Assembly: GCA_963729715.1 (NCBI GenBank)
Contig: CAVSPA010000016.1
Location: forward strand, 28,064-92,063
Source: an uncultured delta proteobacterium
Lineage (GTDB): Bacteria; Desulfobacterota; Syntrophia; Syntrophales; UBA2185
Direction of reading: 5' to 3'
Length of the DNA: 64,000 nucleotides
The notes under the pieces: generated by a model
What the model was told of the DNA's origin: nothing
The model's input: only the letters and a program-made list of their open reading frames with translations
Databases searched by the model: none
In this document: positions 1 to 64,000 of the stretch, piece after piece
Numbering within the stretch: the stretch's first letter is position 1
How the letters are laid out: every line of letters begins with the position of its first letter
Translations under genes and position numbers: made by a program

Positions 1-1
1 A

Positions 2-679
2 CATCTGATAAAAGCCAGGGCATATAAGGGGAAGATAGAGACGAAGAAGAATCCTTCTGACCAGCAAATGGCAATACTTGAGGCGACTGACAATTTGGAA
101 TGCACCCAAAAAACTGCATACGCCTATCAGAAAGATGAGGCGCTGAAGTTACTTGAGGAAATATTAGTGACCACGAAGGACTACGATTCGACAGTCGAGT
201 ATTTCAAAAGTAATGTTGAATCAAGGCCAGATACCGGGTCGTCTTACACCAACTACGTTTGGATCCTGCTTTTGAGAAACGATGGAGATGATTTGGACGA
301 GGCCGAAAGAACCGTAAAGAAAGCAAAAGACGTAATTAATAACGAAATAGTCCTGTCGGTAATTCACAATATGCGTGGAGACAAATATGTCGCACAGGGA
401 CAATATGAGAAAGCACGGGACCAATATATCCAATGCCTTGTCGAAAACCCGTATGAGCAAGATGCAAAACGCAAGATGGCAAATATATGCTCTCAACTTG
501 GTGATATGAATTGCATTAAGACATGGCGGAAACTCATCCAAGCATATTTGGATCATGGAGATTGCGATATTGCAGCAAATGAGTTCGAGGTCTTTTCCAT
601 CGGTTACCCCCAAGCCCTCGAGCCATTGAAAGAAACCGTTTCACATTGCAATAAGAAAGGGAAAATAAGAACCAGATAA
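2..679 (+). CDS. TPR-repeat protein, 5'-truncated by the window edge
   Basis: The frame of ORF 68..679 stays open back to position 2, so the true start lies upstream. Helical TPR-like segments are present (e.g. GDKYVAQGQYEKARDQYIQCLVENP). Confidence 0.6.
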   Translation, partial: HLIKARAYKGKIETKKNPSDQQMAILEATDNLECTQKTAYAYQKDEALKLLEEILVTTKDYDSTVEYFKSNVESRPDTGSSYTNYVWILLLRNDGDDLDEAERTVKKAKDVINNEIVLSVIHNMRGDKYVAQGQYEKARDQYIQCLVENPYEQDAKRKMANICSQLGDMNCIKTWRKLIQAYLDHGDCDIAANEFEVFSIGYPQALEPLKETVSHCNKKGKIRTR

Positions 680-715
680 TCGCTTCACTGAAACTTAGAA
701 AGGCAGGAGGACAAA

Positions 716-1738
716 ATGAAAGAAAATATATCTGCTGCGATATTCAAGTCTATTTGGAGCTACTTTTTATTAATATCATTCTTGCTCGCAATCAACACCA
801 CCGTGTCTTCAGCCGAAATAAAAGATGGGCCGGTCGCAAGGGACAAAGTAACTGCAGACGTGCAAACGCTCCTCCATCAGGAAAAATATGATGCCCTGGA
901 GAAGATGGCGAATCGGTTTCGCAAAGACAAGGCGCGATTCACAGATGGGAGCTGGAAACTTTCTGCCTTCTACGATGCGTTTAGACCGGCGAAATATGGA
1001 TGGAATGAGCTGTTTGGAAATATTGACGGGTGGCTGAAGAAGTGCCCCGATTCTATAACTGCACGAGTTGCCGCCGGTGAATCATGGCACAATTTTGCTT
1101 GGGAGGCACGTGGCGGTGGCTACGGAAAGACCGTCACCGATGAGGGATGGAAATTGATGCGCGAACGGACGGTGAAGGCATATGACTTTGTAAAAAAACG
1201 GCCGGATGATCCATCCAAAGATTGCATGCATCGTTATAACCTTCTTCTCCGTATTGCCGTCTCACAAGGTTGGGAGAGGGAGAGATACGAAGCACTCTTC
1301 CGACAAGCCGTATCATTTGAACCGTCATACTACGACTATTATTTTAGGAAAGCCATTTATTTACTGCCCCGCTGGCATGGCGAAGAAGGTGAATGGCAGC
1401 GGTTTGCGGATGAAGCAGTGAAACTTACTCCCGCATCGGAGGGGATGGGAATTTACACACGCATTCTATGGACGCTCTGGGGGCATGGCGTATTCAAGAC
1501 ATTCAGGGAACCGGACATCTCTTGGCAAAAGACGAAACAGGGTTTTATAGACATTGAAAGGAGTTATCCTAATTCTCCATACACGCTTAATTTTTTCTGC
1601 AGGTTTGCTTGTGTTGCGGGAGACAAGAAGACCGCAAGAGCGCTTTTTCAGAGAATCGGCAATATACCATATACCGAGGTCTGGGAAGGACGGGCAAATT
1701 TTGAGAAGTGGCGGAGATGGGCAAACGCCGGTGAATAG
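716..1738 (+). CDS. Exported DUF4034-like protein
   Basis: AGGAGG RBS just upstream and a hydrophobic N-terminal signal peptide. The motifs AWEARGGGY.KTV and YLLPRWHG recall DUF4034 proteins. Confidence 0.65.
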   Translation: MKENISAAIFKSIWSYFLLISFLLAINTTVSSAEIKDGPVARDKVTADVQTLLHQEKYDALEKMANRFRKDKARFTDGSWKLSAFYDAFRPAKYGWNELFGNIDGWLKKCPDSITARVAAGESWHNFAWEARGGGYGKTVTDEGWKLMRERTVKAYDFVKKRPDDPSKDCMHRYNLLLRIAVSQGWERERYEALFRQAVSFEPSYYDYYFRKAIYLLPRWHGEEGEWQRFADEAVKLTPASEGMGIYTRILWTLWGHGVFKTFREPDISWQKTKQGFIDIERSYPNSPYTLNFFCRFACVAGDKKTARALFQRIGNIPYTEVWEGRANFEKWRRWANAGE

Positions 1739-1763
1739 CTCGTCGCCGGTTATTTTCATTTTC

Positions 1764-3023
1764 TTAGTTCTGAATTTCAACCATCCATTTGTTGTATCGG
1801 AGAAGGAGCAGCAAGCCGGGAACGGCGAGGGCCGTGCAGATGACAAAGAACATCACCCAGCCCACGGCGTCGGCAAGGTAACCTGTCGGCGCCCCCGTCA
1901 CGTTGCGGCCCACGGCCATGAGGCTGCTGAGTAAGGCGTATTGGGTTGCAGTAAACTTTCTGTTGCAAAGCCCCATGAGGAATGCCGTATATGCCGACGT
2001 TCCCATCCCGCCGCAGAAATTCTCAATACCGATGACCGTGGCCAGTGCCCATATCTCGCGGCCCGTAAATTCGAGCAGAATAAATGCGAGGATTGATACC
2101 CCCTGCAGCACACCAAAGACAAAGAGAGATCTTTTCAGCGGCCACCTGGACATGATGCCGCCTCCCAGGAGGGCACCCACGATCGTCGCCGCCATGCCGA
2201 AGCCCTTGTAAATAGTCCCCAGCTCTGTTCGAGAAAAACCAACATACTTCAGGATATACGGCGTTGTCATCTGGGCTGCGGCAATATCTCCCAGCTTGTA
2301 TAGGATGATAAAAAGGAGAATCTCGAGGGAGCCGGGTCTCCTGAAGAATTCCAGAAACGGCGCAACTGCCGCTTCATAGAGACTCCCTGGGGCCTCGACC
2401 GTCTCGCCCCCAGGATTTATCTTGAGAGGTTCGGGAGCGAGGAGCGTGGCGATGCAGCCGATGACCATCAAAAGGCCCATGATCAAATAAACCATCTTCC
2501 AGGACACATAATCGGAGAGTATGAGAGCCGCGGCGCCACCCACCAGAAGGGCAATCCTGTAGCCCATGATCCATACACCGACCCCGGCGCCCCGTTCTTC
2601 AGGTTTCAGATACTCCGTCCGATACGCGTCGAGGACAATGTCCTGGCTGGCGCTGAAAAAAGCAAGACTGAGCGCTGCGGCGGCGACAAGCAGTGGCATG
2701 GAAGCAGGGTTGAAAAACCCCAGTGCGGAAATTGCGAAGATGAGCGCCAGTTGGGTGATGATCATCCAGCCCCGCCTCCTCCCGAGGAAGGGCGGCACGA
2801 TGCGATCCATCAACGGCGACCACAGGAACTTGAAGGCGTAAGGCAACCCTACGAGAGAATACAGTCCGATGGTTTTTATATCCACTCCCTCCGCCACCAG
2901 CCACGCGGAAAGAGTCGACCCCGTGAGTGCGAGAGGCATCCCGGAGGAAAACCCGAGGACCAGCATGAGGAGCATCTTCCCGCTCAGGTAAACCTTGAAC
3001 CAGTTGAAAGGGTTTCGCTTCAT
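1764..3023 (-). CDS. ampG: AmpG-family muropeptide MFS permease
   Basis: Signatures LGFSSGMPLAL, PYAFKFLWSPLMD, LGRRRGWM, SASQDIVLDAYR and FTATQYALLSS; about 12 TM segments. Confidence 0.92.
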   Translation of the reverse strand: MKRNPFNWFKVYLSGKMLLMLVLGFSSGMPLALTGSTLSAWLVAEGVDIKTIGLYSLVGLPYAFKFLWSPLMDRIVPPFLGRRRGWMIITQLALIFAISALGFFNPASMPLLVAAAALSLAFFSASQDIVLDAYRTEYLKPEERGAGVGVWIMGYRIALLVGGAAALILSDYVSWKMVYLIMGLLMVIGCIATLLAPEPLKINPGGETVEAPGSLYEAAVAPFLEFFRRPGSLEILLFIILYKLGDIAAAQMTTPYILKYVGFSRTELGTIYKGFGMAATIVGALLGGGIMSRWPLKRSLFVFGVLQGVSILAFILLEFTGREIWALATVIGIENFCGGMGTSAYTAFLMGLCNRKFTATQYALLSSLMAVGRNVTGAPTGYLADAVGWVMFFVICTALAVPGLLLLLRYNKWMVEIQN

Positions 3024-3052
3024 TGTTCAATCACTGATAAGTGTCAAAGGAA

Positions 3053-3838
3053 TTATTTTTTCCGCGCCGCCTCAATGAGGGCGCGAAAGATATTCTGATG
3101 CGGTTCTTCATCCTGCATCTGTTCCGGATGCCATTGGACGCCCAGGATGAACCTGCGCGAGAGGGCCCAGGGCGAGCCTTCCACGGGCTCGATCGCTTCG
3201 ATCACACCATCCTGTGACCAGGCGGAGGCGCGCAGATATTGGCCGACCCTCTGAGGCTGGACCGCCTGATGGTGGCTCGAATTTGTCATGAGCACGCCGC
3301 CCGCGGGCATGTTTACTGCCCGGGCAGCGAGGCTGTCCTTCTCAAGACGCACGGAGTGGCGGAAGTTCGGCTCTTCAACGCCCCTCTCTTTCTTTGAATG
3401 CGGAATACGGGGGCTTCCCGAAGAGACATCCCACTCTGTTCTGATATCCTGTATCAGCGCGCCCCCCAGCGCTATGCTGACAAGCTGATGGCCGCCGCAG
3501 ATACCGAGAATGGGGAGGGCGGTCTTATGCAGCGCCCATTTCGCCAGCTCCATGTCAAAGCGGTCACGGCGTTTCGGCATCAGTTCATCTTCCGGCTGCT
3601 TATGCCCCCCGAAGTGACCCGGCCAGTAGTCGTCGCCTCCGATGAGGACTATACCGTCAATAATCGACATGAGGGCGTGCATAGCAGAAAAATCTTCGCA
3701 GGGCGGCAGGCAAAGCGGCACGCCGCCTGCGCCTGCCACGGCATCCACATAACTGATGGGGACCAGAAGTCCGAATTTTTCATATTTGTCTATGAGATCC
3801 ATAGACATGTTGAGCCCGATTACAGGACGCCTCAGCAT
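3053..3838 (-). CDS. Peptidase C26 / gamma-glutamyl-gamma-aminobutyrate hydrolase-family (class I glutamine amidotransferase fold)
   Basis: RPVIG N-terminus, GGDD, nucleophile elbow LGICGGHQ, NSSHHQAV and GVQWHPE (Cys-His-Glu triad). Confidence 0.88.
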   Translation of the reverse strand: MLRRPVIGLNMSMDLIDKYEKFGLLVPISYVDAVAGAGGVPLCLPPCEDFSAMHALMSIIDGIVLIGGDDYWPGHFGGHKQPEDELMPKRRDRFDMELAKWALHKTALPILGICGGHQLVSIALGGALIQDIRTEWDVSSGSPRIPHSKKERGVEEPNFRHSVRLEKDSLAARAVNMPAGGVLMTNSSHHQAVQPQRVGQYLRASAWSQDGVIEAIEPVEGSPWALSRRFILGVQWHPEQMQDEEPHQNIFRALIEAARKK

Positions 3839-3888
3839 GAGATTTCTGTTTTCTCCTGTACTAAGAAATGTTCCGTCAATGTCGCGCC

Positions 3889-3917
3889 ACTATAGGAGAA
3901 ACGGGCTTATGTGTCAA
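3889..3917 (-). promoter_or_regulatory. sigma70-type promoter for the C26 hydrolase-ampG unit
   Basis: Minus strand reads TTGACA-N17-TATAGT, about 50 nt upstream of the 3838 start. Confidence 0.7.
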
Positions 3918-3950
3918 CTGCCCGATGTTTGTATCAATGACGCTTTCCCT

Positions 3951-3979
3951 TTGACATATAATCAGCTTTCCCGTATAGT
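3951..3979 (+). promoter_or_regulatory. sigma70-type promoter for ferredoxin-fba (divergent partner of the 3889-3917 promoter)
   Basis: TTGACA(3951)-N17-TATAGT(3974). Confidence 0.7.
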
Positions 3980-4033
3980 TGCCCGGAAATGCATATTTCG
4001 TAACCAAAAATCAAGAAAGGTGGGGAACTTCTC

Positions 4034-4222
4034 ATGAAAGTAAGCATTGACAAGGATCTTTGTTCAGGATGCGGATTGTGTGTTGATACTGTCCCGGATG
4101 TTTTCGAGCTGGTGGACGATCTCGCCTCTGTAAAGGTGGCAACAGTGAAGAAGACTCTCTATGATGCCGTGAGAGAAGCGGCTGACGATTGTCCTTCAGA
4201 AGCAATTATTGTAGAAGAGTAA
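4034..4222 (+). CDS. Single-cluster [4Fe-4S]/[3Fe-4S] ferredoxin
   Basis: 62 aa; CSGCGLC...PDVF...CPSEAI pattern. Confidence 0.9.
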   Translation: MKVSIDKDLCSGCGLCVDTVPDVFELVDDLASVKVATVKKTLYDAVREAADDCPSEAIIVEE

Positions 4223-4228
4223 GAAGCC

Positions 4229-5200
4229 ATGGTGCATTACGAAGAATTAGGCTTGGTAAATACCAGAGGTTTGTTCGATAAAGCCATGCGCGGAGGCTAC
4301 GCCATACCCGCATTCAACTTCAACAACATGGAGCAATTGCAGGCCATAGTAACTGCCAGCGTCGAAACGAAATCTCCGGTTATACTGCAGGTCTCAAAAG
4401 GCGCCCGTCAATATGCAAACCAGACCCTGCTGCAATACATGGCCAAAGGCGCCGTGGAACTGGCGCAACAAATGGGTCACGCAATCCCCATAGCCCTCCA
4501 TCTGGACCACGGCGATTCCTTTGACCTCGCGAAATCCTGCATTGAGACCGGCTTCTCCTCGGTGATGATCGACGGGTCCCATCTTCCCTACGAAGAGAAC
4601 ATAAAACTTACCAAACGCGTTGTTGAACTGTCCCACGGTTACAGAGTAACGGTTGAAGGGGAGCTGGGTGTGCTCGCAGGTGTCGAAGACGAAGTCTCTT
4701 CCCAGCACAGCCATTACACCAAACCGGAAGAAGTGGAAGACTTTGTGAAACGCACGGGTGTAGATTCGCTGGCAATATCCATCGGAACGTCCCACGGTGC
4801 ATTCAAATTCAAGGTGAAACGCGGCGAGACCCCGCCGCCGCTCCGGTTTGACATACTTGATGAAGTGGAAAGGCGTATACCGGGTTTCCCGATAGTCCTG
4901 CACGGCGCCTCTTCCATACCGCAAAATATAGTCGATGAGATCAATAAATACGGCGGCAAGCTCGATGATACCGCGGGGATTTCCGAGGACCAGTTGCGGA
5001 GGGCCGCGAAGTCCGCAGTCTGCAAGATAAACATTGACTCCGATGGAAGATTAGCCATGACAGCGGCGATCAGAAAAGTCTTCTATGAAAAGCCGGACGA
5101 ATTCGACCCGAGAAAATATCTCGGTCCCGCCCGTGATGCGTTGAAGGAACTCTACAAACATAAGATCATCAATGTCTTGGGAAGTGACGGCAAGGCCTGA
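4229..5200 (+). CDS. fba: Class II fructose-1,6-bisphosphate aldolase
   Basis: YAIPAFN, LHLDHG, SSVMIDGS, EGELG, AISIGTSHGAFK, VLHGASS, KINIDSD, FDPRKY. Confidence 0.96.
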   Translation: MVHYEELGLVNTRGLFDKAMRGGYAIPAFNFNNMEQLQAIVTASVETKSPVILQVSKGARQYANQTLLQYMAKGAVELAQQMGHAIPIALHLDHGDSFDLAKSCIETGFSSVMIDGSHLPYEENIKLTKRVVELSHGYRVTVEGELGVLAGVEDEVSSQHSHYTKPEEVEDFVKRTGVDSLAISIGTSHGAFKFKVKRGETPPPLRFDILDEVERRIPGFPIVLHGASSIPQNIVDEINKYGGKLDDTAGISEDQLRRAAKSAVCKINIDSDGRLAMTAAIRKVFYEKPDEFDPRKYLGPARDALKELYKHKIINVLGSDGKA

Positions 5201-5261
5201 CACTTTCAACTGTCGCTGAAATAAGACAGAAAATTTATGCGCGACAAGACGGGAACCAGCA

Positions 5262-5561
5262 ATGATAAAAGTTACGCCTGATAAGCTCCAGCCGGGAATG
5301 CGGCTTGCCAAGCCGATCATGAACAAAGCCGGTATGGCCCTCCTCGGTGAAGGTACAGAACTTACGGAGACGTGGATAGCGAGAATTCAGGATATGGAGC
5401 TGGAGGGAGCGATCTACGTGGAAGGAAAACTGGAACTGGAGGTTCCTATGGATGAAATGCTCGCCGCTCTGGAAAAACGCTTCCAGTCTACTCATGGAAA
5501 TCCGAGAATGGAATTGATAAAGGGGGCCGCTGAAAAGCACATCAGGAAACTTTATGAGTGA
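5262..5561 (+). CDS. Small hypothetical protein resembling the N-terminal L.PGM.LA domain of HD-GYP/HDOD signalling proteins
   Basis: KLQPGMRLAKPI...LLGEGTELTE.WI pattern; overlaps the HDOD gene start by 8 nt. Confidence 0.55.
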   Translation: MIKVTPDKLQPGMRLAKPIMNKAGMALLGEGTELTETWIARIQDMELEGAIYVEGKLELEVPMDEMLAALEKRFQSTHGNPRMELIKGAAEKHIRKLYE

Positions 5562-6396
5562 AGTCATAGAATCTAAGATCCTGCGCCACCGCATTGAAAA
5601 CATAGGCAGTCTCCCCACGGTGCCCGATACCCTGAGGAAGCTCTCCCGCATCATGGAAAAGCCGAACGTCTCTCTGACTGAAGTTGCCTCTTTTGTTCAA
5701 TCAGATCCTGCCCTCACATTCCGCATTCTCAAGATGGTAAACTCCGCAGTCTACGGCTTTCCCGGACGCATCGCCTCCGTATCCCACGCGATCATGCTCC
5801 TCGGACTCAATGTCGTCAAGGGACTGCTTCTCGGCGTCTCGGTTTTCGAACTTATGCAAAAGGCGATGACCGGTCTCTACGAGCATTCAATGGGATGTGC
5901 AGCCGCAGCAAGGATAATCGCCCAGAAAAAAGGGCTGAGAGAGCCGGAGGAAGCGTATGTTGCCGGCCTCATCCACGACATAGGTAAAGTCGTTATGGCC
6001 CTTGAATTCACCAAGGCATACGAGGGCGCACTGGCCTTCGCAGAAACGGAGCATATCGCAATCATGCAGGCGGAGAAAAGATTCTTTGCCGACAACCACG
6101 CGGCTCTCGGCGGTGCCCTGTCGGAGAAGTGGCGTTTCCCGAAGAAACTTACCGAAGCGATTCTTTACCACCACCAGCCGCGATCTGCCGTGCTTTTCCC
6201 TCTCGAAACTGCCATAGTGCACCTCGCGGACATCCTGACGAAGGCCAGGGGGCTCGGTTTTTCGGGTGACCAGATAGTCCCCATCGTGGATGATACAGCC
6301 TTTGACAGGCTTGAGCTTTCAGAAGAAGATATTATCGACGTATTCCGGGAGCTGGAAGAGTCTATTGAGGCGATGCAGGAGGTCTTGCAGCAATAA
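5554..6396 (+). CDS. HDOD-domain protein
   Basis: LPTVP, DPALTFRILKMVNSAVYG, AIMLLG, GLIHDIGK, HAALGG.L.EKWRFP, YHH. Confidence 0.92.
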   Translation: MSEVIESKILRHRIENIGSLPTVPDTLRKLSRIMEKPNVSLTEVASFVQSDPALTFRILKMVNSAVYGFPGRIASVSHAIMLLGLNVVKGLLLGVSVFELMQKAMTGLYEHSMGCAAAARIIAQKKGLREPEEAYVAGLIHDIGKVVMALEFTKAYEGALAFAETEHIAIMQAEKRFFADNHAALGGALSEKWRFPKKLTEAILYHHQPRSAVLFPLETAIVHLADILTKARGLGFSGDQIVPIVDDTAFDRLELSEEDIIDVFRELEESIEAMQEVLQQ

Positions 6397-7328
6397 TGGA
6401 AGCGGTCGCTATTATCAGCAAAGACCAGTCTTTTCAGGCGATGTCGAACCGGATACTGCAAGACCATTTCCGGATGGTATCTTTCGGCGACTTTAAGCCC
6501 GCCTTGGACTACATCTACAATGACACGCCCGCGCTTGTGGTAGTCGATATTCCCAAGGGCGATGATGCCACTATCTCTTTCATCAACCTCATCAAAGAAG
6601 ACCCTCTTTTCAGCCGGTTACCGATCCTCGTCGTCTTTGACGGCGACATCGATCCGCGAGGCTGGGAAAATATTCTCTGCGAAGACTATCTCCGGAAGGT
6701 GGATGTGGAAAGAGACATTCTCCCAAGGGTCAAATTAGGCATCATGCGTTTTGAAAGAGTGGTGGAGATTAATCCGCTGACGCGCCTGCCGGGCAATCTC
6801 GCCATTACCAGGCAGATACAGAGAAGGCTGGACAACAATGAGATTTTCGCCCTCGCCTATGCGGATCTCGATAACTTCAAGCCCTTCAATGACCGTTACG
6901 GGTTCGGCCGGGGCGACGAACTGATCAAAATGACGGGGCGAATCATCCTTAACGTCGTCAAGGAGACCCAGTCACAGGGATGCTTCATAGGACACATAGG
7001 GGGCGACGATTTTGTCGTAATCATGACGCCCGACCTCATTGAAAAGGCAGCGGAGAACATCATTGAACGCTTCGACACGATGGTTGCAAGGTTTTACGAC
7101 GCCGCAGACTGGGATGTCGGTTATATCTTCGCCGCTGACAGAAAAGGCGTCTGGTCGAAACTACCGGTTACGAGTATCTCCATAGGCATAACGGATACGG
7201 AGAGACGCACTTTTAGCCATCCCGTTGAACTGATGCAGAGGGCTTCGGAAATGAAAGGATACGCAAAGAAATTCGCGGGAAGCTGCTATAAGATGGATCA
7301 GCGGGAAAAAAAGACAAATCCGGCTTGA
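6396..7328 (+). CDS. Receiver-like domain + GGDEF (diguanylate cyclase-family) protein
   Basis: NPLTRLPGN, DLDNFKPFNDRYG and HIGGDDF; the N-terminal REC-like fold is degenerate. TAATG coupling to the HDOD gene. Confidence 0.88.
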   Translation: MEAVAIISKDQSFQAMSNRILQDHFRMVSFGDFKPALDYIYNDTPALVVVDIPKGDDATISFINLIKEDPLFSRLPILVVFDGDIDPRGWENILCEDYLRKVDVERDILPRVKLGIMRFERVVEINPLTRLPGNLAITRQIQRRLDNNEIFALAYADLDNFKPFNDRYGFGRGDELIKMTGRIILNVVKETQSQGCFIGHIGGDDFVVIMTPDLIEKAAENIIERFDTMVARFYDAADWDVGYIFAADRKGVWSKLPVTSISIGITDTERRTFSHPVELMQRASEMKGYAKKFAGSCYKMDQREKKTNPA

Positions 7329-7421
7329 TCATGCTGATAGATTTTCAGGCAATTGCCCTCTATGTCGGTATCGGGACCATCGTTGGAGCCGCTTAATAAT
7401 TACAAAGAGGAGCGAGCATTT

Positions 7422-7802
7422 ATGCCGGGAGTCTTTGAAATCTCCGTAGCAACCGAATTTTCCGCGGCCCACTCCCTGCATGGTTATCCGGGCAACTGCT
7501 CTCAGATGCATGGACATAACTGGACCGTGGAGGTTTTTGTGAGATGCCGGGCTTTGAATGACATAGGCATCGGCATCGATTTCCGGGAAGTGAAGCGGGC
7601 CATAAAAGAATCCATAGAAAATCTTGACCACTCCTGCCTGAATGAACATCCAGAATTCGAACGTATGAATCCCTCTTCCGAGAATATCGCCAAATTTTTA
7701 TACAAGGATCTCGGCGAGAGAATCAATTCGGAGAATGCAAAGATTTCCAAGGTGAGGGTCTCCGAAACTCCGAAGACGGGGGCATGTTACTGGGAGGAAT
7801 AG
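7422..7802 (+). CDS. queD: 6-carboxy-5,6,7,8-tetrahydropterin synthase (PTPS-I/QueD)
   Basis: FSAAH, CSQMHGHNW (Cx3HGH), IDF, LDH, PSSENIA, SET. GAGGAG RBS before ATG 7422; first gene of queDEC. Confidence 0.92.
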   Translation: MPGVFEISVATEFSAAHSLHGYPGNCSQMHGHNWTVEVFVRCRALNDIGIGIDFREVKRAIKESIENLDHSCLNEHPEFERMNPSSENIAKFLYKDLGERINSENAKISKVRVSETPKTGACYWEE

Positions 7803-8447
7803 TTGCTGAAGGTAAATGAGGTTTTCTACAGCATCCAGGGCGAGTCTTCCTATGCCGGACAGCCCTGCGTTTTCGTCAGGCTTACCGGATGCAACCTCAG
7901 GTGTTCATACTGCGACACCCGGTATGCATATGAAGAAGGTGAAGATCTCGAGATCGGGGAGATCATCAACAGGATAACATCCCACCGGTGCGCGCTGGTT
8001 GAAATCACGGGCGGCGAACCCCTGATGCAGAAAGACACGCCCCTTCTCATACGGAAGCTGCTCGATATGGGCTTTGAGGTGCTCCTCGAGACCAACGGCA
8101 GCAGAGATATAAGCACAATCGACGACCGCTGCGTGAAGATCTTAGACATCAAATGCCCCTCAAGCGGAGAGGCAGCGAAAAACGATCTCGAAAATCTCAA
8201 GAGGCTCCAGACAAAGGGCGAAATCAAGTTTGCCATAGGAAGCAGGGAGGACTATGATTACGCGAAAAACATCCTGTCTCTCATAAACAGAGCAAAGGGA
8301 AATATCAAGCCGCCTCTCTTTTCTCCTGTCTACGAAAAAATGACCCCGGAACTTTTGGCACGATGGATCCTCGCGGATCATCTCGATGTGAGAATGCAGG
8401 TCCAACTCCACAAAGTCATCTGGGGCTCTGAAACGAGAGGGGTTTAG
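7803..8447 (+). CDS. queE: 7-carboxy-7-deazaguanine synthase (radical SAM)
   Basis: [33 protein letters not shown] and QLHK; TTG start directly after the queD stop. Confidence 0.93.
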
Positions 8448-8457
8448 AAGAAGATTT

Positions 8458-9153
8458 ATGAACCAACACAAGAAGGCCATCGTTCTTTCCAGCGGCGGCA
8501 TCGACTCCACGACGGCAATGGCTATGGCCAAAGCGGAAGGTTACGAGATTTACAGTCTGAGTTTTCTCTACGGGCAGCGCCATTCTCTCGAGATGGAAGC
8601 GGCAAAGAGGGTTGCCCGTTTCCTCAGCGCCAGGAAACACCTCGTCGTCAATATCGATCTGAGAGCGTTCGGGGGATCGGCCCTGACCGACGATATCGAA
8701 GTTCCCAAAGGCCGGGATGAAAAAGACATGCGGGTGAGCATCCCTGTCACCTACGTCCCCGCGAGAAACACTATCTTCCTATCGTACGCACTGGCGTGGG
8801 CTGAGGTTCTCCACGTCTCGGACATATTCATCGGTGTTACCGCCATTGATTACAGCGGTTATCCTGACTGCCGGCCCGAATACATTGCTGCATTCGAGAA
8901 CATGGCTAATCTCGCAACCAAGGCCGGTGTGGAGGGAAAGACCAGAGTAAAAATAAGAACGCCCCTTATCGCAATGTCAAAGGCCGATATTATCAGGCGC
9001 GGCAGTGAGCTGGGAGTGCACTATGGAATCACCCACAGCTGCTACGATCCTTCGCCGGACGGAAAAGCGTGCGGCCGGTGCGACAGCTGCATTCTGCGGA
9101 AGAAGGGGTTTGCCGAGGCCGGCATTGCCGACCCCACGATCTATATCGACTGA
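8458..9153 (+). CDS. queC: 7-cyano-7-deazaguanine synthase
   Basis: [32 protein letters not shown]...CGRCDSC. Confidence 0.96.
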
Positions 9154-9168
9154 GAATAATTTCGATGC

Positions 9169-9204
9169 AAAAAAAGCCGTGGTATCGAAAACCACGGCTT
9201 TTTT
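9169..9204. terminator. Bidirectional intrinsic terminator between convergent queC and thiolase
   Basis: A7-GCCGTGGT-loop(atcgaaa)-ACCACGGC-T6: perfect 8-bp GC-rich stem with A/T tracts on both sides. Confidence 0.9.
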
Positions 9205-9228
9205 CATTACAGCCCGACGGGCGGAAGA

Positions 9229-10416
9229 CTACAGCATCTCGAAGATGCCCGCTGCTCCCATTCCTCCCGCAATGCACATGGAAACTATGCCTCTTTTTCC
9301 CATGCGTCGCTTCAATTCATAGAGGAGCTGTGCCGTCAGCTTGCCGCCCGTGGCCCCGAGTGGATGCCCGAGGGCAATGGCGCCGCCGTTAGGATTGATA
9401 TCACCTGCGGCCAGCCTGTCCTCAATCCCTACAACCTTTATAGAGTAAAGGGCCTGGCATGCGAAGGCCTCATTAATTTCGAAAACGTCAATGTCCTTCG
9501 TTGTCAATCCTGCCATCTTCAGAACCTTGGGTATCGCGAGGGCCGGCCCGATACCCATCTCTTCCGGCTTGCAGCCGGCAACAGCGAAGTGGGTCAGCCT
9601 CGCGATCGGCTTCAATCCGTATGCCCTTGCCTTTTCGTCGCTCATTAACAGGGTAAACCCGGCGCCGTCGGTCATCTGCGATGAATTACCCGCAGTAACG
9701 GAACCTCCCTGTTTGAAAGGCGACTTCAATCGTCCGAGATTCTCCATCGTAGTCGGCCATCTCACGCCGTCATCCATGTCAAATACGAACTGTTCCCTGA
9801 CCCTCTTGCCGCTCTTTGATTTCGCATAGCGATAGGCGGTAATCGGAATGATCTCTTCTTTGAACTTGCCCGCCTTTATCGCCTCGTTCGCCTTGCGGTT
9901 GCTCTCCAGACCGAACCTGTCCTGTTCCTCGCGCGGCACCTTGTAATTGGCGGCAACGTTCTCAGCAGTAATGCCCATGGACACATAGACGTTCGGCAGG
10001 TCTCCCCAGTCGGGATGAGGACGGTAAACGTTCCCTCCCATAGGGACGTGGGACATGCTCTCACAGCCCCCGGCGATGATCACGGACGACCAGCCCGCCC
10101 GGATCTTCGCTGTTGCATCGGCAATCGCCTGCAGCCCCGAAGAACAGAAACGGTTGATTGTCATAGCGGAGACGGTAACCGGAATGCCCGCTCCCATCGC
10201 TATGACCATTGCCAAGTTCATGCCCTGCTCTGCTTCCGGAAAGGCACACCCGCAAATTACGTCGTCCACGTCTTCCAGCTTCAGTTGCGGAACTCGCGCT
10301 ATCAGTCCCTTCATCACCTGGATACCTATTTCATCACTCCGGGTATACGCAAGCCCGCCTCTCTTGTAGCGACCGCCCGGGCTTCTCACAGATTCGACGA
10401 TAACAGCATCACTCAT
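9229..10416 (-). CDS. fadA: Acetyl-CoA C-acyltransferase (3-ketoacyl-CoA thiolase)
   Basis: NRFCSSGLQ, NEAFA, GHPLGATG and SMCIAGG catalytic motifs. Confidence 0.93.
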   Translation of the reverse strand: MSDAVIVESVRSPGGRYKRGGLAYTRSDEIGIQVMKGLIARVPQLKLEDVDDVICGCAFPEAEQGMNLAMVIAMGAGIPVTVSAMTINRFCSSGLQAIADATAKIRAGWSSVIIAGGCESMSHVPMGGNVYRPHPDWGDLPNVYVSMGITAENVAANYKVPREEQDRFGLESNRKANEAIKAGKFKEEIIPITAYRYAKSKSGKRVREQFVFDMDDGVRWPTTMENLGRLKSPFKQGGSVTAGNSSQMTDGAGFTLLMSDEKARAYGLKPIARLTHFAVAGCKPEEMGIGPALAIPKVLKMAGLTTKDIDVFEINEAFACQALYSIKVVGIEDRLAAGDINPNGGAIALGHPLGATGGKLTAQLLYELKRRMGKRGIVSMCIAGGMGAAGIFEML

Positions 10417-10489
10417 AATATTCCTCCTTCGTTAACGAAGCCGCTCAGCTAAACCCCGTTTCAGATTATTTAAGATGTCTTCCCTCTAA

Positions 10490-12907
10490 TCAGTTGCGCA
10501 AAGGCTTGCCCGTATTCAGCAAATGCATGATCCTGTCCTGCGTCTTTTGTTCGCCGCAGAGGCTCAAGAACGCCTCTCTTTCCAGGTTCAGGATTTCCTG
10601 TTCCGTAACGAGCGTGCCTTCCGCACAGTCGCCGCCGGAGAGGATATAGGCGAGTTTTCCGGCAATATGGACGTCATAGTCTGATATGAAATTCCCCTGT
10701 CTCATATTATATACAACGGAGCTGCACATGCCCCGCAGGTTCTCGCCCATGACTGGAATAAGCGCAGGCGCGGATTTCTTGTAGAATTTTGAGAGACCTA
10801 AGACCACCTGTTTCGCATCCCAGATCTGCTGATCCCTGTTCATGCTGATGTTATCCGTCTTCCTGACGTACCCCAGCTCCATGGCTTCGGCGGCGCTCGT
10901 CGCGACCTTTGCCATGGCTATATTTTCGAATGCCTTGGAATAGAAGTGCTGAAGGTTCAATCCCGCTTCAATGGTGCCGTCGGGAATCCCCTCGGTGACC
11001 CTCACCATTATTTCTTTGCAACCGCCTCCCGCCGGAATCACACCGACGCCGACTTCTACAAGGCCTATATATGTTTCTCCACAAGGCTGACATTTTGCGG
11101 CGTGCATGGCGATCTCGCATCCCCCACCCAGGGCCATGCCTGCAGGGGCCGTGACAACGGGCTTCCCGAGATACTTCATTCTCATGTTGGCATTCTGGAA
11201 ATCCTCCACCATCTTCTCCAGAACGTCCCAGTCGCCTTTCTGGGCGCCCACAAGCACCATGAATACATTTGCCCCGACGGAGAAGTTCACGGCATGGTTG
11301 CCAACAACCATACCTGCAAAATCCTTTTCCACGATATCGCAGCCCTCCATCATCATCTGCACGATGTACTGATCCACGGAATTCATCTTGGTATGGAATT
11401 CGAGACAAAGAACTCCGTCACCTATGTCAATGAGGCTTGCACCCGGATTCTGCTTCACAATTTTCTTTCTGTCCTTAAGGGCGGGGAGAACTATGATCTT
11501 CGCATTTTCCTTCAGCTTCACGTAACTCTTCGTTCCGAAATCATAGTAATAAAGCTCATCATTCTTTTTTGCGTAGAATGACTCAAAGCCGGCCTCAAGC
11601 ATTTCCTCGATCTTCTTGGGCACCTGTTTACCCAGTTTCTTCATCACGTCAACCGCCACCCGGACGCCCACGGCATCCCAGGTCTCGAACGGGCCAAGCT
11701 CATGATTGTAACCCCATTTCATTGCATTGTCTATGGCCACGATGCTGTCGCAAATCTCCGGCACGCGGTTGGCGGCGTAGATAAAATTGTTGCAGAGGTA
11801 TTCGCGGGCGAGATCCGCCGCCTTGTCCGTCCCGTTAAATACGGTCCTGATCATCTTGGGAACATCATCTTCCATCTTCTTCGCCTGCGAAATAGAATCA
11901 AACTTCGGTCTGGTCGCAGGCATGTACTCCATGGTGGTATAGTCGAGAACCAGTTTTTCCTTCTTGCCTTTGCCGCCCGGCGCCCGTTTATAAAACCCCT
12001 GCCTTGTCTTGTTCCCGAGCCATTTGCGTTCCATCATCGCGTTCATGACATCCGAAGGAATAAACATATCCCGCATCTCGTCGTCGGGTACCGCGTCATA
12101 GAGGTTCTTCATGACGTGGTGGCCTGTGTCCAGACCCACCAAGTCGAGGGTTCCAAAGATCGCCGAACCAGGTCTCCCCAGAGCCTTGCCTATGACTGCG
12201 TCGATTTCATCAATCCGCATCTTCTTTTCCGCCATCAACCGCACGGCATTCGATATGTCGAAGACACCGATACGGTTTCCGACAAAATTAGGAACGTCCT
12301 TGCAGATCACAACACCCTTGCCCAGCACACGTTCGCAGAACTCCACCATGTAATCCACGATCTCTTTCTTCGTCTCCGCACCGGGAATGACCTCCAGGAG
12401 TCTCATATACCGGGGCGGATTGAAAAAATGCGTTCCCAGGAAATTCTTCTTCAGGCTTGGACCAAAATTAGCAGAAATGTCCTTGATGGGTATGCCCGAC
12501 GTATTTGTTGTTACAATGCAGTTCGGCTTTACCACTTTCTCGACCTTTGCAAACAACTCCTGCTTTATCTTGAGGTTCTCGATGACAACCTCAATAACCC
12601 AATCCACATCAGAGAGCCATGTCAGATTGTCTTCGAAATTTCCGACTTTAATCATTGAGGCGTTCTTCTTCGTATAGAAGGAAGCAGGTTTGGATTTCAC
12701 GGCGGCACTTAGCCCGTTTGCAGCAAACCTGTTGCGCCACTCGGGACTCCTTTCGGTCAAACCCTTCAGCTTGTCAGCTTCCGTAAGCTCGAAGGGAATT
12801 ATATCGAGCAACACACACCCGATCCCCGCATTGGTCAGATGCGCCGCTATGGAAGCACCCATGACCCCTGCGCCCAAAACTGCAGCTTTTTTAATATTGT
12901 AAGACAT
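10490..12907 (-). CDS. fadN: 3-hydroxyacyl-CoA dehydrogenase / enoyl-CoA hydratase fusion (FadN-type, dehydrogenase first)
   Basis: VLGAGVMG Rossmann motif, TNTSG, THFFNPPRYM; C-terminal crotonase ALGGGCE and GLVEVGVGVIPAGGG; ends KPLRN. Confidence 0.9.
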   Translation of the reverse strand: MSYNIKKAAVLGAGVMGASIAAHLTNAGIGCVLLDIIPFELTEADKLKGLTERSPEWRNRFAANGLSAAVKSKPASFYTKKNASMIKVGNFEDNLTWLSDVDWVIEVVIENLKIKQELFAKVEKVVKPNCIVTTNTSGIPIKDISANFGPSLKKNFLGTHFFNPPRYMRLLEVIPGAETKKEIVDYMVEFCERVLGKGVVICKDVPNFVGNRIGVFDISNAVRLMAEKKMRIDEIDAVIGKALGRPGSAIFGTLDLVGLDTGHHVMKNLYDAVPDDEMRDMFIPSDVMNAMMERKWLGNKTRQGFYKRAPGGKGKKEKLVLDYTTMEYMPATRPKFDSISQAKKMEDDVPKMIRTVFNGTDKAADLAREYLCNNFIYAANRVPEICDSIVAIDNAMKWGYNHELGPFETWDAVGVRVAVDVMKKLGKQVPKKIEEMLEAGFESFYAKKNDELYYYDFGTKSYVKLKENAKIIVLPALKDRKKIVKQNPGASLIDIGDGVLCLEFHTKMNSVDQYIVQMMMEGCDIVEKDFAGMVVGNHAVNFSVGANVFMVLVGAQKGDWDVLEKMVEDFQNANMRMKYLGKPVVTAPAGMALGGGCEIAMHAAKCQPCGETYIGLVEVGVGVIPAGGGCKEIMVRVTEGIPDGTIEAGLNLQHFYSKAFENIAMAKVATSAAEAMELGYVRKTDNISMNRDQQIWDAKQVVLGLSKFYKKSAPALIPVMGENLRGMCSSVVYNMRQGNFISDYDVHIAGKLAYILSGGDCAEGTLVTEQEILNLEREAFLSLCGEQKTQDRIMHLLNTGKPLRN

Positions 12908-12922
12908 GTTTCTCCTCCTTGC

Positions 12923-14788
12923 TTAATAGGTAAAAGACTCTTCCGCCATTTCAATGGGAACTCTCTCGCCGAATTTGATGGCTTCGCACCTGGACTTTAC
13001 GGTGGAAAGAACGTCGACTGCAAAAAACCGAGCAGCCGCATTCTTGCCGTAATAAAACGCAACATCAGGATCTTCGTGGACCAATGCACGCTTCTTCGCT
13101 TTTGATTCTTCCACACCTCTTTCCCTGTAAATTGCATTCAGCTTCTCATCGGCAATGCCGGCAGCCTGCATCAGGAAATGCCCGATTACGACATCACCAA
13201 GAATCTCAAGGTATGGGGTCGCATTCAAAACCGGCATGAGAAAACCCGCACTCTTCCCGAGCTGGGCAAAATGCATGGTGAGGTCGATCAGAGCATTGTA
13301 GGCCTCTTCCAGATAGGCGACATGTTTTCTGAGCTCTTCTATCCGTTTCAATTGCGATATAGATGCATTAATCTCACGGAACATATTCATGACGTCCGCA
13401 CCTTTGCGCTGGCCAAGCTTCCTGCCAACCAGGTCGAGAGACTGAATACCGTTTGTCCCCTCATAGATGCTGGCTATTTTACAGTCCCTGAAGTACTGCT
13501 CGACCGGATACTCGGAACAGTAGCCGTAACCGCCATAGACATCGATGGCATAGGAGCAGATCAACTGCGCTTTTTCCGAAGAATATGCCTTGCAAACAGG
13601 TGTAAGAAGATCAACCAGTCCATGCCATTTCTCCCTCTCCTCTGCCGTTGTTGATACCCTTACCAGATCCATGCAGAACCAAGTGAAGTAGAGGAGTGCC
13701 CTCATGCCCTCTAAGTGGGCCTTCATCCAGAGAAGCTTTCTCCTAATGTCAGGATGCTGTATAATAGGGACGGCCTTAGCATCGGGATTTTTCATATCCC
13801 ACACGGGCACCCCCTGGATCCTGTCCTTGGCGTATTGAACGGCATGTTCATATGCAGCCGTTGCATGACCAAGGCTTTGCATGCCCACGTCCATCCTCGA
13901 TGCATTCATCATGAGGAACATTATTCTCATGCCCTGACACGCTTTTCCGAGAAGTTCACCGACGCACTTCCCCTCGTCGCCAAAATTAAGAGTACAGGTT
14001 GCAGACCCCTTGATTCCCATCTTATGCTCCACATTGCCTGTCCGCACGTCGTTGAATTCGCCGAGAGTGCCGTCTTCCTTGACCCTGTATTTTGGAACGA
14101 GAAAAATGGAAATGCCCCTCGTTCCCGGAGGATCTCCTTCGATCCTGGCCAGGACAGGGTGGACTATATTTTCTACAAGGTCATGGTCACCGCAAGAGAT
14201 AAATATCTTTGTGCCCGTAATGCTGAATGTTCCATCGGGCAGTCTCTTTGCAGATGTCCTCAAGGCGCCGACGTCGCTCCCCGCACCCGGTTCAGTTAAA
14301 CACATCGTGCCTGTCCACTTGCCTGCATACATATTGTACATGTATTTCTTCTTTTGTTCCTCTGTGCCGTACTGTTCAATCAAATGGGCAGCCCCGTGGG
14401 TGAGTCCTGTATAAGTAAGAAAGGCGTAATTGGCTGCAAACATAGACTCCAAGCAGGCTGATCTCACAACAAGCGGAAGCCCCTGACCTCCCACATCGGG
14501 GGATTCAGTCGAGCAGAGCCATCCGGCTTCAACATATTTCTTATAAACATCATGAAAGCTTGCAGGTGCATAAACCTTCCCGTCTTTAAGGGTGCATCCT
14601 TCTTTGTCCCCAAGAGCGTATGCGGGAAGGAGGACATTCACTGCCATCTTCTCCGCCTCACTATGCATCATTAGCACCATTTCCTTTGAAAAATCCGCAT
14701 AATCGTCATATTCGAACAATTTTTCTATGCCCAGCTGCTCAAAGAGAACAAATTGCTGATCTCTCGCGTTACTTAGTAAATTGCTCAT
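12923..14788 (-). CDS. Acyl-CoA dehydrogenase (long form)
   Basis: GTMCLTEPGAGSDVG, ITGTKIFIS, EHKMGIKGS, YAKDRIQG, GGYGY, SIYEGTNGIQ. Confidence 0.94.
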   Translation of the reverse strand: MSNLLSNARDQQFVLFEQLGIEKLFEYDDYADFSKEMVLMMHSEAEKMAVNVLLPAYALGDKEGCTLKDGKVYAPASFHDVYKKYVEAGWLCSTESPDVGGQGLPLVVRSACLESMFAANYAFLTYTGLTHGAAHLIEQYGTEEQKKKYMYNMYAGKWTGTMCLTEPGAGSDVGALRTSAKRLPDGTFSITGTKIFISCGDHDLVENIVHPVLARIEGDPPGTRGISIFLVPKYRVKEDGTLGEFNDVRTGNVEHKMGIKGSATCTLNFGDEGKCVGELLGKACQGMRIMFLMMNASRMDVGMQSLGHATAAYEHAVQYAKDRIQGVPVWDMKNPDAKAVPIIQHPDIRRKLLWMKAHLEGMRALLYFTWFCMDLVRVSTTAEEREKWHGLVDLLTPVCKAYSSEKAQLICSYAIDVYGGYGYCSEYPVEQYFRDCKIASIYEGTNGIQSLDLVGRKLGQRKGADVMNMFREINASISQLKRIEELRKHVAYLEEAYNALIDLTMHFAQLGKSAGFLMPVLNATPYLEILGDVVIGHFLMQAAGIADEKLNAIYRERGVEESKAKKRALVHEDPDVAFYYGKNAAARFFAVDVLSTVKSRCEAIKFGERVPIEMAEESFTY

Positions 14789-14888
14789 AAGAAACCTCCC
14801 TTCAATTACATCCGTTTATATTTCTCGCAAAAAGTACAGTAGCTCACTTCTGATACCGGCAAGAATAATCAAGCCCATAGGCTCCCGG

Positions 14889-15518
14889 TCAACTATTCTT
14901 TAGGCCTCTGATGAAGATGTCCATGCTCGCATTGACGGTCGACCTGATCAGGTCATCTCTCTTCGATTCTGACCCGACAAATATATATAATGAGATGATG
15001 CCGTTGAGCAGCCCCCAGAGGGCATTTCTGCATTGTCGCACGTTTATGGAAGGCGGAAATTCCCCCGTGTCAATTCCATACTGAAATATTTTCTCCATGA
15101 AGATAGTTTTATTGGTGGATTTAATGATATGGTTCTGCAGATCCTCTGGCAAATTGCTGTGGTTCGCATGGAGCATAAAGGTTATGAGGATCCTGAAGAG
15201 TTCCCTGTCCCGGAGGAAAAAGTCTACGTAAGTGGATGAGAGGCGGCTGAGCATATCCGAGGCCTTGCCCCCGTCCTCAAATAGATCGGCTACCCTTTTG
15301 TGAAACTTGTCGATGTCGTTAAGAAGAATCTGACTGTATATTTCTTCCTTACTCTTGAAATAAATGTAGACTGCGCCTTTGCTCAGTTCAGCCTTCCTGG
15401 CAATGCTTTCGACGGTCACGGACTTGAAGCCCTTCTCAAAAAACAGTTTCCTCGCCGCTTTGAGGATGGCGCTCTTCCTGTTTTCCTTCTCCCGACTTCT
15501 TCTTTTCTCAAATGCCAA
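14889..15518 (-). CDS. TetR/AcrR-family regulator leading the beta-oxidation operon
   Basis: HTH ILKAARKLFFEKGF..VTVESIARKAELSKGAVYIYFKSKE. The start is placed at TTG 15518 (AAGGAAGG RBS); ATG 15539 is the alternative. Confidence 0.88.
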   Translation of the reverse strand: MAFEKRRSREKENRKSAILKAARKLFFEKGFKSVTVESIARKAELSKGAVYIYFKSKEEIYSQILLNDIDKFHKRVADLFEDGGKASDMLSRLSSTYVDFFLRDRELFRILITFMLHANHSNLPEDLQNHIIKSTNKTIFMEKIFQYGIDTGEFPPSINVRQCRNALWGLLNGIISLYIFVGSESKRDDLIRSTVNASMDIFIRGLKNS

Positions 15519-15600
15519 GATGGTGGGACCTTCCTTCATGAAACTAAAAGAAAACTGCTTATGACGGTTGCCTGAGGCCTTGATTTGTATCCTTGATTTG

Positions 15601-15636
15601 TATAATGAACTGCAGTCATTATATGACTGCTGGTCA
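15601..15636. promoter_or_regulatory. Candidate tandem TetR operator
   Basis: TATAATGA-actgcag-TCATTATA palindrome followed by TGAC-tgctg-GTCA. It lies just downstream (minus strand) of a TTGACA at 15661-15666. Confidence 0.6.
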
Positions 15637-15794
15637 GCAATAACACCATAATCCAAGTGATGTCAAGAAAAATAAGCTAAAATAATTACCCATGGCCTCT
15701 CGAGAGGGCGTGCAAGGATGCCGCCATTTGATTTCACATTTGAATAACGGGACGGGCGACAGCAAGCACGGGAAGCGATGGTCTTCGGGTGAAT

Positions 15795-16547
15795 TCACCG
15801 ACTCCGGGGAAATAATTTTGATGTCGTTATCCCGGCCTTTGCGAGACGAAATGTAAAAGCCGTCAAAAGACATTCAAGACCATACTTCATGCTCCGCCTG
15901 AAGTTGATCGAAGAAGCTTCCGCAAAGTATTTTGTGGGGCAGCTGACTTCGGCTATGGTATGTCCGAACCAGATGATCTGAGCCAGCATCTGATTGTCAA
16001 ACACAAAATCGTCGGAATTTGCGTCTATCGGCAGCTCCTCCAACAGCTGCCGCGAAAAGGCCCGATAGCCTGTATGGTATTCAGAGAGCTTCGCACCCAT
16101 GAGAATGTTTTCCGCAAGCGTCAAAAATCGATTGGCAACATATTTCCAGGGCGGCATCCCGCCCTTCAGGGCATAACCTCCAAGTATCCTCGAACCCAAG
16201 ACACAGGAATAGAGACCATTCCCGATCAAAGCTGCGAGAGCCGGAATCAGCATAGGCGTATACTGATAATCAGGATGCACCATGATGATAATATCGCCTC
16301 CCCTTTCAAGCGCCAGTCGATAACATGTCTTCTGATTTGCACCGTAACCCCGGTTGCAATCATGAACACACACCTCCACATTTGGGAGGCTCTTCGCAAT
16401 TTCGGCAGTATCATCCTGGCTGGCATCATCGACAAGTATAATCATATCCACGATTCCCTCGGCCATTACTTCGTTATAGGTTTTTTGGAGGGTCTGCGCA
16501 GCATTATATGCGGGCATGACAACTATGACTTTTTTCCCTTTAAACAT
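15795..16547 (-). CDS. GT2 glycosyltransferase, dolichol/undecaprenyl-phosphate sugar synthase (DPM1-like)
   Basis: VVMPAYN, VDDASQD, NRGYGANQK, HPDYQY, VLGSR, GYRAFSR and FDNQML. Confidence 0.85.
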   Translation of the reverse strand: MFKGKKVIVVMPAYNAAQTLQKTYNEVMAEGIVDMIILVDDASQDDTAEIAKSLPNVEVCVHDCNRGYGANQKTCYRLALERGGDIIIMVHPDYQYTPMLIPALAALIGNGLYSCVLGSRILGGYALKGGMPPWKYVANRFLTLAENILMGAKLSEYHTGYRAFSRQLLEELPIDANSDDFVFDNQMLAQIIWFGHTIAEVSCPTKYFAEASSINFRRSMKYGLECLLTAFTFRLAKAGITTSKLFPRSR

Positions 16548-16663
16548 TGCGTTCTGGCCACCTTTAATATTTTGTGCAGGTTATGCTGACTACCAATCTT
16601 TCATCTGCCAGGATCTGCCGCTACCCGGCGCATAGTCGACACGGGAAATACTGCGATTTCATA

Positions 16664-18487
16664 TCAGCGATAAATGGCCTTCCCCTGGACAGACTTCAGA
16701 TTATTAGCGGCAGCAGCATAAGAGGGATTGATTTTCAGTGCCTCTTGAAAATGTCCCATTGCCTCCTCAGTCCGCCCCACGCTTGCCAATGCCAGGCCCA
16801 GATTGTTATGGGTCACGGCGTTGTCGCTGTCAATTTTCAGGGCTTTTTCGTAATAGCCTATGGCTTCTTCCATCTTCCCCAGCCCGGCCAAAGCGCCGCC
16901 CATATTGCGGTTGGCGTATACATAGTCAGGTCTAATTCGCAAAGCCTCCTGAAAATGTAAAATCGCCTCATCAAACTTCCCTTTGCCGGCCAAAGCTACG
17001 CCCAGATTGTTGTGCGTTGTCTCATCATCTTCTTTTATTTTCAATGCTTCATGATAATAAATTATCGCTTCATCTGTCTTCCCCTGCCCTGCCAGGGCAA
17101 CACCCATATAAGAATAGGGCCCCGCGTATTCAGGCTCTAAGCTTATAGCATATTTAAATTGATAAATGGCCTCTTCATATTTCCCCAAGCCTGTCAAAGA
17201 GATTCCGAGATTGTAATGGGCACGGGAGTTCATTCCGGTCACCCGCAAGGCATGTTCGAAGAGCGTTACACTGTTCTGCCAGTAGTGAACCTGTACGACA
17301 CTACAAATCATTAAACCCACGATCACTGCGCCTGATGATATGGCGAAGATAATCTTCCGCCGCGGCAATCCCCGGAGGAGATCAGGAATGCCCCAGGCAA
17401 TAATAATAAAAAGACCGATCATGGGAATATAGGCATAACGGTCGGCCATAGCCTGCTTGCCCACCTGTATCAGCCCGATGACAGGCACAAGGGTTCCCAG
17501 ATACCAGAGCCATCCCGTGAGTGCATACCGGTATTTGCGGATCCCAAGGACCGCAAGGCTGGATAGAACGAAGAGCAGCAAGACAGCTCCAATTATCGGC
17601 AACGCACCAAATTTCTTCGAATACGGATAAAAGACGGCGAGGTTCTCGGGCCAGAACATCATCCAGAGATATTTTGCATAGGATACTACTGCATTGGCCA
17701 TGCGGTCTGGGAGAGGCAATTTATCAATGGAAATAGTTACGTCCCCGCGAAAGCTCGAGAGGAATGTCGCTATACCGACGACGGCTGCGAGAATGAAGAG
17801 CGGTATCTTTTCAAAGACGAGACGTGGAAACATCTTCCACCCAGTGAGACGTCCCAACGGCCAGTAATCCAAGAGCAGCAAAGTAAAGGGAAATGTGACA
17901 ATCATCGGTTTGGACATTAATCCTAAGGAAAATGCCATGAGGATGAGAAAGTACCTGTATCGCGTCGGACGCTCCAGGTAATAAGTATACGACCACATAC
18001 CGGCAAACCAGAAGAACGTGCATAATACATTCTTCCGTTCCGAAATCCAGGCAACAGATTCCACATTCAGGGGATGAACAGCAAAGAGCGCTGCCACAAG
18101 CGCACTCTTCCATACAGCACCGCTCATGCGCTTCATTACTATATAGAGCAGTATGGAATTCGCGATATGGAAGATCACGCTCGTCCAATGATGCCCGCCC
18201 ACCCTCGAACCGAAGAACTGATAATCCAACATGTGCGAAACCCATGTCAGGGGATGCCAGTAGCCCGTATGGACATCTTGCAGCGCCCACGAAAGACTGC
18301 CCCACGTCAATCCGGCTTTGACATAAGGGTTTCCCGATATATAGTCTATGTCATCGAGGGAAATGAGGCCGTAATGCTGCACCGGCCAGTATGCAACAAG
18401 AACAGCAACCGCAACCAAGATACATATGAATAGATCCTGATATTCGCTGAAATAATTATCTGCGTGTCCAGCCCTGGTTGACGGCAT
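16664..18487 (-). CDS. TMTC-like protein: GT-C membrane glycosyltransferase domain + C-terminal TPR array
   Basis: LDDIDYI..N, YWHPLTW.S, HHWTSV.FH, LFAVHPLNVESVAWISERK, SKPM, ADRYAYIP, then about 6 canonical TPRs (AHYNLG, THNNLG). The start is uncertain (ORF track 18610; ATG 18487 preferred). Confidence 0.8.
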   Translation of the reverse strand: MPSTRAGHADNYFSEYQDLFICILVAVAVLVAYWPVQHYGLISLDDIDYISGNPYVKAGLTWGSLSWALQDVHTGYWHPLTWVSHMLDYQFFGSRVGGHHWTSVIFHIANSILLYIVMKRMSGAVWKSALVAALFAVHPLNVESVAWISERKNVLCTFFWFAGMWSYTYYLERPTRYRYFLILMAFSLGLMSKPMIVTFPFTLLLLDYWPLGRLTGWKMFPRLVFEKIPLFILAAVVGIATFLSSFRGDVTISIDKLPLPDRMANAVVSYAKYLWMMFWPENLAVFYPYSKKFGALPIIGAVLLLFVLSSLAVLGIRKYRYALTGWLWYLGTLVPVIGLIQVGKQAMADRYAYIPMIGLFIIIAWGIPDLLRGLPRRKIIFAISSGAVIVGLMICSVVQVHYWQNSVTLFEHALRVTGMNSRAHYNLGISLTGLGKYEEAIYQFKYAISLEPEYAGPYSYMGVALAGQGKTDEAIIYYHEALKIKEDDETTHNNLGVALAGKGKFDEAILHFQEALRIRPDYVYANRNMGGALAGLGKMEEAIGYYEKALKIDSDNAVTHNNLGLALASVGRTEEAMGHFQEALKINPSYAAAANNLKSVQGKAIYR

Positions 18488-18671
18488 CTCTATTCCACTA
18501 CGGTTATTAATCCTGCCACCATATACTAAATTACGGGCACGATGGCGAGGGTTTTTGCTCTCTGCCTCCGTCCACGGCACAGTAGACGGAGCCGCAGGAA
18601 CGATGTTCAAGGATCATAATCTTATGAATTTCGATTGTAAATCATGGATTGGATATGCTACATATCCAGTG

Positions 18672-18796
18672 CAAATTGAATTCGGTAGCGAGCGCATCCT
18701 CCGCAGCTTGCTGCGGGGTAAGCGAGCGAATGACGAACGATAGTGTTCCTTAAGAATCGAAGATTCTCCGCAGCTTGCTGCGGAGGGCTTCAAATT
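18672..18796. repeat. REP/MITE-like element with two palindromes
   Basis: Two copies of CTCCGCAG-CTTG-CTGCGG(G/A)G at 18699 and 18766, AGCGAGCG repeated twice, and CAAATT at both ends (18672, 18791). Confidence 0.7.
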
Positions 18797-18854
18797 ACCA
18801 TTCTTTAATAACAGAGCCATTCCTAAGAGAAATCCCTGCGAGGATGGTTGCACT

Positions 18855-19952
18855 ATGCTGAACAATAAGACCGTTGCCGTTGTTATCCCTGCCTACAATG
18901 AAGAAAAACAGATCATTCACGTGATATCGACGATGCCGGATTTCGTAGATCGCATCATAGTGGTCAATGACTGTTCCACGGACAAGACCGCCGCAGCTGT
19001 TTCTGATTATATGACAAAACATGATACTTCCGCAGAAACCGTGTTTAAGAGACATAGGCCCGCGCATACCAAGTATAACCAGGCGGAGGTCGTCCTTCAT
19101 GAGATGGCGGAAAAAGAGATTGAATATTATATTCCTTCCGAAGTGGCAAACAGCAAACCCGAATCCGACAGGATCATACTCATTAACAATTTGATAAATG
19201 GCGGCGTAGGCGCCGCCATCGCAAGAGGATACAAATGGTGTCTTGACCATCAGATTTTTTGTACTGCCGTAATGGCCGGCGACGGACAAATGGATCCCGC
19301 GGAACTGGACTCCATCTGCCGTCCCGTGATTGATGACGGCATCGACTACGTAAAAGGGAATCGCCTCATCCACCGGAGTGCATGGCTGGTCGTACCGAAG
19401 ACAAGATATATCGGAAATGCCGTTCTTTCGATACTGACAAAGATAGCCTCAGGATACTGGCACGTCTCAGATACCCAATGCGGATATACCGCCATTTCAT
19501 TAAACGCCCTACAGGCCATCAGGATTCACGATATCTATCGCACTTACGGCGTGCCGAATGATATCCTGGTCAAACTGAATATCGCTCACTGCACGGCCAA
19601 AGAGGTAGGCATCAAGCCCATCTATAACGTAGGCGAGCAATCAAAGATGAAGGTCTCCAAGGTTATTCCGAAAATCTCCTGGCTCTTGCTTAAATCATTC
19701 TTCAAGCGGCTGTGGATCAAGTACCTACTGAAAGATTTTCACCCACTTTTTCTATTGTATCATTTTGCCTTTTTGCTCGGCATCATCGCAATTCCCTACG
19801 CAATCAAAATCGCCGGCATCGTTCTTTTCACCACAGATAGTGTGTCTCCGCTGACGATGCTGGCTTTTGCTTTTCTCTTTATCAGCTCTTTTCAGTCCCT
19901 CCTCTTTGCCATGTGGATGGACATTCAAGATAATGAAAGGTTGTATAAGTGA
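18855..19952 (+). CDS. GT2 polyprenyl-phosphate glycosyltransferase with two C-terminal TM helices
   Basis: [44 protein letters not shown]; hydrophobic C-terminus of GtrB/DPM-synthase type. Confidence 0.85.
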
Positions 19953-19956
19953 TGCT

Positions 19957-21573
19957 ATGAAGAACCGTAAAGATACTGCTTTTCCAAATGTGGCGGTCAT
20001 AGGCACAGGCTACTGGGGCAAGAATCTTGTCAGAAACTATGCAGAACTCGGCGCACTCAGGCTGATCTGCGACAAGAGCGAAACACTGCTCGCCGAGTTT
20101 AGGAAACGGCATCCTCAAATCGAGACATGCCTGGCTCTCAATGACGTCCTCGGCAGAGCAGATATTGCAGGAATCGCCATTGCCACACCGGCGGAGACCC
20201 ATTTCACTCTGGCAAGGGAAGCTCTCCTCGCGGGAAAGCACGTCTATGTTGAAAAGCCCCTTGTCCTCCTCGAGAGCCAAGCCGTCGAGCTGATCAATCT
20301 CGCAGCAGAACAGAGACTCACACTGATGGTCGGACACCTTCTCCAGTATCATCCTGCTTTCGTCAGGCTAAAAGAACTTGCTGCTGCAGGGGATCTCGGC
20401 AGGATCAACTATATCTATTCCCACCGTTTAAATCTCGGGAAGATCAGGCGGGAGGAAAACATCCTTTGGTCTTTTGCACCTCATGACATATCCATGATTC
20501 TCGCCTTGGCCGGAGAAGAGCCCGAAGGCGTCTTGGCAACCGGCGGAAACTACCTTCACAGAAAAATTGCCGATGTAACCACGACCCACCTTGAATTCCC
20601 GTCCGGCTTAAAGGCCCATATCTTTGTATCATGGCTTCACCCTTTCAAGGAACAGAAGCTTGTTGTAGTGGGCGAGCGGAAAATGGCGGTTTTCGATGAC
20701 ACGAGACCCTGGAATGAAAAGCTTCTCATCTATCCGCATGAGATTAAGTGGCGAAACTACATCCCTGTGCCGTCTACTGCCACCCCGGAATATGTCGATG
20801 TGACGGAGATGGAGCCCCTGAAGCTGGAATGTGAACATTTTCTCAATTGTATTACGACGGGCCAGACGCCTCTCACGGACGGACGGGAAGGACTGCGAGT
20901 GCTCATGGTTCTCAATGCCGGCCAGCGGTCTTTGAACGACTGCGGCAGAAAGGTTGAGATCAAACCTTCATCGGCAGGGAATGATGTTGCGCCATCCGGC
21001 CATATCGGGGACAACAGGAAGTACCAAGTCCATCCTACTGCGATTATCGACGATAATGTCTATATCGGAGAAGGCACCAGGGTATGGCATTTCTCCCACG
21101 TTCTTCCGGGGGCTGCCATCGGCAGCAATTGCAACATCGGCCAGAACGTTGTCATCGGCCAGGATGTGGTCATAGGAAACTCCTGTAAAGTCCAGAACAA
21201 TGTTTCCATATACAAAGGCGTCACTCTTGAGGACAACGTCTTCTGCGGACCGAGCATGGTGTTTACGAATGTCTTTAACCCCCGCGCCCATATCAGCCGC
21301 ATGAGAGAATTGAAACCCACGCTGATCAAGAGAGGCGTTACACTGGGGGCCAACTGCACTATTGTGTGCGGTCATACTGTCGGTCGATCCGCATTTGTGG
21401 GCGCCGGCGCCGTCGTAACTAAGGATGTGCCCGATTATGCCCTCATGATGGGCAACCCGGCCAGACAAACCGGGTGGATGTGCGAATGCGGAGAAAAGCT
21501 TCCTAAAAATCTGAAATGCCCCGCCTGTAAGAAAAGATATTCGGTATCGAAGAAGGGACTGCGGGTCGCGTGA
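19957..21573 (+). CDS. Fusion of Gfo/Idh/MocA NDP-sugar oxidoreductase (WbpB-like) and hexapeptide N-acetyltransferase (WbpD-like)
   Basis: GTGYWG, HVYVEKP and WSFAPHD. The C-terminal left-handed beta-helix reads VHPTAIID...WHFSHV...CNIGQN...FTNVFNPR...GNPAR, then CECG...CPAC. ATG 19957 follows the GT2 stop. Confidence 0.85.
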
Positions 21574-21587
21574 AAAGGTTTTCATCG

Positions 21588-22691
21588 ATGAAGGTGCCGT
21601 TTGTAGATTTGCAGGCACAATACACAGCCATCAAGAATGAGATAGACCAGGCCATAGCCGATGTCATCGGCAAGGTGGCATTCATTGGCGGTCCTTGCGT
21701 AAGTCGATTTGAAGAGGATTTTGCATCCTACTGCAGCGCCCGGTACTGCATAGGGGTGGGTAACGGCACAGATGCCCTGTATATCGCTCTCCGCGCTTTG
21801 GGTATAGAGCGGGGCGACGAGGTTATCACTGTTGCGAATTCCTTCATAGCCACCTCAGAGGCGATCACCATGACCGGTGCCAAGGTCGTCTTTGCGGACT
21901 GCGATCCGGAGACGTACAACATCGATACGGAACACGCATCCCGTCTCGTGTCACCGCGTACTAAGGCTATCGTCCCGGTCCATCTTTACGGGAGACCTGC
22001 AGATATGTCGTCCATTACCAATCTTGCCGGCAAGCACGGATTATTTATTGTCGAGGACGCCGCCCAAGCCCACGGGGCGGAGATCAATGGCCGGCGCGTC
22101 GGCGCCATAGGACATGCGGGATGCTTCAGTTTTTATCCTGCCAAGAATCTGGGGGCGTACGGTGATGGGGGCGCGATCGTCACCAACGACGAAGCATTAG
22201 CAACCAAATGCCGGATGATTGCCAACCACGGGCGGCTCAGCAAGTATGACCATGAGCTCGAAGGCGTGAACAGCCGGCTCGATACTCTGCAGGCAGCCAT
22301 CCTGAAAGCAAAACTGAAACATCTCGAAATATGGACGGAGGGCCGCAGGGCCGCAGCAGACTGCTACTGTGATCTACTGAAAGACAGCCCGGTCGTAACG
22401 CCCGTCGTGAGCCAAGGCGCAAGACACGTCTATCACCTTTTCGTTGTCCGTGTTAAGAACCGGGAAGCTGTCATGCGGGAACTAAAGAGCCGTGGAATCG
22501 AAACGGGCATCCATTATCCTATAGCATTGCCCAACCTTATGGCCTACCGGCATCTGGGGCACAGGTCGGAGGATTTTCCCGTTGCCACCGCATATTCACA
22601 GGAGATCCTCAGCCTCCCCATGTTTCCGGAAATCAGCAAAGATCAGCTTGAGTACGTCTGCAGTCAACTGAGGCATGCTACAGGCGGCTGA
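21588..22691 (+). CDS. DegT/DnrJ/EryC1/StrS NDP-sugar aminotransferase (WbpE-like)
   Basis: VPFVDL, NGTDAL, PVHLYG, EDAAQAHG, SFYPAKNLGAYGDGG, NSRLDTLQA, LSLPMFP. Alternative GTG start at 21570. Confidence 0.92.
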   Translation: MKVPFVDLQAQYTAIKNEIDQAIADVIGKVAFIGGPCVSRFEEDFASYCSARYCIGVGNGTDALYIALRALGIERGDEVITVANSFIATSEAITMTGAKVVFADCDPETYNIDTEHASRLVSPRTKAIVPVHLYGRPADMSSITNLAGKHGLFIVEDAAQAHGAEINGRRVGAIGHAGCFSFYPAKNLGAYGDGGAIVTNDEALATKCRMIANHGRLSKYDHELEGVNSRLDTLQAAILKAKLKHLEIWTEGRRAAADCYCDLLKDSPVVTPVVSQGARHVYHLFVVRVKNREAVMRELKSRGIETGIHYPIALPNLMAYRHLGHRSEDFPVATAYSQEILSLPMFPEISKDQLEYVCSQLRHATGG

Positions 22692-22705
22692 GGAGAAGGA
22701 CTTGT

Positions 22706-23689
22706 ATGTTGAAGATCGCCCAAATAGGTGTGGGTTACTGGGGACCGAACATTCTCAGAAATCTCGCGGAAAATAAGAGATGCCGTGTAACAGCCGCGGT
22801 CGACCTTGACCCCGAGAGGCGTGACTACGTCCACAGGCTGTATCCTGCAATAAAGGTCACCAACAGTATAGAAGATGTCCTAAGAGATCCGGAAACAGAC
22901 GCTGTCGTCATTGCCACACCGGTAGCTTCCCATTTTGATCTTGCCGTGAAGGCACTGGAAGCTGGAAAGCACATCCTGGTGGAGAAGCCGATGGCAAGAA
23001 GTGTGGCCGAAGTCGAAGAGATCGGGAAAATAGCAGACAGGAAAAAGCGGGTGGCTATGGCAGGGCATACCTTTCTTTTCAATGCAGCCGTCCGTTACGT
23101 GAAAGGCTTGATCGATTCCGGCGGTCTCGGAAATATCCGTTACATATACAGCCACAGGCTGAACCTGGGACGCATCCGGACAGACGTCGACGCCTTGTGG
23201 AACTTCGCACCCCACGACATCAGCATCATCCAGTATTGGCTGGACAATGCAACACCTGTATCCGTTGTAAAGCGCGGCGTCGATTTCATACAGAAAGGGA
23301 TCGACGACGTGGTCTTTATGAACATACTTTATCCGGACAGGGTCATGGCAAACATCCATGTGAGCTGGCTTGACCCCAATAAGATCCGTTCCATAACCGT
23401 TGTGGGTTCAAAAAAAATGGTGGTCTATGATGACGTTGCCGACAACAAAGTCGCTATTTATGACAAAGGAATAGACCGTATGGCAGTCCTCGGCAAGGAC
23501 ATGGACTATGATAACCAGCGTTTTCCCGCTTTCAATTACCGGTCCGGAGACGTTCTTTTGCCGAAGATAGATTTTCAGGAACCTTTAAAGGTAGAGATAG
23601 ATCACTTCATCGATTGTATAGAAAAGGGAATCCCCTGTATCACCGGCATCGAACATACAAAGAAGGTCGTCGCCATCCTCGCGTCATAA
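22706..23689 (+). CDS. Second Gfo/Idh/MocA NDP-sugar oxidoreductase
   Basis: [25 protein letters not shown] (shared with the 19957 gene), WNFAPHD; AGGAG RBS. Confidence 0.88.
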   Translation: MLKIAQIGVGYWGPNILRNLAENKRCRVTAAVDLDPERRDYVHRLYPAIKVTNSIEDVLRDPETDAVVIATPVASHFDLAVKALEAGKHILVEKPMARSVAEVEEIGKIADRKKRVAMAGHTFLFNAAVRYVKGLIDSGGLGNIRYIYSHRLNLGRIRTDVDALWNFAPHDISIIQYWLDNATPVSVVKRGVDFIQKGIDDVVFMNILYPDRVMANIHVSWLDPNKIRSITVVGSKKMVVYDDVADNKVAIYDKGIDRMAVLGKDMDYDNQRFPAFNYRSGDVLLPKIDFQEPLKVEIDHFIDCIEKGIPCITGIEHTKKVVAILAS

Positions 23690-23717
23690 GAGCGGGCGCA
23701 GGCCTGCATAGAGATCA

Positions 23718-25655
23718 TTATCTCGACGGTTTCTGCAGATAGTGTTCCAATTCAAAAACAGGCGCTGACAGGTCGCCTTCAATAAACATCCGGAACCATA
23801 TTTCCATGCCGAGCGCCAGCCAGAGAAAGAAATAGTGCCACCGCAGCCGCGGATGGGGCGGATGATCCATGATGCTCTTCAGGTAGTCGTAATTCAGTAT
23901 CCCTCTCTCTTCCACGCGTTTCCTCGTCAGGACCCGCTCGGCAACTGTCTTCAAATCCTTCTGGAACTGATAGTAGGGATTGAAGCTGAAGCCCCATTTC
24001 TTTTTTCTTAATGTATGTTCCGGCAAGACCCCTTCCATCGCATTTCGGAAAAGGTCCTTGAGCCGGTTCCCTTTCATTTTCAACTCTGCTGGTATGGACA
24101 TGGCAAATTGCACCAGATCTCTGTCAAGGAATGGTACGCGAACTTCCAGACCGTTTGCCATGGAAGTGCGATCTTCATTCATCAGAAAATCTTCCTGCAT
24201 TTTGGTATTAAACTCCGCCCATAGCACCTTATCTAGGACGCTTCCACAATTTGGAGAAAAGAAATGGTCGAATTGTGTGTGGGTCTTCTTGAGGTTCTGT
24301 CTCAAAAGCACGGGTCCATAAATATTTTCATAAGCTCTCTCATCGTAATCCCAGACATTTCTCAGAATCAGATAGTACCGGGCTGGGTCGCCGAGGGAAA
24401 GAAGCATCTGCAAGCCCCGGCGGTACTCATCAAGGGACAATGATCCCCATGCATTCTCGGCAGAGAAGATGAACCTGCTGAGCGGCTGGAATAGCCATGA
24501 GTCCAGAGCTCTCGGCACCGCGGGATAGATAAGGCTTGCAGGATAGATGTATCTGTGAAGCTCGTAGCCCGCAAAGAGCTCGTCCCCGCCCAGCCCGCTG
24601 AGACAGACCTTCACGTGACTCTTGGCAAATCTGGACAGGAGAAACCCCTGCAGGATGTTTTCCTTTGGCTCTTCCGCATGCCAGATAACCTCCGGAAACT
24701 GACGCAGGGGGTCAGGTGATATGCTTATTTCATGATGATCCGTCTTGAAATGATCTGATATGATACGGGCATCCTCCAATTCATCCGTAGGCTCATTGAA
24801 TCCCATAGAAAATGTCTTGACGGGTTCACTGGAAAGTTCGCTCATGTACTTAACCAAGGCGCTCGAATCAAGCCCACCTGAAAGATACACCCCGAGGGGC
24901 ACATCGCTTATTTTTTGTTTCCGGACTGCTTCGCGAAGATAATGCCTTATTCCCTCCACACAGTGGTTCTCATCTGCGGGAACATTCTTCGCCCTTTCGA
25001 GATTGAAATAACGATGTGTCGAAATGGCGCCATTCTCATATAGCATGTAATGGGCAGGCAAAAGTCTCTTGACGCCTTTAAAAAGTGTCCCCTCGCCCGG
25101 AATGAAACGCAGATTAAAAAAATAATGGATGGACTGGTAATCAGGCTCCCGCAACACTGCGGGGTCCTGAAGGATCGCCTTGATTTCGGAAGCGAAGCGC
25201 AGCGTCCGGCCGTCAAAATGATAATGCAGGGGCTTTATGCCGAAATAATCCCTGACCAAGAGAAGTCTCTTATTCCTTACATCCCAGAGGGCAAAGGCGA
25301 AGATGCCATCCAGCCTTATCAAGAATTCAGGCCCGTACTCCTCGTATCCGTGAATCAGCACCTCGGTATCACTCTTGGTCGCAAAGATGTGTCCGCGCTC
25401 CTGAAGCTCCCGGCGCAGATCCTCAAAGTTATATATCTCTCCATTGAAGACTACCCAGATCGTCCGATCCTCGTTCGTCATGGGCTGATCGCCCGTCGCA
25501 AGATCGATGATAGACAGGCGGCGATGCCCCAGTATAACTCCCTCTCCCCGATAGACGCCTTCACCATCCGGCCCGCGGTGCGCGAGGGAACGGTTCATTC
25601 TTTCAATCGTGGCGGGGTCGGCGCCCGGGCCGATTATGCCGCAAATACCGCACAT
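23718..25655 (-). CDS. AsnB-family glutamine amidotransferase (probably glycan amidation, WbpS-like)
   Basis: MCGICG N-terminus, HRGPDG, RLSIID, FNGEIYN, LSGGLDSS, SGLGGDELFAGY, EVRVPFLD. TGATG coupling to the upstream methyltransferase. Confidence 0.9.
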   Translation of the reverse strand: MCGICGIIGPGADPATIERMNRSLAHRGPDGEGVYRGEGVILGHRRLSIIDLATGDQPMTNEDRTIWVVFNGEIYNFEDLRRELQERGHIFATKSDTEVLIHGYEEYGPEFLIRLDGIFAFALWDVRNKRLLLVRDYFGIKPLHYHFDGRTLRFASEIKAILQDPAVLREPDYQSIHYFFNLRFIPGEGTLFKGVKRLLPAHYMLYENGAISTHRYFNLERAKNVPADENHCVEGIRHYLREAVRKQKISDVPLGVYLSGGLDSSALVKYMSELSSEPVKTFSMGFNEPTDELEDARIISDHFKTDHHEISISPDPLRQFPEVIWHAEEPKENILQGFLLSRFAKSHVKVCLSGLGGDELFAGYELHRYIYPASLIYPAVPRALDSWLFQPLSRFIFSAENAWGSLSLDEYRRGLQMLLSLGDPARYYLILRNVWDYDERAYENIYGPVLLRQNLKKTHTQFDHFFSPNCGSVLDKVLWAEFNTKMQEDFLMNEDRTSMANGLEVRVPFLDRDLVQFAMSIPAELKMKGNRLKDLFRNAMEGVLPEHTLRKKKWGFSFNPYYQFQKDLKTVAERVLTRKRVEERGILNYDYLKSIMDHPPHPRLRWHYFFLWLALGMEIWFRMFIEGDLSAPVFELEHYLQKPSR

Positions 25656-26383
25656 CAAAGACTCCTTTCGTTTCCCGAGGGCTTGATCCAGATGTGGACG
25701 TGGGTCGGTGATAGACGGTAAGAAACAGCACTTAACACCGCAAAAGGGAGGACTCCGGAAAATGGAAATTTCCCGCGGATGACAAAGGGGGTGAGATGAA
25801 CATAGCGCCAGCCGGCAAGGGCGGGAATATTAAAGCCTCTCTCAAACCAGGCTGAGACGAGAGGTAAGCTGGCCCTGGCATAGGCCCACCAGCTTTCGCG
25901 AATATCCCTCCCGGCAAATTCTGCAAGGGCATAGACCTTTTTCAAAAGCGGCCCATTTGTTATGGTGATGCACAAAAGGCCCCCCGGCGCTACACACCTC
26001 GTCATATCGGTTATGGCAGCCTCGTAATCAGGCAGCTCTTCAATGACGCTGAGACACGTGACCAGGTCGAAACTGCCTGCGGAAAAAGGGAGGTGCGAGG
26101 CTTCGGCCTGTATGAATCTGACAAGCCCCGTACGATCGCGCGCCCGGAGATAGAGTTCTGATCGGATATCACAGCCGATCCGCAGGCTGTTATCATCTCC
26201 GAGATAAGCTAATTTCAAGCCTGAGCCGCATCCTACGTCAAGAATCCGCGGGTGTGCCGGCCATACACCTGCATTCTTCATGGCTTGATGCAGCCGCCCC
26301 GCCAGTTTCCTGCGCTGATCAACATCCATCAATTCCTGATCATATTCGGCGCGCAAGTCCTCCTCGAAATATCTATCAGGCAT
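25655..26383 (-). CDS. Class I SAM-dependent methyltransferase
   Basis: ILDVGCGSG, LPFSAGSFDLV and VAPGG motifs. Confidence 0.85.
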   Translation of the reverse strand: MPDRYFEEDLRAEYDQELMDVDQRRKLAGRLHQAMKNAGVWPAHPRILDVGCGSGLKLAYLGDDNSLRIGCDIRSELYLRARDRTGLVRFIQAEASHLPFSAGSFDLVTCLSVIEELPDYEAAITDMTRCVAPGGLLCITITNGPLLKKVYALAEFAGRDIRESWWAYARASLPLVSAWFERGFNIPALAGWRYVHLTPFVIRGKFPFSGVLPFAVLSAVSYRLSPTHVHIWIKPSGNERSL

Positions 26384-27599
26384 ACATCTCTCCTACCACC
26401 TCTCTTACGGAACCAACAACTGCCCGGACCTGCTTTTCCGTCATCGCGGGATGATTGGGAAGATTAATGACGCTCGCCGCCCAGTGTCCGGCATGAGGAA
26501 AGAGGTTGGGAGAATAGCCCTTCTCGCGGTAACACTCAAGTCCAGGGATCACATAATCCAAGATTGTGCTTCCCTGAATACCCCGTTTCCGTAATGACGC
26601 CAGAATGCGGACGCGATCCTCCGGTCGTTTCAATCGTATGCTGTAAATGGTATACGTCGATCCTTCCGTCCACGGCAGCAGCTGGATTTCCGGCAATCCC
26701 GCAAATTCCCGTTCATAAATCTCGGCAATCTCCTTCCGTCTGCTCATGAACGCGGAAACCCGGCGGAGCTGCTCCTTGCCGATCGCTGCTTCGAGAGGGA
26801 GCATCATTGTCTCACTATCTGCAGGAAGGCGTACGGCTTCACGGGACCTGAGCGTCATCAGGTAGCTCTTTAGGGGGGTATCGGTATTCACCAGAGCGTC
26901 GGTGAGACGAACAAAAGGAACGGATAAGGCAGCCCAGGAGGCGACAAAATATAGCCAGCGCATTACTCCCGCCATACCGGATCGTCTCGTGAATGTCGCG
27001 TTGCGGTATCTGCGGACGGATTGGGCCAGGCTTTCCCGGTTTGTCAGAAATGCCCCCCCGTAAAGAGACGTCATAGGCTTTCCGATCCCGAAAGCAAGAA
27101 AGGCGCCATCACCGCATCCGGCAAGCATCTCGCGATTCCACCTCGCATCAAAACACTGGCAGCAGTCGATAAAGATGATGGCATTTTTGTTGCGGCGGCG
27201 TATTGCCTCGGATAAACTGGCAGCGTCAAAACTCATTCCGAAAATACTCGTCGGAATAACCGCAGCCGTCCGGGACGTAGCTCTGTCAATCATCTGCCCG
27301 GCGTCCTGGTTAGGTGAATCAGGCAATGTATCGACAAAGACGGGATTGTACTCTGCCACAAACGAAGCATGGGCAACCACGACGCAATTGTACGCAGGCT
27401 GGATCACTTCACCCCCAGGCCTGTCGATGGCCTTAAGGGCCGCGTACAAGGCGCTGCGGCCGTAAGGAAACACAATCGCGTGTCGGAGGCCGAAATATGC
27501 CGCCAGTTCTTTTTCAAACTCTTCCATGGCGCCGCTGTCATGGAAAACGGACGCCCTCAGCTCACGGTAACCGTAATTTGGTCTGCTTGCAGGAATCAT
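26376..27599 (-). CDS. Divergent DegT-family PLP-dependent enzyme
   Basis: FEKELAAYFG, GRSALY, PAYNC.VV, IDCCQC (for EDAAQA), AFGIGKPMT..GG (catalytic Lys position), NLPNHP. ATG 27599 preferred over the overlapping 27692. Confidence 0.75.
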   Translation of the reverse strand: MIPASRPNYGYRELRASVFHDSGAMEEFEKELAAYFGLRHAIVFPYGRSALYAALKAIDRPGGEVIQPAYNCVVVAHASFVAEYNPVFVDTLPDSPNQDAGQMIDRATSRTAAVIPTSIFGMSFDAASLSEAIRRRNKNAIIFIDCCQCFDARWNREMLAGCGDGAFLAFGIGKPMTSLYGGAFLTNRESLAQSVRRYRNATFTRRSGMAGVMRWLYFVASWAALSVPFVRLTDALVNTDTPLKSYLMTLRSREAVRLPADSETMMLPLEAAIGKEQLRRVSAFMSRRKEIAEIYEREFAGLPEIQLLPWTEGSTYTIYSIRLKRPEDRVRILASLRKRGIQGSTILDYVIPGLECYREKGYSPNLFPHAGHWAASVINLPNHPAMTEKQVRAVVGSVREVVGEMYA

Positions 27600-27637
27600 C
27601 TCAGTTTGTCTATAGCTTCTTATATGAATCGCAACTT

Positions 27638-28705
27638 CTAAAGAGGCACTCCGCATTTCTGCAATCGTTTGACTGCAATGACTACTCCCCATATAGCCGC
27701 GGTCAATAATGACCAGATAATGATATAAACGCGTTGGTAAAACAGTCCAGCCAGGACCTGCTCACGATTCAAACCCAATGCTTCAAAAAGAACCAGTCCG
27801 CCTCCCTCATAGATGCCCAGGCCACTTAGGCTCACGGGAATATGTGTAAGAATGGAAAGGGAGTTGGTTATACATATCGTGGTGAAGAAAGGTGGGCTCA
27901 CGTTGGCTGCCATGAGGGCGAAGATTAGGGTAAGACCTGAAATGATACTCCTGAAGCCGCCTATTAGAATATTCGCATAAAGGTCTTTTCGATCTCCCCT
28001 GAAATATAGGGTGAAAGACGCCCAGAACCTTTTCGTTGCCGAGAACTTGTCAAACAGCGACGGGCCAAATCGCACAGCAACCCAGATCAAACATCCAAGA
28101 AGCAACGCCATTATCCCCATGAGAGCCGCTACGAATAAAGGCTTTACAGGCAGGACGCAGATCAGCGTAAAGGGCGTAAATATAAACAGAGCGATCACCA
28201 TTGTAATAAATCTATCCATAAGGATTGCGGAGACGCTCGTATGAACCGGTATCAGACTCTGCCTCGCAAGACCGACCATCGTAAAATCGCCGAAAATTGC
28301 CGGGGCGAGAGACCCGACTGATCCTGCCAAAAAGAAATAGCCCGTAAAAAGCCGGAGGCTTATCGGGCTGAACCCTCGAAAAAGGACCCACAATTTAAGA
28401 CCGCCCAAAAAGACATAAAACAGGCTGAAGCCGATCATGGCTATGATAGGAAGAATTTTGGGCGATACAACAACTTCCTCAAAAATGCCCAAATCAACAG
28501 ATTTGAAAATCCACAAGAGAAGAAGAACGCTGACCGCAAAACGAAAGATAAAGGAGAAGATTTTTTGCCATCTGGGCTTCGCTCGCTGAACTTCCTTGCT
28601 GTCAATGCCCCCGTTTTCGGCTCCTTCGTCACGCCTCATAGGCTGCCCGGCATCTTCCTTATTGTCGTGGCTGCGACCCTCACCAGATTCCGTATAATCG
28701 CTCAT
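27638..28705 (-). CDS. UPF0104 / lysylphosphatidylglycerol-synthase TM-domain protein (putative flippase)
   Basis: About 8 TM helices; P..FGD, SAILMDR and IPVSLSGLGIYEG motifs typical of the family. Confidence 0.75.
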   Translation of the reverse strand: MSDYTESGEGRSHDNKEDAGQPMRRDEGAENGGIDSKEVQRAKPRWQKIFSFIFRFAVSVLLLLWIFKSVDLGIFEEVVVSPKILPIIAMIGFSLFYVFLGGLKLWVLFRGFSPISLRLFTGYFFLAGSVGSLAPAIFGDFTMVGLARQSLIPVHTSVSAILMDRFITMVIALFIFTPFTLICVLPVKPLFVAALMGIMALLLGCLIWVAVRFGPSLFDKFSATKRFWASFTLYFRGDRKDLYANILIGGFRSIISGLTLIFALMAANVSPPFFTTICITNSLSILTHIPVSLSGLGIYEGGGLVLFEALGLNREQVLAGLFYQRVYIIIWSLLTAAIWGVVIAVKRLQKCGVPL

Positions 28706-28722
28706 GTCGCATTATAATGTTT

Positions 28723-29424
28723 TTACTGTTTCTTGGCCAACAATATAAACCAGGGCATCCAGTATCTATTTATTTTCGTCGTCGGCATTGTGTCCGCAAT
28801 GATATTCTGAATCGTCTGAAGTATTGACGGCTTTTTGAAGTAGATGTTTACAAATCTAAAGTACTTGATTTCGAAGTTCAGCTCTTTTAGCATGGCTGTC
28901 AATTTCCTCGGATGGACGGGGACGTCGTTGGTGCTTCGATACCGTCGATACAGGAAGGCATATCTCATGAAGAAATATCTCTGGGGGTGATAGTAATTCG
29001 GCTCCATGCAGTAGAAATAGCCGCCCGGAACAATAATTCTACTCAATTCACTGAGCGAGTTCGCAAACGGAAATAAATGATGCAGTGTGGCAGGAAGGCA
29101 AATCATGTCAAAGCTTGCGGTCTTCAATGGCACCGCGAAGGCACTGCCGCATATCTTTTCATAGGGATAAAGAGAGAGTACCTGCGATGCAATGTCCAGA
29201 CCGAAGAGAGAAATATGATTATGCACGTACCTTGCCGCCAACGCCTGCGAGAATTGGCCAGAGGCGCAGCCGACCTCACAGATATGGGCTTTCCCGAATT
29301 GACCGATCACGGAATCAATCGGTTGGAGCATGGCGTCGAGGTCCTTTTCCAGATAGGGGGAATAACCGGAAGTGAACCTGTTGAAATATGCGAGATCTTT
29401 TTCCGAATATGATTTTTCCTGCAC
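28723..29424 (-). CDS. Class I SAM-dependent methyltransferase
   Basis: ICEVGCASG, GLDIA, SFDMI...LHH, IVPGG...EPN. Confidence 0.8.
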   Translation of the reverse strand: MQEKSYSEKDLAYFNRFTSGYSPYLEKDLDAMLQPIDSVIGQFGKAHICEVGCASGQFSQALAARYVHNHISLFGLDIASQVLSLYPYEKICGSAFAVPLKTASFDMICLPATLHHLFPFANSLSELSRIIVPGGYFYCMEPNYYHPQRYFFMRYAFLYRRYRSTNDVPVHPRKLTAMLKELNFEIKYFRFVNIYFKKPSILQTIQNIIADTMPTTKINRYWMPWFILLAKKQ

Positions 29425-29427
29425 CGA

Positions 29428-30879
29428 TTACTCCTCCCTGGACATTCTCCACAACTCATCCAATGCCGGCAGAAGCCTTTGCCCGCTGGTCAGCCTTATC
29501 CCGCGCTCCCTGATCCCTTTCAACAAAGTCCAGTAGATACCGTCGAAGCCGGGATCTAACAAGCCGCTTAGCTGTTCCTGATGCCAGATAAGCGAAACAC
29601 AGCCTCCCGATTTTTCCACAGGCCGAATTTGCTCCATACAATGATCCAATGCTTCACCGGATGAAAAGCGGTAGGTTGTAGCGAGCGTTGTGTCCATCAG
29701 GATAAAAGGTATTTCCCACAGAGAAAAGGGCTTAGCCTTCTCGATGTCATAAGGTCTAAACGGAAATAATGTGCCCGCGCGAGGACCACTCATGTCATTG
29801 TAACCTACCGACATGTCATATTCCAACCCTGCCCTTTCCAATTCGGGGAAGAATGTGGCAGGATGAAAATTGAGGTAATGCTGTCGATGTCCGGAAATAT
29901 TCGTCCCAAGAATTTTTTCCAGTTCGCATCTTTCCTCGGCTATTCCTCCCTGCATTCTTCCCGCCTTATAGCTTCCATGGAGACAGATTTCAAATCCTCT
30001 GTGAAGGAGATTTCTCAAATCGTCCGCTGTGCTGTAATATCTCGAGAGATCATAGACAGGATCGCTCCTGTGCCTTCGCTTGACGGTAAATTGAAAAGAA
30101 GAAATTGCCCCCAGCGTGGTTTCCGCATCGGCAATGGTTTCTATTGCATTATAAGGCACGGGCTGGAAGAAGGCTTTCCTGTATTTACCCATGACCTGCC
30201 ATGCCTGAGTCGCGCTTCTCCTCGTCCACAGTTGTCTTAACACTGCCCGAAGAAACCGCCGCATACCACGATTAGCACGTGTCGGCATATAGTCGACATC
30301 ATGAGTGAGAACGACCGTCCCCGGGGCAAGAATCGGTGCATCTTTCCCCTGCCCTTCGACGCGAGGCCATCCAATTTTTTCCGCCTCAAGAGCAATACTG
30401 TTTAGCCAGAGATCCGCTAGGGGTTCCGGTTTGGGAAAACCCGCCCCCGTCCACCAGTCTTCCGCAAAACATATCCACCCGTCTTCTTTTTCAGGACGGT
30501 TCTTTCTTTCAAAAAGAAGGTTAAGGAGGGCATGCGCCCCCGCAATGACATCCGCCTTAATCCATCCCCGTTTATTGAAATCATCTCCCCTTGGGTGATA
30601 AAACGGCAATCGTCCGGCATGCTCTCCTCTAAGGAGAATCCCCGCCCGGCTGTCGGTCATATGCCTCTTGACACCAGGTGAAGATAAGATGACGAGATCG
30701 CCTTCCTTGACCGATATCTCTGTCGGATTTTCCGTTGTAGAGTATATGATCCGGCGCTCCGCCCGCGGACGGAGAGTCCACCCCACGCGCATGGCCAGAT
30801 GGCGCAATGTATGAATTACGGCCTCTCTATCAAATGGCTCTCCAAAGAAAACCACTTCCACCGGCAGTCTTTCAGACAT
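29428..30879 (-). CDS. Polysaccharide deacetylase-like (NodB/CE4-fold) protein
   Basis: LTHDVD, EICLHGSY, GHRQHYL, YDMSVGY..GPRAGT..PF, EIPFILMD, LIWH. Confidence 0.72.
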   Translation of the reverse strand: MSERLPVEVVFFGEPFDREAVIHTLRHLAMRVGWTLRPRAERRIIYSTTENPTEISVKEGDLVILSSPGVKRHMTDSRAGILLRGEHAGRLPFYHPRGDDFNKRGWIKADVIAGAHALLNLLFERKNRPEKEDGWICFAEDWWTGAGFPKPEPLADLWLNSIALEAEKIGWPRVEGQGKDAPILAPGTVVLTHDVDYMPTRANRGMRRFLRAVLRQLWTRRSATQAWQVMGKYRKAFFQPVPYNAIETIADAETTLGAISSFQFTVKRRHRSDPVYDLSRYYSTADDLRNLLHRGFEICLHGSYKAGRMQGGIAEERCELEKILGTNISGHRQHYLNFHPATFFPELERAGLEYDMSVGYNDMSGPRAGTLFPFRPYDIEKAKPFSLWEIPFILMDTTLATTYRFSSGEALDHCMEQIRPVEKSGGCVSLIWHQEQLSGLLDPGFDGIYWTLLKGIRERGIRLTSGQRLLPALDELWRMSREE

Positions 30880-31912
30880 CCTTTCTCCCCACCAGGTCCC
30901 GTATATGACCCTCAATCATCTCCGGAATATAAGATAAACTTTCGACGAGCCTGTCCTTCTGCCCTCGCATATGTTCCTTGGACGGCGGCGTATCGGCCAT
31001 GGCAAGCGCTGCCGCAACAGCATCAGCGCCATAACCATAAACCTGCATTAGTCTGAACTCATCCGACAGAACCTTCATATTTCCGCATTCACCGGCCCAT
31101 GTCGACGCCAGCACCGATGGCACACCCATTAGCGCCGCCTCAGCACACATACTGGGGCTTTCTCCCACGACCAGCCGCGCAAAGGCCATAACATGATGCA
31201 TCCTGTCTATCCTGATGGCGATTGCGAATCTTCTGAGCGCCTCCGGAGGTGTAGTTTCCGTCGTCAAGACCACCTTCATTCTCAAAGAGAGCTGCTCTAT
31301 CAATCGAGTAGCGTCCTCCACACTGAATCCTTTTTCTCCCTGATCGTGGACGGCATCCCAGCGGACGAAGCGCACCACGGCATAAGGCTCCCCAGGATCA
31401 ATCCCTTCGCCTCTTACGAGTTCGGGATCCGGGGTAAATTCATCAGGATGCAAATAGCTCCATTCGTGAAAGCTGCGATAGCGGTAGTGACGCCTGCCAA
31501 AGTCTCTGGCAAACCACTCCGGCGTGAGAACCCTGTCGGCAAAGGGAAAGGCTATCCTGTTACTGAGTTCCGCCGTTTCTGTATCGGTCAGGGCAATGTT
31601 GGGAATGCCGAGCATACGAGATGGAAGTGACGTCGTTATACCGCCGATGGATAGGACAATATCCGGACGATAGTCCCGGAGAATCATTGTGAATTTAAAC
31701 CAGCGTTTTAATAACTCCTGCGCAAGGCCGATGCCCCTCTTCTGTTTAGATAAGCAGATATAGGGAATGCTGAAGAGATCAAGGAGCTGATGCGTAATAT
31801 CTTTATCACGCGTGACAATCATAAGCTCGTGGCCGTGTTCCTGCCACCTCTTAATCAACGGCCGGAAGAAATGCACATGCTTGGGATGCAGTATATCTAT
31901 CAAAAATTTCAC
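30872..31912 (-). CDS. DUF354-family protein (GT-B-like fold)
   Basis: IDILHPKHVHFF, RDKD...LL, DTE, E.SYLHP..F.PD, VGES.SM.AEAALMGVP. Confidence 0.78.
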   Translation of the reverse strand: MKFLIDILHPKHVHFFRPLIKRWQEHGHELMIVTRDKDITHQLLDLFSIPYICLSKQKRGIGLAQELLKRWFKFTMILRDYRPDIVLSIGGITTSLPSRMLGIPNIALTDTETAELSNRIAFPFADRVLTPEWFARDFGRRHYRYRSFHEWSYLHPDEFTPDPELVRGEGIDPGEPYAVVRFVRWDAVHDQGEKGFSVEDATRLIEQLSLRMKVVLTTETTPPEALRRFAIAIRIDRMHHVMAFARLVVGESPSMCAEAALMGVPSVLASTWAGECGNMKVLSDEFRLMQVYGYGADAVAAALAMADTPPSKEHMRGQKDRLVESLSYIPEMIEGHIRDLVGRKDV

Positions 31913-31917
31913 GGGAG

Positions 31918-32697
31918 CTACGTCTCCTTCACAGCCAATGCTACGAGACCCGAGCCGCTTTTCCGCGCTCGGTAAAATGAACCCAAGAAGCTGAGAAATA
32001 GCAGCAAAGGAAAAACCAATGCATAAAGACCCTTATTTCTTTCCTTCGCACCTGTTATCAGCTTGCTTATATCATTAGCCAACGTCTCCATAGTATTATA
32101 ATTATAGATACATGTTTTAACATGAAGCCCCCCTCCGATAAGAAGACGCGTCAATTCATCCTTTGTGTAACCCGCTCTCACATGCCCGTCAATATCCATC
32201 CAGTTTTCTCTTTTCCAGCCGAAGATGTTCCGTGTCAGATGCGGCACGTGCACAAGCAGATGGCCACCCGGTTCAAGGGCTTCATAAAACATTTTCACGG
32301 CGCCGAGATCGTCATCCAGATGTTCAAGCATATCCATTGAGATGACCAAATCAAATCTGCCTAATTCAGGAATTCTCATAGCGTCCATGGTAATAAATTG
32401 CATCTTCTTGAATCCCACTTTCTCGGCAATTTCGCTATTGACCCTGTTTTGATTTTCATCGAGATCGACACCAAAAACTTCAGCGGCGGGAAAGCGTCTT
32501 GCACAGGCAAGGGTAATCATACCCCGGCCGCATCCCGCATCGGCGATTCTGCGGGGCTCGGGAATTTGTTCCAGAAAAGGAAGGGTGGTGCGAGCGCGTA
32601 CACGAAGCCCTAAGATAGGCGCGCCAAAAAGTTTCACGTATATTCGTTCCAGCGGAGACAATCCCGGAGTCAGCGCTATTTCTGAACCAAATGGCAT
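31918..32697 (-). CDS. Class I SAM-dependent methyltransferase
   Basis: IADAGCGRG, FGVD, FDLVISMDMLEH, LEPGG...HVP, GHVR.GY. Confidence 0.85.
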   Translation of the reverse strand: MPFGSEIALTPGLSPLERIYVKLFGAPILGLRVRARTTLPFLEQIPEPRRIADAGCGRGMITLACARRFPAAEVFGVDLDENQNRVNSEIAEKVGFKKMQFITMDAMRIPELGRFDLVISMDMLEHLDDDLGAVKMFYEALEPGGHLLVHVPHLTRNIFGWKRENWMDIDGHVRAGYTKDELTRLLIGGGLHVKTCIYNYNTMETLANDISKLITGAKERNKGLYALVFPLLLFLSFLGSFYRARKSGSGLVALAVKET

Positions 32698-33893
32698 TAA
32701 TGCCCTCCCATAACTTCCGTTCTTCTTAACAGTGAGAGTAACACTCCGAGCCCACGGACCATCCAGCCGTTACACCAATGGAGCAGGGTGAACCGCTTGC
32801 TCAGGAATCGGCCTTTCTGATAGGTAAATTCTCCATCTCCTTTATAGAAATTCTGAAGACCCCAGAATGCTATGCGAAGAGCCATATCCCGGTCATCAGC
32901 CTTGGCAAAGGTCAGAATACCCTGGGCGGAACCGTGAACGTCATGTGGCATGACCTTATCGCTCGCCCACTTCGGAGCGCCGTTTGCGAGAAACAGGTTT
33001 TTCCTATAGAATTTCAGGCCGTGTTCATAGTAGTTCCGGAAGCGCCCGTCCCCTGTCGCATTTTCATAATCCAGATATGCATCCAGAATCATGCCCGTAT
33101 GATAGTTGTCATGGGCCACCAGGCTCTGCCTGGGATTCGTGGTATAATACCATGCTCCGTAGGAAGTTTGCAGGCGAGACACGAAGGAGAGAAGCTTTTG
33201 CGCCTGATCCAGAAGGAAAGTCTCACCCGTCAACGCGCCCACCTGAGCCATAAATGCCGCAGCCTGAGCATTAATATTTATCACGGCAAACCCTGTTTTC
33301 ATCTTTGGAACGTATGAGATGCATTTTTCCTCTTCAGTTTCGTGCAGCACTTCTAAATCAGATAGAATAAAATCAACAGCGCTCCGGGCAGTCATGAGGT
33401 AAGCCTCATTGCCAAGCAGGCGAAAGCCGTGTAAGAGAGCACCCCCGGCGATGACGGTAATGTAGCAATTGGGATAACCCGGCGGCTGGAAGAAGCCCGG
33501 GCTCTGCCAGGGATGATGGTAGCCCCAACAGCTGCCGTGATAATTTCCTTTCTCTGCCGAAGTATTTTCCATCAACCATCGCAGACAACTTTCCGCCCTT
33601 TGCCGGAAAGGCTGGACGGCATTCATGGAAAGCATATCCAAATTGGCCCTGGCAAATAGCGCCGGACTTTCCGAATTAATGCCCTTCCTTACAAGGAGAA
33701 CGGGCCGCAGATTCATAGGCGCCCGCATGACCGCCTGTGTCCAGATGAGGCGGAGCAGCCAGCTATTGAAAGATAAAGCGCGAACCAGCGGACTGTGAAG
33801 ACCGTCAAATTTGGAATAACCTACGTAACCCAAAAATTGAGCCCGGTCTAAGGCGACGGACAGAATTTTTTCAATTTCCCTGATATCGATCAT
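32697..33893 (-). CDS. Hypothetical (alpha/alpha)-barrel-like protein of glycan loci
   Basis: 398-aa ORF coupled to the downstream gene. WGYHHPWQS, YGAWYY, DNYHTG, DVHGSAQG and WCNGWM repeats suggest a six-hairpin toroid; function unknown. Confidence 0.55.
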   Translation of the reverse strand: MIDIREIEKILSVALDRAQFLGYVGYSKFDGLHSPLVRALSFNSWLLRLIWTQAVMRAPMNLRPVLLVRKGINSESPALFARANLDMLSMNAVQPFRQRAESCLRWLMENTSAEKGNYHGSCWGYHHPWQSPGFFQPPGYPNCYITVIAGGALLHGFRLLGNEAYLMTARSAVDFILSDLEVLHETEEEKCISYVPKMKTGFAVININAQAAAFMAQVGALTGETFLLDQAQKLLSFVSRLQTSYGAWYYTTNPRQSLVAHDNYHTGMILDAYLDYENATGDGRFRNYYEHGLKFYRKNLFLANGAPKWASDKVMPHDVHGSAQGILTFAKADDRDMALRIAFWGLQNFYKGDGEFTYQKGRFLSKRFTLLHWCNGWMVRGLGVLLSLLRRTEVMGGH

Positions 33894-33991
33894 TGATGAT
33901 CACCCATAGATGGGAACATAATATTTTCTCGAACATGATGCAAGGAAAGTAAGAACAGCGGGAACTCAAATATTTCGACCGCCCGCCTCGA

Positions 33992-35866
33992 CTACGGACA
34001 TCGTCTCTTGGTGAGTCCGGAACGGGATGCCACTCTGCTAAAATGATCGGATGTCCTGTAATCATTCTTCGCCCTGAAGGCTTCTGACAGCAACGAATAA
34101 GCGTTTAAAGTGTCTCCGCCTAAACGTATTGCACTTCGGGCCTGTTTGATGGCTGCAGCAGGATCTCCTTCGCGAAGGCAGATATGGCCAAGATTGACAT
34201 AGAAAAAGGCGGTGTCACGCTTGAGGGATATTGCTTTTTTCATTGCCAGCTCAGCCTCAGACGGCTTCTTTTTGAGCATCAGCAAGGCAGCTTTATTGTT
34301 GTAAAGATCGGTGTTATCAGGGAGGCCTGCCAAGGCTTTTTCAACGTAGATAATGGCATTCTCGTAATCGCCGCTTAAGAGATAATATTCCCCCAGCAGT
34401 TGATAGATTTTGAATTTCATCCTGACGTCCCATGACGGGGGTGAATTAAGCGCCTTCGTCAATTCGACATACGCCTCCGGAAAACGGCCGGCTTTCGACA
34501 GGGCCGCTCCGAGATTACCATGAGCCATCTCAAGACCAGGTGCTTTGCGGGCATTGTCCGTCCACAGGGATATTTCATTCTTAAGGACATCATTGTAGAA
34601 ATAAACATTCATGCCCATGATAATAATGATTGCCGTAACCGCAGACGATAGAACGAGAATAATCCTTCTTCTCTTTTCAAAGTAGGTCAGGGCGTAAACG
34701 ATGAGGATAGACAAAGGGACGAAAAAAAGCATCGCAGGAAGGTAATTCCGATGCTCGTAAATAATGCCAAGGGAAATAAACGATCCTTCAATTAAATGGT
34801 TCACGAAAAAGAAAATGATGCAATAGGAGATGAGGGGTCTCTTCCGGGAGATCAATACAGCCGCGGCCAGGATCAGCAATAGCACAATAACGGCAGCAAT
34901 GGTCGTCCAGGGGTCAAAGAGCGATTTTGAAATCTCCATATCATGAATCAACATCATCCTCGACGTGATGGGGTAAAGCAAAAGAGAAATATAAAAAATT
35001 ATCACCCGCGGCTGGGTCAACACCCTTTCCCACATCGTGAAGGGCCTGAATTCATCATAGCTTCCCGTGATCGTAGAAAAATCATAATACATAAGTCCAA
35101 TCGCCGGAACTAGAACCAGGGCGAAAAGGCATACCGCCCAATTCTTCTTTATGTGCTCAATTGTCACACCCTGAATGAGAAAAAGATCAAAAAGAAAGAG
35201 GCTTACGGGCAGCATGGCCGCGTTCTCTTTAGAGCCAAGAGACAATATGGCACAAAAAGCAGTTAAGACAAAAAAACCGACGCACTTCCATGTCCTGTCC
35301 GCCCTCCTCCCTTTCAGGTAGAAGTACATGGCCATGATGTAAAACATCGCCACCATGCTAGCCATCCTCTGCACAATGTAGGTGACGGCCATGACCTCTA
35401 CAGGATTAATCGCCCAGAACAGCGTGGCCAGAAGTGCTATAGAATAAGCATTCCGCTCATAGCGTCCTTCAAGAATGGGAAGCTTAATGGTATTGTAAAT
35501 GAAAAGGAATAGAAAAACGGAAGTTACATAATGAATGAAGAAGTTGACGACATGATACCAGAAAACATTCAACCCGTCGAAATAGTAGTTCACCGCAAAC
35601 GTAAAATATGAAACAGGCCTCTGCCACCTGCCGCCACCGGCTATACCGTAAAGGCTCTTCCCTATATCCTGCCAGGACAGGGTCTTTATCTGCACGCCGG
35701 CATTCTCAACTATATTTACATAATCGTCAAAATGCCATGAACAATCAAAACTGTTCGCATAGATCACTGCCAATATGAAAAACAGAAGCCCGGCGGCAAA
35801 CAGGGAGGGCCGCCATTTCGAGAGCGACAGTTTCATGTTCAGTTCAAAATCGTTTTCGTTATTCAC
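33992..35866 (-). CDS. TMTC-like GT-C + TPR protein (paralog B)
   Basis: FDDYVNIVEN, WQRPVS, YHVVNFFIH, FWAINPVEVMAVTYIVQR, SKENA, YEHRNYLP, LWTD, then TPRs (AHGNLG). Confidence 0.8.
   Translation of the reverse strand: MNNENDFELNMKLSLSKWRPSLFAAGLLFFILAVIYANSFDCSWHFDDYVNIVENAGVQIKTLSWQDIGKSLYGIAGGGRWQRPVSYFTFAVNYYFDGLNVFWYHVVNFFIHYVTSVFLFLFIYNTIKLPILEGRYERNAYSIALLATLFWAINPVEVMAVTYIVQRMASMVAMFYIMAMYFYLKGRRADRTWKCVGFFVLTAFCAILSLGSKENAAMLPVSLFLFDLFLIQGVTIEHIKKNWAVCLFALVLVPAIGLMYYDFSTITGSYDEFRPFTMWERVLTQPRVIIFYISLLLYPITSRMMLIHDMEISKSLFDPWTTIAAVIVLLLILAAAVLISRKRPLISYCIIFFFVNHLIEGSFISLGIIYEHRNYLPAMLFFVPLSILIVYALTYFEKRRRIILVLSSAVTAIIIIMGMNVYFYNDVLKNEISLWTDNARKAPGLEMAHGNLGAALSKAGRFPEAYVELTKALNSPPSWDVRMKFKIYQLLGEYYLLSGDYENAIIYVEKALAGLPDNTDLYNNKAALLMLKKKPSEAELAMKKAISLKRDTAFFYVNLGHICLREGDPAAAIKQARSAIRLGGDTLNAYSLLSEAFRAKNDYRTSDHFSRVASRSGLTKRRCP
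34669..35766. repeat. Direct repeat copy 1 (~1.1 kb) shared by the two tandem TMTC-like genes
   Basis: Matches 36633-37730 at offset 1964. 34779-35766 appears identical by eye; 34669-34760 has one mismatch, and there is a divergent patch at about 34761-34778. Confidence 0.92.
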
Positions 35867-35919
35867 GACATCTTCTCACACACACAGAAAATAGGAGAAT
35901 TGAAAGACCAAAAATCCGG

Positions 35920-37839
35920 TTATACACCGGTATGCAATGTCAATAATGGTTTATCACCTTCGCACGAAGAATCAGGCGCCTGCAGACTATTTGCGAGTCT
36001 GTAGAAATGATCTGCCGCTTTACGATCCTTTTTCATCCTGAATGCCTCGGAAAAGAGGCTATAAGGTTTTGAAGAATCTCCGCCGAGCATGAGGGCCTTT
36101 TGCGCCGCCTTGATAGCCTGGTCCGGCCGTCCCTCCTTTAACAAAATGCGGGCCAGGGTCAGGTGAAAGGCATATGAATTAGGCATCAGGGCAATCCCGA
36201 TCCCGATGAATTGTTCGGCATCGTTGAGGTGATTCTCTCTCACCTTGATCTCTGCCAGCCTGTTATAAACCGGGTGAAAGGACGGATCTATTTTCAGGGC
36301 TTCAAGATAGTGCATCATGGCTTTTTTATCATCGCCGTTTAGTATATAGTACTCTCCCAACAAACCATGGGTTTTGACTTTCGCCTTGATTTGATCAGCT
36401 AACGGAGATTCAAGCGCCCGCGTCAATTCCACAAAGGCATCAGACATACGGCCGTCAATAAAATAGGCCACCCCCAAATTTTGGCGCACGCGATGCAGCC
36501 GCGGCGTTTTTTCTAAATTGTCGCTCCACAGGGATATCTCATCCTTTAGAATATTATTCTGGATAAAGACCGACACCCCCATGATAATCATGACGGCCGT
36601 AATCACAGACGATAGGATCACAATCATCCTCTTTCTCTTTTCAAAGTAGGTCAGGGCGTAAACGATGAGGATAGACAAAGGGACGAAAAAAAGCATCGCA
36701 GGAAGATAATTCCGATGCTCGTAAACAAGCTCCAGAGAAACGAACGATCCTTCAATTAAATGGTTCACGAAAAAGAAAATGATGCAATAGGAGATGAGGG
36801 GTCTCTTCCGGGAGATCAATACAGCCGCGGCCAGGATCAGCAATAGCACAATAACGGCAGCAATGGTCGTCCAGGGGTCAAAGAGCGATTTTGAAATCTC
36901 CATATCATGAATCAACATCATCCTCGACGTGATGGGGTAAAGCAAAAGAGAAATATAAAAAATTATCACCCGCGGCTGGGTCAACACCCTTTCCCACATC
37001 GTGAAGGGCCTGAATTCATCATAGCTTCCCGTGATCGTAGAAAAATCATAATACATAAGTCCAATCGCCGGAACTAGAACCAGGGCGAAAAGGCATACCG
37101 CCCAATTCTTCTTTATGTGCTCAATTGTCACACCCTGAATGAGAAAAAGATCAAAAAGAAAGAGGCTTACGGGCAGCATGGCCGCGTTCTCTTTAGAGCC
37201 AAGAGACAATATGGCACAAAAAGCAGTTAAGACAAAAAAACCGACGCACTTCCATGTCCTGTCCGCCCTCCTCCCTTTCAGGTAGAAGTACATGGCCATG
37301 ATGTAAAACATCGCCACCATGCTAGCCATCCTCTGCACAATGTAGGTGACGGCCATGACCTCTACAGGATTAATCGCCCAGAACAGCGTGGCCAGAAGTG
37401 CTATAGAATAAGCATTCCGCTCATAGCGTCCTTCAAGAATGGGAAGCTTAATGGTATTGTAAATGAAAAGGAATAGAAAAACGGAAGTTACATAATGAAT
37501 GAAGAAGTTGACGACATGATACCAGAAAACATTCAACCCGTCGAAATAGTAGTTCACCGCAAACGTAAAATATGAAACAGGCCTCTGCCACCTGCCGCCA
37601 CCGGCTATACCGTAAAGGCTCTTCCCTATATCCTGCCAGGACAGGGTCTTTATCTGCACGCCGGCATTCTCAACTATATTTACATAATCGTCAAAATGCC
37701 ATGAACAATCAAAACTGTTCGCATAGATCAGTATCAGTATGACAAACAGAAGAAGAGAGGAAGAGACATATCGCCTCGCGCCCCCCATCTTCCATCTCAT
37801 AGTTAAGGTAAAGTCTTTATCGTGACCATTAATGAGCAT
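35920..37839 (-). CDS. TMTC-like GT-C + TPR protein (paralog A), first gene downstream of the pilin
   Basis: Same membrane-domain motifs as paralog B with a different N-terminal TM and TPR region. The start is uncertain by about 15 codons. Confidence 0.8.
   Translation of the reverse strand: MLINGHDKDFTLTMRWKMGGARRYVSSSLLLFVILILIYANSFDCSWHFDDYVNIVENAGVQIKTLSWQDIGKSLYGIAGGGRWQRPVSYFTFAVNYYFDGLNVFWYHVVNFFIHYVTSVFLFLFIYNTIKLPILEGRYERNAYSIALLATLFWAINPVEVMAVTYIVQRMASMVAMFYIMAMYFYLKGRRADRTWKCVGFFVLTAFCAILSLGSKENAAMLPVSLFLFDLFLIQGVTIEHIKKNWAVCLFALVLVPAIGLMYYDFSTITGSYDEFRPFTMWERVLTQPRVIIFYISLLLYPITSRMMLIHDMEISKSLFDPWTTIAAVIVLLLILAAAVLISRKRPLISYCIIFFFVNHLIEGSFVSLELVYEHRNYLPAMLFFVPLSILIVYALTYFEKRKRMIVILSSVITAVMIIMGVSVFIQNNILKDEISLWSDNLEKTPRLHRVRQNLGVAYFIDGRMSDAFVELTRALESPLADQIKAKVKTHGLLGEYYILNGDDKKAMMHYLEALKIDPSFHPVYNRLAEIKVRENHLNDAEQFIGIGIALMPNSYAFHLTLARILLKEGRPDQAIKAAQKALMLGGDSSKPYSLFSEAFRMKKDRKAADHFYRLANSLQAPDSSCEGDKPLLTLHTGV
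36633..37730. repeat. Direct repeat copy 2 (~1.1 kb)
   Basis: See copy 1. The translations are identical from IYANSFDCSWHFDD to NHLIEGSF. Confidence 0.92.
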
Positions 37840-37853
37840 CTATTTTAAATGAC

Positions 37854-37884
37854 AAAAAAGGGGTGAGGTATAACCCCCACCCCC
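37854..37884 (-). terminator. Intrinsic terminator after the pilin gene
   Basis: Minus strand reads GGGGTGGGG-loop-CCTCACCCC followed by T6. Confidence 0.75.
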
Positions 37885-37910
37885 TCGAGACATGGAAAGC
37901 ATATTAACAG

Positions 37911-38288
37911 TTAACTTCTTGTAATTCCGCCGTTCGCGTCAACAGTGAAGGTTGAACCGCCGCCGGAATGCTGCGTCGACATTTGAATACTGTTTATGGT
38001 ACCAGTTACCACGGTTATCGGCGTGTTACTGCTGAGTCTATAACCATAGGCCGATAAATCCGCTTCAGCAGCAATCGTTCCGCCTGGTGAATCGCTGTAA
38101 AAAGCCTGTGACGCCGTGTATGCATTCCTAACCGCTGAGTTTGCCGATGCGCTGAAACCCCTTGCCCTGTATGCAACGAACTGCGGGATGGCAATGGCTG
38201 CCAAGATACCGATGATAGCAATAACGATCATCAATTCGATCAGCGTAAAGCCCTTCTGTCCTCTTTTCTTGTAAAATGCACGAATCAT
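37911..38288 (-). CDS. pilA: Type IVa major pilin (Geobacter/Syntrophus-type N-terminus), 112-aa mature protein
   Basis: Basic leader ...KKRGQKG/FTLIELMIVIAIIGILAAIAIPQF with Glu5; no Cys. The AAAGGAG RBS favours ATG 38288. Confidence 0.95.
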   Translation of the reverse strand: MIRAFYKKRGQKGFTLIELMIVIAIIGILAAIAIPQFVAYRARGFSASANSAVRNAYTASQAFYSDSPGGTIAAEADLSAYGYRLSSNTPITVVTGTINSIQMSTQHSGGGSTFTVDANGGITRS

Positions 38289-38464
38289 CTTCATCTCTCC
38301 TTTCAATTTGCGCTTAGCATAAATATTTTAATGAGTCAATTTCAGTTTTTGGTGTAATCTGTTGCGATAAACTGATCTGTACTACCACCTCCTTTGTCAC
38401 AAAAATTATATTGTTCCCTTAATCATTGCATTGGAAATATCTGAATTACGTTTGCAAATTATAT

Positions 38465-38481
38465 AGCAATTACCATACCAA
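38465..38481 (-). promoter_or_regulatory. sigma54 (-24/-12) promoter of the pilin gene
   Basis: Minus strand TTGGTAT-ggtaa-TTGCT matches the TGGCAC-N5-TTGC spacing and sits in an AT-rich region about 180 nt upstream of the start. Confidence 0.8.
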
Positions 38482-38720
38482 GTTGTCACTTCTATCAAAT
38501 TCTAAACAAAACAACTTTTTCGTCTTTTATTATCATCTCTTAGATATAGATTTCCATTAACCCAACATTTTGCATTTGATATTATTTAAATCATAATTAG
38601 TAATTTTCACCAATCTTCTGTGAATTTCGCCTTTCTGCGATTAATCAATAATTTGTGGCTACCAATTTTCTCTATTGATCAAAAAATGGAATTAGCCATT
38701 TTGGGGAGATATTTCTTGCC

Positions 38721-38750
38721 TTGACACCTATGTCTTATTTTCACTATATT
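38721..38750 (+). promoter_or_regulatory. sigma70-type promoter for the PTPS-folE2 unit
   Basis: TTGACA-N18-TATATT upstream of a GGAGGT RBS and GTG 38779. Confidence 0.5.
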
Positions 38751-38778
38751 ATGAGGCGATATTGGGACGGGAGGTCCG

Positions 38779-39180
38779 GTGTACGAAGTTACGATAAGGC
38801 AATCGTTTTCTGCCGCTCACACGTTGAAGGAAGCAGGCGGTGCGTGCGAGAAACTCCATGGTCATAATTTTATCGTTGAAGTCTCCATATGCTCTGCTGC
38901 ACTGAGCGATGCCGGCATTCTCATTGATTTCAGAATATTAAGGCAGTGGACAGATGAAGTACTGAAGGAATTTGATCATAAATATCTAAACGACATAAGT
39001 CATTTCAAGGATACAAGCGCCTCGTCAGAAAATATTGCCAGATATATCTATGACAGAATTTCGGAAAAAATAAAAGAAAGCAATTTTGCAGTATCCCTTG
39101 TTACCGTATGGGAATCAGAGGATGCGAGAGCTTCTTATTGCGGAAACAGCAATGATCGACATCCAAAATCAAAAAGATGA
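38779..39180 (+). CDS. 6-pyruvoyltetrahydropterin synthase-family protein with hybrid CExLHGH motif (PTPS-I/III type)
   Basis: FSAAH, ACEKLHGHNF, IDF, FDH, SSENIA, WES; overlaps the folE2 start. Confidence 0.88.
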   Translation: MYEVTIRQSFSAAHTLKEAGGACEKLHGHNFIVEVSICSAALSDAGILIDFRILRQWTDEVLKEFDHKYLNDISHFKDTSASSENIARYIYDRISEKIKESNFAVSLVTVWESEDARASYCGNSNDRHPKSKR

Positions 39181-39922
39181 CAGGAATATAGATATACAAA
39201 AAGTGGGCGTAAAGGGAATTAAGTACCCCATTGTGGTCCTGGATCGCGCGAACGGCACGCAGCATGTCAATGCAACCATCAACATCTACGTCGCCCTGCC
39301 TCACCGCTTTAAGGGGACGCATATGAGCCGTTTTGTGGAAATATTGAATGAATTCAGGGGGCAGATAAACATAAAAACCTTTCATAAAATTCTTCAAGAG
39401 GTCAAGGATAAACTTCATGCGGAATCCGCACACATGGAAATTGAGTTTCCCTACTTTGTCGAGAAAACCGCTCCCGTATCGGGGGCGAAAAGTCTCATGG
39501 AATACACGTGCTCGTTCAGCGGACAAAACAGCATCAGCACGAAAGATTTTCTCGTGGGAGTGGTCGTACCGGTCACTACTGTATGCCCCTGTTCTAAGGA
39601 AATCAGCAATCTTGGCGCTCATAACCAGAGAAGTATGGTAACTGCGAAGGTGAGGTTCAAGAAATTTTTCTGGATTGAGGATCTTATCAGGCTGGTTGAA
39701 GATTCTGCGAGCGGCGAAGTGTATTCCCTCCTGAAAAGGGTTGATGAAAAATTTGTTACCGAAAAGGCACATGAGAACCCGATGTTCGTCGAGGATGTAG
39801 TAAGAAATGTAGCCCAGGAGCTAAACAGAAATGATAATTTCACGTGGTACAGCGTGGAGGCGGAGAATTTCGAGAGTATCCACAATCACAGTGCTTACGC
39901 ATGTGTGGAAAAGACTGGCTGA
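39152..39922 (+). CDS. folE2: GTP cyclohydrolase IB
   Basis: DIQ, IQKVGV, GTHMSRF, TVCPCSK, AHNQRS, LLKR.DEK, NPMFVED, ESIHNH. Confidence 0.95.
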   Translation: MIDIQNQKDDRNIDIQKVGVKGIKYPIVVLDRANGTQHVNATINIYVALPHRFKGTHMSRFVEILNEFRGQINIKTFHKILQEVKDKLHAESAHMEIEFPYFVEKTAPVSGAKSLMEYTCSFSGQNSISTKDFLVGVVVPVTTVCPCSKEISNLGAHNQRSMVTAKVRFKKFFWIEDLIRLVEDSASGEVYSLLKRVDEKFVTEKAHENPMFVEDVVRNVAQELNRNDNFTWYSVEAENFESIHNHSAYACVEKTG

Positions 39923-40078
39923 CATCCCTCATGTTGCATTATCTGTCATTTTTCTTTGACAAAACCGCTCTAATCATTTACAAAATTCATGAGGCATGAA
40001 TAAAATATCGATTTAAAATATGAGCCCGGAAATATCCGGCTGATTGCAAATAAGTAAAAAGGGAAGTTGCTGTACACC

Positions 40079-42157
40079 ATGGAATCGAGCGAAGAACGCC
40101 AGTATTTTAATTTGTACAATCATGGATTTGTCAGGGTCGCCGTCTGCATACCGGAACTGAAGGTAGCTGATGCCCCGTTCAATGCCGCCAGTACAATCAA
40201 ACTGGTTAAACAAGCTTCAGCCAATAATGCCATCCTTGCCCTCTTCCCTGAACTCGGCATATCAGCATACTCGAACGAGGATCTCTTCCACCAGGATGCC
40301 CTTCTCACAGGCGTAATGGACGGACTCAAAGAAATTCTCCACGCCACAAGAGAACTTAATACAATCTTAGTGATTGGCGCCCCCTTGCGGGTCGATTTCC
40401 GGCTTTTTAACTGCGGCATTGTCCTGTATCGAGGCCGTATCCTTGGCATTGCAGTCAAGTCTTATCTGCCCAACTATCGCGAGTTTTATGAGGGCCGCCA
40501 ATTCAGTCCCGCTGAAGGCGCCCGGTCAAAGGTTATTGACATTTGCGGTCAGGAAAACGTTCCTTTCGGAGCTGACGTGCTGTTTAATGTGAAGAATATA
40601 GATAATTTTACTTTCTTTATAGAAATATGTGAAGATGTCTGGGTACCCATTCCACCTTCCAGCTATGCAGCCATGGCGGGGGCGACCGTTATCGGAAACC
40701 TCTCGGCATCCAACATAACCGTTGGAAAATCGGACTATCGCCAATCTCTCGCGGCAAACCAGTCCGCACGCTGTATATCTGCATACCTCTATGCGGCCGC
40801 AGGTCCCGGAGAATCCACCACTGATCTCGCGTGGGATGGACACGCCATGATCTATGAAAACGGTAATCTGCTGGCGGAATCGGAACGTTTCTCATGGCAG
40901 TCACAATTGATTTACGGAGATGTGGATCTCGACCGCTTAGCACAGGACAGGATGCGTATGAACAGCTTCGGACAGAATGCCAGTACGCACAGAGAGCAAC
41001 TGGAAAAATTCCGGAAAGTTTCATTCAACATCATCCCCATTGAAGAACGGATACTGCTGGACAGGGAATATCCCAGATTCCCATATATACCTGCTGATCC
41101 CAGCAAGCGTGATCAGCGCTGCTATGAAGCATACAACATACAAGTGCATGGGCTTGCCCAACGTCTAAAATCATCGGAGATCGAGAACGTGGTGATCGGT
41201 ATATCCGGCGGCTTGGACTCAACCCATGCCCTGATTGTCGCGGCAAGGACTATGGATCTCTTGGGTCTGCCGAGGTCCAACGTCAAGGCCTACACCATGC
41301 CCGGATTTGCGACCTCAGAAAAAACATACACCAATGCGCTGAAATTGATGAAGGCCATAGGTGTAGAGGCCAATGAGATTGATATAAAACCAAGCTGCAT
41401 GCAAATGCTGAGGGATGTAGGTCACCCATTTGCAGAAGGGAAAAAACTCTACGACATCACTTTCGAAAACATTCAGGCCGGGGACCGTACCTCCCATCTG
41501 TTTCGCATAGCCAACATGAAGAAAGCCCTTGTTGTCGGTACCGGGGATCTAAGTGAACTGGCGTTAGGCTGGTGCACTTACGGAGTGGGCGATCACATGT
41601 CCCATTACAGCGTAAATGCTAGTGTACCGAAAACCTTTATTCAGCATCTGATACGTTGGGTCGCACATTCCTCGCTGTTTGAGAAGGAAACCTCGGAGGT
41701 CTTGCTCGATATACTTGAGACCGAGATCAGCCCTGAATTAATTCCGGGAATAAACGGCGGCCAGCCGGCGCAGAAGACTGAGTCCGTAGTAGGCCCTTAC
41801 GATTTGCAGGATTTTAACAATTTCTTTATTACGAGATTCGGCTATCTCCCTACCAAAGTAGCATTCATGGCCTATTGCACCTGGAGAGATAAGACCAAAG
41901 GCCAGTGGCCGGATGTCCCGAAAAAGAAGAGAAACCAATACACGATCGGCGAAATAAAACAGTGGCTGATGATATATCTACATCGTTTCTTCAAGCTGAG
42001 CCAGTATAAGCGCTCATGTATACCTAATGGGCCAAAGGTAGGGTCCGGTGGTTCTCTGTCTCCCAGGGGAGATTATCGGGCGCCAAGCGACAGCGAAGCT
42101 ACGGTCTGGCTGGAAAATGCGAAAAATATACCCGAAAGGGACGACAGATCAAGATGA
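40079..42157 (+). CDS. nadE: Glutamine-dependent NAD+ synthetase
   Basis: Nitrilase domain (FPEL, KSYLPNY.EFYE, EICED.W) plus synthetase domain ([27 protein letters not shown]). Confidence 0.95.
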
Positions 42158-42351
42158 GCCGGGAAACTTATAAGGACTTTGATGCCACAGAGCTTCTCTG
42201 CCCTAAATGTAAAAGGGCCGTCCCGGTAAGAAAGAGGCTCTTGTTGATTCTCTCTGATGGGGAAAAGTATGATTATATGTGTGTATACTGCGGAACTTCA
42301 GTGGGAGATAAGATTATCAAACAGAAAAATAATCTCGGGATTATTAAATGA
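42154..42351 (+). CDS. Small zinc-ribbon protein
   Basis: 65 aa with CPKC...CVYC; ATGA overlap with the nadE stop. Confidence 0.65.
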
Positions 42352-42357
42352 CAGGCA

Positions 42358-42831
42358 TCAGCTACTGACCTTTTTCTCCATGGCCTTCTTTAATTTATCG
42401 GCCAGAGACCCCAGCTTGACTTGAGGGGCGCCTTTCACGTTCAAATCCTCATAAGCAAAACTGCTGTCAGATCGACCTGATGAACCTCCCAGATATTCTC
42501 CAAGAATTCCCCGGCTATGAACATCCTCATGACAATAGACGCAGAGGTTTTCCCAGTTACTCCCATCCAGTGGGTTGTTATCATGATTGCCGTCCTTGTG
42601 ATGGACGGTGAGTAAATGCCGTGTAGAGTCATCAAACTCCCTTCCGCATCGGGCACATATAAGGCCATAAAGAGTGAGTGATCTATCGCGGTAATCTTCG
42701 CCCGGCATTTTCTGTTGTTCTCTTTTCAGATCACGGACGACGTCTTCCGCGGATCTCATATCTTGAGATTTATCCTTAACGGTCATCGTACGGACGCGCC
42801 CCCCTTTTTTTCCATAGGTTACACGGGGCAT
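42358..42831 (-). CDS. YajD-family HNH nuclease
   Basis: YRDRSL..Y..ICARCGREF, LTVHHKDGNHDNNP.DGSNWENLCVYCH; GGAGGT RBS before ATG 42831. Confidence 0.85.
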   Translation of the reverse strand: MPRVTYGKKGGRVRTMTVKDKSQDMRSAEDVVRDLKREQQKMPGEDYRDRSLTLYGLICARCGREFDDSTRHLLTVHHKDGNHDNNPLDGSNWENLCVYCHEDVHSRGILGEYLGGSSGRSDSSFAYEDLNVKGAPQVKLGSLADKLKKAMEKKVSS

Positions 42832-42888
42832 AATGCATACCTCCACGATTCCGGGCAGAATATAGATAATATTAGTTTGATACGACGG

Positions 42889-43284
42889 CTATTCGCATCT
42901 GCGTGAAGACAGGAATACTTTCAGAAATACTTTCACGCCTGTCAGGACTGCGAAGGCATTTCTGACTGTTTTGAAAACAGGAAGACGCGCTCCCACATGC
43001 AAGACATTTTCAATGTCCGATACGATGCCCAGCAACCCCTGAATGCGCTTGGCAACGAGTGACAGTCCCTCAATCTGTTCATTCACTGTACGAGTTGCCT
43101 TGTTGATATTCGTGCTGATTTCTTCCAGGTTCTTGAGGATGCCGGGCAAACTTTCATTGAGCATCTGCAGCGTTTCGGTCATACTCTTTGCGGTCCGCCA
43201 AATCTGCAGCAGGAAAGGAACGGATAACACCGCGATGAGAAGAAACACAAAGCTCAAAATTACGACGCTGATTTCGAGAAACAT
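42889..43284 (-). CDS. DUF948 (YtxG-like) membrane-anchored coiled-coil protein
   Basis: N-terminal TM followed by heptad helices; paired with the YtxH-like gene. Confidence 0.6.
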   Translation of the reverse strand: MFLEISVVILSFVFLLIAVLSVPFLLQIWRTAKSMTETLQMLNESLPGILKNLEEISTNINKATRTVNEQIEGLSLVAKRIQGLLGIVSDIENVLHVGARLPVFKTVRNAFAVLTGVKVFLKVFLSSRRCE

Positions 43285-43320
43285 GGATATCTCCCGCTCC
43301 TTGTGCTCACGTGCTTGATA

Positions 43321-43698
43321 TTACGCCTTTTCTTTTTCTTCCTTGAATGCCTCGACTCCCGCATCTATTGCTTTCTTCAGGCGCCCTTTCGTCTCCAGAA
43401 CCGTCTCTTTTCCCCGATCGGCCAGACCCTCGACCTTTGCCTCCATCTCTCCGACCTTGTCTTTCGCGGCGGATTCCAGCAGCTTCAGACGCTGAATGGC
43501 GGTTTCATAGGCCTTCTTGCTCTTTTCCAGCGCCAATTCATATTCTACTTTGGCCTTCTCTATCAATTCCTCAGCCTTCCTGCTGAGATCCTCGCGCGTC
43601 TCTTTACCGCTCTTGGGTGCATAGAGAATCCCAATTGCCGCACCAATCAAGCCTCCCACAAGCAACCCTTTAATGAAATCATCTACTCTGTTTGACAT
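43321..43698 (-). CDS. YtxH-domain protein
   Basis: F..GLLVGGLIGAAIGILYAPKSGKETR signature; AAGGAGG RBS. Confidence 0.88.
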   Translation of the reverse strand: MSNRVDDFIKGLLVGGLIGAAIGILYAPKSGKETREDLSRKAEELIEKAKVEYELALEKSKKAYETAIQRLKLLESAAKDKVGEMEAKVEGLADRGKETVLETKGRLKKAIDAGVEAFKEEKEKA

Positions 43699-44047
43699 AC
43701 TCGAACCTCCTTAATACTGAACGTCCATTTAGTCGAGCCGGATTATTACATGTCCAAGGACATATGCTCTCCATATGGCAACAAACAATAAATGATGATT
43801 GTTCTTAGTATTTTATACATACTAACAGTGGAACATGCAACAACAAAATTGAGAATTTCAGATAAATTTCCAAAAGATTTTCCATCCCCGGAAAAAAGGT
43901 TCTCTTTCCCGACCCTTCAAAATAATATTTCACTGTATCTTCCTGAGCTCAGCGTCCGTTTGTTATCCCTGAAAAGATATCTGTGATTGTAACACCCTCA
44001 TAAAGATGTTAATAATACACACAGGTTAAATCTTTGCAGTGAGGAAA

Positions 44048-44848
44048 ATGAAAGAAACGTGCCCCCAAACTGAAGCCTGTTTCAAGAGGCTTCTCCAGAC
44101 TATTCAAAAGCTGCGATCCAAAGACGGGTGTCTCTGGGATAGAAAACAGAAAAAAGAGGATATGGCAAAATATATACTGGAAGAAACCTACGAACTGATT
44201 GACGCCATAGAAGACGGTTCACCGGAGGCTATTAAAGAGGAAATGGGTGATCTTCTCTTTCAGATTTTGTTTTTGGCGCATATTTCAGAGGAAGCGGAAA
44301 ACTTCAAGCTCCCCGATATTATGAATGATGTGAATGAAAAGATGATAAGAAGGCATCCCCATGTCTTTGGTAATACCAGCGTCAAGAACATTGAAGAGAT
44401 CAAGAACAATTGGGAAGATATCAAAAATAATAAGGAAAAGAGGAATGTGAAAGGCCGCGGGCTTTTTGAGAACATTCCGCGCTCCATGCCGGCCTTAAGG
44501 CGGGCACAAAAAGTGACCGAGGCGGCCTCCAAGGTTGGTTTTGACTGGGCGAGAACGGAGGAAGTCTTCGCTAAAATTGAAGAGGAACTTGCTGAATTCA
44601 AGTCGTCCCTGACAGCCGCTGACAGCAAATGTATCAGGGAAGAAATTGGCGACCTTCTCTTTTCCCTGGTAAATATATCAAGGTTTGTGAATGTAAACGC
44701 CGAGGAATCGCTCACGGCCTCCATTGCGAAATTTATTGACAGATTCTCCTACATCCAGGAGAAACTTGCAGAGCGGGGCAAGGATCCTGCCGGTGCATCA
44801 CTCAGAGAAATGGATGATCTGTGGAATGAATCGAAGTTGAAGGAATAA
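44048..44848 (+). CDS. mazG: Nucleoside triphosphate pyrophosphohydrolase
   Basis: LR...GC.WD, EETYE, EEMGDLL, RRHPHVF, GFDW, EEIGDLLF tandem domains. Confidence 0.93.
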   Translation: MKETCPQTEACFKRLLQTIQKLRSKDGCLWDRKQKKEDMAKYILEETYELIDAIEDGSPEAIKEEMGDLLFQILFLAHISEEAENFKLPDIMNDVNEKMIRRHPHVFGNTSVKNIEEIKNNWEDIKNNKEKRNVKGRGLFENIPRSMPALRRAQKVTEAASKVGFDWARTEEVFAKIEEELAEFKSSLTAADSKCIREEIGDLLFSLVNISRFVNVNAEESLTASIAKFIDRFSYIQEKLAERGKDPAGASLREMDDLWNESKLKE

Positions 44849-44855
44849 TCATGTA

Positions 44856-45041
44856 ATGGAATATTTCTTGTGTGTCTTGGGAATGGTTTTCATCATCGAA
44901 GGCCTCCCTTACTTCGCTTTCCCGGAGAAGGTTAAGTCTTACATTATGAAACTGCAGGAAATGCCCGACTCCGTCCTGAGGGTCCTGGGGCTCTCCGCAA
45001 TTATAGCAGGTTTGATTCTCATATATTTCGGAAGAAGTTGA
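44856..45041 (+). CDS. DUF2065-family small membrane protein
   Basis: G.VFIIEGLPYFAFP...LRVLG pattern. Confidence 0.8.
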   Translation: MEYFLCVLGMVFIIEGLPYFAFPEKVKSYIMKLQEMPDSVLRVLGLSAIIAGLILIYFGRS

Positions 45042-45044
45042 AGG

Positions 45045-46085
45045 ATGAAATTAGAGGATTTCGGTTACCATCTTCCCGAGGAGCTTATCGCTCAAACCCC
45101 AAGTAATCTAAGAGACGAATCTCGGATGATGGTTGTTAAGAGAAGGACTGGCGAGATTGAATGCAGAACTTTTCGTGACTTGCCGGAATTTGCAGAAAAG
45201 GGCAATGTACTCGTCATTAATGACACAAAGGTAATTCCGGCAAGGCTAATGGGAAAGAAGTCAACCGGAGGGATGATCGAGATACTCCTTCTGTCCAGAA
45301 TGTCCAAAGATTCAAATTCACCAGAAACTTGGCAGGTATTATTAAGACCTGCTAAAAGAGTCCGTGTGGGAGAGAGAATATTATTCGATACGGACGGTGA
45401 GGCTAAGGTCATTGATCGCGTATCGGAGAAGAAATGGATCGTGACATTTGCCACAGGCTTGGCATTCGATGCTTTCCTAAAACAATACGGGAGAACGCCC
45501 CTCCCACCATACATTAGACGGCATAAGGACTCTCTCGATTCTGCCGCGGATATGGACAGGTATCAGACAATATATGCCCGGTTTCCCGGTTCAGTTGCAG
45601 CACCGACGGCGGGTTTGCATTTCTCTCAAAATATTTTCGACACCCTAAAAAAAAATGGTGTATACGTCGTGCCCGTTACATTGCATGTAGGTTACGGAAC
45701 ATTTCTCCCCATAGAAACAGATGACGTCGAAGACCATGTGATGGAAGAGGAGTTTTTTGAAATAACGCCTGAAGCAGCAAAGGTAATAAACGGCGCCAAA
45801 AAGGTTATTGCCGTGGGAACGACATCCACAAGGGTGCTTGAAGCGGCTACAGACGAGGCGGGAAAGATTAAACCCTGCTCCGCTTATACCAAACTCTTTA
45901 TCTATCCCGGTTACCGATTTAGGAGGGTCGATACATTAATAACTAATTTTCATCTTCCCAGGTCCTCCCTTTTCTTACTTGTGTGTGCCTTTGCCGGTAA
46001 ACACCTGACAGAACACGCCTACAAAGATGCTGTAAAAAATAGATTCCGCTTTTACAGTTATGGAGATTGCATGCTCATTCTATAG
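45045..46085 (+). CDS. queA: S-adenosylmethionine:tRNA ribosyltransferase-isomerase
   Basis: LPEELIAQ, NDTKVIPARL, PLPPYI, AAPTAGLHF, TLHVG.GTF, TNFHLP, YSYGD. Confidence 0.97.
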   Translation: MKLEDFGYHLPEELIAQTPSNLRDESRMMVVKRRTGEIECRTFRDLPEFAEKGNVLVINDTKVIPARLMGKKSTGGMIEILLLSRMSKDSNSPETWQVLLRPAKRVRVGERILFDTDGEAKVIDRVSEKKWIVTFATGLAFDAFLKQYGRTPLPPYIRRHKDSLDSAADMDRYQTIYARFPGSVAAPTAGLHFSQNIFDTLKKNGVYVVPVTLHVGYGTFLPIETDDVEDHVMEEEFFEITPEAAKVINGAKKVIAVGTTSTRVLEAATDEAGKIKPCSAYTKLFIYPGYRFRRVDTLITNFHLPRSSLFLLVCAFAGKHLTEHAYKDAVKNRFRFYSYGDCMLIL

Positions 46086-46226
46086 GCTGGGATCAACGAA
46101 ATATTGCTGGGCCTGGCATTTCGTCAGTTCAAAATCACCTCGATGCCAAAATGCTGCTCGGGCTGCACGGAGAAATCCTTAGAATAAGCCTTGTAATTCA
46201 AGATTCTCTATATATTATAGTTATGA

Positions 46227-47366
<1,140 letters not shown>

Positions 47367-47410
47367 TTCTTGGATCTGATAGCTGACAGTCAAACTACAA
47401 AGAGGAGGAC

Positions 47411-47740
47411 TTGAAATTGACAGACATTGCTCATGCTATGGGTGGTTTTGGCGGAGGAGGCGGCGCCGGAGGAGGAGGCGATATTAGTTTTATAATAATG
47501 ATGGCTGTTGTGTTTGCCATCTTCTACTTTCTCATGATACGGCCTCAGCAACAGAAGCAAAAAGAAATTAAGAAAATGCGTGAAAGCCTCACCCATGGAG
47601 ATATGGTCGTAACCGCGGGAGGGATTCACGGAAAAGTGATGGCTTTGACAGATACGATCGTTACGCTTGAAGTTGCTGAAAAAGTGAGGATAAAGGTCTC
47701 ACGAGAATATATAGGTACTGTTACACAAAAAGCTACATAA
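47411..47740 (+). CDS. yajC: Preprotein translocase subunit YajC
   Basis: FYFLMIRPQ, GD.VVTAGGIHG; GAGGAGG RBS with TTG start; canonical position. Confidence 0.94.
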   Translation: MKLTDIAHAMGGFGGGGGAGGGGDISFIIMMAVVFAIFYFLMIRPQQQKQKEIKKMRESLTHGDMVVTAGGIHGKVMALTDTIVTLEVAEKVRIKVSREYIGTVTQKAT

Positions 47741-48027
47741 GAATAAAATTGAACCTGTAACAAGTCCCAGACTGGATCAAGGGACAGTATTGCGAAAGAG
47801 ATAAGTCACGCGGAATTTTTAGTGTTGCCTGAAATGCGTCATCGCACGGAAAAAATGATATAATGGTATTTTCCTTTTTTTTTGCGTCGCATATGTGCGG
47901 GGTTGAAGGGAAGCCCGGTTCCTCGAACTGAAAGATTTCGGCACGTAAATCACGACGGTGTGTAATAGAGTGCAACTCCGGTTTTCGCACTTTACAAATT
48001 CGTCAATTAGGTTGAAAGGGGTAAAAC

Positions 48028-49632
48028 ATGCTCAAAGGTATCAAAATAAGGGCTGCAATGGCATTGACTGTTTGCCTTTTGGGATTATTTTATCTTGCGC
48101 CTTCCCTGACAGCAGACCTTCCGGACGTTTGGAAAAAACACTTGCCCATGGACAAGATCCACTTAGGCCTGGATCTTCAGGGAGGAACCCATCTGGTGCT
48201 GGAAGTCGACACAGAGAAAGCGCTGGAAAACACAACTGAACGCCTGTCGAATGAAGTGAAAGAGACTCTCATGAACAACAAAGTCCGCTTCATGTATCTT
48301 GAGGGCGAGAGAAAAACGGGCGCCATAGCCTTTGAATTGCCCGATAGTGCATCGAAGGGTGCATTTGAAAAAACCATCAAAGACAATTATCCGGACCTGG
48401 AAACGGTTTCATCGGAAATTCGGGGTGGCAGAGAAGTTGTTACCCTTAAGATCAAGAAGAAACGAGCTGAAGAGATCAAAAAAATGGTCATCGAACAGAG
48501 TCTTGAGACCATCCGTAACAGGGTCGATCAATTCGGTATTACTGAACCGGAAATCATTCCCGAACGAAATGACCGCATAGTCATACAGCTTCCCGGCATC
48601 AAGGATACGGAACGCGCCAAGAATCTCATTGGAAAGACGGCTCTTCTGGAATTCAAGCTTGTTGATGAAGAACAGGGCATAGATAACGCATTGAAAGGCA
48701 ATGTGCCCCAGGGCGATTACATTGCCTATGAAACCCGACTGGATCGACAAACGGGACGGAGAACAAATATCCCGATCCTGCTGAAGAGCAGAACCCTCCT
48801 CACTGGTGGCGACCTCGAAAGTGCACAGGTAAAAATAAGCGACAGGTTCGGTGAGCCGTATGTGGCCATAAAGTTCAATACCCAGGGTGCGAAGGTATTT
48901 GACAGGATAACAGGAGAAAATGTGAAAAAGCGCCTCGCAATTATTCTCGATGGCTCCGTTTACTCGGCCCCGGTAATTCAGGAGAGAATTTCAGGCGGCG
49001 AGGCCCAGATCACTGGATCGTTTACCATGGATGAAGCCAAAGACCTCGCAATAGTCCTGCGTGCGGGGGCTCTCCCTGCACCAGTGAATATCCTGGAGGA
49101 AAGGACTGTGGGACCTTCCTTGGGCCAGGATTCCATCGACAAGGGAATATGGTCCGCCATTCTGGGAGGCATTCTGGTAGGCGTGTTCATGATTGTCTAT
49201 TACAGGTTCTCCGGGATTGTCGCGAACATTGCCCTTCTGATGAATATATTCATCATTCTCGGAGCTTTGGCGGCTTTCAAGGCGACACTGACCCTTCCCG
49301 GTATAGCGGGCATTGTCTTGATTATCGGTATGTCCGTGGATGCCAACGTCCTTATATTTGAAAGAATTCGTGAAGAGATTCGTGGAGGTAAGACTCCGAG
49401 GGCATCCATCGAAACGGGATATGCCAAGGCCTTCATGACTATTTTTGATACGAATGTTAACGCTTTGATTGCTTCTCTGTTCCTCTTTGGTTTCGGTACA
49501 GGACCCGTTAAGGGTTTCGCCGTTACCCTGAGCATAGGCATAATCTCGAGCCTATTCACCGCCGTCTTTGTGACAAGAATTATTTTTGATTACTTCATCT
49601 GGTATAGAAAGATTGAATCCGTCAGTGTTTGA
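48028..49632 (+). CDS. secD: Protein translocase subunit SecD
   Basis: LGLDLQGG, RNRVDQFG..EP, LRAGALPA, VGPSLG, TLPGIAG, VDANVLIFERIREE. Confidence 0.97.
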   Translation: MLKGIKIRAAMALTVCLLGLFYLAPSLTADLPDVWKKHLPMDKIHLGLDLQGGTHLVLEVDTEKALENTTERLSNEVKETLMNNKVRFMYLEGERKTGAIAFELPDSASKGAFEKTIKDNYPDLETVSSEIRGGREVVTLKIKKKRAEEIKKMVIEQSLETIRNRVDQFGITEPEIIPERNDRIVIQLPGIKDTERAKNLIGKTALLEFKLVDEEQGIDNALKGNVPQGDYIAYETRLDRQTGRRTNIPILLKSRTLLTGGDLESAQVKISDRFGEPYVAIKFNTQGAKVFDRITGENVKKRLAIILDGSVYSAPVIQERISGGEAQITGSFTMDEAKDLAIVLRAGALPAPVNILEERTVGPSLGQDSIDKGIWSAILGGILVGVFMIVYYRFSGIVANIALLMNIFIILGALAAFKATLTLPGIAGIVLIIGMSVDANVLIFERIREEIRGGKTPRASIETGYAKAFMTIFDTNVNALIASLFLFGFGTGPVKGFAVTLSIGIISSLFTAVFVTRIIFDYFIWYRKIESVSV

Positions 49633-49693
49633 CACAATCATTTCAGAACCTGCTTTGGAGCTTGATATAACTTTTGACCCTTAGGAGACACAA

Positions 49694-50602
49694 ATGGAAC
49701 TTGTAAAACCGGGAATCAATATCAATTTTGTCGGTCGGTTAAAATACGCAGTTATCTTCTCGGTGGTGCTAACCATTATCTGCATAATTTCTATCGCATG
49801 GAGGGGACTAAACTACGGGATCGATTTCGCCGGCGGCACGCTCGTCCAGATTAAATTTCACAAAGCGGTGTCAGCCGACGACATCAGAAAGGTTCTGGTT
49901 CAGATCGGCATCGATGACAGCGTTATCCAAACGTTTGGCGCCGATGAGGTAATAATCAGAACTGCAAAGTCCTCGTCGGAGATCAAGGGGCTTTCCGCCA
50001 AGATTGAGGAATCATTGAATGCTACGTACGGGAAAGACGCTTTCCAGGTGCAGCGGGTCGAGGTGGTGGGACCAAAGGTCGGCAAGGATTTAACGCAAAA
50101 AGCGATCCTGGCCGTTATTTTTTCCTGGGTCGGTATGCTCATCTATATAGCCATACGGTTTGAATTCCGTCATGCTGTGGGCGGCATTGTAGGCGTAATT
50201 CATGACGTAACCATAGTGGTAGGAATTTTTTCCATCTTCGCCATAGAATTTACACTCACCGTTGTTGCCGCCCTCTTGACTATTATCGGTTACTCCATTC
50301 ACGATACAATTGTGGTTTTTGACCGGGTCAGAGAAAACGTAAGAAAGAATACCAGAAAAGACCTTCCCACAGTCATGAACGAGAGCATAAATCAGACGTT
50401 GAGCCGGACCATTCTGACATCCTTTACAGTGGCCATCGTCGTTGCCATTCTATATGTATTTGGCGGCGCCGTTATTCATGATTTCGCCTTTGCGCTTCTT
50501 ATAGGTGTCATCTTCGGTACGTACTCCTCCGTCTTTATCGCGGCTCCCGTAGTTCTTGCATGGGAGAGATATATGCCCTCGACGCTGAAGAGGAGAAAAT
50601 AA
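49694..50602 (+). CDS. secF: Protein translocase subunit SecF
   Basis: GIDFAGG, VGPKVG, HDV, GYSIHDTIVVFDRVRE, TLSRT, GTYSS. Confidence 0.97.
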   Translation: MELVKPGININFVGRLKYAVIFSVVLTIICIISIAWRGLNYGIDFAGGTLVQIKFHKAVSADDIRKVLVQIGIDDSVIQTFGADEVIIRTAKSSSEIKGLSAKIEESLNATYGKDAFQVQRVEVVGPKVGKDLTQKAILAVIFSWVGMLIYIAIRFEFRHAVGGIVGVIHDVTIVVGIFSIFAIEFTLTVVAALLTIIGYSIHDTIVVFDRVRENVRKNTRKDLPTVMNESINQTLSRTILTSFTVAIVVAILYVFGGAVIHDFAFALLIGVIFGTYSSVFIAAPVVLAWERYMPSTLKRRK

Positions 50603-50605
50603 GCG

Positions 50606-51118
50606 GTGACTCCTCTTGAGATTGCTGGCTTGACCGTCTTTGTCCTCGTGCTGTTTATGGGAATTTTTTCCATAGTATTCGGCATTCCCGGGACGGCCGT
50701 AATACTCATTGATGTCATCCTTTATGCCCTGATCACCGGTTTCGAAAGAGTCAGTATCAAGATCATCCTGATCCTGCTGGTCATCTCTATAATTGCAGAG
50801 GCTGTCGATTTTTCTTTTGGAATGGCAGGGGCGGCAAGATTTGGAATATCCAGGAGAGCAATTTGGATATCCGCAATCAGCGGCTTCATCGGTGCCGTGG
50901 CAATGACCCCTTTTTTTCTCGGCTTGGGCACCGTCGCAGGAATTTTTCTCGGTGGATTTGCCGGTGTGCTCGCGATCGAGCTGATCCATCAAGCCAAGTT
51001 AAAACCTGCGCTGAGGGCAGGCTATGGTGCTATCCTGGGAAGGATTGCCGGGACCCTCATAAAAGGATTTTGTGCTCTAGTAATGATAGTTATCACAATG
51101 TCAAATATATATTCATGA
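50606..51118 (+). CDS. DUF456-family membrane protein
   Basis: Gly-rich multi-TM protein with PG motif and G...FG.S pattern; GTG start. Confidence 0.65.
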   Translation: MTPLEIAGLTVFVLVLFMGIFSIVFGIPGTAVILIDVILYALITGFERVSIKIILILLVISIIAEAVDFSFGMAGAARFGISRRAIWISAISGFIGAVAMTPFFLGLGTVAGIFLGGFAGVLAIELIHQAKLKPALRAGYGAILGRIAGTLIKGFCALVMIVITMSNIYS

Positions 51119-51245
51119 ACGGTTAGTTTTCTTCATATGAATCGCAAGCTCCTGCGGGAGAATGACACGTGCGGGGGATACCGCTTGTGAGTCCGCACTT
51201 AAGCAGACAGGGCGATCTTCTGCAAAGGCTCCGAAAGGTTGAATC

Positions 51246-51899
51246 ATGACCAAAAACAAATCGAAATTACAAGAATATGCTGAAGCGATTGTCATTGCCA
51301 TCCTTATAGCGCTTTTTATAAGGACATTCGTAATTCAGGCCTTTAAAATCCCTTCGGGATCCATGAAGCCGACATTTGAAATCGGAGATCATATACTGGT
51401 AAATAAATTCATCTACGGCATAAAGATACCATTTATCAGAAATACACTGATTCCCATCAGCGAACCAAAACGCGGTGATATAGTGGTATTTATATACCCT
51501 GAAGACCGATCCAAGGATTTCATCAAACGTGTCATCGGTGTCAGTGGTGATACCATAGAAATCAGAAACAAAAAAATTTACTTAAATGGCCTGCCATACA
51601 ACGATTCCTATGGGATTTATACTGATGATTTCATAATACCCGGCTCTATACAGCCACGAGATAACTTCGGGCCGATGACGGTTCGTCCTGATGCCATTTT
51701 TGTGATGGGTGATAACAGAGACCAGAGCTATGACAGCAGATTCTGGGGTTTGGTTGACCTGAAAGATGTTATGGGAAAGGCCTTTATCATATACTGGTCA
51801 ATTGCGCCTTATGATGAAAAAGACGGTTCTTTCTGGGGCAGATTCTCGAGTGTGATCAGCAGAATCAGGTGGAAGAGAATCGCTCAATTGCCCCGTTAG
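51246..51899 (+). CDS. lepB: Signal peptidase I
   Basis: IPSGSMKPT, GDHILVNK, FIKRVIG, MGDNRD.SYDSRFWG. Confidence 0.96.
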   Translation: MTKNKSKLQEYAEAIVIAILIALFIRTFVIQAFKIPSGSMKPTFEIGDHILVNKFIYGIKIPFIRNTLIPISEPKRGDIVVFIYPEDRSKDFIKRVIGVSGDTIEIRNKKIYLNGLPYNDSYGIYTDDFIIPGSIQPRDNFGPMTVRPDAIFVMGDNRDQSYDSRFWGLVDLKDVMGKAFIIYWSIAPYDEKDGSFWGRFSSVISRIRWKRIAQLPR

Positions 51900-52048
51900 C
51901 GCCGCATCTAAAACGAAGACGCGGATAGATGGCCCGGAGTACTATTGAAGGTATAAAAAAGCTTTTTTTCTCTCCCTCGATATGATATGAAGTAATAAAT
52001 TGCTCGGCAAGGCGACAATCAAAACTGAGATATTGCACGCCGAGGCGG

Positions 52049-52081
52049 CCTTTTAATTTAATCCGGAGAGATTGAAAAAGG
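52049..52081 (+). promoter_or_regulatory. PyrR-binding RNA element (anti-antiterminator)
   Basis: CCUUUUAA...AAUCCGGAGAGAUUGAAAAAGG resembles the PyrR consensus (CUUUAA...ARUCCNGNGAGGYU) directly upstream of pyrR. Confidence 0.8.
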
Positions 52082-52117
52082 ATATGGACAAAAAAACAGT
52101 CATCAGCTTTCTCACCG

Positions 52118-52148
52118 GCCTTCTCATCAATAATGGGAAGGCTTTTTT
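52118..52148 (+). terminator. Attenuator terminator of the pyr leader
   Basis: GCCTTCTCAT-loop-ATGGGAAGGC-T6. The adjacent TCTCACCGG can pair with CCGGAGAGA of the PyrR loop to form the antiterminator. Confidence 0.8.
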
Positions 52149-52177
52149 GTAGCTATTTTCAGAGGTGAAACACGGCA

Positions 52178-52720
52178 ATGGAACAGAAGAAAGTCGTCAT
52201 GGATGCAGATGGCATAGACAGGTCTCTCACAAGAATCGCCTACGAAATTCTGGAAAAAAATAAAGGCACTGAAGAATTATGTCTGGTAGGCATCAGGACA
52301 GGAGGCGTTTTCCTTGCAGAAAGGCTGAAGAAGAAATTAACCAAGATTGAAGAAGTTGATTTACCGATAGGCATTCTGGACATCACACTTTATCGCGATG
52401 ACCTGCGTCTGACCGACAAGAAGCCCATGTTGGGCAAAACAGACATACCGTTTTCCCTGGATAATAGGAAAGTCGTCTTAGTTGACGACGTCCTCTTCAC
52501 AGGCAGGACAATAAGGGCCGCCATGGATGCCCTTATTGATTTCGGCAGACCCAAGCTCATAGAGCTTGCGGTTCTCATTGACAGGGGACACCGCGAGCTT
52601 CCGATCCGTGCGGATTTCGTGGGCAAGAATCTGCCGTCGTCGTTATGGGAATCGGTGGTCGTGAAACTCGTGGAGAAGAACGGTGTAGACGAAGTCGTCA
52701 TCCAGGACGACAACCAATAA
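52178..52720 (+). CDS. pyrR: Bifunctional pyr operon regulator / uracil phosphoribosyltransferase
   Basis: [39 protein letters not shown]. Confidence 0.97.
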
Positions 52721-52780
52721 AAAGAGAATGCTTAAGAGACTAGACCAACATCGAGTCAATCCATTGTTTGAGGTTCCCTC

Positions 52781-53704
52781 ATGAAGCTAACGAAAAAAGA
52801 TATCCTCGGCATCAAAGACCTGTCCGTTGATGAGATAAATCTGATTCTCGATACCGCAGAATCATTTATCGAAGTCTCCACCCGGGAAATTAAAAAGGTG
52901 CCAACCTTGAGAGGCAAGACGGTCGTAAATTTCTTCTTCGAAGCCAGCACAAGGACCAGAACCTCCTTTGAAATAGCAGGAAAAAGACTAAGCGCCGATA
53001 CCATCAATATTTCTGCAACGACAAGCAGTGTCGTAAAGGGCGAGACCCTTATCGACACTGCCCGGAACCTGGAAGCCATGAATCCGGATGCCATTGTTAT
53101 CAGACACAGTGCGGCAGGTGCACCCCACATGCTGGCAAGAATGGTCAAACAATCCATAATCAATGCTGGTGATGGAGCCCATGAGCACCCAACCCAGGCA
53201 TTATTAGACATGATGACCATAAAGGAAAAAAAGGGGACGCTTTCTGGTCTCAGGGTGGCTATTGTGGGTGACATTGCACACAGCCGGGTGGCCCGTTCCA
53301 ACATCTATGGCCTCACAAAGATGGGGTCCCATGTGATTGTGGCTGGGCCGGCGATGATGATCCCCAGGGATGTCGGCCGCATGGGGGTGACTGTTTATAA
53401 TAATCTGCCAGAAGCGATTAAAGATGTTGATATAATCATGATGCTCAGAATTCAGCTGGAAAGACAGCAGCAGAAAATTTTCCCATCGCTTAGAGAATAT
53501 TCGAGCTACTTCTGTCTGAACAGACAGAATATCAAGCTGGCTAAGGAAGACGTCCTGGTTATGCACCCCGGACCAATCAACAGGGGCATTGAAATTTCGT
53601 CTGATATTGCCGATGGCCCTTATTCCATAATACTTGACCAGGTGACAAATGGCGTGGCCGTTCGCATGGCACTGCTGTATCTGCTCATAGGAGGCCAACG
53701 ATGA
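52781..53704 (+). CDS. pyrB: Aspartate carbamoyltransferase catalytic subunit
   Basis: [39 protein letters not shown]. Confidence 0.97.
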
Positions 53705-55008
53705 AATTACTGCTCACAGGCGGAAGGATAATTGACCCCTCACAGGGTCTGGATGCGCACCTGGACATCCTGATAGCAAATGGAAAGATCGCCGAGATCG
53801 GGAAAAGCACACAAAAGCCCAAGACTGATTCCCGTAAATCAGCGTCCCGGGAAATTAATATCGTCGATATCAACGGTATGGTTGCAGTGCCAGGATTAAT
53901 CGACATACATACCCATCTGCGCGAACCGGGATTTGAATACAAAGAAACTATTCAGACGGGAAGCGAAGCCGGCGCTGCGGGAGGATTCACGTCTGTGGCC
54001 TGCATGCCCAACACCAATCCCGTCAACGACACCCGCTCCGTAACGGAGTATATTAGAAGAAAAGCGGCTTCCTGCGACCTCGTTAACATATACCCCATTG
54101 CATCCATCAGCATGGGATCAGAAGGAGCCTCCCTCACGGAATTCATGGACCTGAAGGATGCCGGTGCCATTGCATTCTCAGATGACGGGAAACCGGTGAC
54201 AAACAGCGCTCTGATGAGAAGGGCGCTTGAATATGCATCTTCACTCGGCATGCCAATCATCTCACACTGCGAAGACACCTGCCTGTCTCACGGGGGATCT
54301 ATGAATGAAGGGTTTGTGTCCACCGAACTCGGTCTTCAGGGAATTCCCAATATAGCGGAAGACGCAATCGTTGCCAGAGATATAATCATAGCCGATTACA
54401 CAGGGGCGCTTCTCCATATCGCCCACGTGAGCACTGCGGGTGCCGTGAGACTGATCAGGGATGCCAAAGCGAGAGGCCTCAGGGTAACGGCGGAAACCGC
54501 TCCCCACTACTTCACTCTCACCGACGAGGCATTGAGGGAATTCGATACGTGCGCCAAGGTCAATCCCCCCTTGCGCACAATCGAAGACGTCAAAGCTGTA
54601 AGAGAGGGACTCCAGGATGGAACCATCGACGTCATCGCAAGTGACCACGCTCCGCATGCGTCAACAGACAAAGAGGTGGAATTCGAATATGCCTCATTCG
54701 GTATCACAGGATTGGAAACCTCGTTTGCTCTCAGCCTCAGGCTTGTTGACGACGGCATTCTCACGCTCAGCCAGTTGATACTAAGTATGAGTACAAATCC
54801 CGCGCGGATCCTCAACATTCCCAAAGGAACCCTGAAGACAGGCGGAGATGCTGATATCACTGTGATCGATCCCAATAGAAATTGGACGGTTGACCGCAGC
54901 AAGCTGCGATCAAAAGGGAAAAACACACCCTTTCATGGACAGACAATGAAAGGAAGGGCCATAATGACAATTATGGGCGGGGAAATAAAATATCGAGACC
55001 TGCCATGA
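53701..55008 (+). CDS. pyrC: Dihydroorotase
   Basis: [41 protein letters not shown]. Confidence 0.96.
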
Positions 55009-55790
55009 ATACAAGAGTCGTGCATAAGACCTCAGCAATCGTCATACATTCCCTCGATTATGGAGAATCGGACCGTATTGTAACCTTTTACTCGAGCGAT
55101 TTCGGTAAGATTAAAGGAATCGCAAAAGGCGCAAGGCGAAGCAAGATAAGATTCTCCAATGCCCTTGAACCTTCATCTTACTGCAACATCATTTTTTCCA
55201 AGAAGGGACGGGGGACGCTCGCTCTTATCGAAGGGTGTGACGTCATAGACCACCACGCAAATATTAGGGAAGACCTTCATAGGACGCTGCTCTCTTCATA
55301 TATTGCAGAGCTAATTGACAAATTCACGCTGGAAGGCAAAAAAAATATTGGCCTATTTGACTTATTGCTGAACTTCCTCCGCCTCATTGACGATGGAGCC
55401 TGCTCGGAAGCGTTGATACGTTTTTTTGAGATACGCCTCCTGAGACTTGCAGGATATGAACCGGTCTTAGACAGGTGCATGACTTGTAAGAAGCCGGTCG
55501 GCGGAGATACCCTCTATTATTTTATCGTGAGCGATGGCGGCCTCAGATGCAATGAGTGCCACCGGAACAACTCCGGTTCTCTTTACGTTTCTTTGGGAAC
55601 CATAAGAACGCTTCTCATGGGAAAAGAGATAGATATCGCAAGAATCAACATAATTACCTTTTCGGAGCAGACGGCCAAAGAAAGCAAGGATGTCCTTGTC
55701 GGCTTCATTCAGTACCTCCTCGGGAAAGAAATTAAATCATTCATGGTTCTTAATGACGTCCAAAAAATGGGAATCTTATCTTCGCAGTAG
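55005..55790 (+). CDS. recO: DNA repair protein RecO
   Basis: YGESDRIV, GIAKGARRS, Zn finger CMTC...CNEC; precedes glyQS. Confidence 0.92.
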   Translation: MNTRVVHKTSAIVIHSLDYGESDRIVTFYSSDFGKIKGIAKGARRSKIRFSNALEPSSYCNIIFSKKGRGTLALIEGCDVIDHHANIREDLHRTLLSSYIAELIDKFTLEGKKNIGLFDLLLNFLRLIDDGACSEALIRFFEIRLLRLAGYEPVLDRCMTCKKPVGGDTLYYFIVSDGGLRCNECHRNNSGSLYVSLGTIRTLLMGKEIDIARINIITFSEQTAKESKDVLVGFIQYLLGKEIKSFMVLNDVQKMGILSSQ

Positions 55791-55899
55791 CCTGCCACCG
55801 GTTTTTCATGTTGACACGCATCCACACCCATGTTAGTTAACTGCGGTTAAACGCCTATAAAATCAAAGCGGAAGCCACTAAGCAACCGAGGAGGGTCAG

Positions 55900-56790
55900 G
55901 TGAACTTTCAAGAATTAATATTCGCCCTTGATAAATACTGGGCTGACTATGGGTGTGTCATTCAACAGCCTTACGACCTTGAAGTGGGAGCCGGCACATT
56001 CAATCCCGCGACATTTCTCAGGGCTCTGGGACCGGAACCCTGGAATGTGGCCTACGTCGAACCGTCGCGAAGGCCCACTGACGGCAGGTATGGAGACAAT
56101 CCAAACAGGTTGCAACACTATTACCAGTATCAGGTGATATTGAAGCCCTCCCCCCTGGACATCCAGAGTCTTTACCTCGACTCACTGAAGAATTTCGGCA
56201 TAGACCCCCTCGATCACGACATCAGGTTTGTTGAAGACGACTGGGAATCGCCCACGCTCGGCGCCTGGGGACTGGGATGGGAAGTCTGGCTAGACGGTAT
56301 GGAGATAACGCAGTTCACCTACTTCCAGCAGTGCGGAGGCATCGACCTCAATCCCATATGCGGCGAACTCACTTACGGCATCGAGCGCATTGCCATGTAT
56401 ATACAGGAGATAGACAATGTATACGACCTTAAGTGGAATGACCGGGTCACATATGGCGACGTACACCATAAAGGCGAGGTGGAATGGTCATTCTATAATT
56501 TCGAATATGCAGATGTCGGGATGCTGAGGAAATTTTTCGATATGTGCGAGGCTGAATCCATCAGGATGTCTGAAAAAGAGTTGATCCTTCCCACTTACGA
56601 TTACTGCCTCAAGTGCTCCCACATATTCAACCTGCTGAACGCACGTGGCGCCATAAGTGTGGCGGAACGTACGAGCTACATAGGCAGGGTGAGAAATCTG
56701 GCCAGGATAAGCGCCGAAGGTTATCTCAAGCAAAGAGAAAAGATGGGGTTTCCCCTCCTAAAGAGAAGTAAAGAAAATAGCAACGGGTAA
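55900..56790 (+). CDS. glyQ: Glycine-tRNA ligase alpha subunit
   Basis: [43 protein letters not shown]. Confidence 0.98.
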
Positions 56791-56870
56791 ATAAAATATC
56801 AATACTTGACTTTCTGAATGCTTTTGCATTTTTGATGGTCATATTTAGAATCTGAAATTGGAGATGATGA

Positions 56871-58943
56871 ATGGGCAAGGAACTTCTACTTGAGATAGGA
56901 ACAGAGGAAATACCCGCGGCCTTTCTGCCGAAAGCTATTAGAGATATGGAAGAAATTATACGGAGGGAACTCTCCAGCAAGCGCATCCAGCACGATGAAA
57001 TCAAGGCAATGGCAACGCCCCGGAGGCTTTGTCTTTTTGTTATAAACGTAGCAGGCAGGCAGGAAGATCAGATTATTGAAAAGATCGGTCCCGCCAAGAG
57101 AGTTGCTTTTGATGAGCATGGAAATCCAACCAAGGCAGCCACGGGCTTTGCAACAGGTCAGGGAATAGACATTTCGGAACTCGATGTAGTTGCGACCGAG
57201 AAGGGCGAGTATATCTGTGCGCGAAAGAAGATTACCGGTGAAGATACGATGGCACTGTTACCGGAGATCATGACAAAATTCATAATATCCATCCCCTTCA
57301 GAAAATCCATGCGCTGGTCTGACCTGCAAATTCGCTTCGTAAGGCCGATTCATTGGATACTGGCCATATACGGCGGTGAAACGATACCGTTTGTGATCGG
57401 AAATATAGAGAGCGGAGATAGAAGTTACGGCCATCGCTTCATGAGCACGAAATCATTTAAGGTAAAAAAAATAAAAGAATATGTGACAAATTGCAAGAAT
57501 CACTTTGTCATTGTTGATCCTGAAGAACGGAAGAGTATTATACTTGTGGAAGCTGAAAAAGCCGCGGACACTGTAGGCGGCAAGATCTTTTACACGGAAG
57601 ATCTTCTTGAAACAGTTACCTATCTTGTTGAATATCCGACTGCCGTCTGCGGAAGCTTTGATAAGGACTATCTGAAGCTGCCCAAAGAGGTTCTTACGAC
57701 TTCCATGATTTCACATCAAAAATATTTTCCTGTAGTCGATGATGAAAGAAAATTGCTGCCATATTTTATAACTATAAATAACACTTCTGCCCGAGATCCA
57801 CAGGTCGTGGCGAGAGGTAATGAAAAAGTAATTCGGGCAAGGTTGGCAGATGCAAAATTCTTCTTCGAAGAAGATCAAAAAACCTCCCTCGATCAGCACT
57901 TTGAGAAGTTAAGGCAGGTTGTATTTCACACGCAGCTGGGAACTTCATACGAAAAGGTCATGCACATGAGAGAGCTTGCCCTGTATATAACAGGGCAGAT
58001 CGATCCTTCCCTTAAAGATACAGTTGATCGAACTGCCATCCTCGCCAAGGCCGATCTGGAAACGCAGATGGTCTGCGAGTTCACCGAACTTCAGGGCATC
58101 ATGGGAAGGGAATATGCATTGATAGCCGGTGAAAATCCTGTCGTCGCAAAAGCGATCTATGAACACTACCTCCCCATAGCCGCAGGAGGCGACCTCCCGG
58201 AAACGCATGAAGGCGCCATAGTCAGTATCGCGGACAAGCTCGACACTATCGTCGGATTCTTCGGTGTTAATCTGATCCCCACAGGCACGGCGGACCCGTA
58301 TGCGTTACGGCGGCAGGCGATCGGGATCATCAACATAATCATAAACAAGCGCTATCCCCTGAATCTGAAAATCATGATCGAAAAGAGCATCACGATCATA
58401 GGTGGTAAGCTCAAGAGAGCTCCCGACGAGATAACGGCCAATGTGCTTGAGTTCTTCAAGGGCAGATTTGAAAATCTGCTCACCTCTCAGGGACATCCCT
58501 ATGATGTAGTTGACGCCGTACTTGAAACGGGCGCCGCGGATATTATCCGGTCATTTGAGAAAATCAAGGCAATGGAAACTTTCAAGTCCCACGCGGATTT
58601 CGAGCCGCTCGCGATCGCTTTTAAACGTGTAGGCAATATCATTAAAGACTTTAAGAATGGCTCAGTTGATCCCTCAAAATTCGAATCTGAAGAAGAAAGA
58701 ACTCTGTGCGCCGCTTTCTTACGTACAAAGGAGAAAGCTATTAAGCATATCGAGAGGGATGACTATCTATCCGCCCTGATCGAACTGGCCACTTTGAGAA
58801 AACCTGTCGATGATTTTTTTAATAATGTCCTCGTTATGGCGAAAGACGATGCAGTGCGGTTCAACCGTCTTTCCCTTCTCAAAGAGATCTCAGGAGTATT
58901 CCATATGATCGCCGACTTTTCGAAAATTGTCACAGGATCCTGA
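56871..58943 (+). CDS. glyS: Glycine-tRNA ligase beta subunit
   Basis: LLEIGTEEIP, TPRR, FVRP.HW, RARLADA.FF, EFTELQG.MG, DPYALRR, NRL.LL. Confidence 0.97.
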   Translation: MGKELLLEIGTEEIPAAFLPKAIRDMEEIIRRELSSKRIQHDEIKAMATPRRLCLFVINVAGRQEDQIIEKIGPAKRVAFDEHGNPTKAATGFATGQGIDISELDVVATEKGEYICARKKITGEDTMALLPEIMTKFIISIPFRKSMRWSDLQIRFVRPIHWILAIYGGETIPFVIGNIESGDRSYGHRFMSTKSFKVKKIKEYVTNCKNHFVIVDPEERKSIILVEAEKAADTVGGKIFYTEDLLETVTYLVEYPTAVCGSFDKDYLKLPKEVLTTSMISHQKYFPVVDDERKLLPYFITINNTSARDPQVVARGNEKVIRARLADAKFFFEEDQKTSLDQHFEKLRQVVFHTQLGTSYEKVMHMRELALYITGQIDPSLKDTVDRTAILAKADLETQMVCEFTELQGIMGREYALIAGENPVVAKAIYEHYLPIAAGGDLPETHEGAIVSIADKLDTIVGFFGVNLIPTGTADPYALRRQAIGIINIIINKRYPLNLKIMIEKSITIIGGKLKRAPDEITANVLEFFKGRFENLLTSQGHPYDVVDAVLETGAADIIRSFEKIKAMETFKSHADFEPLAIAFKRVGNIIKDFKNGSVDPSKFESEEERTLCAAFLRTKEKAIKHIERDDYLSALIELATLRKPVDDFFNNVLVMAKDDAVRFNRLSLLKEISGVFHMIADFSKIVTGS

Positions 58944-59123
58944 TTATCTTTGCTGATTAGTCCATGTGTTTCTATTTCCTTTGTGATATTTGTCACTTTC
59001 ATCCATGTTCTAAGGCAATCCTCAAGAAATAAGTTTATATTGAATTTTTTTTTATTCTGATTTAATATGCGGAGGAAATTGATTCCTTTAAAGAATATAT
59101 AAATATAGCGTAATGATTAATAT

Positions 59124-61454
59124 ATGGCAATGAAAACGGACGTTCTGCAAGCAGAAAAGAAAATGATGGACGGCAATCTGACGTTTAATCAGCAGGCCGA
59201 TCTCGAGGAGCAACTGCGCCTCCGTAAGGCATTGCAGGATATCACAAACCGCATTCACTCTGCACACAACACAAGGCAAATCCTCGTCGACCTGAAGGAC
59301 GGCATTCTAAACCTCTTCGATGCCCATTCAATCACCATCTACATGGTGGACAAACTGAAGAATGAAATATATTCCATGTTTCTCGTAGGCTCTCAGCTTA
59401 AAGAAATCAGGGTGCCGGTCAATAACAAAAGCATCGCCGGTTATGTGGCAAACACGGGTAAGCCGATTAACATAGCCGACGTCTATGATATTGAGGAGCT
59501 CAAGAACATTGATAAAGACCTGGCCTTTGATTATAGGTGGGATAAAAAATCAGGCTTTAGAACCAAGCAGGTTCTGGCAGCCCCTATCTTTTATGAAAAG
59601 ACTCTCAAGGGTGTTGTCCAGATATTGAACAGAAAAAATGAGGGTAAATTTACCGAAGATGAACAGGGGTTCTTGCTGGAGATTGCCGATGTTTTGGGAA
59701 TCGCCATCAACAATCAGGAGATATACGGAAGAAGGAGGAAGACAAGATTCGATTACCTCGTCACCCGCGGATTTCTCAAGGAGTACGAACTGGACAGCGC
59801 CTGGGATAGAGCGAGGGAAGAAAAGGAATCGATGGAAACCTTCCTGATGAGTAAGTATAAGATCTCGAGGAGTGATATCGCCAGATCTTATGAAGAATAC
59901 TTCCACTGCAAGGTCATTTCGTTCAACGAGAAATTCCCCATCCCGGGAGACTTGTTGAAGAATTTGAAGAGAGAATTTCTCCGCCGTGAGATGTGGGTTC
60001 CACTGCAAAGAGTGGATGGAAGCATCCATGTCATCATGGATGACCCATACAATATCCTCAAGCGCGATACGATCGAAAGCATCCTAAAAACGAAGGCAGT
60101 CAAATATGATGTCGCGCTCCCGGACGACATCATTAAGTACATCAATCTGTTCTACTCAACGAATGAAGACGACCAGTCGATATCTGACATTCTCGGAAAG
60201 CTCGTTTCCGACGACGAAGCTGAAGATGATGAAGGCGAAGTCATTACAGAATCTGACAGCGTCATCATGCAAATCGTGAACAAGATTATCAACGACGCAT
60301 ATGCAAGGCGCTCATCCGACATTCACGTCGAACCGAATGTTGCGAAGAAAAATGTGGAAATCCGTTACAGGGTTGACGGGGAATGTATGCTCTATCAGAC
60401 CCTTCCTTACAACTACCGCGCCGCTATCGTTTCGAGAATAAAGATCATGTCCAATCTCGACATAACGGTTAAGAGACTCCCGCAGGACGGCAAGATAAAG
60501 TTCAGGCGCGCGGGCGGCGAAGAAATCGAGCTCCGCGTGGCTACACTTCCTACCCAGGGCGGCGTGGAGGACGTGGTCATGCGAATACTCGCCAAGGGTA
60601 CGACCATGCCGCTCGAAGAAATGGGGTTATTGGACAGAAACTACAAAGGGCTCATCAGCATCAGCGAAAAACCGTACGGCCTGATCCTGTGCGTTGGCCC
60701 CACTGGTTCCGGAAAAACCACCACCCTGCATGCGGCGTTGCACCATATAAATACACCGGACAAGAAGATCTGGACGGCAGAAGATCCCGTCGAAATTACC
60801 CAGTACGGGCTGCGTCAGGTTCAGGTGCACCCCAAGATCGGATTGGATTTTGCCGCCGTTACGCGCGCCTTCCTTCGCGCTGATCCGGATGTTATCATGG
60901 TCGGCGAAATGAGAGATTTTGAAACGGCGAGAACCGGCATCGAAGCATCACTGACAGGGCACTTGGTCTTCAGCACCCTGCACACGAACAGCGCCCCTGA
61001 GACGGTAGTCAGGCTTCTCGATATGGGGATAGACCCCCTGAACTTTGCGGACTCCCTCCTGGGAATCCTTGCACAGCGTCTGGTGAGAACCCTCTGCACA
61101 GTCTGCAAAGAGGCATATAATCCATCAATCGATGAATATAACGAACTGGTGGAAGGTTACGGTCATGATCTTTTTGAGAAACTGAACCTGCCCTACTCAG
61201 ATGACCTGATCCTCTATCGCCCAAAGGGTTGTGAGGCTTGCGTCAAGACCGGGTACAAGGGAAGAATGGGTATCCATGAACTCCTCATTAATACGGATAC
61301 GATCAAGAGATTGATTCAGAAACATGCATCTGTCGAGGAGATTCGTGACGCGGCAATCGCGGAAGGGATGACCACCCTGCTCCAAGATGGACTGCAGAAA
61401 GCCCTCCGGGGCGTGACGGACGCAAAGCAGGTTCGCAGAGTCTGTATTAAATAA
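59124..61454 (+). CDS. GAF-domain + GspE/PilB-family secretion/pilus ATPase
   Basis: N-terminal GAF (SIAGYVA, DKKSGFRTK..LAAP, Q.LNRK..F), SDIHVEP, PQDG, GPTGSGKTT, TAEDPVE, DPDVIMVGEMRD, GHLVFSTLHTN, CTVC...CEAC. Confidence 0.92.
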   Translation: MAMKTDVLQAEKKMMDGNLTFNQQADLEEQLRLRKALQDITNRIHSAHNTRQILVDLKDGILNLFDAHSITIYMVDKLKNEIYSMFLVGSQLKEIRVPVNNKSIAGYVANTGKPINIADVYDIEELKNIDKDLAFDYRWDKKSGFRTKQVLAAPIFYEKTLKGVVQILNRKNEGKFTEDEQGFLLEIADVLGIAINNQEIYGRRRKTRFDYLVTRGFLKEYELDSAWDRAREEKESMETFLMSKYKISRSDIARSYEEYFHCKVISFNEKFPIPGDLLKNLKREFLRREMWVPLQRVDGSIHVIMDDPYNILKRDTIESILKTKAVKYDVALPDDIIKYINLFYSTNEDDQSISDILGKLVSDDEAEDDEGEVITESDSVIMQIVNKIINDAYARRSSDIHVEPNVAKKNVEIRYRVDGECMLYQTLPYNYRAAIVSRIKIMSNLDITVKRLPQDGKIKFRRAGGEEIELRVATLPTQGGVEDVVMRILAKGTTMPLEEMGLLDRNYKGLISISEKPYGLILCVGPTGSGKTTTLHAALHHINTPDKKIWTAEDPVEITQYGLRQVQVHPKIGLDFAAVTRAFLRADPDVIMVGEMRDFETARTGIEASLTGHLVFSTLHTNSAPETVVRLLDMGIDPLNFADSLLGILAQRLVRTLCTVCKEAYNPSIDEYNELVEGYGHDLFEKLNLPYSDDLILYRPKGCEACVKTGYKGRMGIHELLINTDTIKRLIQKHASVEEIRDAAIAEGMTTLLQDGLQKALRGVTDAKQVRRVCIK

Positions 61455-61494
61455 TAAGAAGATAATCGAAAAATTTGCACAGGTGACTGATCTC

Positions 61495-64000
61495 TTATAA
61501 GAGTTTGTCCTTCCAGGAACTGAGCTTCTGCAGGGCCTCAAGGGGGGTCATATTCGGGATATCCAGCGACTTCAGCTCATTTGCAATTATTTCCTCACTG
61601 TCCATAAAGAGGCTTAACTGCGCCTTATCCTTCGGAGGCGATCTCCTGCCCCGGGCGATCTTGGGCATGCCTACCTCATCGAATTCACCCTTTTCCAGGT
61701 TATTCAAAATCTCTCTGGCCCTGACAATGACTTCCTCGGGAACTCCCGCTATTCTCGCCACCTGAATGCCGTAGCTCCGATTTGTTCCGCCTTCCACGAT
61801 CCTTCTGAGAAAGATGATCCTGTCTCCCCACTCCTTGACGGCAATATTGAAATTCTTTACTCCTTGCTTCGTCAAGGCGAGGTCAGTCAACTGGTGATAA
61901 TGGGTCGCAAAGAGCGTGCGCGCCCCAATGAGTTTCGCATCGTGAATGTATTCCGCCGTTGCCCAGGCAATGCTGAGCCCGTCAAATGTACTGGTGCCCC
62001 TGCCAACCTCATCGAGGATGATCAGGCTTCTCCTTGTGGCATTCTTCAGGATATTCGCCACTTCATTCATCTCGATCATGAAGGTGCTCTGTCCTTTCGC
62101 CAAGCTGTCCGCCGCCCCGATACGCGTAAACACGCGGTCGACAACACCGATACGCGCCTCCTGCGCGGGCACAAAACTTCCCGTCTGGGCGAGGATCACG
62201 ATGAGGGCGATCTGCCTGATGTATGTCGATTTTCCCGCCATATTCGGACCGGTGATAATGAGCAGGCGGTTTTCATCGAGATCGAGACGGACATCATTGG
62301 GCACAAACCCGTCCGGCAGCGGCATCCTTTCCACGACAGGATGCCTGCCGTCCTTTATTTCAATCCTGTCTTCACAATCGATAACGGGACAGCAGTAGTT
62401 GTAGCGCTCCGCCGTCTCAGCGAGAGATGCAAGGCCGTCGAGGTCGGCAATATGCGAAGCCGTGGTCTGAATCCGTTTTATCTCCTTTGATATCTCTCCC
62501 CTGATCCGGACGAAGAGATCATATTCCCGCTCCTTCCGGCGGTCCTCCGCGGTAAGAACGGTATGCTCGTATCCTTTCAGCTCCTCATTGATATACCGCT
62601 CCGCATTTATGAGGGTCTGTTTCCGGATGTAATCCTGGGGTACGAGATCCGTATTCGCCTTGGTGACTTCAATATAATATCCGAAGACACTGTTAAATCC
62701 CACTTTCAGAGAATTGATCCCCGTTCGCTTTCTCTCCCTCTGTTCAAGGGCGGCGATCCACTTTTTTCCGTCTCTGCTCGCGGAAATCAGCTCGTCGAGG
62801 TCATGATCATAACCCTCCTTGATGACTCCACCTTCCCTGATTGTCATCGGAGGGTCTTCGACAATGGCTCGCTCAATGGCGGCACAGATATCCGGCATCT
62901 CATCAATTCCGGCATAGACGGACGTGAGCAGTGCGGATCAAGGCCCCAAATGAATGCCCTTATTTGCGGGAGCGCATTCAGGGATGTTTTCAGGGCAATC
63001 AGGTCGCGGCCATTGGCGACACCCATAGAAACCCTGCTTGCCAGCCTTTCCAAGTCATAGACTTTGGAGAGGGCATCCCTCAAATCCCCTCTCAGTATAT
63101 GGTGCTCCTTAATTTCAGATACCGCCGCCAGTCTTTCTCTGATCCCTCTGTATCGACTAGAGGATAGTTCATTCTCCACCGGAGCCTCCTTGTGCCCATG
63201 GATGTGATTGTCTCGTCGAGGATATGAAAGAGTGACCCTTCCTTTCTGTTTTCGGTTATGGTTGCAAATAATTCAAGATTTCGCTTGGCTATTTCATCCA
63301 TGACAAGGTAGCTGTCGGTCTCGTACCAATGAATGGCGTTAATGTGTCCCGGGTGGTCCTTCTGCGTTTCTTCCACGTAGCGGAGGATGGCGCCAGCTGC
63401 GGCTATCGTAGCCGGATGTCTTAATATGCCTTCCTTAGTCAGCAAGTTTTTCAGAAAAGTATTCTCTTAAGCGGTCGCAAGCGGCATCATAATCAAAATA
63501 TTCCGCCGTGAAAAAATTTATTCTGGGCCTCGGGATTCTTCTGCGACAGCATCTTTACAACAGCTTTTTCACGAAAGTCCTCCTCGATGATGACTTCGCG
63601 AAAATCGAGACCGCTTATTTCCGCTATGAAAATATCCCTGTTCTGAGACTCCGTGACCAGAAATTCCCCTGTAGATATGTCGAGGAAAGCAAGGCCGAAC
63701 TTGTCGTCCCGGAGCGCAAGAGCCATCAGGAATGCATTTTCCTTGATGTTCGTGTTATCTTCGTTTACAAAGAGAGCAGGTGTGATGATGCGTACCACGT
63801 CTCTTTTCACAACGCCTTTTGCTTCTCTTGGATCTTCGGTCTGCTCACAGATTGCTACTTTGAAACCCTTCTCGATAAGCTTTGCGATATACGTTGACGC
63901 TGCATGGTAGGGTATGCCGCAGAAGGAGGAATACTGTCTTCCTTTCCCCTGTTCCGAGACGTGAGAGTAATCTCCAGAATTTTGGAAGCGGTAATTGCAT
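61495..64000 (-). pseudogene. mutS: DNA mismatch repair protein MutS, 5'-truncated by the window, with about 5 frameshifts (pseudogene or sequencing error)
   Basis: Consecutive fragments in shifting frames: [70 protein letters not shown]. Confidence 0.9.

Follow-up and report, generated by a model that had tools for sequence, protein, structure and literature searches.

Two genes for GT-C proteins with TPR tails lie directly behind a type IVa pilin gene in an uncultured Syntrophales bacterium. Our best explanation overall, to which we give a probability of about 0.6, is that this pair attaches to the pilin an unusual amino sugar whose synthesis is probably encoded by the neighboring genes. 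The reading draws on sequence comparison and structural models, namely on gene content, the GT-C fold, conserved catalytic-type residues, pilin linkage across Desulfobacterota, and the identical cores of the twin enzymes. Pilin glycosylation by a GT-C enzyme encoded beside pilA is not new to bacteria, and the locus would be a new variant of the TfpW scheme. The sugar-transfer chemistry itself is likewise not new in kind. The window referred to below is the whole 64,000-nt stretch of contig CAVSPA010000016.1 that was analyzed.

Layout of the locus and its pilin

All 18 genes listed in the original prediction were located on the strands it gave (Table 1). They occur in the order described: pilA with its sigma54-type promoter, two GT-C+TPR genes, nine tailoring genes spaced by -55 to +17 nt, a convergent block of four genes, a third GT-C+TPR gene, and a DPM-like GT2 gene. 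The first GT-C gene follows pilA after a gap of 71 nt, and the GT-C+TPR open reading frames encode 624 to 648 aa. Cover of the region by the sequencing runs was thin and revealed no expression or operon structure.

The proposed sigma54 control of pilA agrees with a -24/-12 site on the minus strand (38480-38465). A matching site lies ahead of 23 of 39 related pilins; in random 400-nt windows the rate is 3.7%. The mature pilin also has the predicted composition (112 aa with 14 serines, 11 threonines, no cysteine, and a serine at the end). The terminal serine recurs in only 7 of 89 pilins adjoining such GT-C genes, and the median serine-plus-threonine share of such pilins is 0.21 as opposed to 0.28 here. 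Neither feature is conserved in related pilins, and both carry little weight; the terminal serine was rejected as a TfpO-like signal.

Table 1. Features of the pilin locus (positions in the window)
Positions	Strand	Feature	Remarks
38465..38480	-	sigma54-type -24/-12 promoter site	upstream of pilA
37911..38306	-	type IVa major pilin	likely acceptor; start likely 38294 or 38288; mature Phe at 38249; 112 aa
37857..37886	-	terminator-like hairpin	between pilA and first GT-C gene; pattern match only
35920..37839	-	GT-C + TPR protein 1	pilin-linked clade; DD, RP, KE, HD, EHRNY motifs
36743..37730	-	988-bp segment identical to 34779-35766	homogenized catalytic core
33992..35866	-	GT-C + TPR protein 2	catalytic core as protein 1; TPR tail 39% identical to that of protein 1
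32697..33893	-	398-aa protein, GH88/GH127/C5-epimerase-like helical family	Atlas 0.97, families on less than half of members; no match in Pfam, NCBIfam, and PDB searches
31918..32697	-	SAM methyltransferase	
30872..31912	-	DUF354 protein, GT-B-like	PF04007 E 5e-20; MurG E 1.5e-5
29428..30915	-	putative sugar deacetylase, remote VimE relative	NF053580 100 bits vs cut-off 440
28723..29424	-	SAM methyltransferase	
27638..28705	-	UPF0104/PF03706 membrane protein, candidate flippase	PF03706 E 2.7e-13; TIGR00374 weak
26376..27692	-	divergent DegT-family PLP protein	
25655..26383	-	SAM methyltransferase	
23718..25658	-	AsnB-like amidotransferase (WbpS-like)	
22706..23689	+	Gfo/Idh/MocA oxidoreductase	top match UDP-GlcNAc 3-dehydrogenase, under cut-off
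21570..22691	+	DegT-family sugar aminotransferase	
19867..21573	+	Gfo dehydrogenase fused to hexapeptide acetyltransferase (WlbA/WlbB-like)	
18855..19952	+	GT2, two C-terminal membrane helices (AglJ/PpgS-like)	candidate Und-P sugar synthase
16664..18610	-	GT-C + TPR protein 3	other clade, without pilin linkage; PMT_2 28.4 bits, above cut-off
15795..16547	-	DPM1-like soluble GT2	PDB best 5mlz (dolichol-phosphate mannose synthase) E 5.6e-9, then ArnC

Fold, motifs, and relation to TfpW and TMTC

The predicted GT-C fold of the membrane domains was borne out in both modeled enzymes, proteins 1 and 3, which match STT3 with Z scores of 20 to 21. For protein 1 (AF2 model, pLDDT 86.4), VIA-align gave Z 21.3 over 306 aligned residues (rmsd 4.0), with further scores of 19.3 for AglB, 17.4 for ALG12, 17.2 for Pmt2, and 16.9 for ArnT. 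Protein 3 aligned with STT3 at Z 20.0 over 321 residues (rmsd 4.6); GT-C-fold entries took the top 46 places of its list, the next one scoring 4.0. No TMTC or TMEM260 structure was among the entries, and the lists have no power to exclude either. Searching PDB sequences with profiles of the membrane domains yielded no match. Foldseek gave, among the matches listed, only TPR ones for the full-length model, and nothing under E 0.001 for the third protein. No Pfam or NCBIfam family matched the membrane domain in the pilin-linked clade (PMT_2 or DUF1736 in 0/72).

All three window proteins carry an acidic pair, DD, in the loop that follows TM1, as do 71/72 and 19/19 members of the pilin-linked clade and the third gene's clade, respectively. 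By modeled fold and loop motif, the proteins are members of the GT-C superfamily. Seven residues (D38, D39, R74, K204, E351, H363, and R364) are invariant across 101 homologues. A TMTC-type motif series, claimed for all three proteins, is present but splits by clade: the pilA-adjacent pair has DD, RP, KE, and EHRNY, and the third protein has DD, WHP, SKP, and DRxxY. Compared with the TMTC motifs M2 (SHKSYRP), M4 (KE[TQ]xxT), and M7 (ERxxY), members of the pilin-linked clade have RP (71/72), KE (59/72), and [ED]HRxY (72/72), rarely [ED]RxxY (3/72), and a conserved HD roughly where the DW of TMTC would be. The third gene's clade has WHP in 17/19, KE in 1/19, and [ED]RxxY in 18/19. None of the three proteins matches a Wzy_C or STT3 domain, and they do not fit the TfpO/PglL/PglB type of OTase.

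The original prediction knew of no characterized bacterial example of this logic. TfpW already fits it: encoded 3' of pilA, it is described as a GT-C protein of 646 aa and 11 TM segments that has a DDX loop and ends in a TPR domain, and as adding D-Araf to pilin Ser/Thr from a lipid-linked precursor whose route is homologous to the decaprenyl-monophosphate route of mycobacteria (10.1101/2020.04.19.049825). As far as that account goes, the pair described here resembles TfpW (P. aeruginosa/P. paraeruginosa group IV, Pa5196, PA7) in its place right after pilA, its length (~640 aa for TfpW), its multi-pass GT-C domain, the DDX of the first periplasmic loop, and the C-terminal periplasmic TPR domain; the likeness in position does not extend to the third gene. 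Compared with TfpW as published, the proline-rich motif YX6PFX7P is absent (0/72 and 0/19) and only YX6P is retained. The third gene's clade has YX6PX7P in 18/19, and Y-x6-P-x8-P occurred at that position in none of 389 homologues examined. The window further differs from the described TfpW locus in its amino-sugar genes, DPM-like GT2s, and UPF0104 gene and in having two homogenized tandem copies. It contains no DprE1, DprE2, UbiA-like, GtrA, or TfpX gene; the D-Araf genes of P. aeruginosa are unlinked. No named TfpW was among the matches of a homologue search from a sister-clade protein and of cluster look-ups.

Animal TMTC1-4 constitute CAZy family GT105. The suggested kinship with TMTC-like proteins gained a lead, and only a lead, from a chordate DUF1736 cluster scoring 0.92 in Atlas (189/256 features). 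Several homologues are named protein O-mannosyl-transferase by JGI. Prokaryotic full-length TMTC homologues, including a deltaproteobacterial one, were already noted by Eisenhaber in 2021 (PMC7801869). As defined there, TMTC1-4, which are cadherin O-mannosyltransferases, have a membrane domain of ~430-470 aa followed by TPRs, as do the proteins studied here. DD is common to both, as are RP and KE in the pilin-linked clade and [D/E]RxxY in the third gene. The differences are the lack of SHKSY before RP, a likely pilin rather than cadherin acceptor, and the lack of any pointer to mannose in the locus. Strict TMTC membership was not supported, with no PF08409/DUF1736 match above cut-off in the genome, none in either clade (0/72 and 0/19) and no DW (P..L..DW in 0/91). 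By the features compared, the proteins are full members of neither the TMTC nor the TfpW family.

Sugar genes and the source of the donor

As predicted, the window has no match to Wzx, Wzy, WaaL, PglB, or PglC. The genome as a whole has none to STT3/PglB (PF02516), Bac_transf (PglC/WbaP), or PF01943 Wzx. Two Wzy_C/WaaL-type genes (PF04932, on contigs C7 and C4) and a WecA-like gene are found elsewhere in the genome, and the pilin could instead be glycosylated through these. The proposed involvement of DPM-like GT2 and UPF0104 proteins is consistent with related loci, where both recur: PF03706-like genes were found in 24 of 69 loci, GT2 homologues in 24, and both in 14, with 45 lacking a PF03706-like gene in the stretch examined. 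Wzx was found in 3 of the 69, and donor genes differ between lineages.

The gene set resembles the ArnA/B/C/D/E/F/T pathway in combining a dehydrogenase, an aminotransferase, acyl transfer, a GT2 acting onto Und-P, a de-N-acylase, a small flippase, and a GT-C enzyme. The likeness extends to the ArnT fold score and to the match of the 15795 GT2 to ArnC. ArnT differs in having no TPR tail and acting on lipid A, and the genome has an arn-like cluster of its own on C7. A second parallel is the linking-sugar Wbp/Vim pathway of Porphyromonas gingivalis, which shares WbpB/E/D-like enzymes, AsnB/WbpS, and a VimE-like deacetylase (PMC7468200). The window lacks WbpA and VimA, its VimE score is far under cut-off, and the Wbp/Vim system is described there as attaching proteins through a sortase-type amide bond, not a GT-C enzyme (PMC7468200). 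A uronic-acid product finds no support, since the sole UDP-sugar 6-dehydrogenase to pass its cut-off is encoded by a split gene in another part of the assembly.

It is conceivable, though rather unlikely, that the GT-C pair glycosylates the pilin with a donor from elsewhere, e.g., Und-PP units from the ABC-type O-antigen locus on C4, while the sugar block is devoted to a different product, perhaps an amino-sugar glycolipid of the GpgSDF/HexSDF kind or a decoration of LPS. A P. aeruginosa operon of a glycosyltransferase, a deacetylase, and a UPF0104 protein makes glucosaminyl phosphatidylglycerol (PMC12713373). The DUF354 tailoring block is narrow in range (3 of 60 other genomes of the order), and one genome that carries it (92% complete) has no match to the pilin-linked clade. 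Against a separate product, the block follows the GT-C pair on the same strand with tight spacing, in an order kept in four genomes of two genera; different sugar sets with GT2 and PF03706 genes recur beside the clade; and the 18855 GT2 has close orthologues that, in 6 of 7 genomes, sit no more than 15 kb from a GT-C+TPR gene. WecA, Wzm/Wzt, and Wzy_C genes on C4 and C7 would suit an outside donor, as would the top fold match, STT3, which uses pyrophosphate-linked donors, but monophosphate-donor enzymes score only 2-4 Z units below STT3 and AglB.

Pilin linkage, predicted binding, and the twin cores

Conserved adjacency to pilA held for the two neighboring genes and failed for the third. A pilin lies within 1 kb of 57 of the 88 pilin-linked clade members with enough flank, as opposed to 1 of 27 members of the other clade; chance expectation is <1% by a rough estimate, the pilin pattern takes in some minor pilins, and the loci are the best-scoring relatives and are not independent of one another. 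Within 5 kb, linkage rises to 85 of 99 scorable members (clade support 0.999), and 19 of 88 have no pilin within 3 kb. Among 67 loci, the GT-C gene and the pilin gene are convergent in 37, co-oriented in 29, and divergent in 1. Linkage is also seen at a second pilus locus of the same genome. The third GT-C protein, whose clade rarely lies beside a pilin, had been included in the pilin system; it was rejected as one of the core components and likely makes up, together with the 15795 GT2, a pair of its own that has a different acceptor.

The family is very large, with 92,158 clusters at 50% identity, and occurs in 95 of 201 genomes of the host's phylum. We found no plasmid homologue and saw five viral-contig matches. 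Some homologues are named PilF or TadD by JGI, probably because of their TPRs. Our literature search, with most subscription journals and bioRxiv supplements outside its reach, found no paper on the pilin-linked clade, which may be described elsewhere.

Such abundance would suit envelope glycosyltransferases of wider range, which would act on PilY1-like adhesins, minor pilins, or exported proteins of other kinds, and on the major pilin only incidentally or as one target of several. Nine paralogues in the genome, most of them far from pilins, point the same way, as do the many loci with the GT-C gene between major and minor pilin genes and the fact that the contact-making N-terminal helix is common to all pilins. 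We consider this improbable: pilin linkage is confined to one clade, and the window has no minor pilin or adhesin gene.

Co-folding of pilin and GT-C protein scored 0.76, as opposed to 0.00 for the best of three controls, in whose partners a membrane helix is unstated. The 0.76 mark is reached by 116 of 157 solved pairs and 2 of 215 mismatched pairs. The runs share at least 94% of contacts, with a partner pLDDT of at least 79. The model supports pilin binding, as anticipated, but not through the TPRs, which had been cast as substrate selectors. Its confident contacts place the pilin membrane helix on GT-C membrane helices, away from the DD loop, as a hydrophobic helix-on-helix interface, whose residues vary more than the remaining positions of the helix (entropy 1.66 vs 1.26). 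Contacts so placed, the altered M7 (ERxxY, here EHRNY), the missing DW, and the PilF/TadD names would fit a noncatalytic GT-C scaffold that serves as a chaperone of pilins or an aid to their assembly, comparable to PIG-U or, by role, to the accessory proteins TfpX/Y/Z, a very unlikely reading given that DD, RP, KE, and [ED]HRxY are retained in diverse members at the frequencies given above and sugar genes recur beside the clade.

The two pilA-adjacent genes have 988 identical bases in common, which the original prediction overlooked. Within each of the four genomes tested, the catalytic cores of the twins match at 99.7-100% identity, which falls to 75-90% between genomes, and the TPR tails remain distinct. 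This pattern is concerted evolution and is new here. An assembly artifact was rejected as the whole cause of the repeat, which recurs in 4/4 genomes, one of them assembled as a single contig and still showing residual differences; the last few core differences could have been erased by the assembler.

The proposed scheme has six elements, given in order of falling confidence. The twin GT-C+TPR enzymes would be active transferases, and their acceptor would be the pilin pool waiting in the membrane. The 18855 GT2 would put onto Und-P a 3-amino/acetamido GlcNAc derivative made by the Gfo, DegT, and acetyltransferase gene products. The DUF354, deacetylase, AsnB, and methyltransferase products may extend or decorate this sugar, and the UPF0104 protein may flip the lipid-linked form. 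Finally, gene conversion may hold both cores to one donor, with the two TPR tails serving different sites, pilins, or steps (first sugar as opposed to extension).

A bolder and quite tentative reading is that a Desulfobacterota TMTC-like branch, not orthologous to TfpW, reads the pilin membrane helix and takes interchangeable lipid-monophosphate sugars, and that gene conversion in this Syntrophales family keeps one core in both copies beside two old and distinct tails, for one unusual diamino sugar and two acceptors or steps. If true, it would give a large clade its acceptor class and make TPRs swappable specificity modules. TfpW was the only GT-C+TPR protein with a known acceptor found in our literature search, and the locus gives compact access to a second branch. 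In its twin genes, which join a common core to different TPR tails, nature has made a domain swap, and comparing them bears on TPR-domain selection in TfpW and the animal TMTCs. Pseudomonas pilin glycans protect against pilus-specific phages, according to one report (10.1101/150227); such protection would explain the turnover of sugar genes from lineage to lineage.

Gene content and linkage to pilins

Every gene named in the original prediction was present in the window, and the mature pilin had the composition noted there: 112 residues, 25 Ser/Thr and no Cys. A sigma54 site was located at 38480-38465, and the same site precedes 23 of 39 related pilins, against a background of 3.7%; a terminator-like hairpin lies 3' of pilA. 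The nearest named homologues come from Syntrophales. On both sides, the putative glycosylation island is flanked by queuosine genes: queD/E/C, a further PTPS gene together with folE2, queA and tgt.

Features of the putative glycosylation island and the flanking queuosine genes
Feature	Window position	Strand	Remarks
pilA	37911-38306	-	
Protein 1, membrane+TPR gene	35920-37839	-	
Protein 2, membrane+TPR gene	33992-35866	-	
Nine close-packed genes behind protein 2		-	398-aa unknown, methyltransferase, DUF354, VimE-like deacetylase, methyltransferase, UPF0104, DegT-like, methyltransferase, AsnB
Block convergent with the nine-gene run		+	GT2 with two membrane helices, Gfo-acetyltransferase fusion, DegT, Gfo
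Protein 3, membrane+TPR gene	16664-18610		Past the plus-strand block
DPM1-like GT2	15795-16547		Past the plus-strand block
Queuosine pathway genes	7353-9153, 38779-39922, 45045-47366		

Proteins 1 and 2 belong to a clade, here called pilin-linked, that has 116 members and a support of 0.999 in a FastTree of 182 sequences. Loci were drawn from all matches in 60 genomes of the order, the best 80 of 333 genome-collection matches (76 loci) and a further 30 from a phylum sample, with five duplicates removed. A gene entered the linkage count if its locus extended 1.2 kb or more beyond it in both directions, and pilins of up to 145 aa were counted. Adjacency to pilA was conserved in the pilin-linked clade, as had been predicted: a pilin was found within 1 kb of 57 of 88 genes and within 3 kb of 69 of 88, counts that are not independent events because the sampled genomes are kin. 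Of 67 oriented genes, 29 lie behind pilA and 37 tail to tail with it, so the position survives inversion. Across the 116 members in the tree, 69 had a pilin within 1 kb, 16 had one at 1-5 kb, 14 had none and 17 came from short loci. The phylum sample, which was drawn evenly, showed a pilin in 11 of 30 short loci, the window's own among them. Desulfonema magnum (locus L056) is one cultured carrier. Protein 3 had been placed in the same pilin system, a placement that its clade does not bear out (pilin within 1 kb in 1 of 27 genes, within 3 kb in 4 of 27). The locus is a real, coherent, pilin-linked GT-C/TPR locus, and the clade-specific linkage count is new here.

The source genome (G000), where the window occupies C16:28064-92063, contains nine GT-C+TPR paralogues. 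Three stand in tandem on contig C5 (fetched locus L005:11651-17483) with a fourth close by (L005:1431-3410), and these genes lie 10-25 kb from the cluster of pilN/O/P, PilY1 and minor pilins. On contig C4, a second, MSH-like pilus operon (L001:2156-16220) encodes a secretin, an AAA ATPase, an assembly ATPase, a platform protein and a sigma54 activator; its 138-aa pilin is followed directly by a GT-C+TPR gene of the pilin-linked clade (44% identical) and then by minor pilins. Two orphan pilA paralogues (L008:7665-8042 on C5 and L009:8180-8557 on C4) are alike except at about three residues. Both have an unusual FTTIEL start, 55% identity to the window pilin and no GT-C neighbour, and one adjoins an IS200 transposase; they are possible further acceptors of the twin enzymes. 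Seven loci (L106, L109, L120, L121, L124, L125 and L126) have a gene for a VKOR-DsbA fusion next after the GT-C+TPR gene, usually with a further PMT-type GT-C behind the fusion, and the pilins seen there have two Cys. Members of the clade also occur on five IMG/VR contigs (L167-L171; 33-37% identity), in stretches that may be viral or host flank.

Fold, predicted pilin contact and comparison with TfpW

The expected GT-C fold was recovered. AlphaFold2 models of protein 1 (pLDDT 86.4) and of the membrane domain of protein 3 (pLDDT 81.4) aligned structurally to STT3 with Z scores of 21.3 and 20.0, respectively. Other GT-C proteins followed (AglB, 19.3; ALG12, 17.4; Pmt2, 17.2 to 18.5; ArnT, 16.4 to 16.9), and since users of pyrophosphate and monophosphate donors score within a few Z units, the donor type is not readable from the fold. 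An hhalign comparison marks the two clades as homologues (probability, 99.7). Protein 3 exceeded the PMT_2 cut-off and 11 of its 19 relatives matched PMT_2 at E < 0.05; GT-C Pfam models matched 0 of 72 members of the pilin-linked clade. In the Atlas, this clade's neighbours, taken as leads only, were a chordate DUF1736 cluster (0.92) and, at 0.98, PMT_2 clusters in which 30% of members carry the family.

Scored with the motif set in the accessible text of Eisenhaber 2021 (PMC7801869), the locus proteins share the DD motif with TMTC, the animal O-mannosyltransferases with TPRs, but lack DUF1736/DW, and the RP, KE and ERxxY motifs are split between the two clades. TMTC-like is as far as the assignment goes; membership of TMTC is not demonstrable. 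The same text already reports full-length prokaryotic TMTC homologues, one of them deltaproteobacterial.

The co-fold of the mature pilin and protein 1 received a score of 0.76, and none of the three controls rose above 0.00. Among solved pairs, 116 of 157 reached this mark, and among mismatched pairs 2 of 215, counts that are only rough because our own alignments were used. Contact agreement between runs was at least 94%, and partner pLDDT was at least 79. The confident interface joins pilin residues 1-19 to enzyme residues 10-26, 132-140 and 381-413, all in membrane helices, and this support through the membrane helices is likewise new. The TPRs had been put forward as pilin selectors; the co-fold gave them no confident contact, though they may still touch the pilin. 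Compared with the remaining helix positions, those of the interface show lower conservation, which leaves generic hydrophobic packing as a possible reading of the co-fold.

TfpW, the Pseudomonas pilin O-glycosyltransferase (10.1101/2020.04.19.049825; PMC12369383), is a characterized bacterial case of this logic, contrary to the view in the original prediction that none was known. Set against its description in the available text of these sources, our system shares with TfpW the gene position, protein size, DDX loop and TPR tail and, probably, the acceptor; the TfpW donor genes are described there as homologues of the mycobacterial decaprenyl-monophosphate-arabinose route. However, the YX6PFX7P motif is absent here, and the sugar genes are different. 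By analogy, the system would work like TfpW, with no identity implied. Open-access text yielded no description of the pilin-linked clade. We assign a probability of about 0.6 to the whole chain, pilin O-glycosylation fed by a lipid-monophosphate amino sugar; pilin glycosylation taken alone is quite likely.

Candidate donor-sugar and flippase genes

Models of PglB, PglC/WbaP and Wzx gave zero matches in the whole genome, which elsewhere carries WecA, Wzm/Wzt, two Wzy_C genes and an arn-like cluster. Related loci of 12 kb or more numbered 69, and 24 of them contain a gene resembling PF03706 (the UPF0104 family), found with a profile that was seeded from these same loci and matches two genes in all of G000. 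Homologues of one or other GT2 occurred in 24 of the 69, both kinds of gene together in 14, and Wzx in 3. According to the accessible part of its description, GpgF, a UPF0104 putative flippase, is encoded in an operon that makes a glycolipid (PMC12713373).

Orthologues (at least 72% identity) of the GT2 at 18855, the one with two membrane helices, were found in 7 of 60 genomes. Six of them sit no farther than 15 kb from a GT-C+TPR gene and one is at a contig edge; the genes in between vary by locus. The DUF354 block behind protein 2 is narrow in range (3 of 60 order genomes, plus the relatives G258 and G265 and locus L052). Other GT-C types (PMT_2, PMT and TMEM260-like) frequently neighbour pilin-linked-clade genes. 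A second GT-C family, of PMT_2 type and without TPRs, was seen in 15 of 69 loci (L014:3010-4932, with 14 genes like it), and TMEM260-like genes are also repeatedly found next to the pilin/GT-C pair (examples, given together with the PMT_2 type, are L113:2296-4050 and L119:14879-15931). Both may extend the glycan.

The enzyme set resembles WbpB/E/D, WbpS and VimE as portrayed in the available text of PMC7468200, a likeness that suggests a 2,3-diamino sugar. We do not claim a uronic acid, because WbpA is absent at the locus and the sole UDP-sugar 6-dehydrogenase over the Pfam cut-off (contig C10, 167435-168812) is split into two overlapping frames in the assembly. That gene adjoins a UDP-sugar epimerase/decarboxylase-like gene. 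A large ABC-transporter-type polysaccharide locus (L002-L003; C4, 76000-112000) contains many methyltransferases, a carbamoyltransferase, a second AsnB, WecA and Wzy_C, with an ISL3 insertion inside a methyltransferase gene.

Homogenized cores of the twin genes

The genes of proteins 1 and 2 have 988 identical bases in common. We compared the twin copies in G000 and in the relatives G007, G258 and G265, the last from another genus. In all four, codons 38-365 were 99.7 to 100% identical within the genome, as opposed to 75 to 90% between genomes. The TPR tails were 38 to 42% identical within a genome; between genomes, identity was 60 to 80% for first copies, 42 to 80% for second copies and 36 to 43% across copies. 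Since the tails sort by copy and the cores are alike within each genome, the duplication predates these species and the cores were homogenized in each lineage, most simply by gene conversion. Four tandem pairs of other lineages were without homogenization (54 to 72%). Repeated homogenization of twin catalytic cores beneath distinct TPR tails is new here. The pattern would fit one donor chemistry combined with two recognition tails; neutral conversion confined to the part that is still similar would look the same.

Contigs of four relatives (G029:C27, G260:C27, G262:C78 and G264:C70) stop at or just past pilA or within the GT-C gene. Breakage of assemblies at the near-identical 1-kb repeat would produce such ends. 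In the window, mutS (61495-63810) is broken up over three or more ORFs, which carry domains II, III and III-V, and is therefore frameshifted or mis-assembled here; a mismatch-repair defect of this kind could favour gene conversion.
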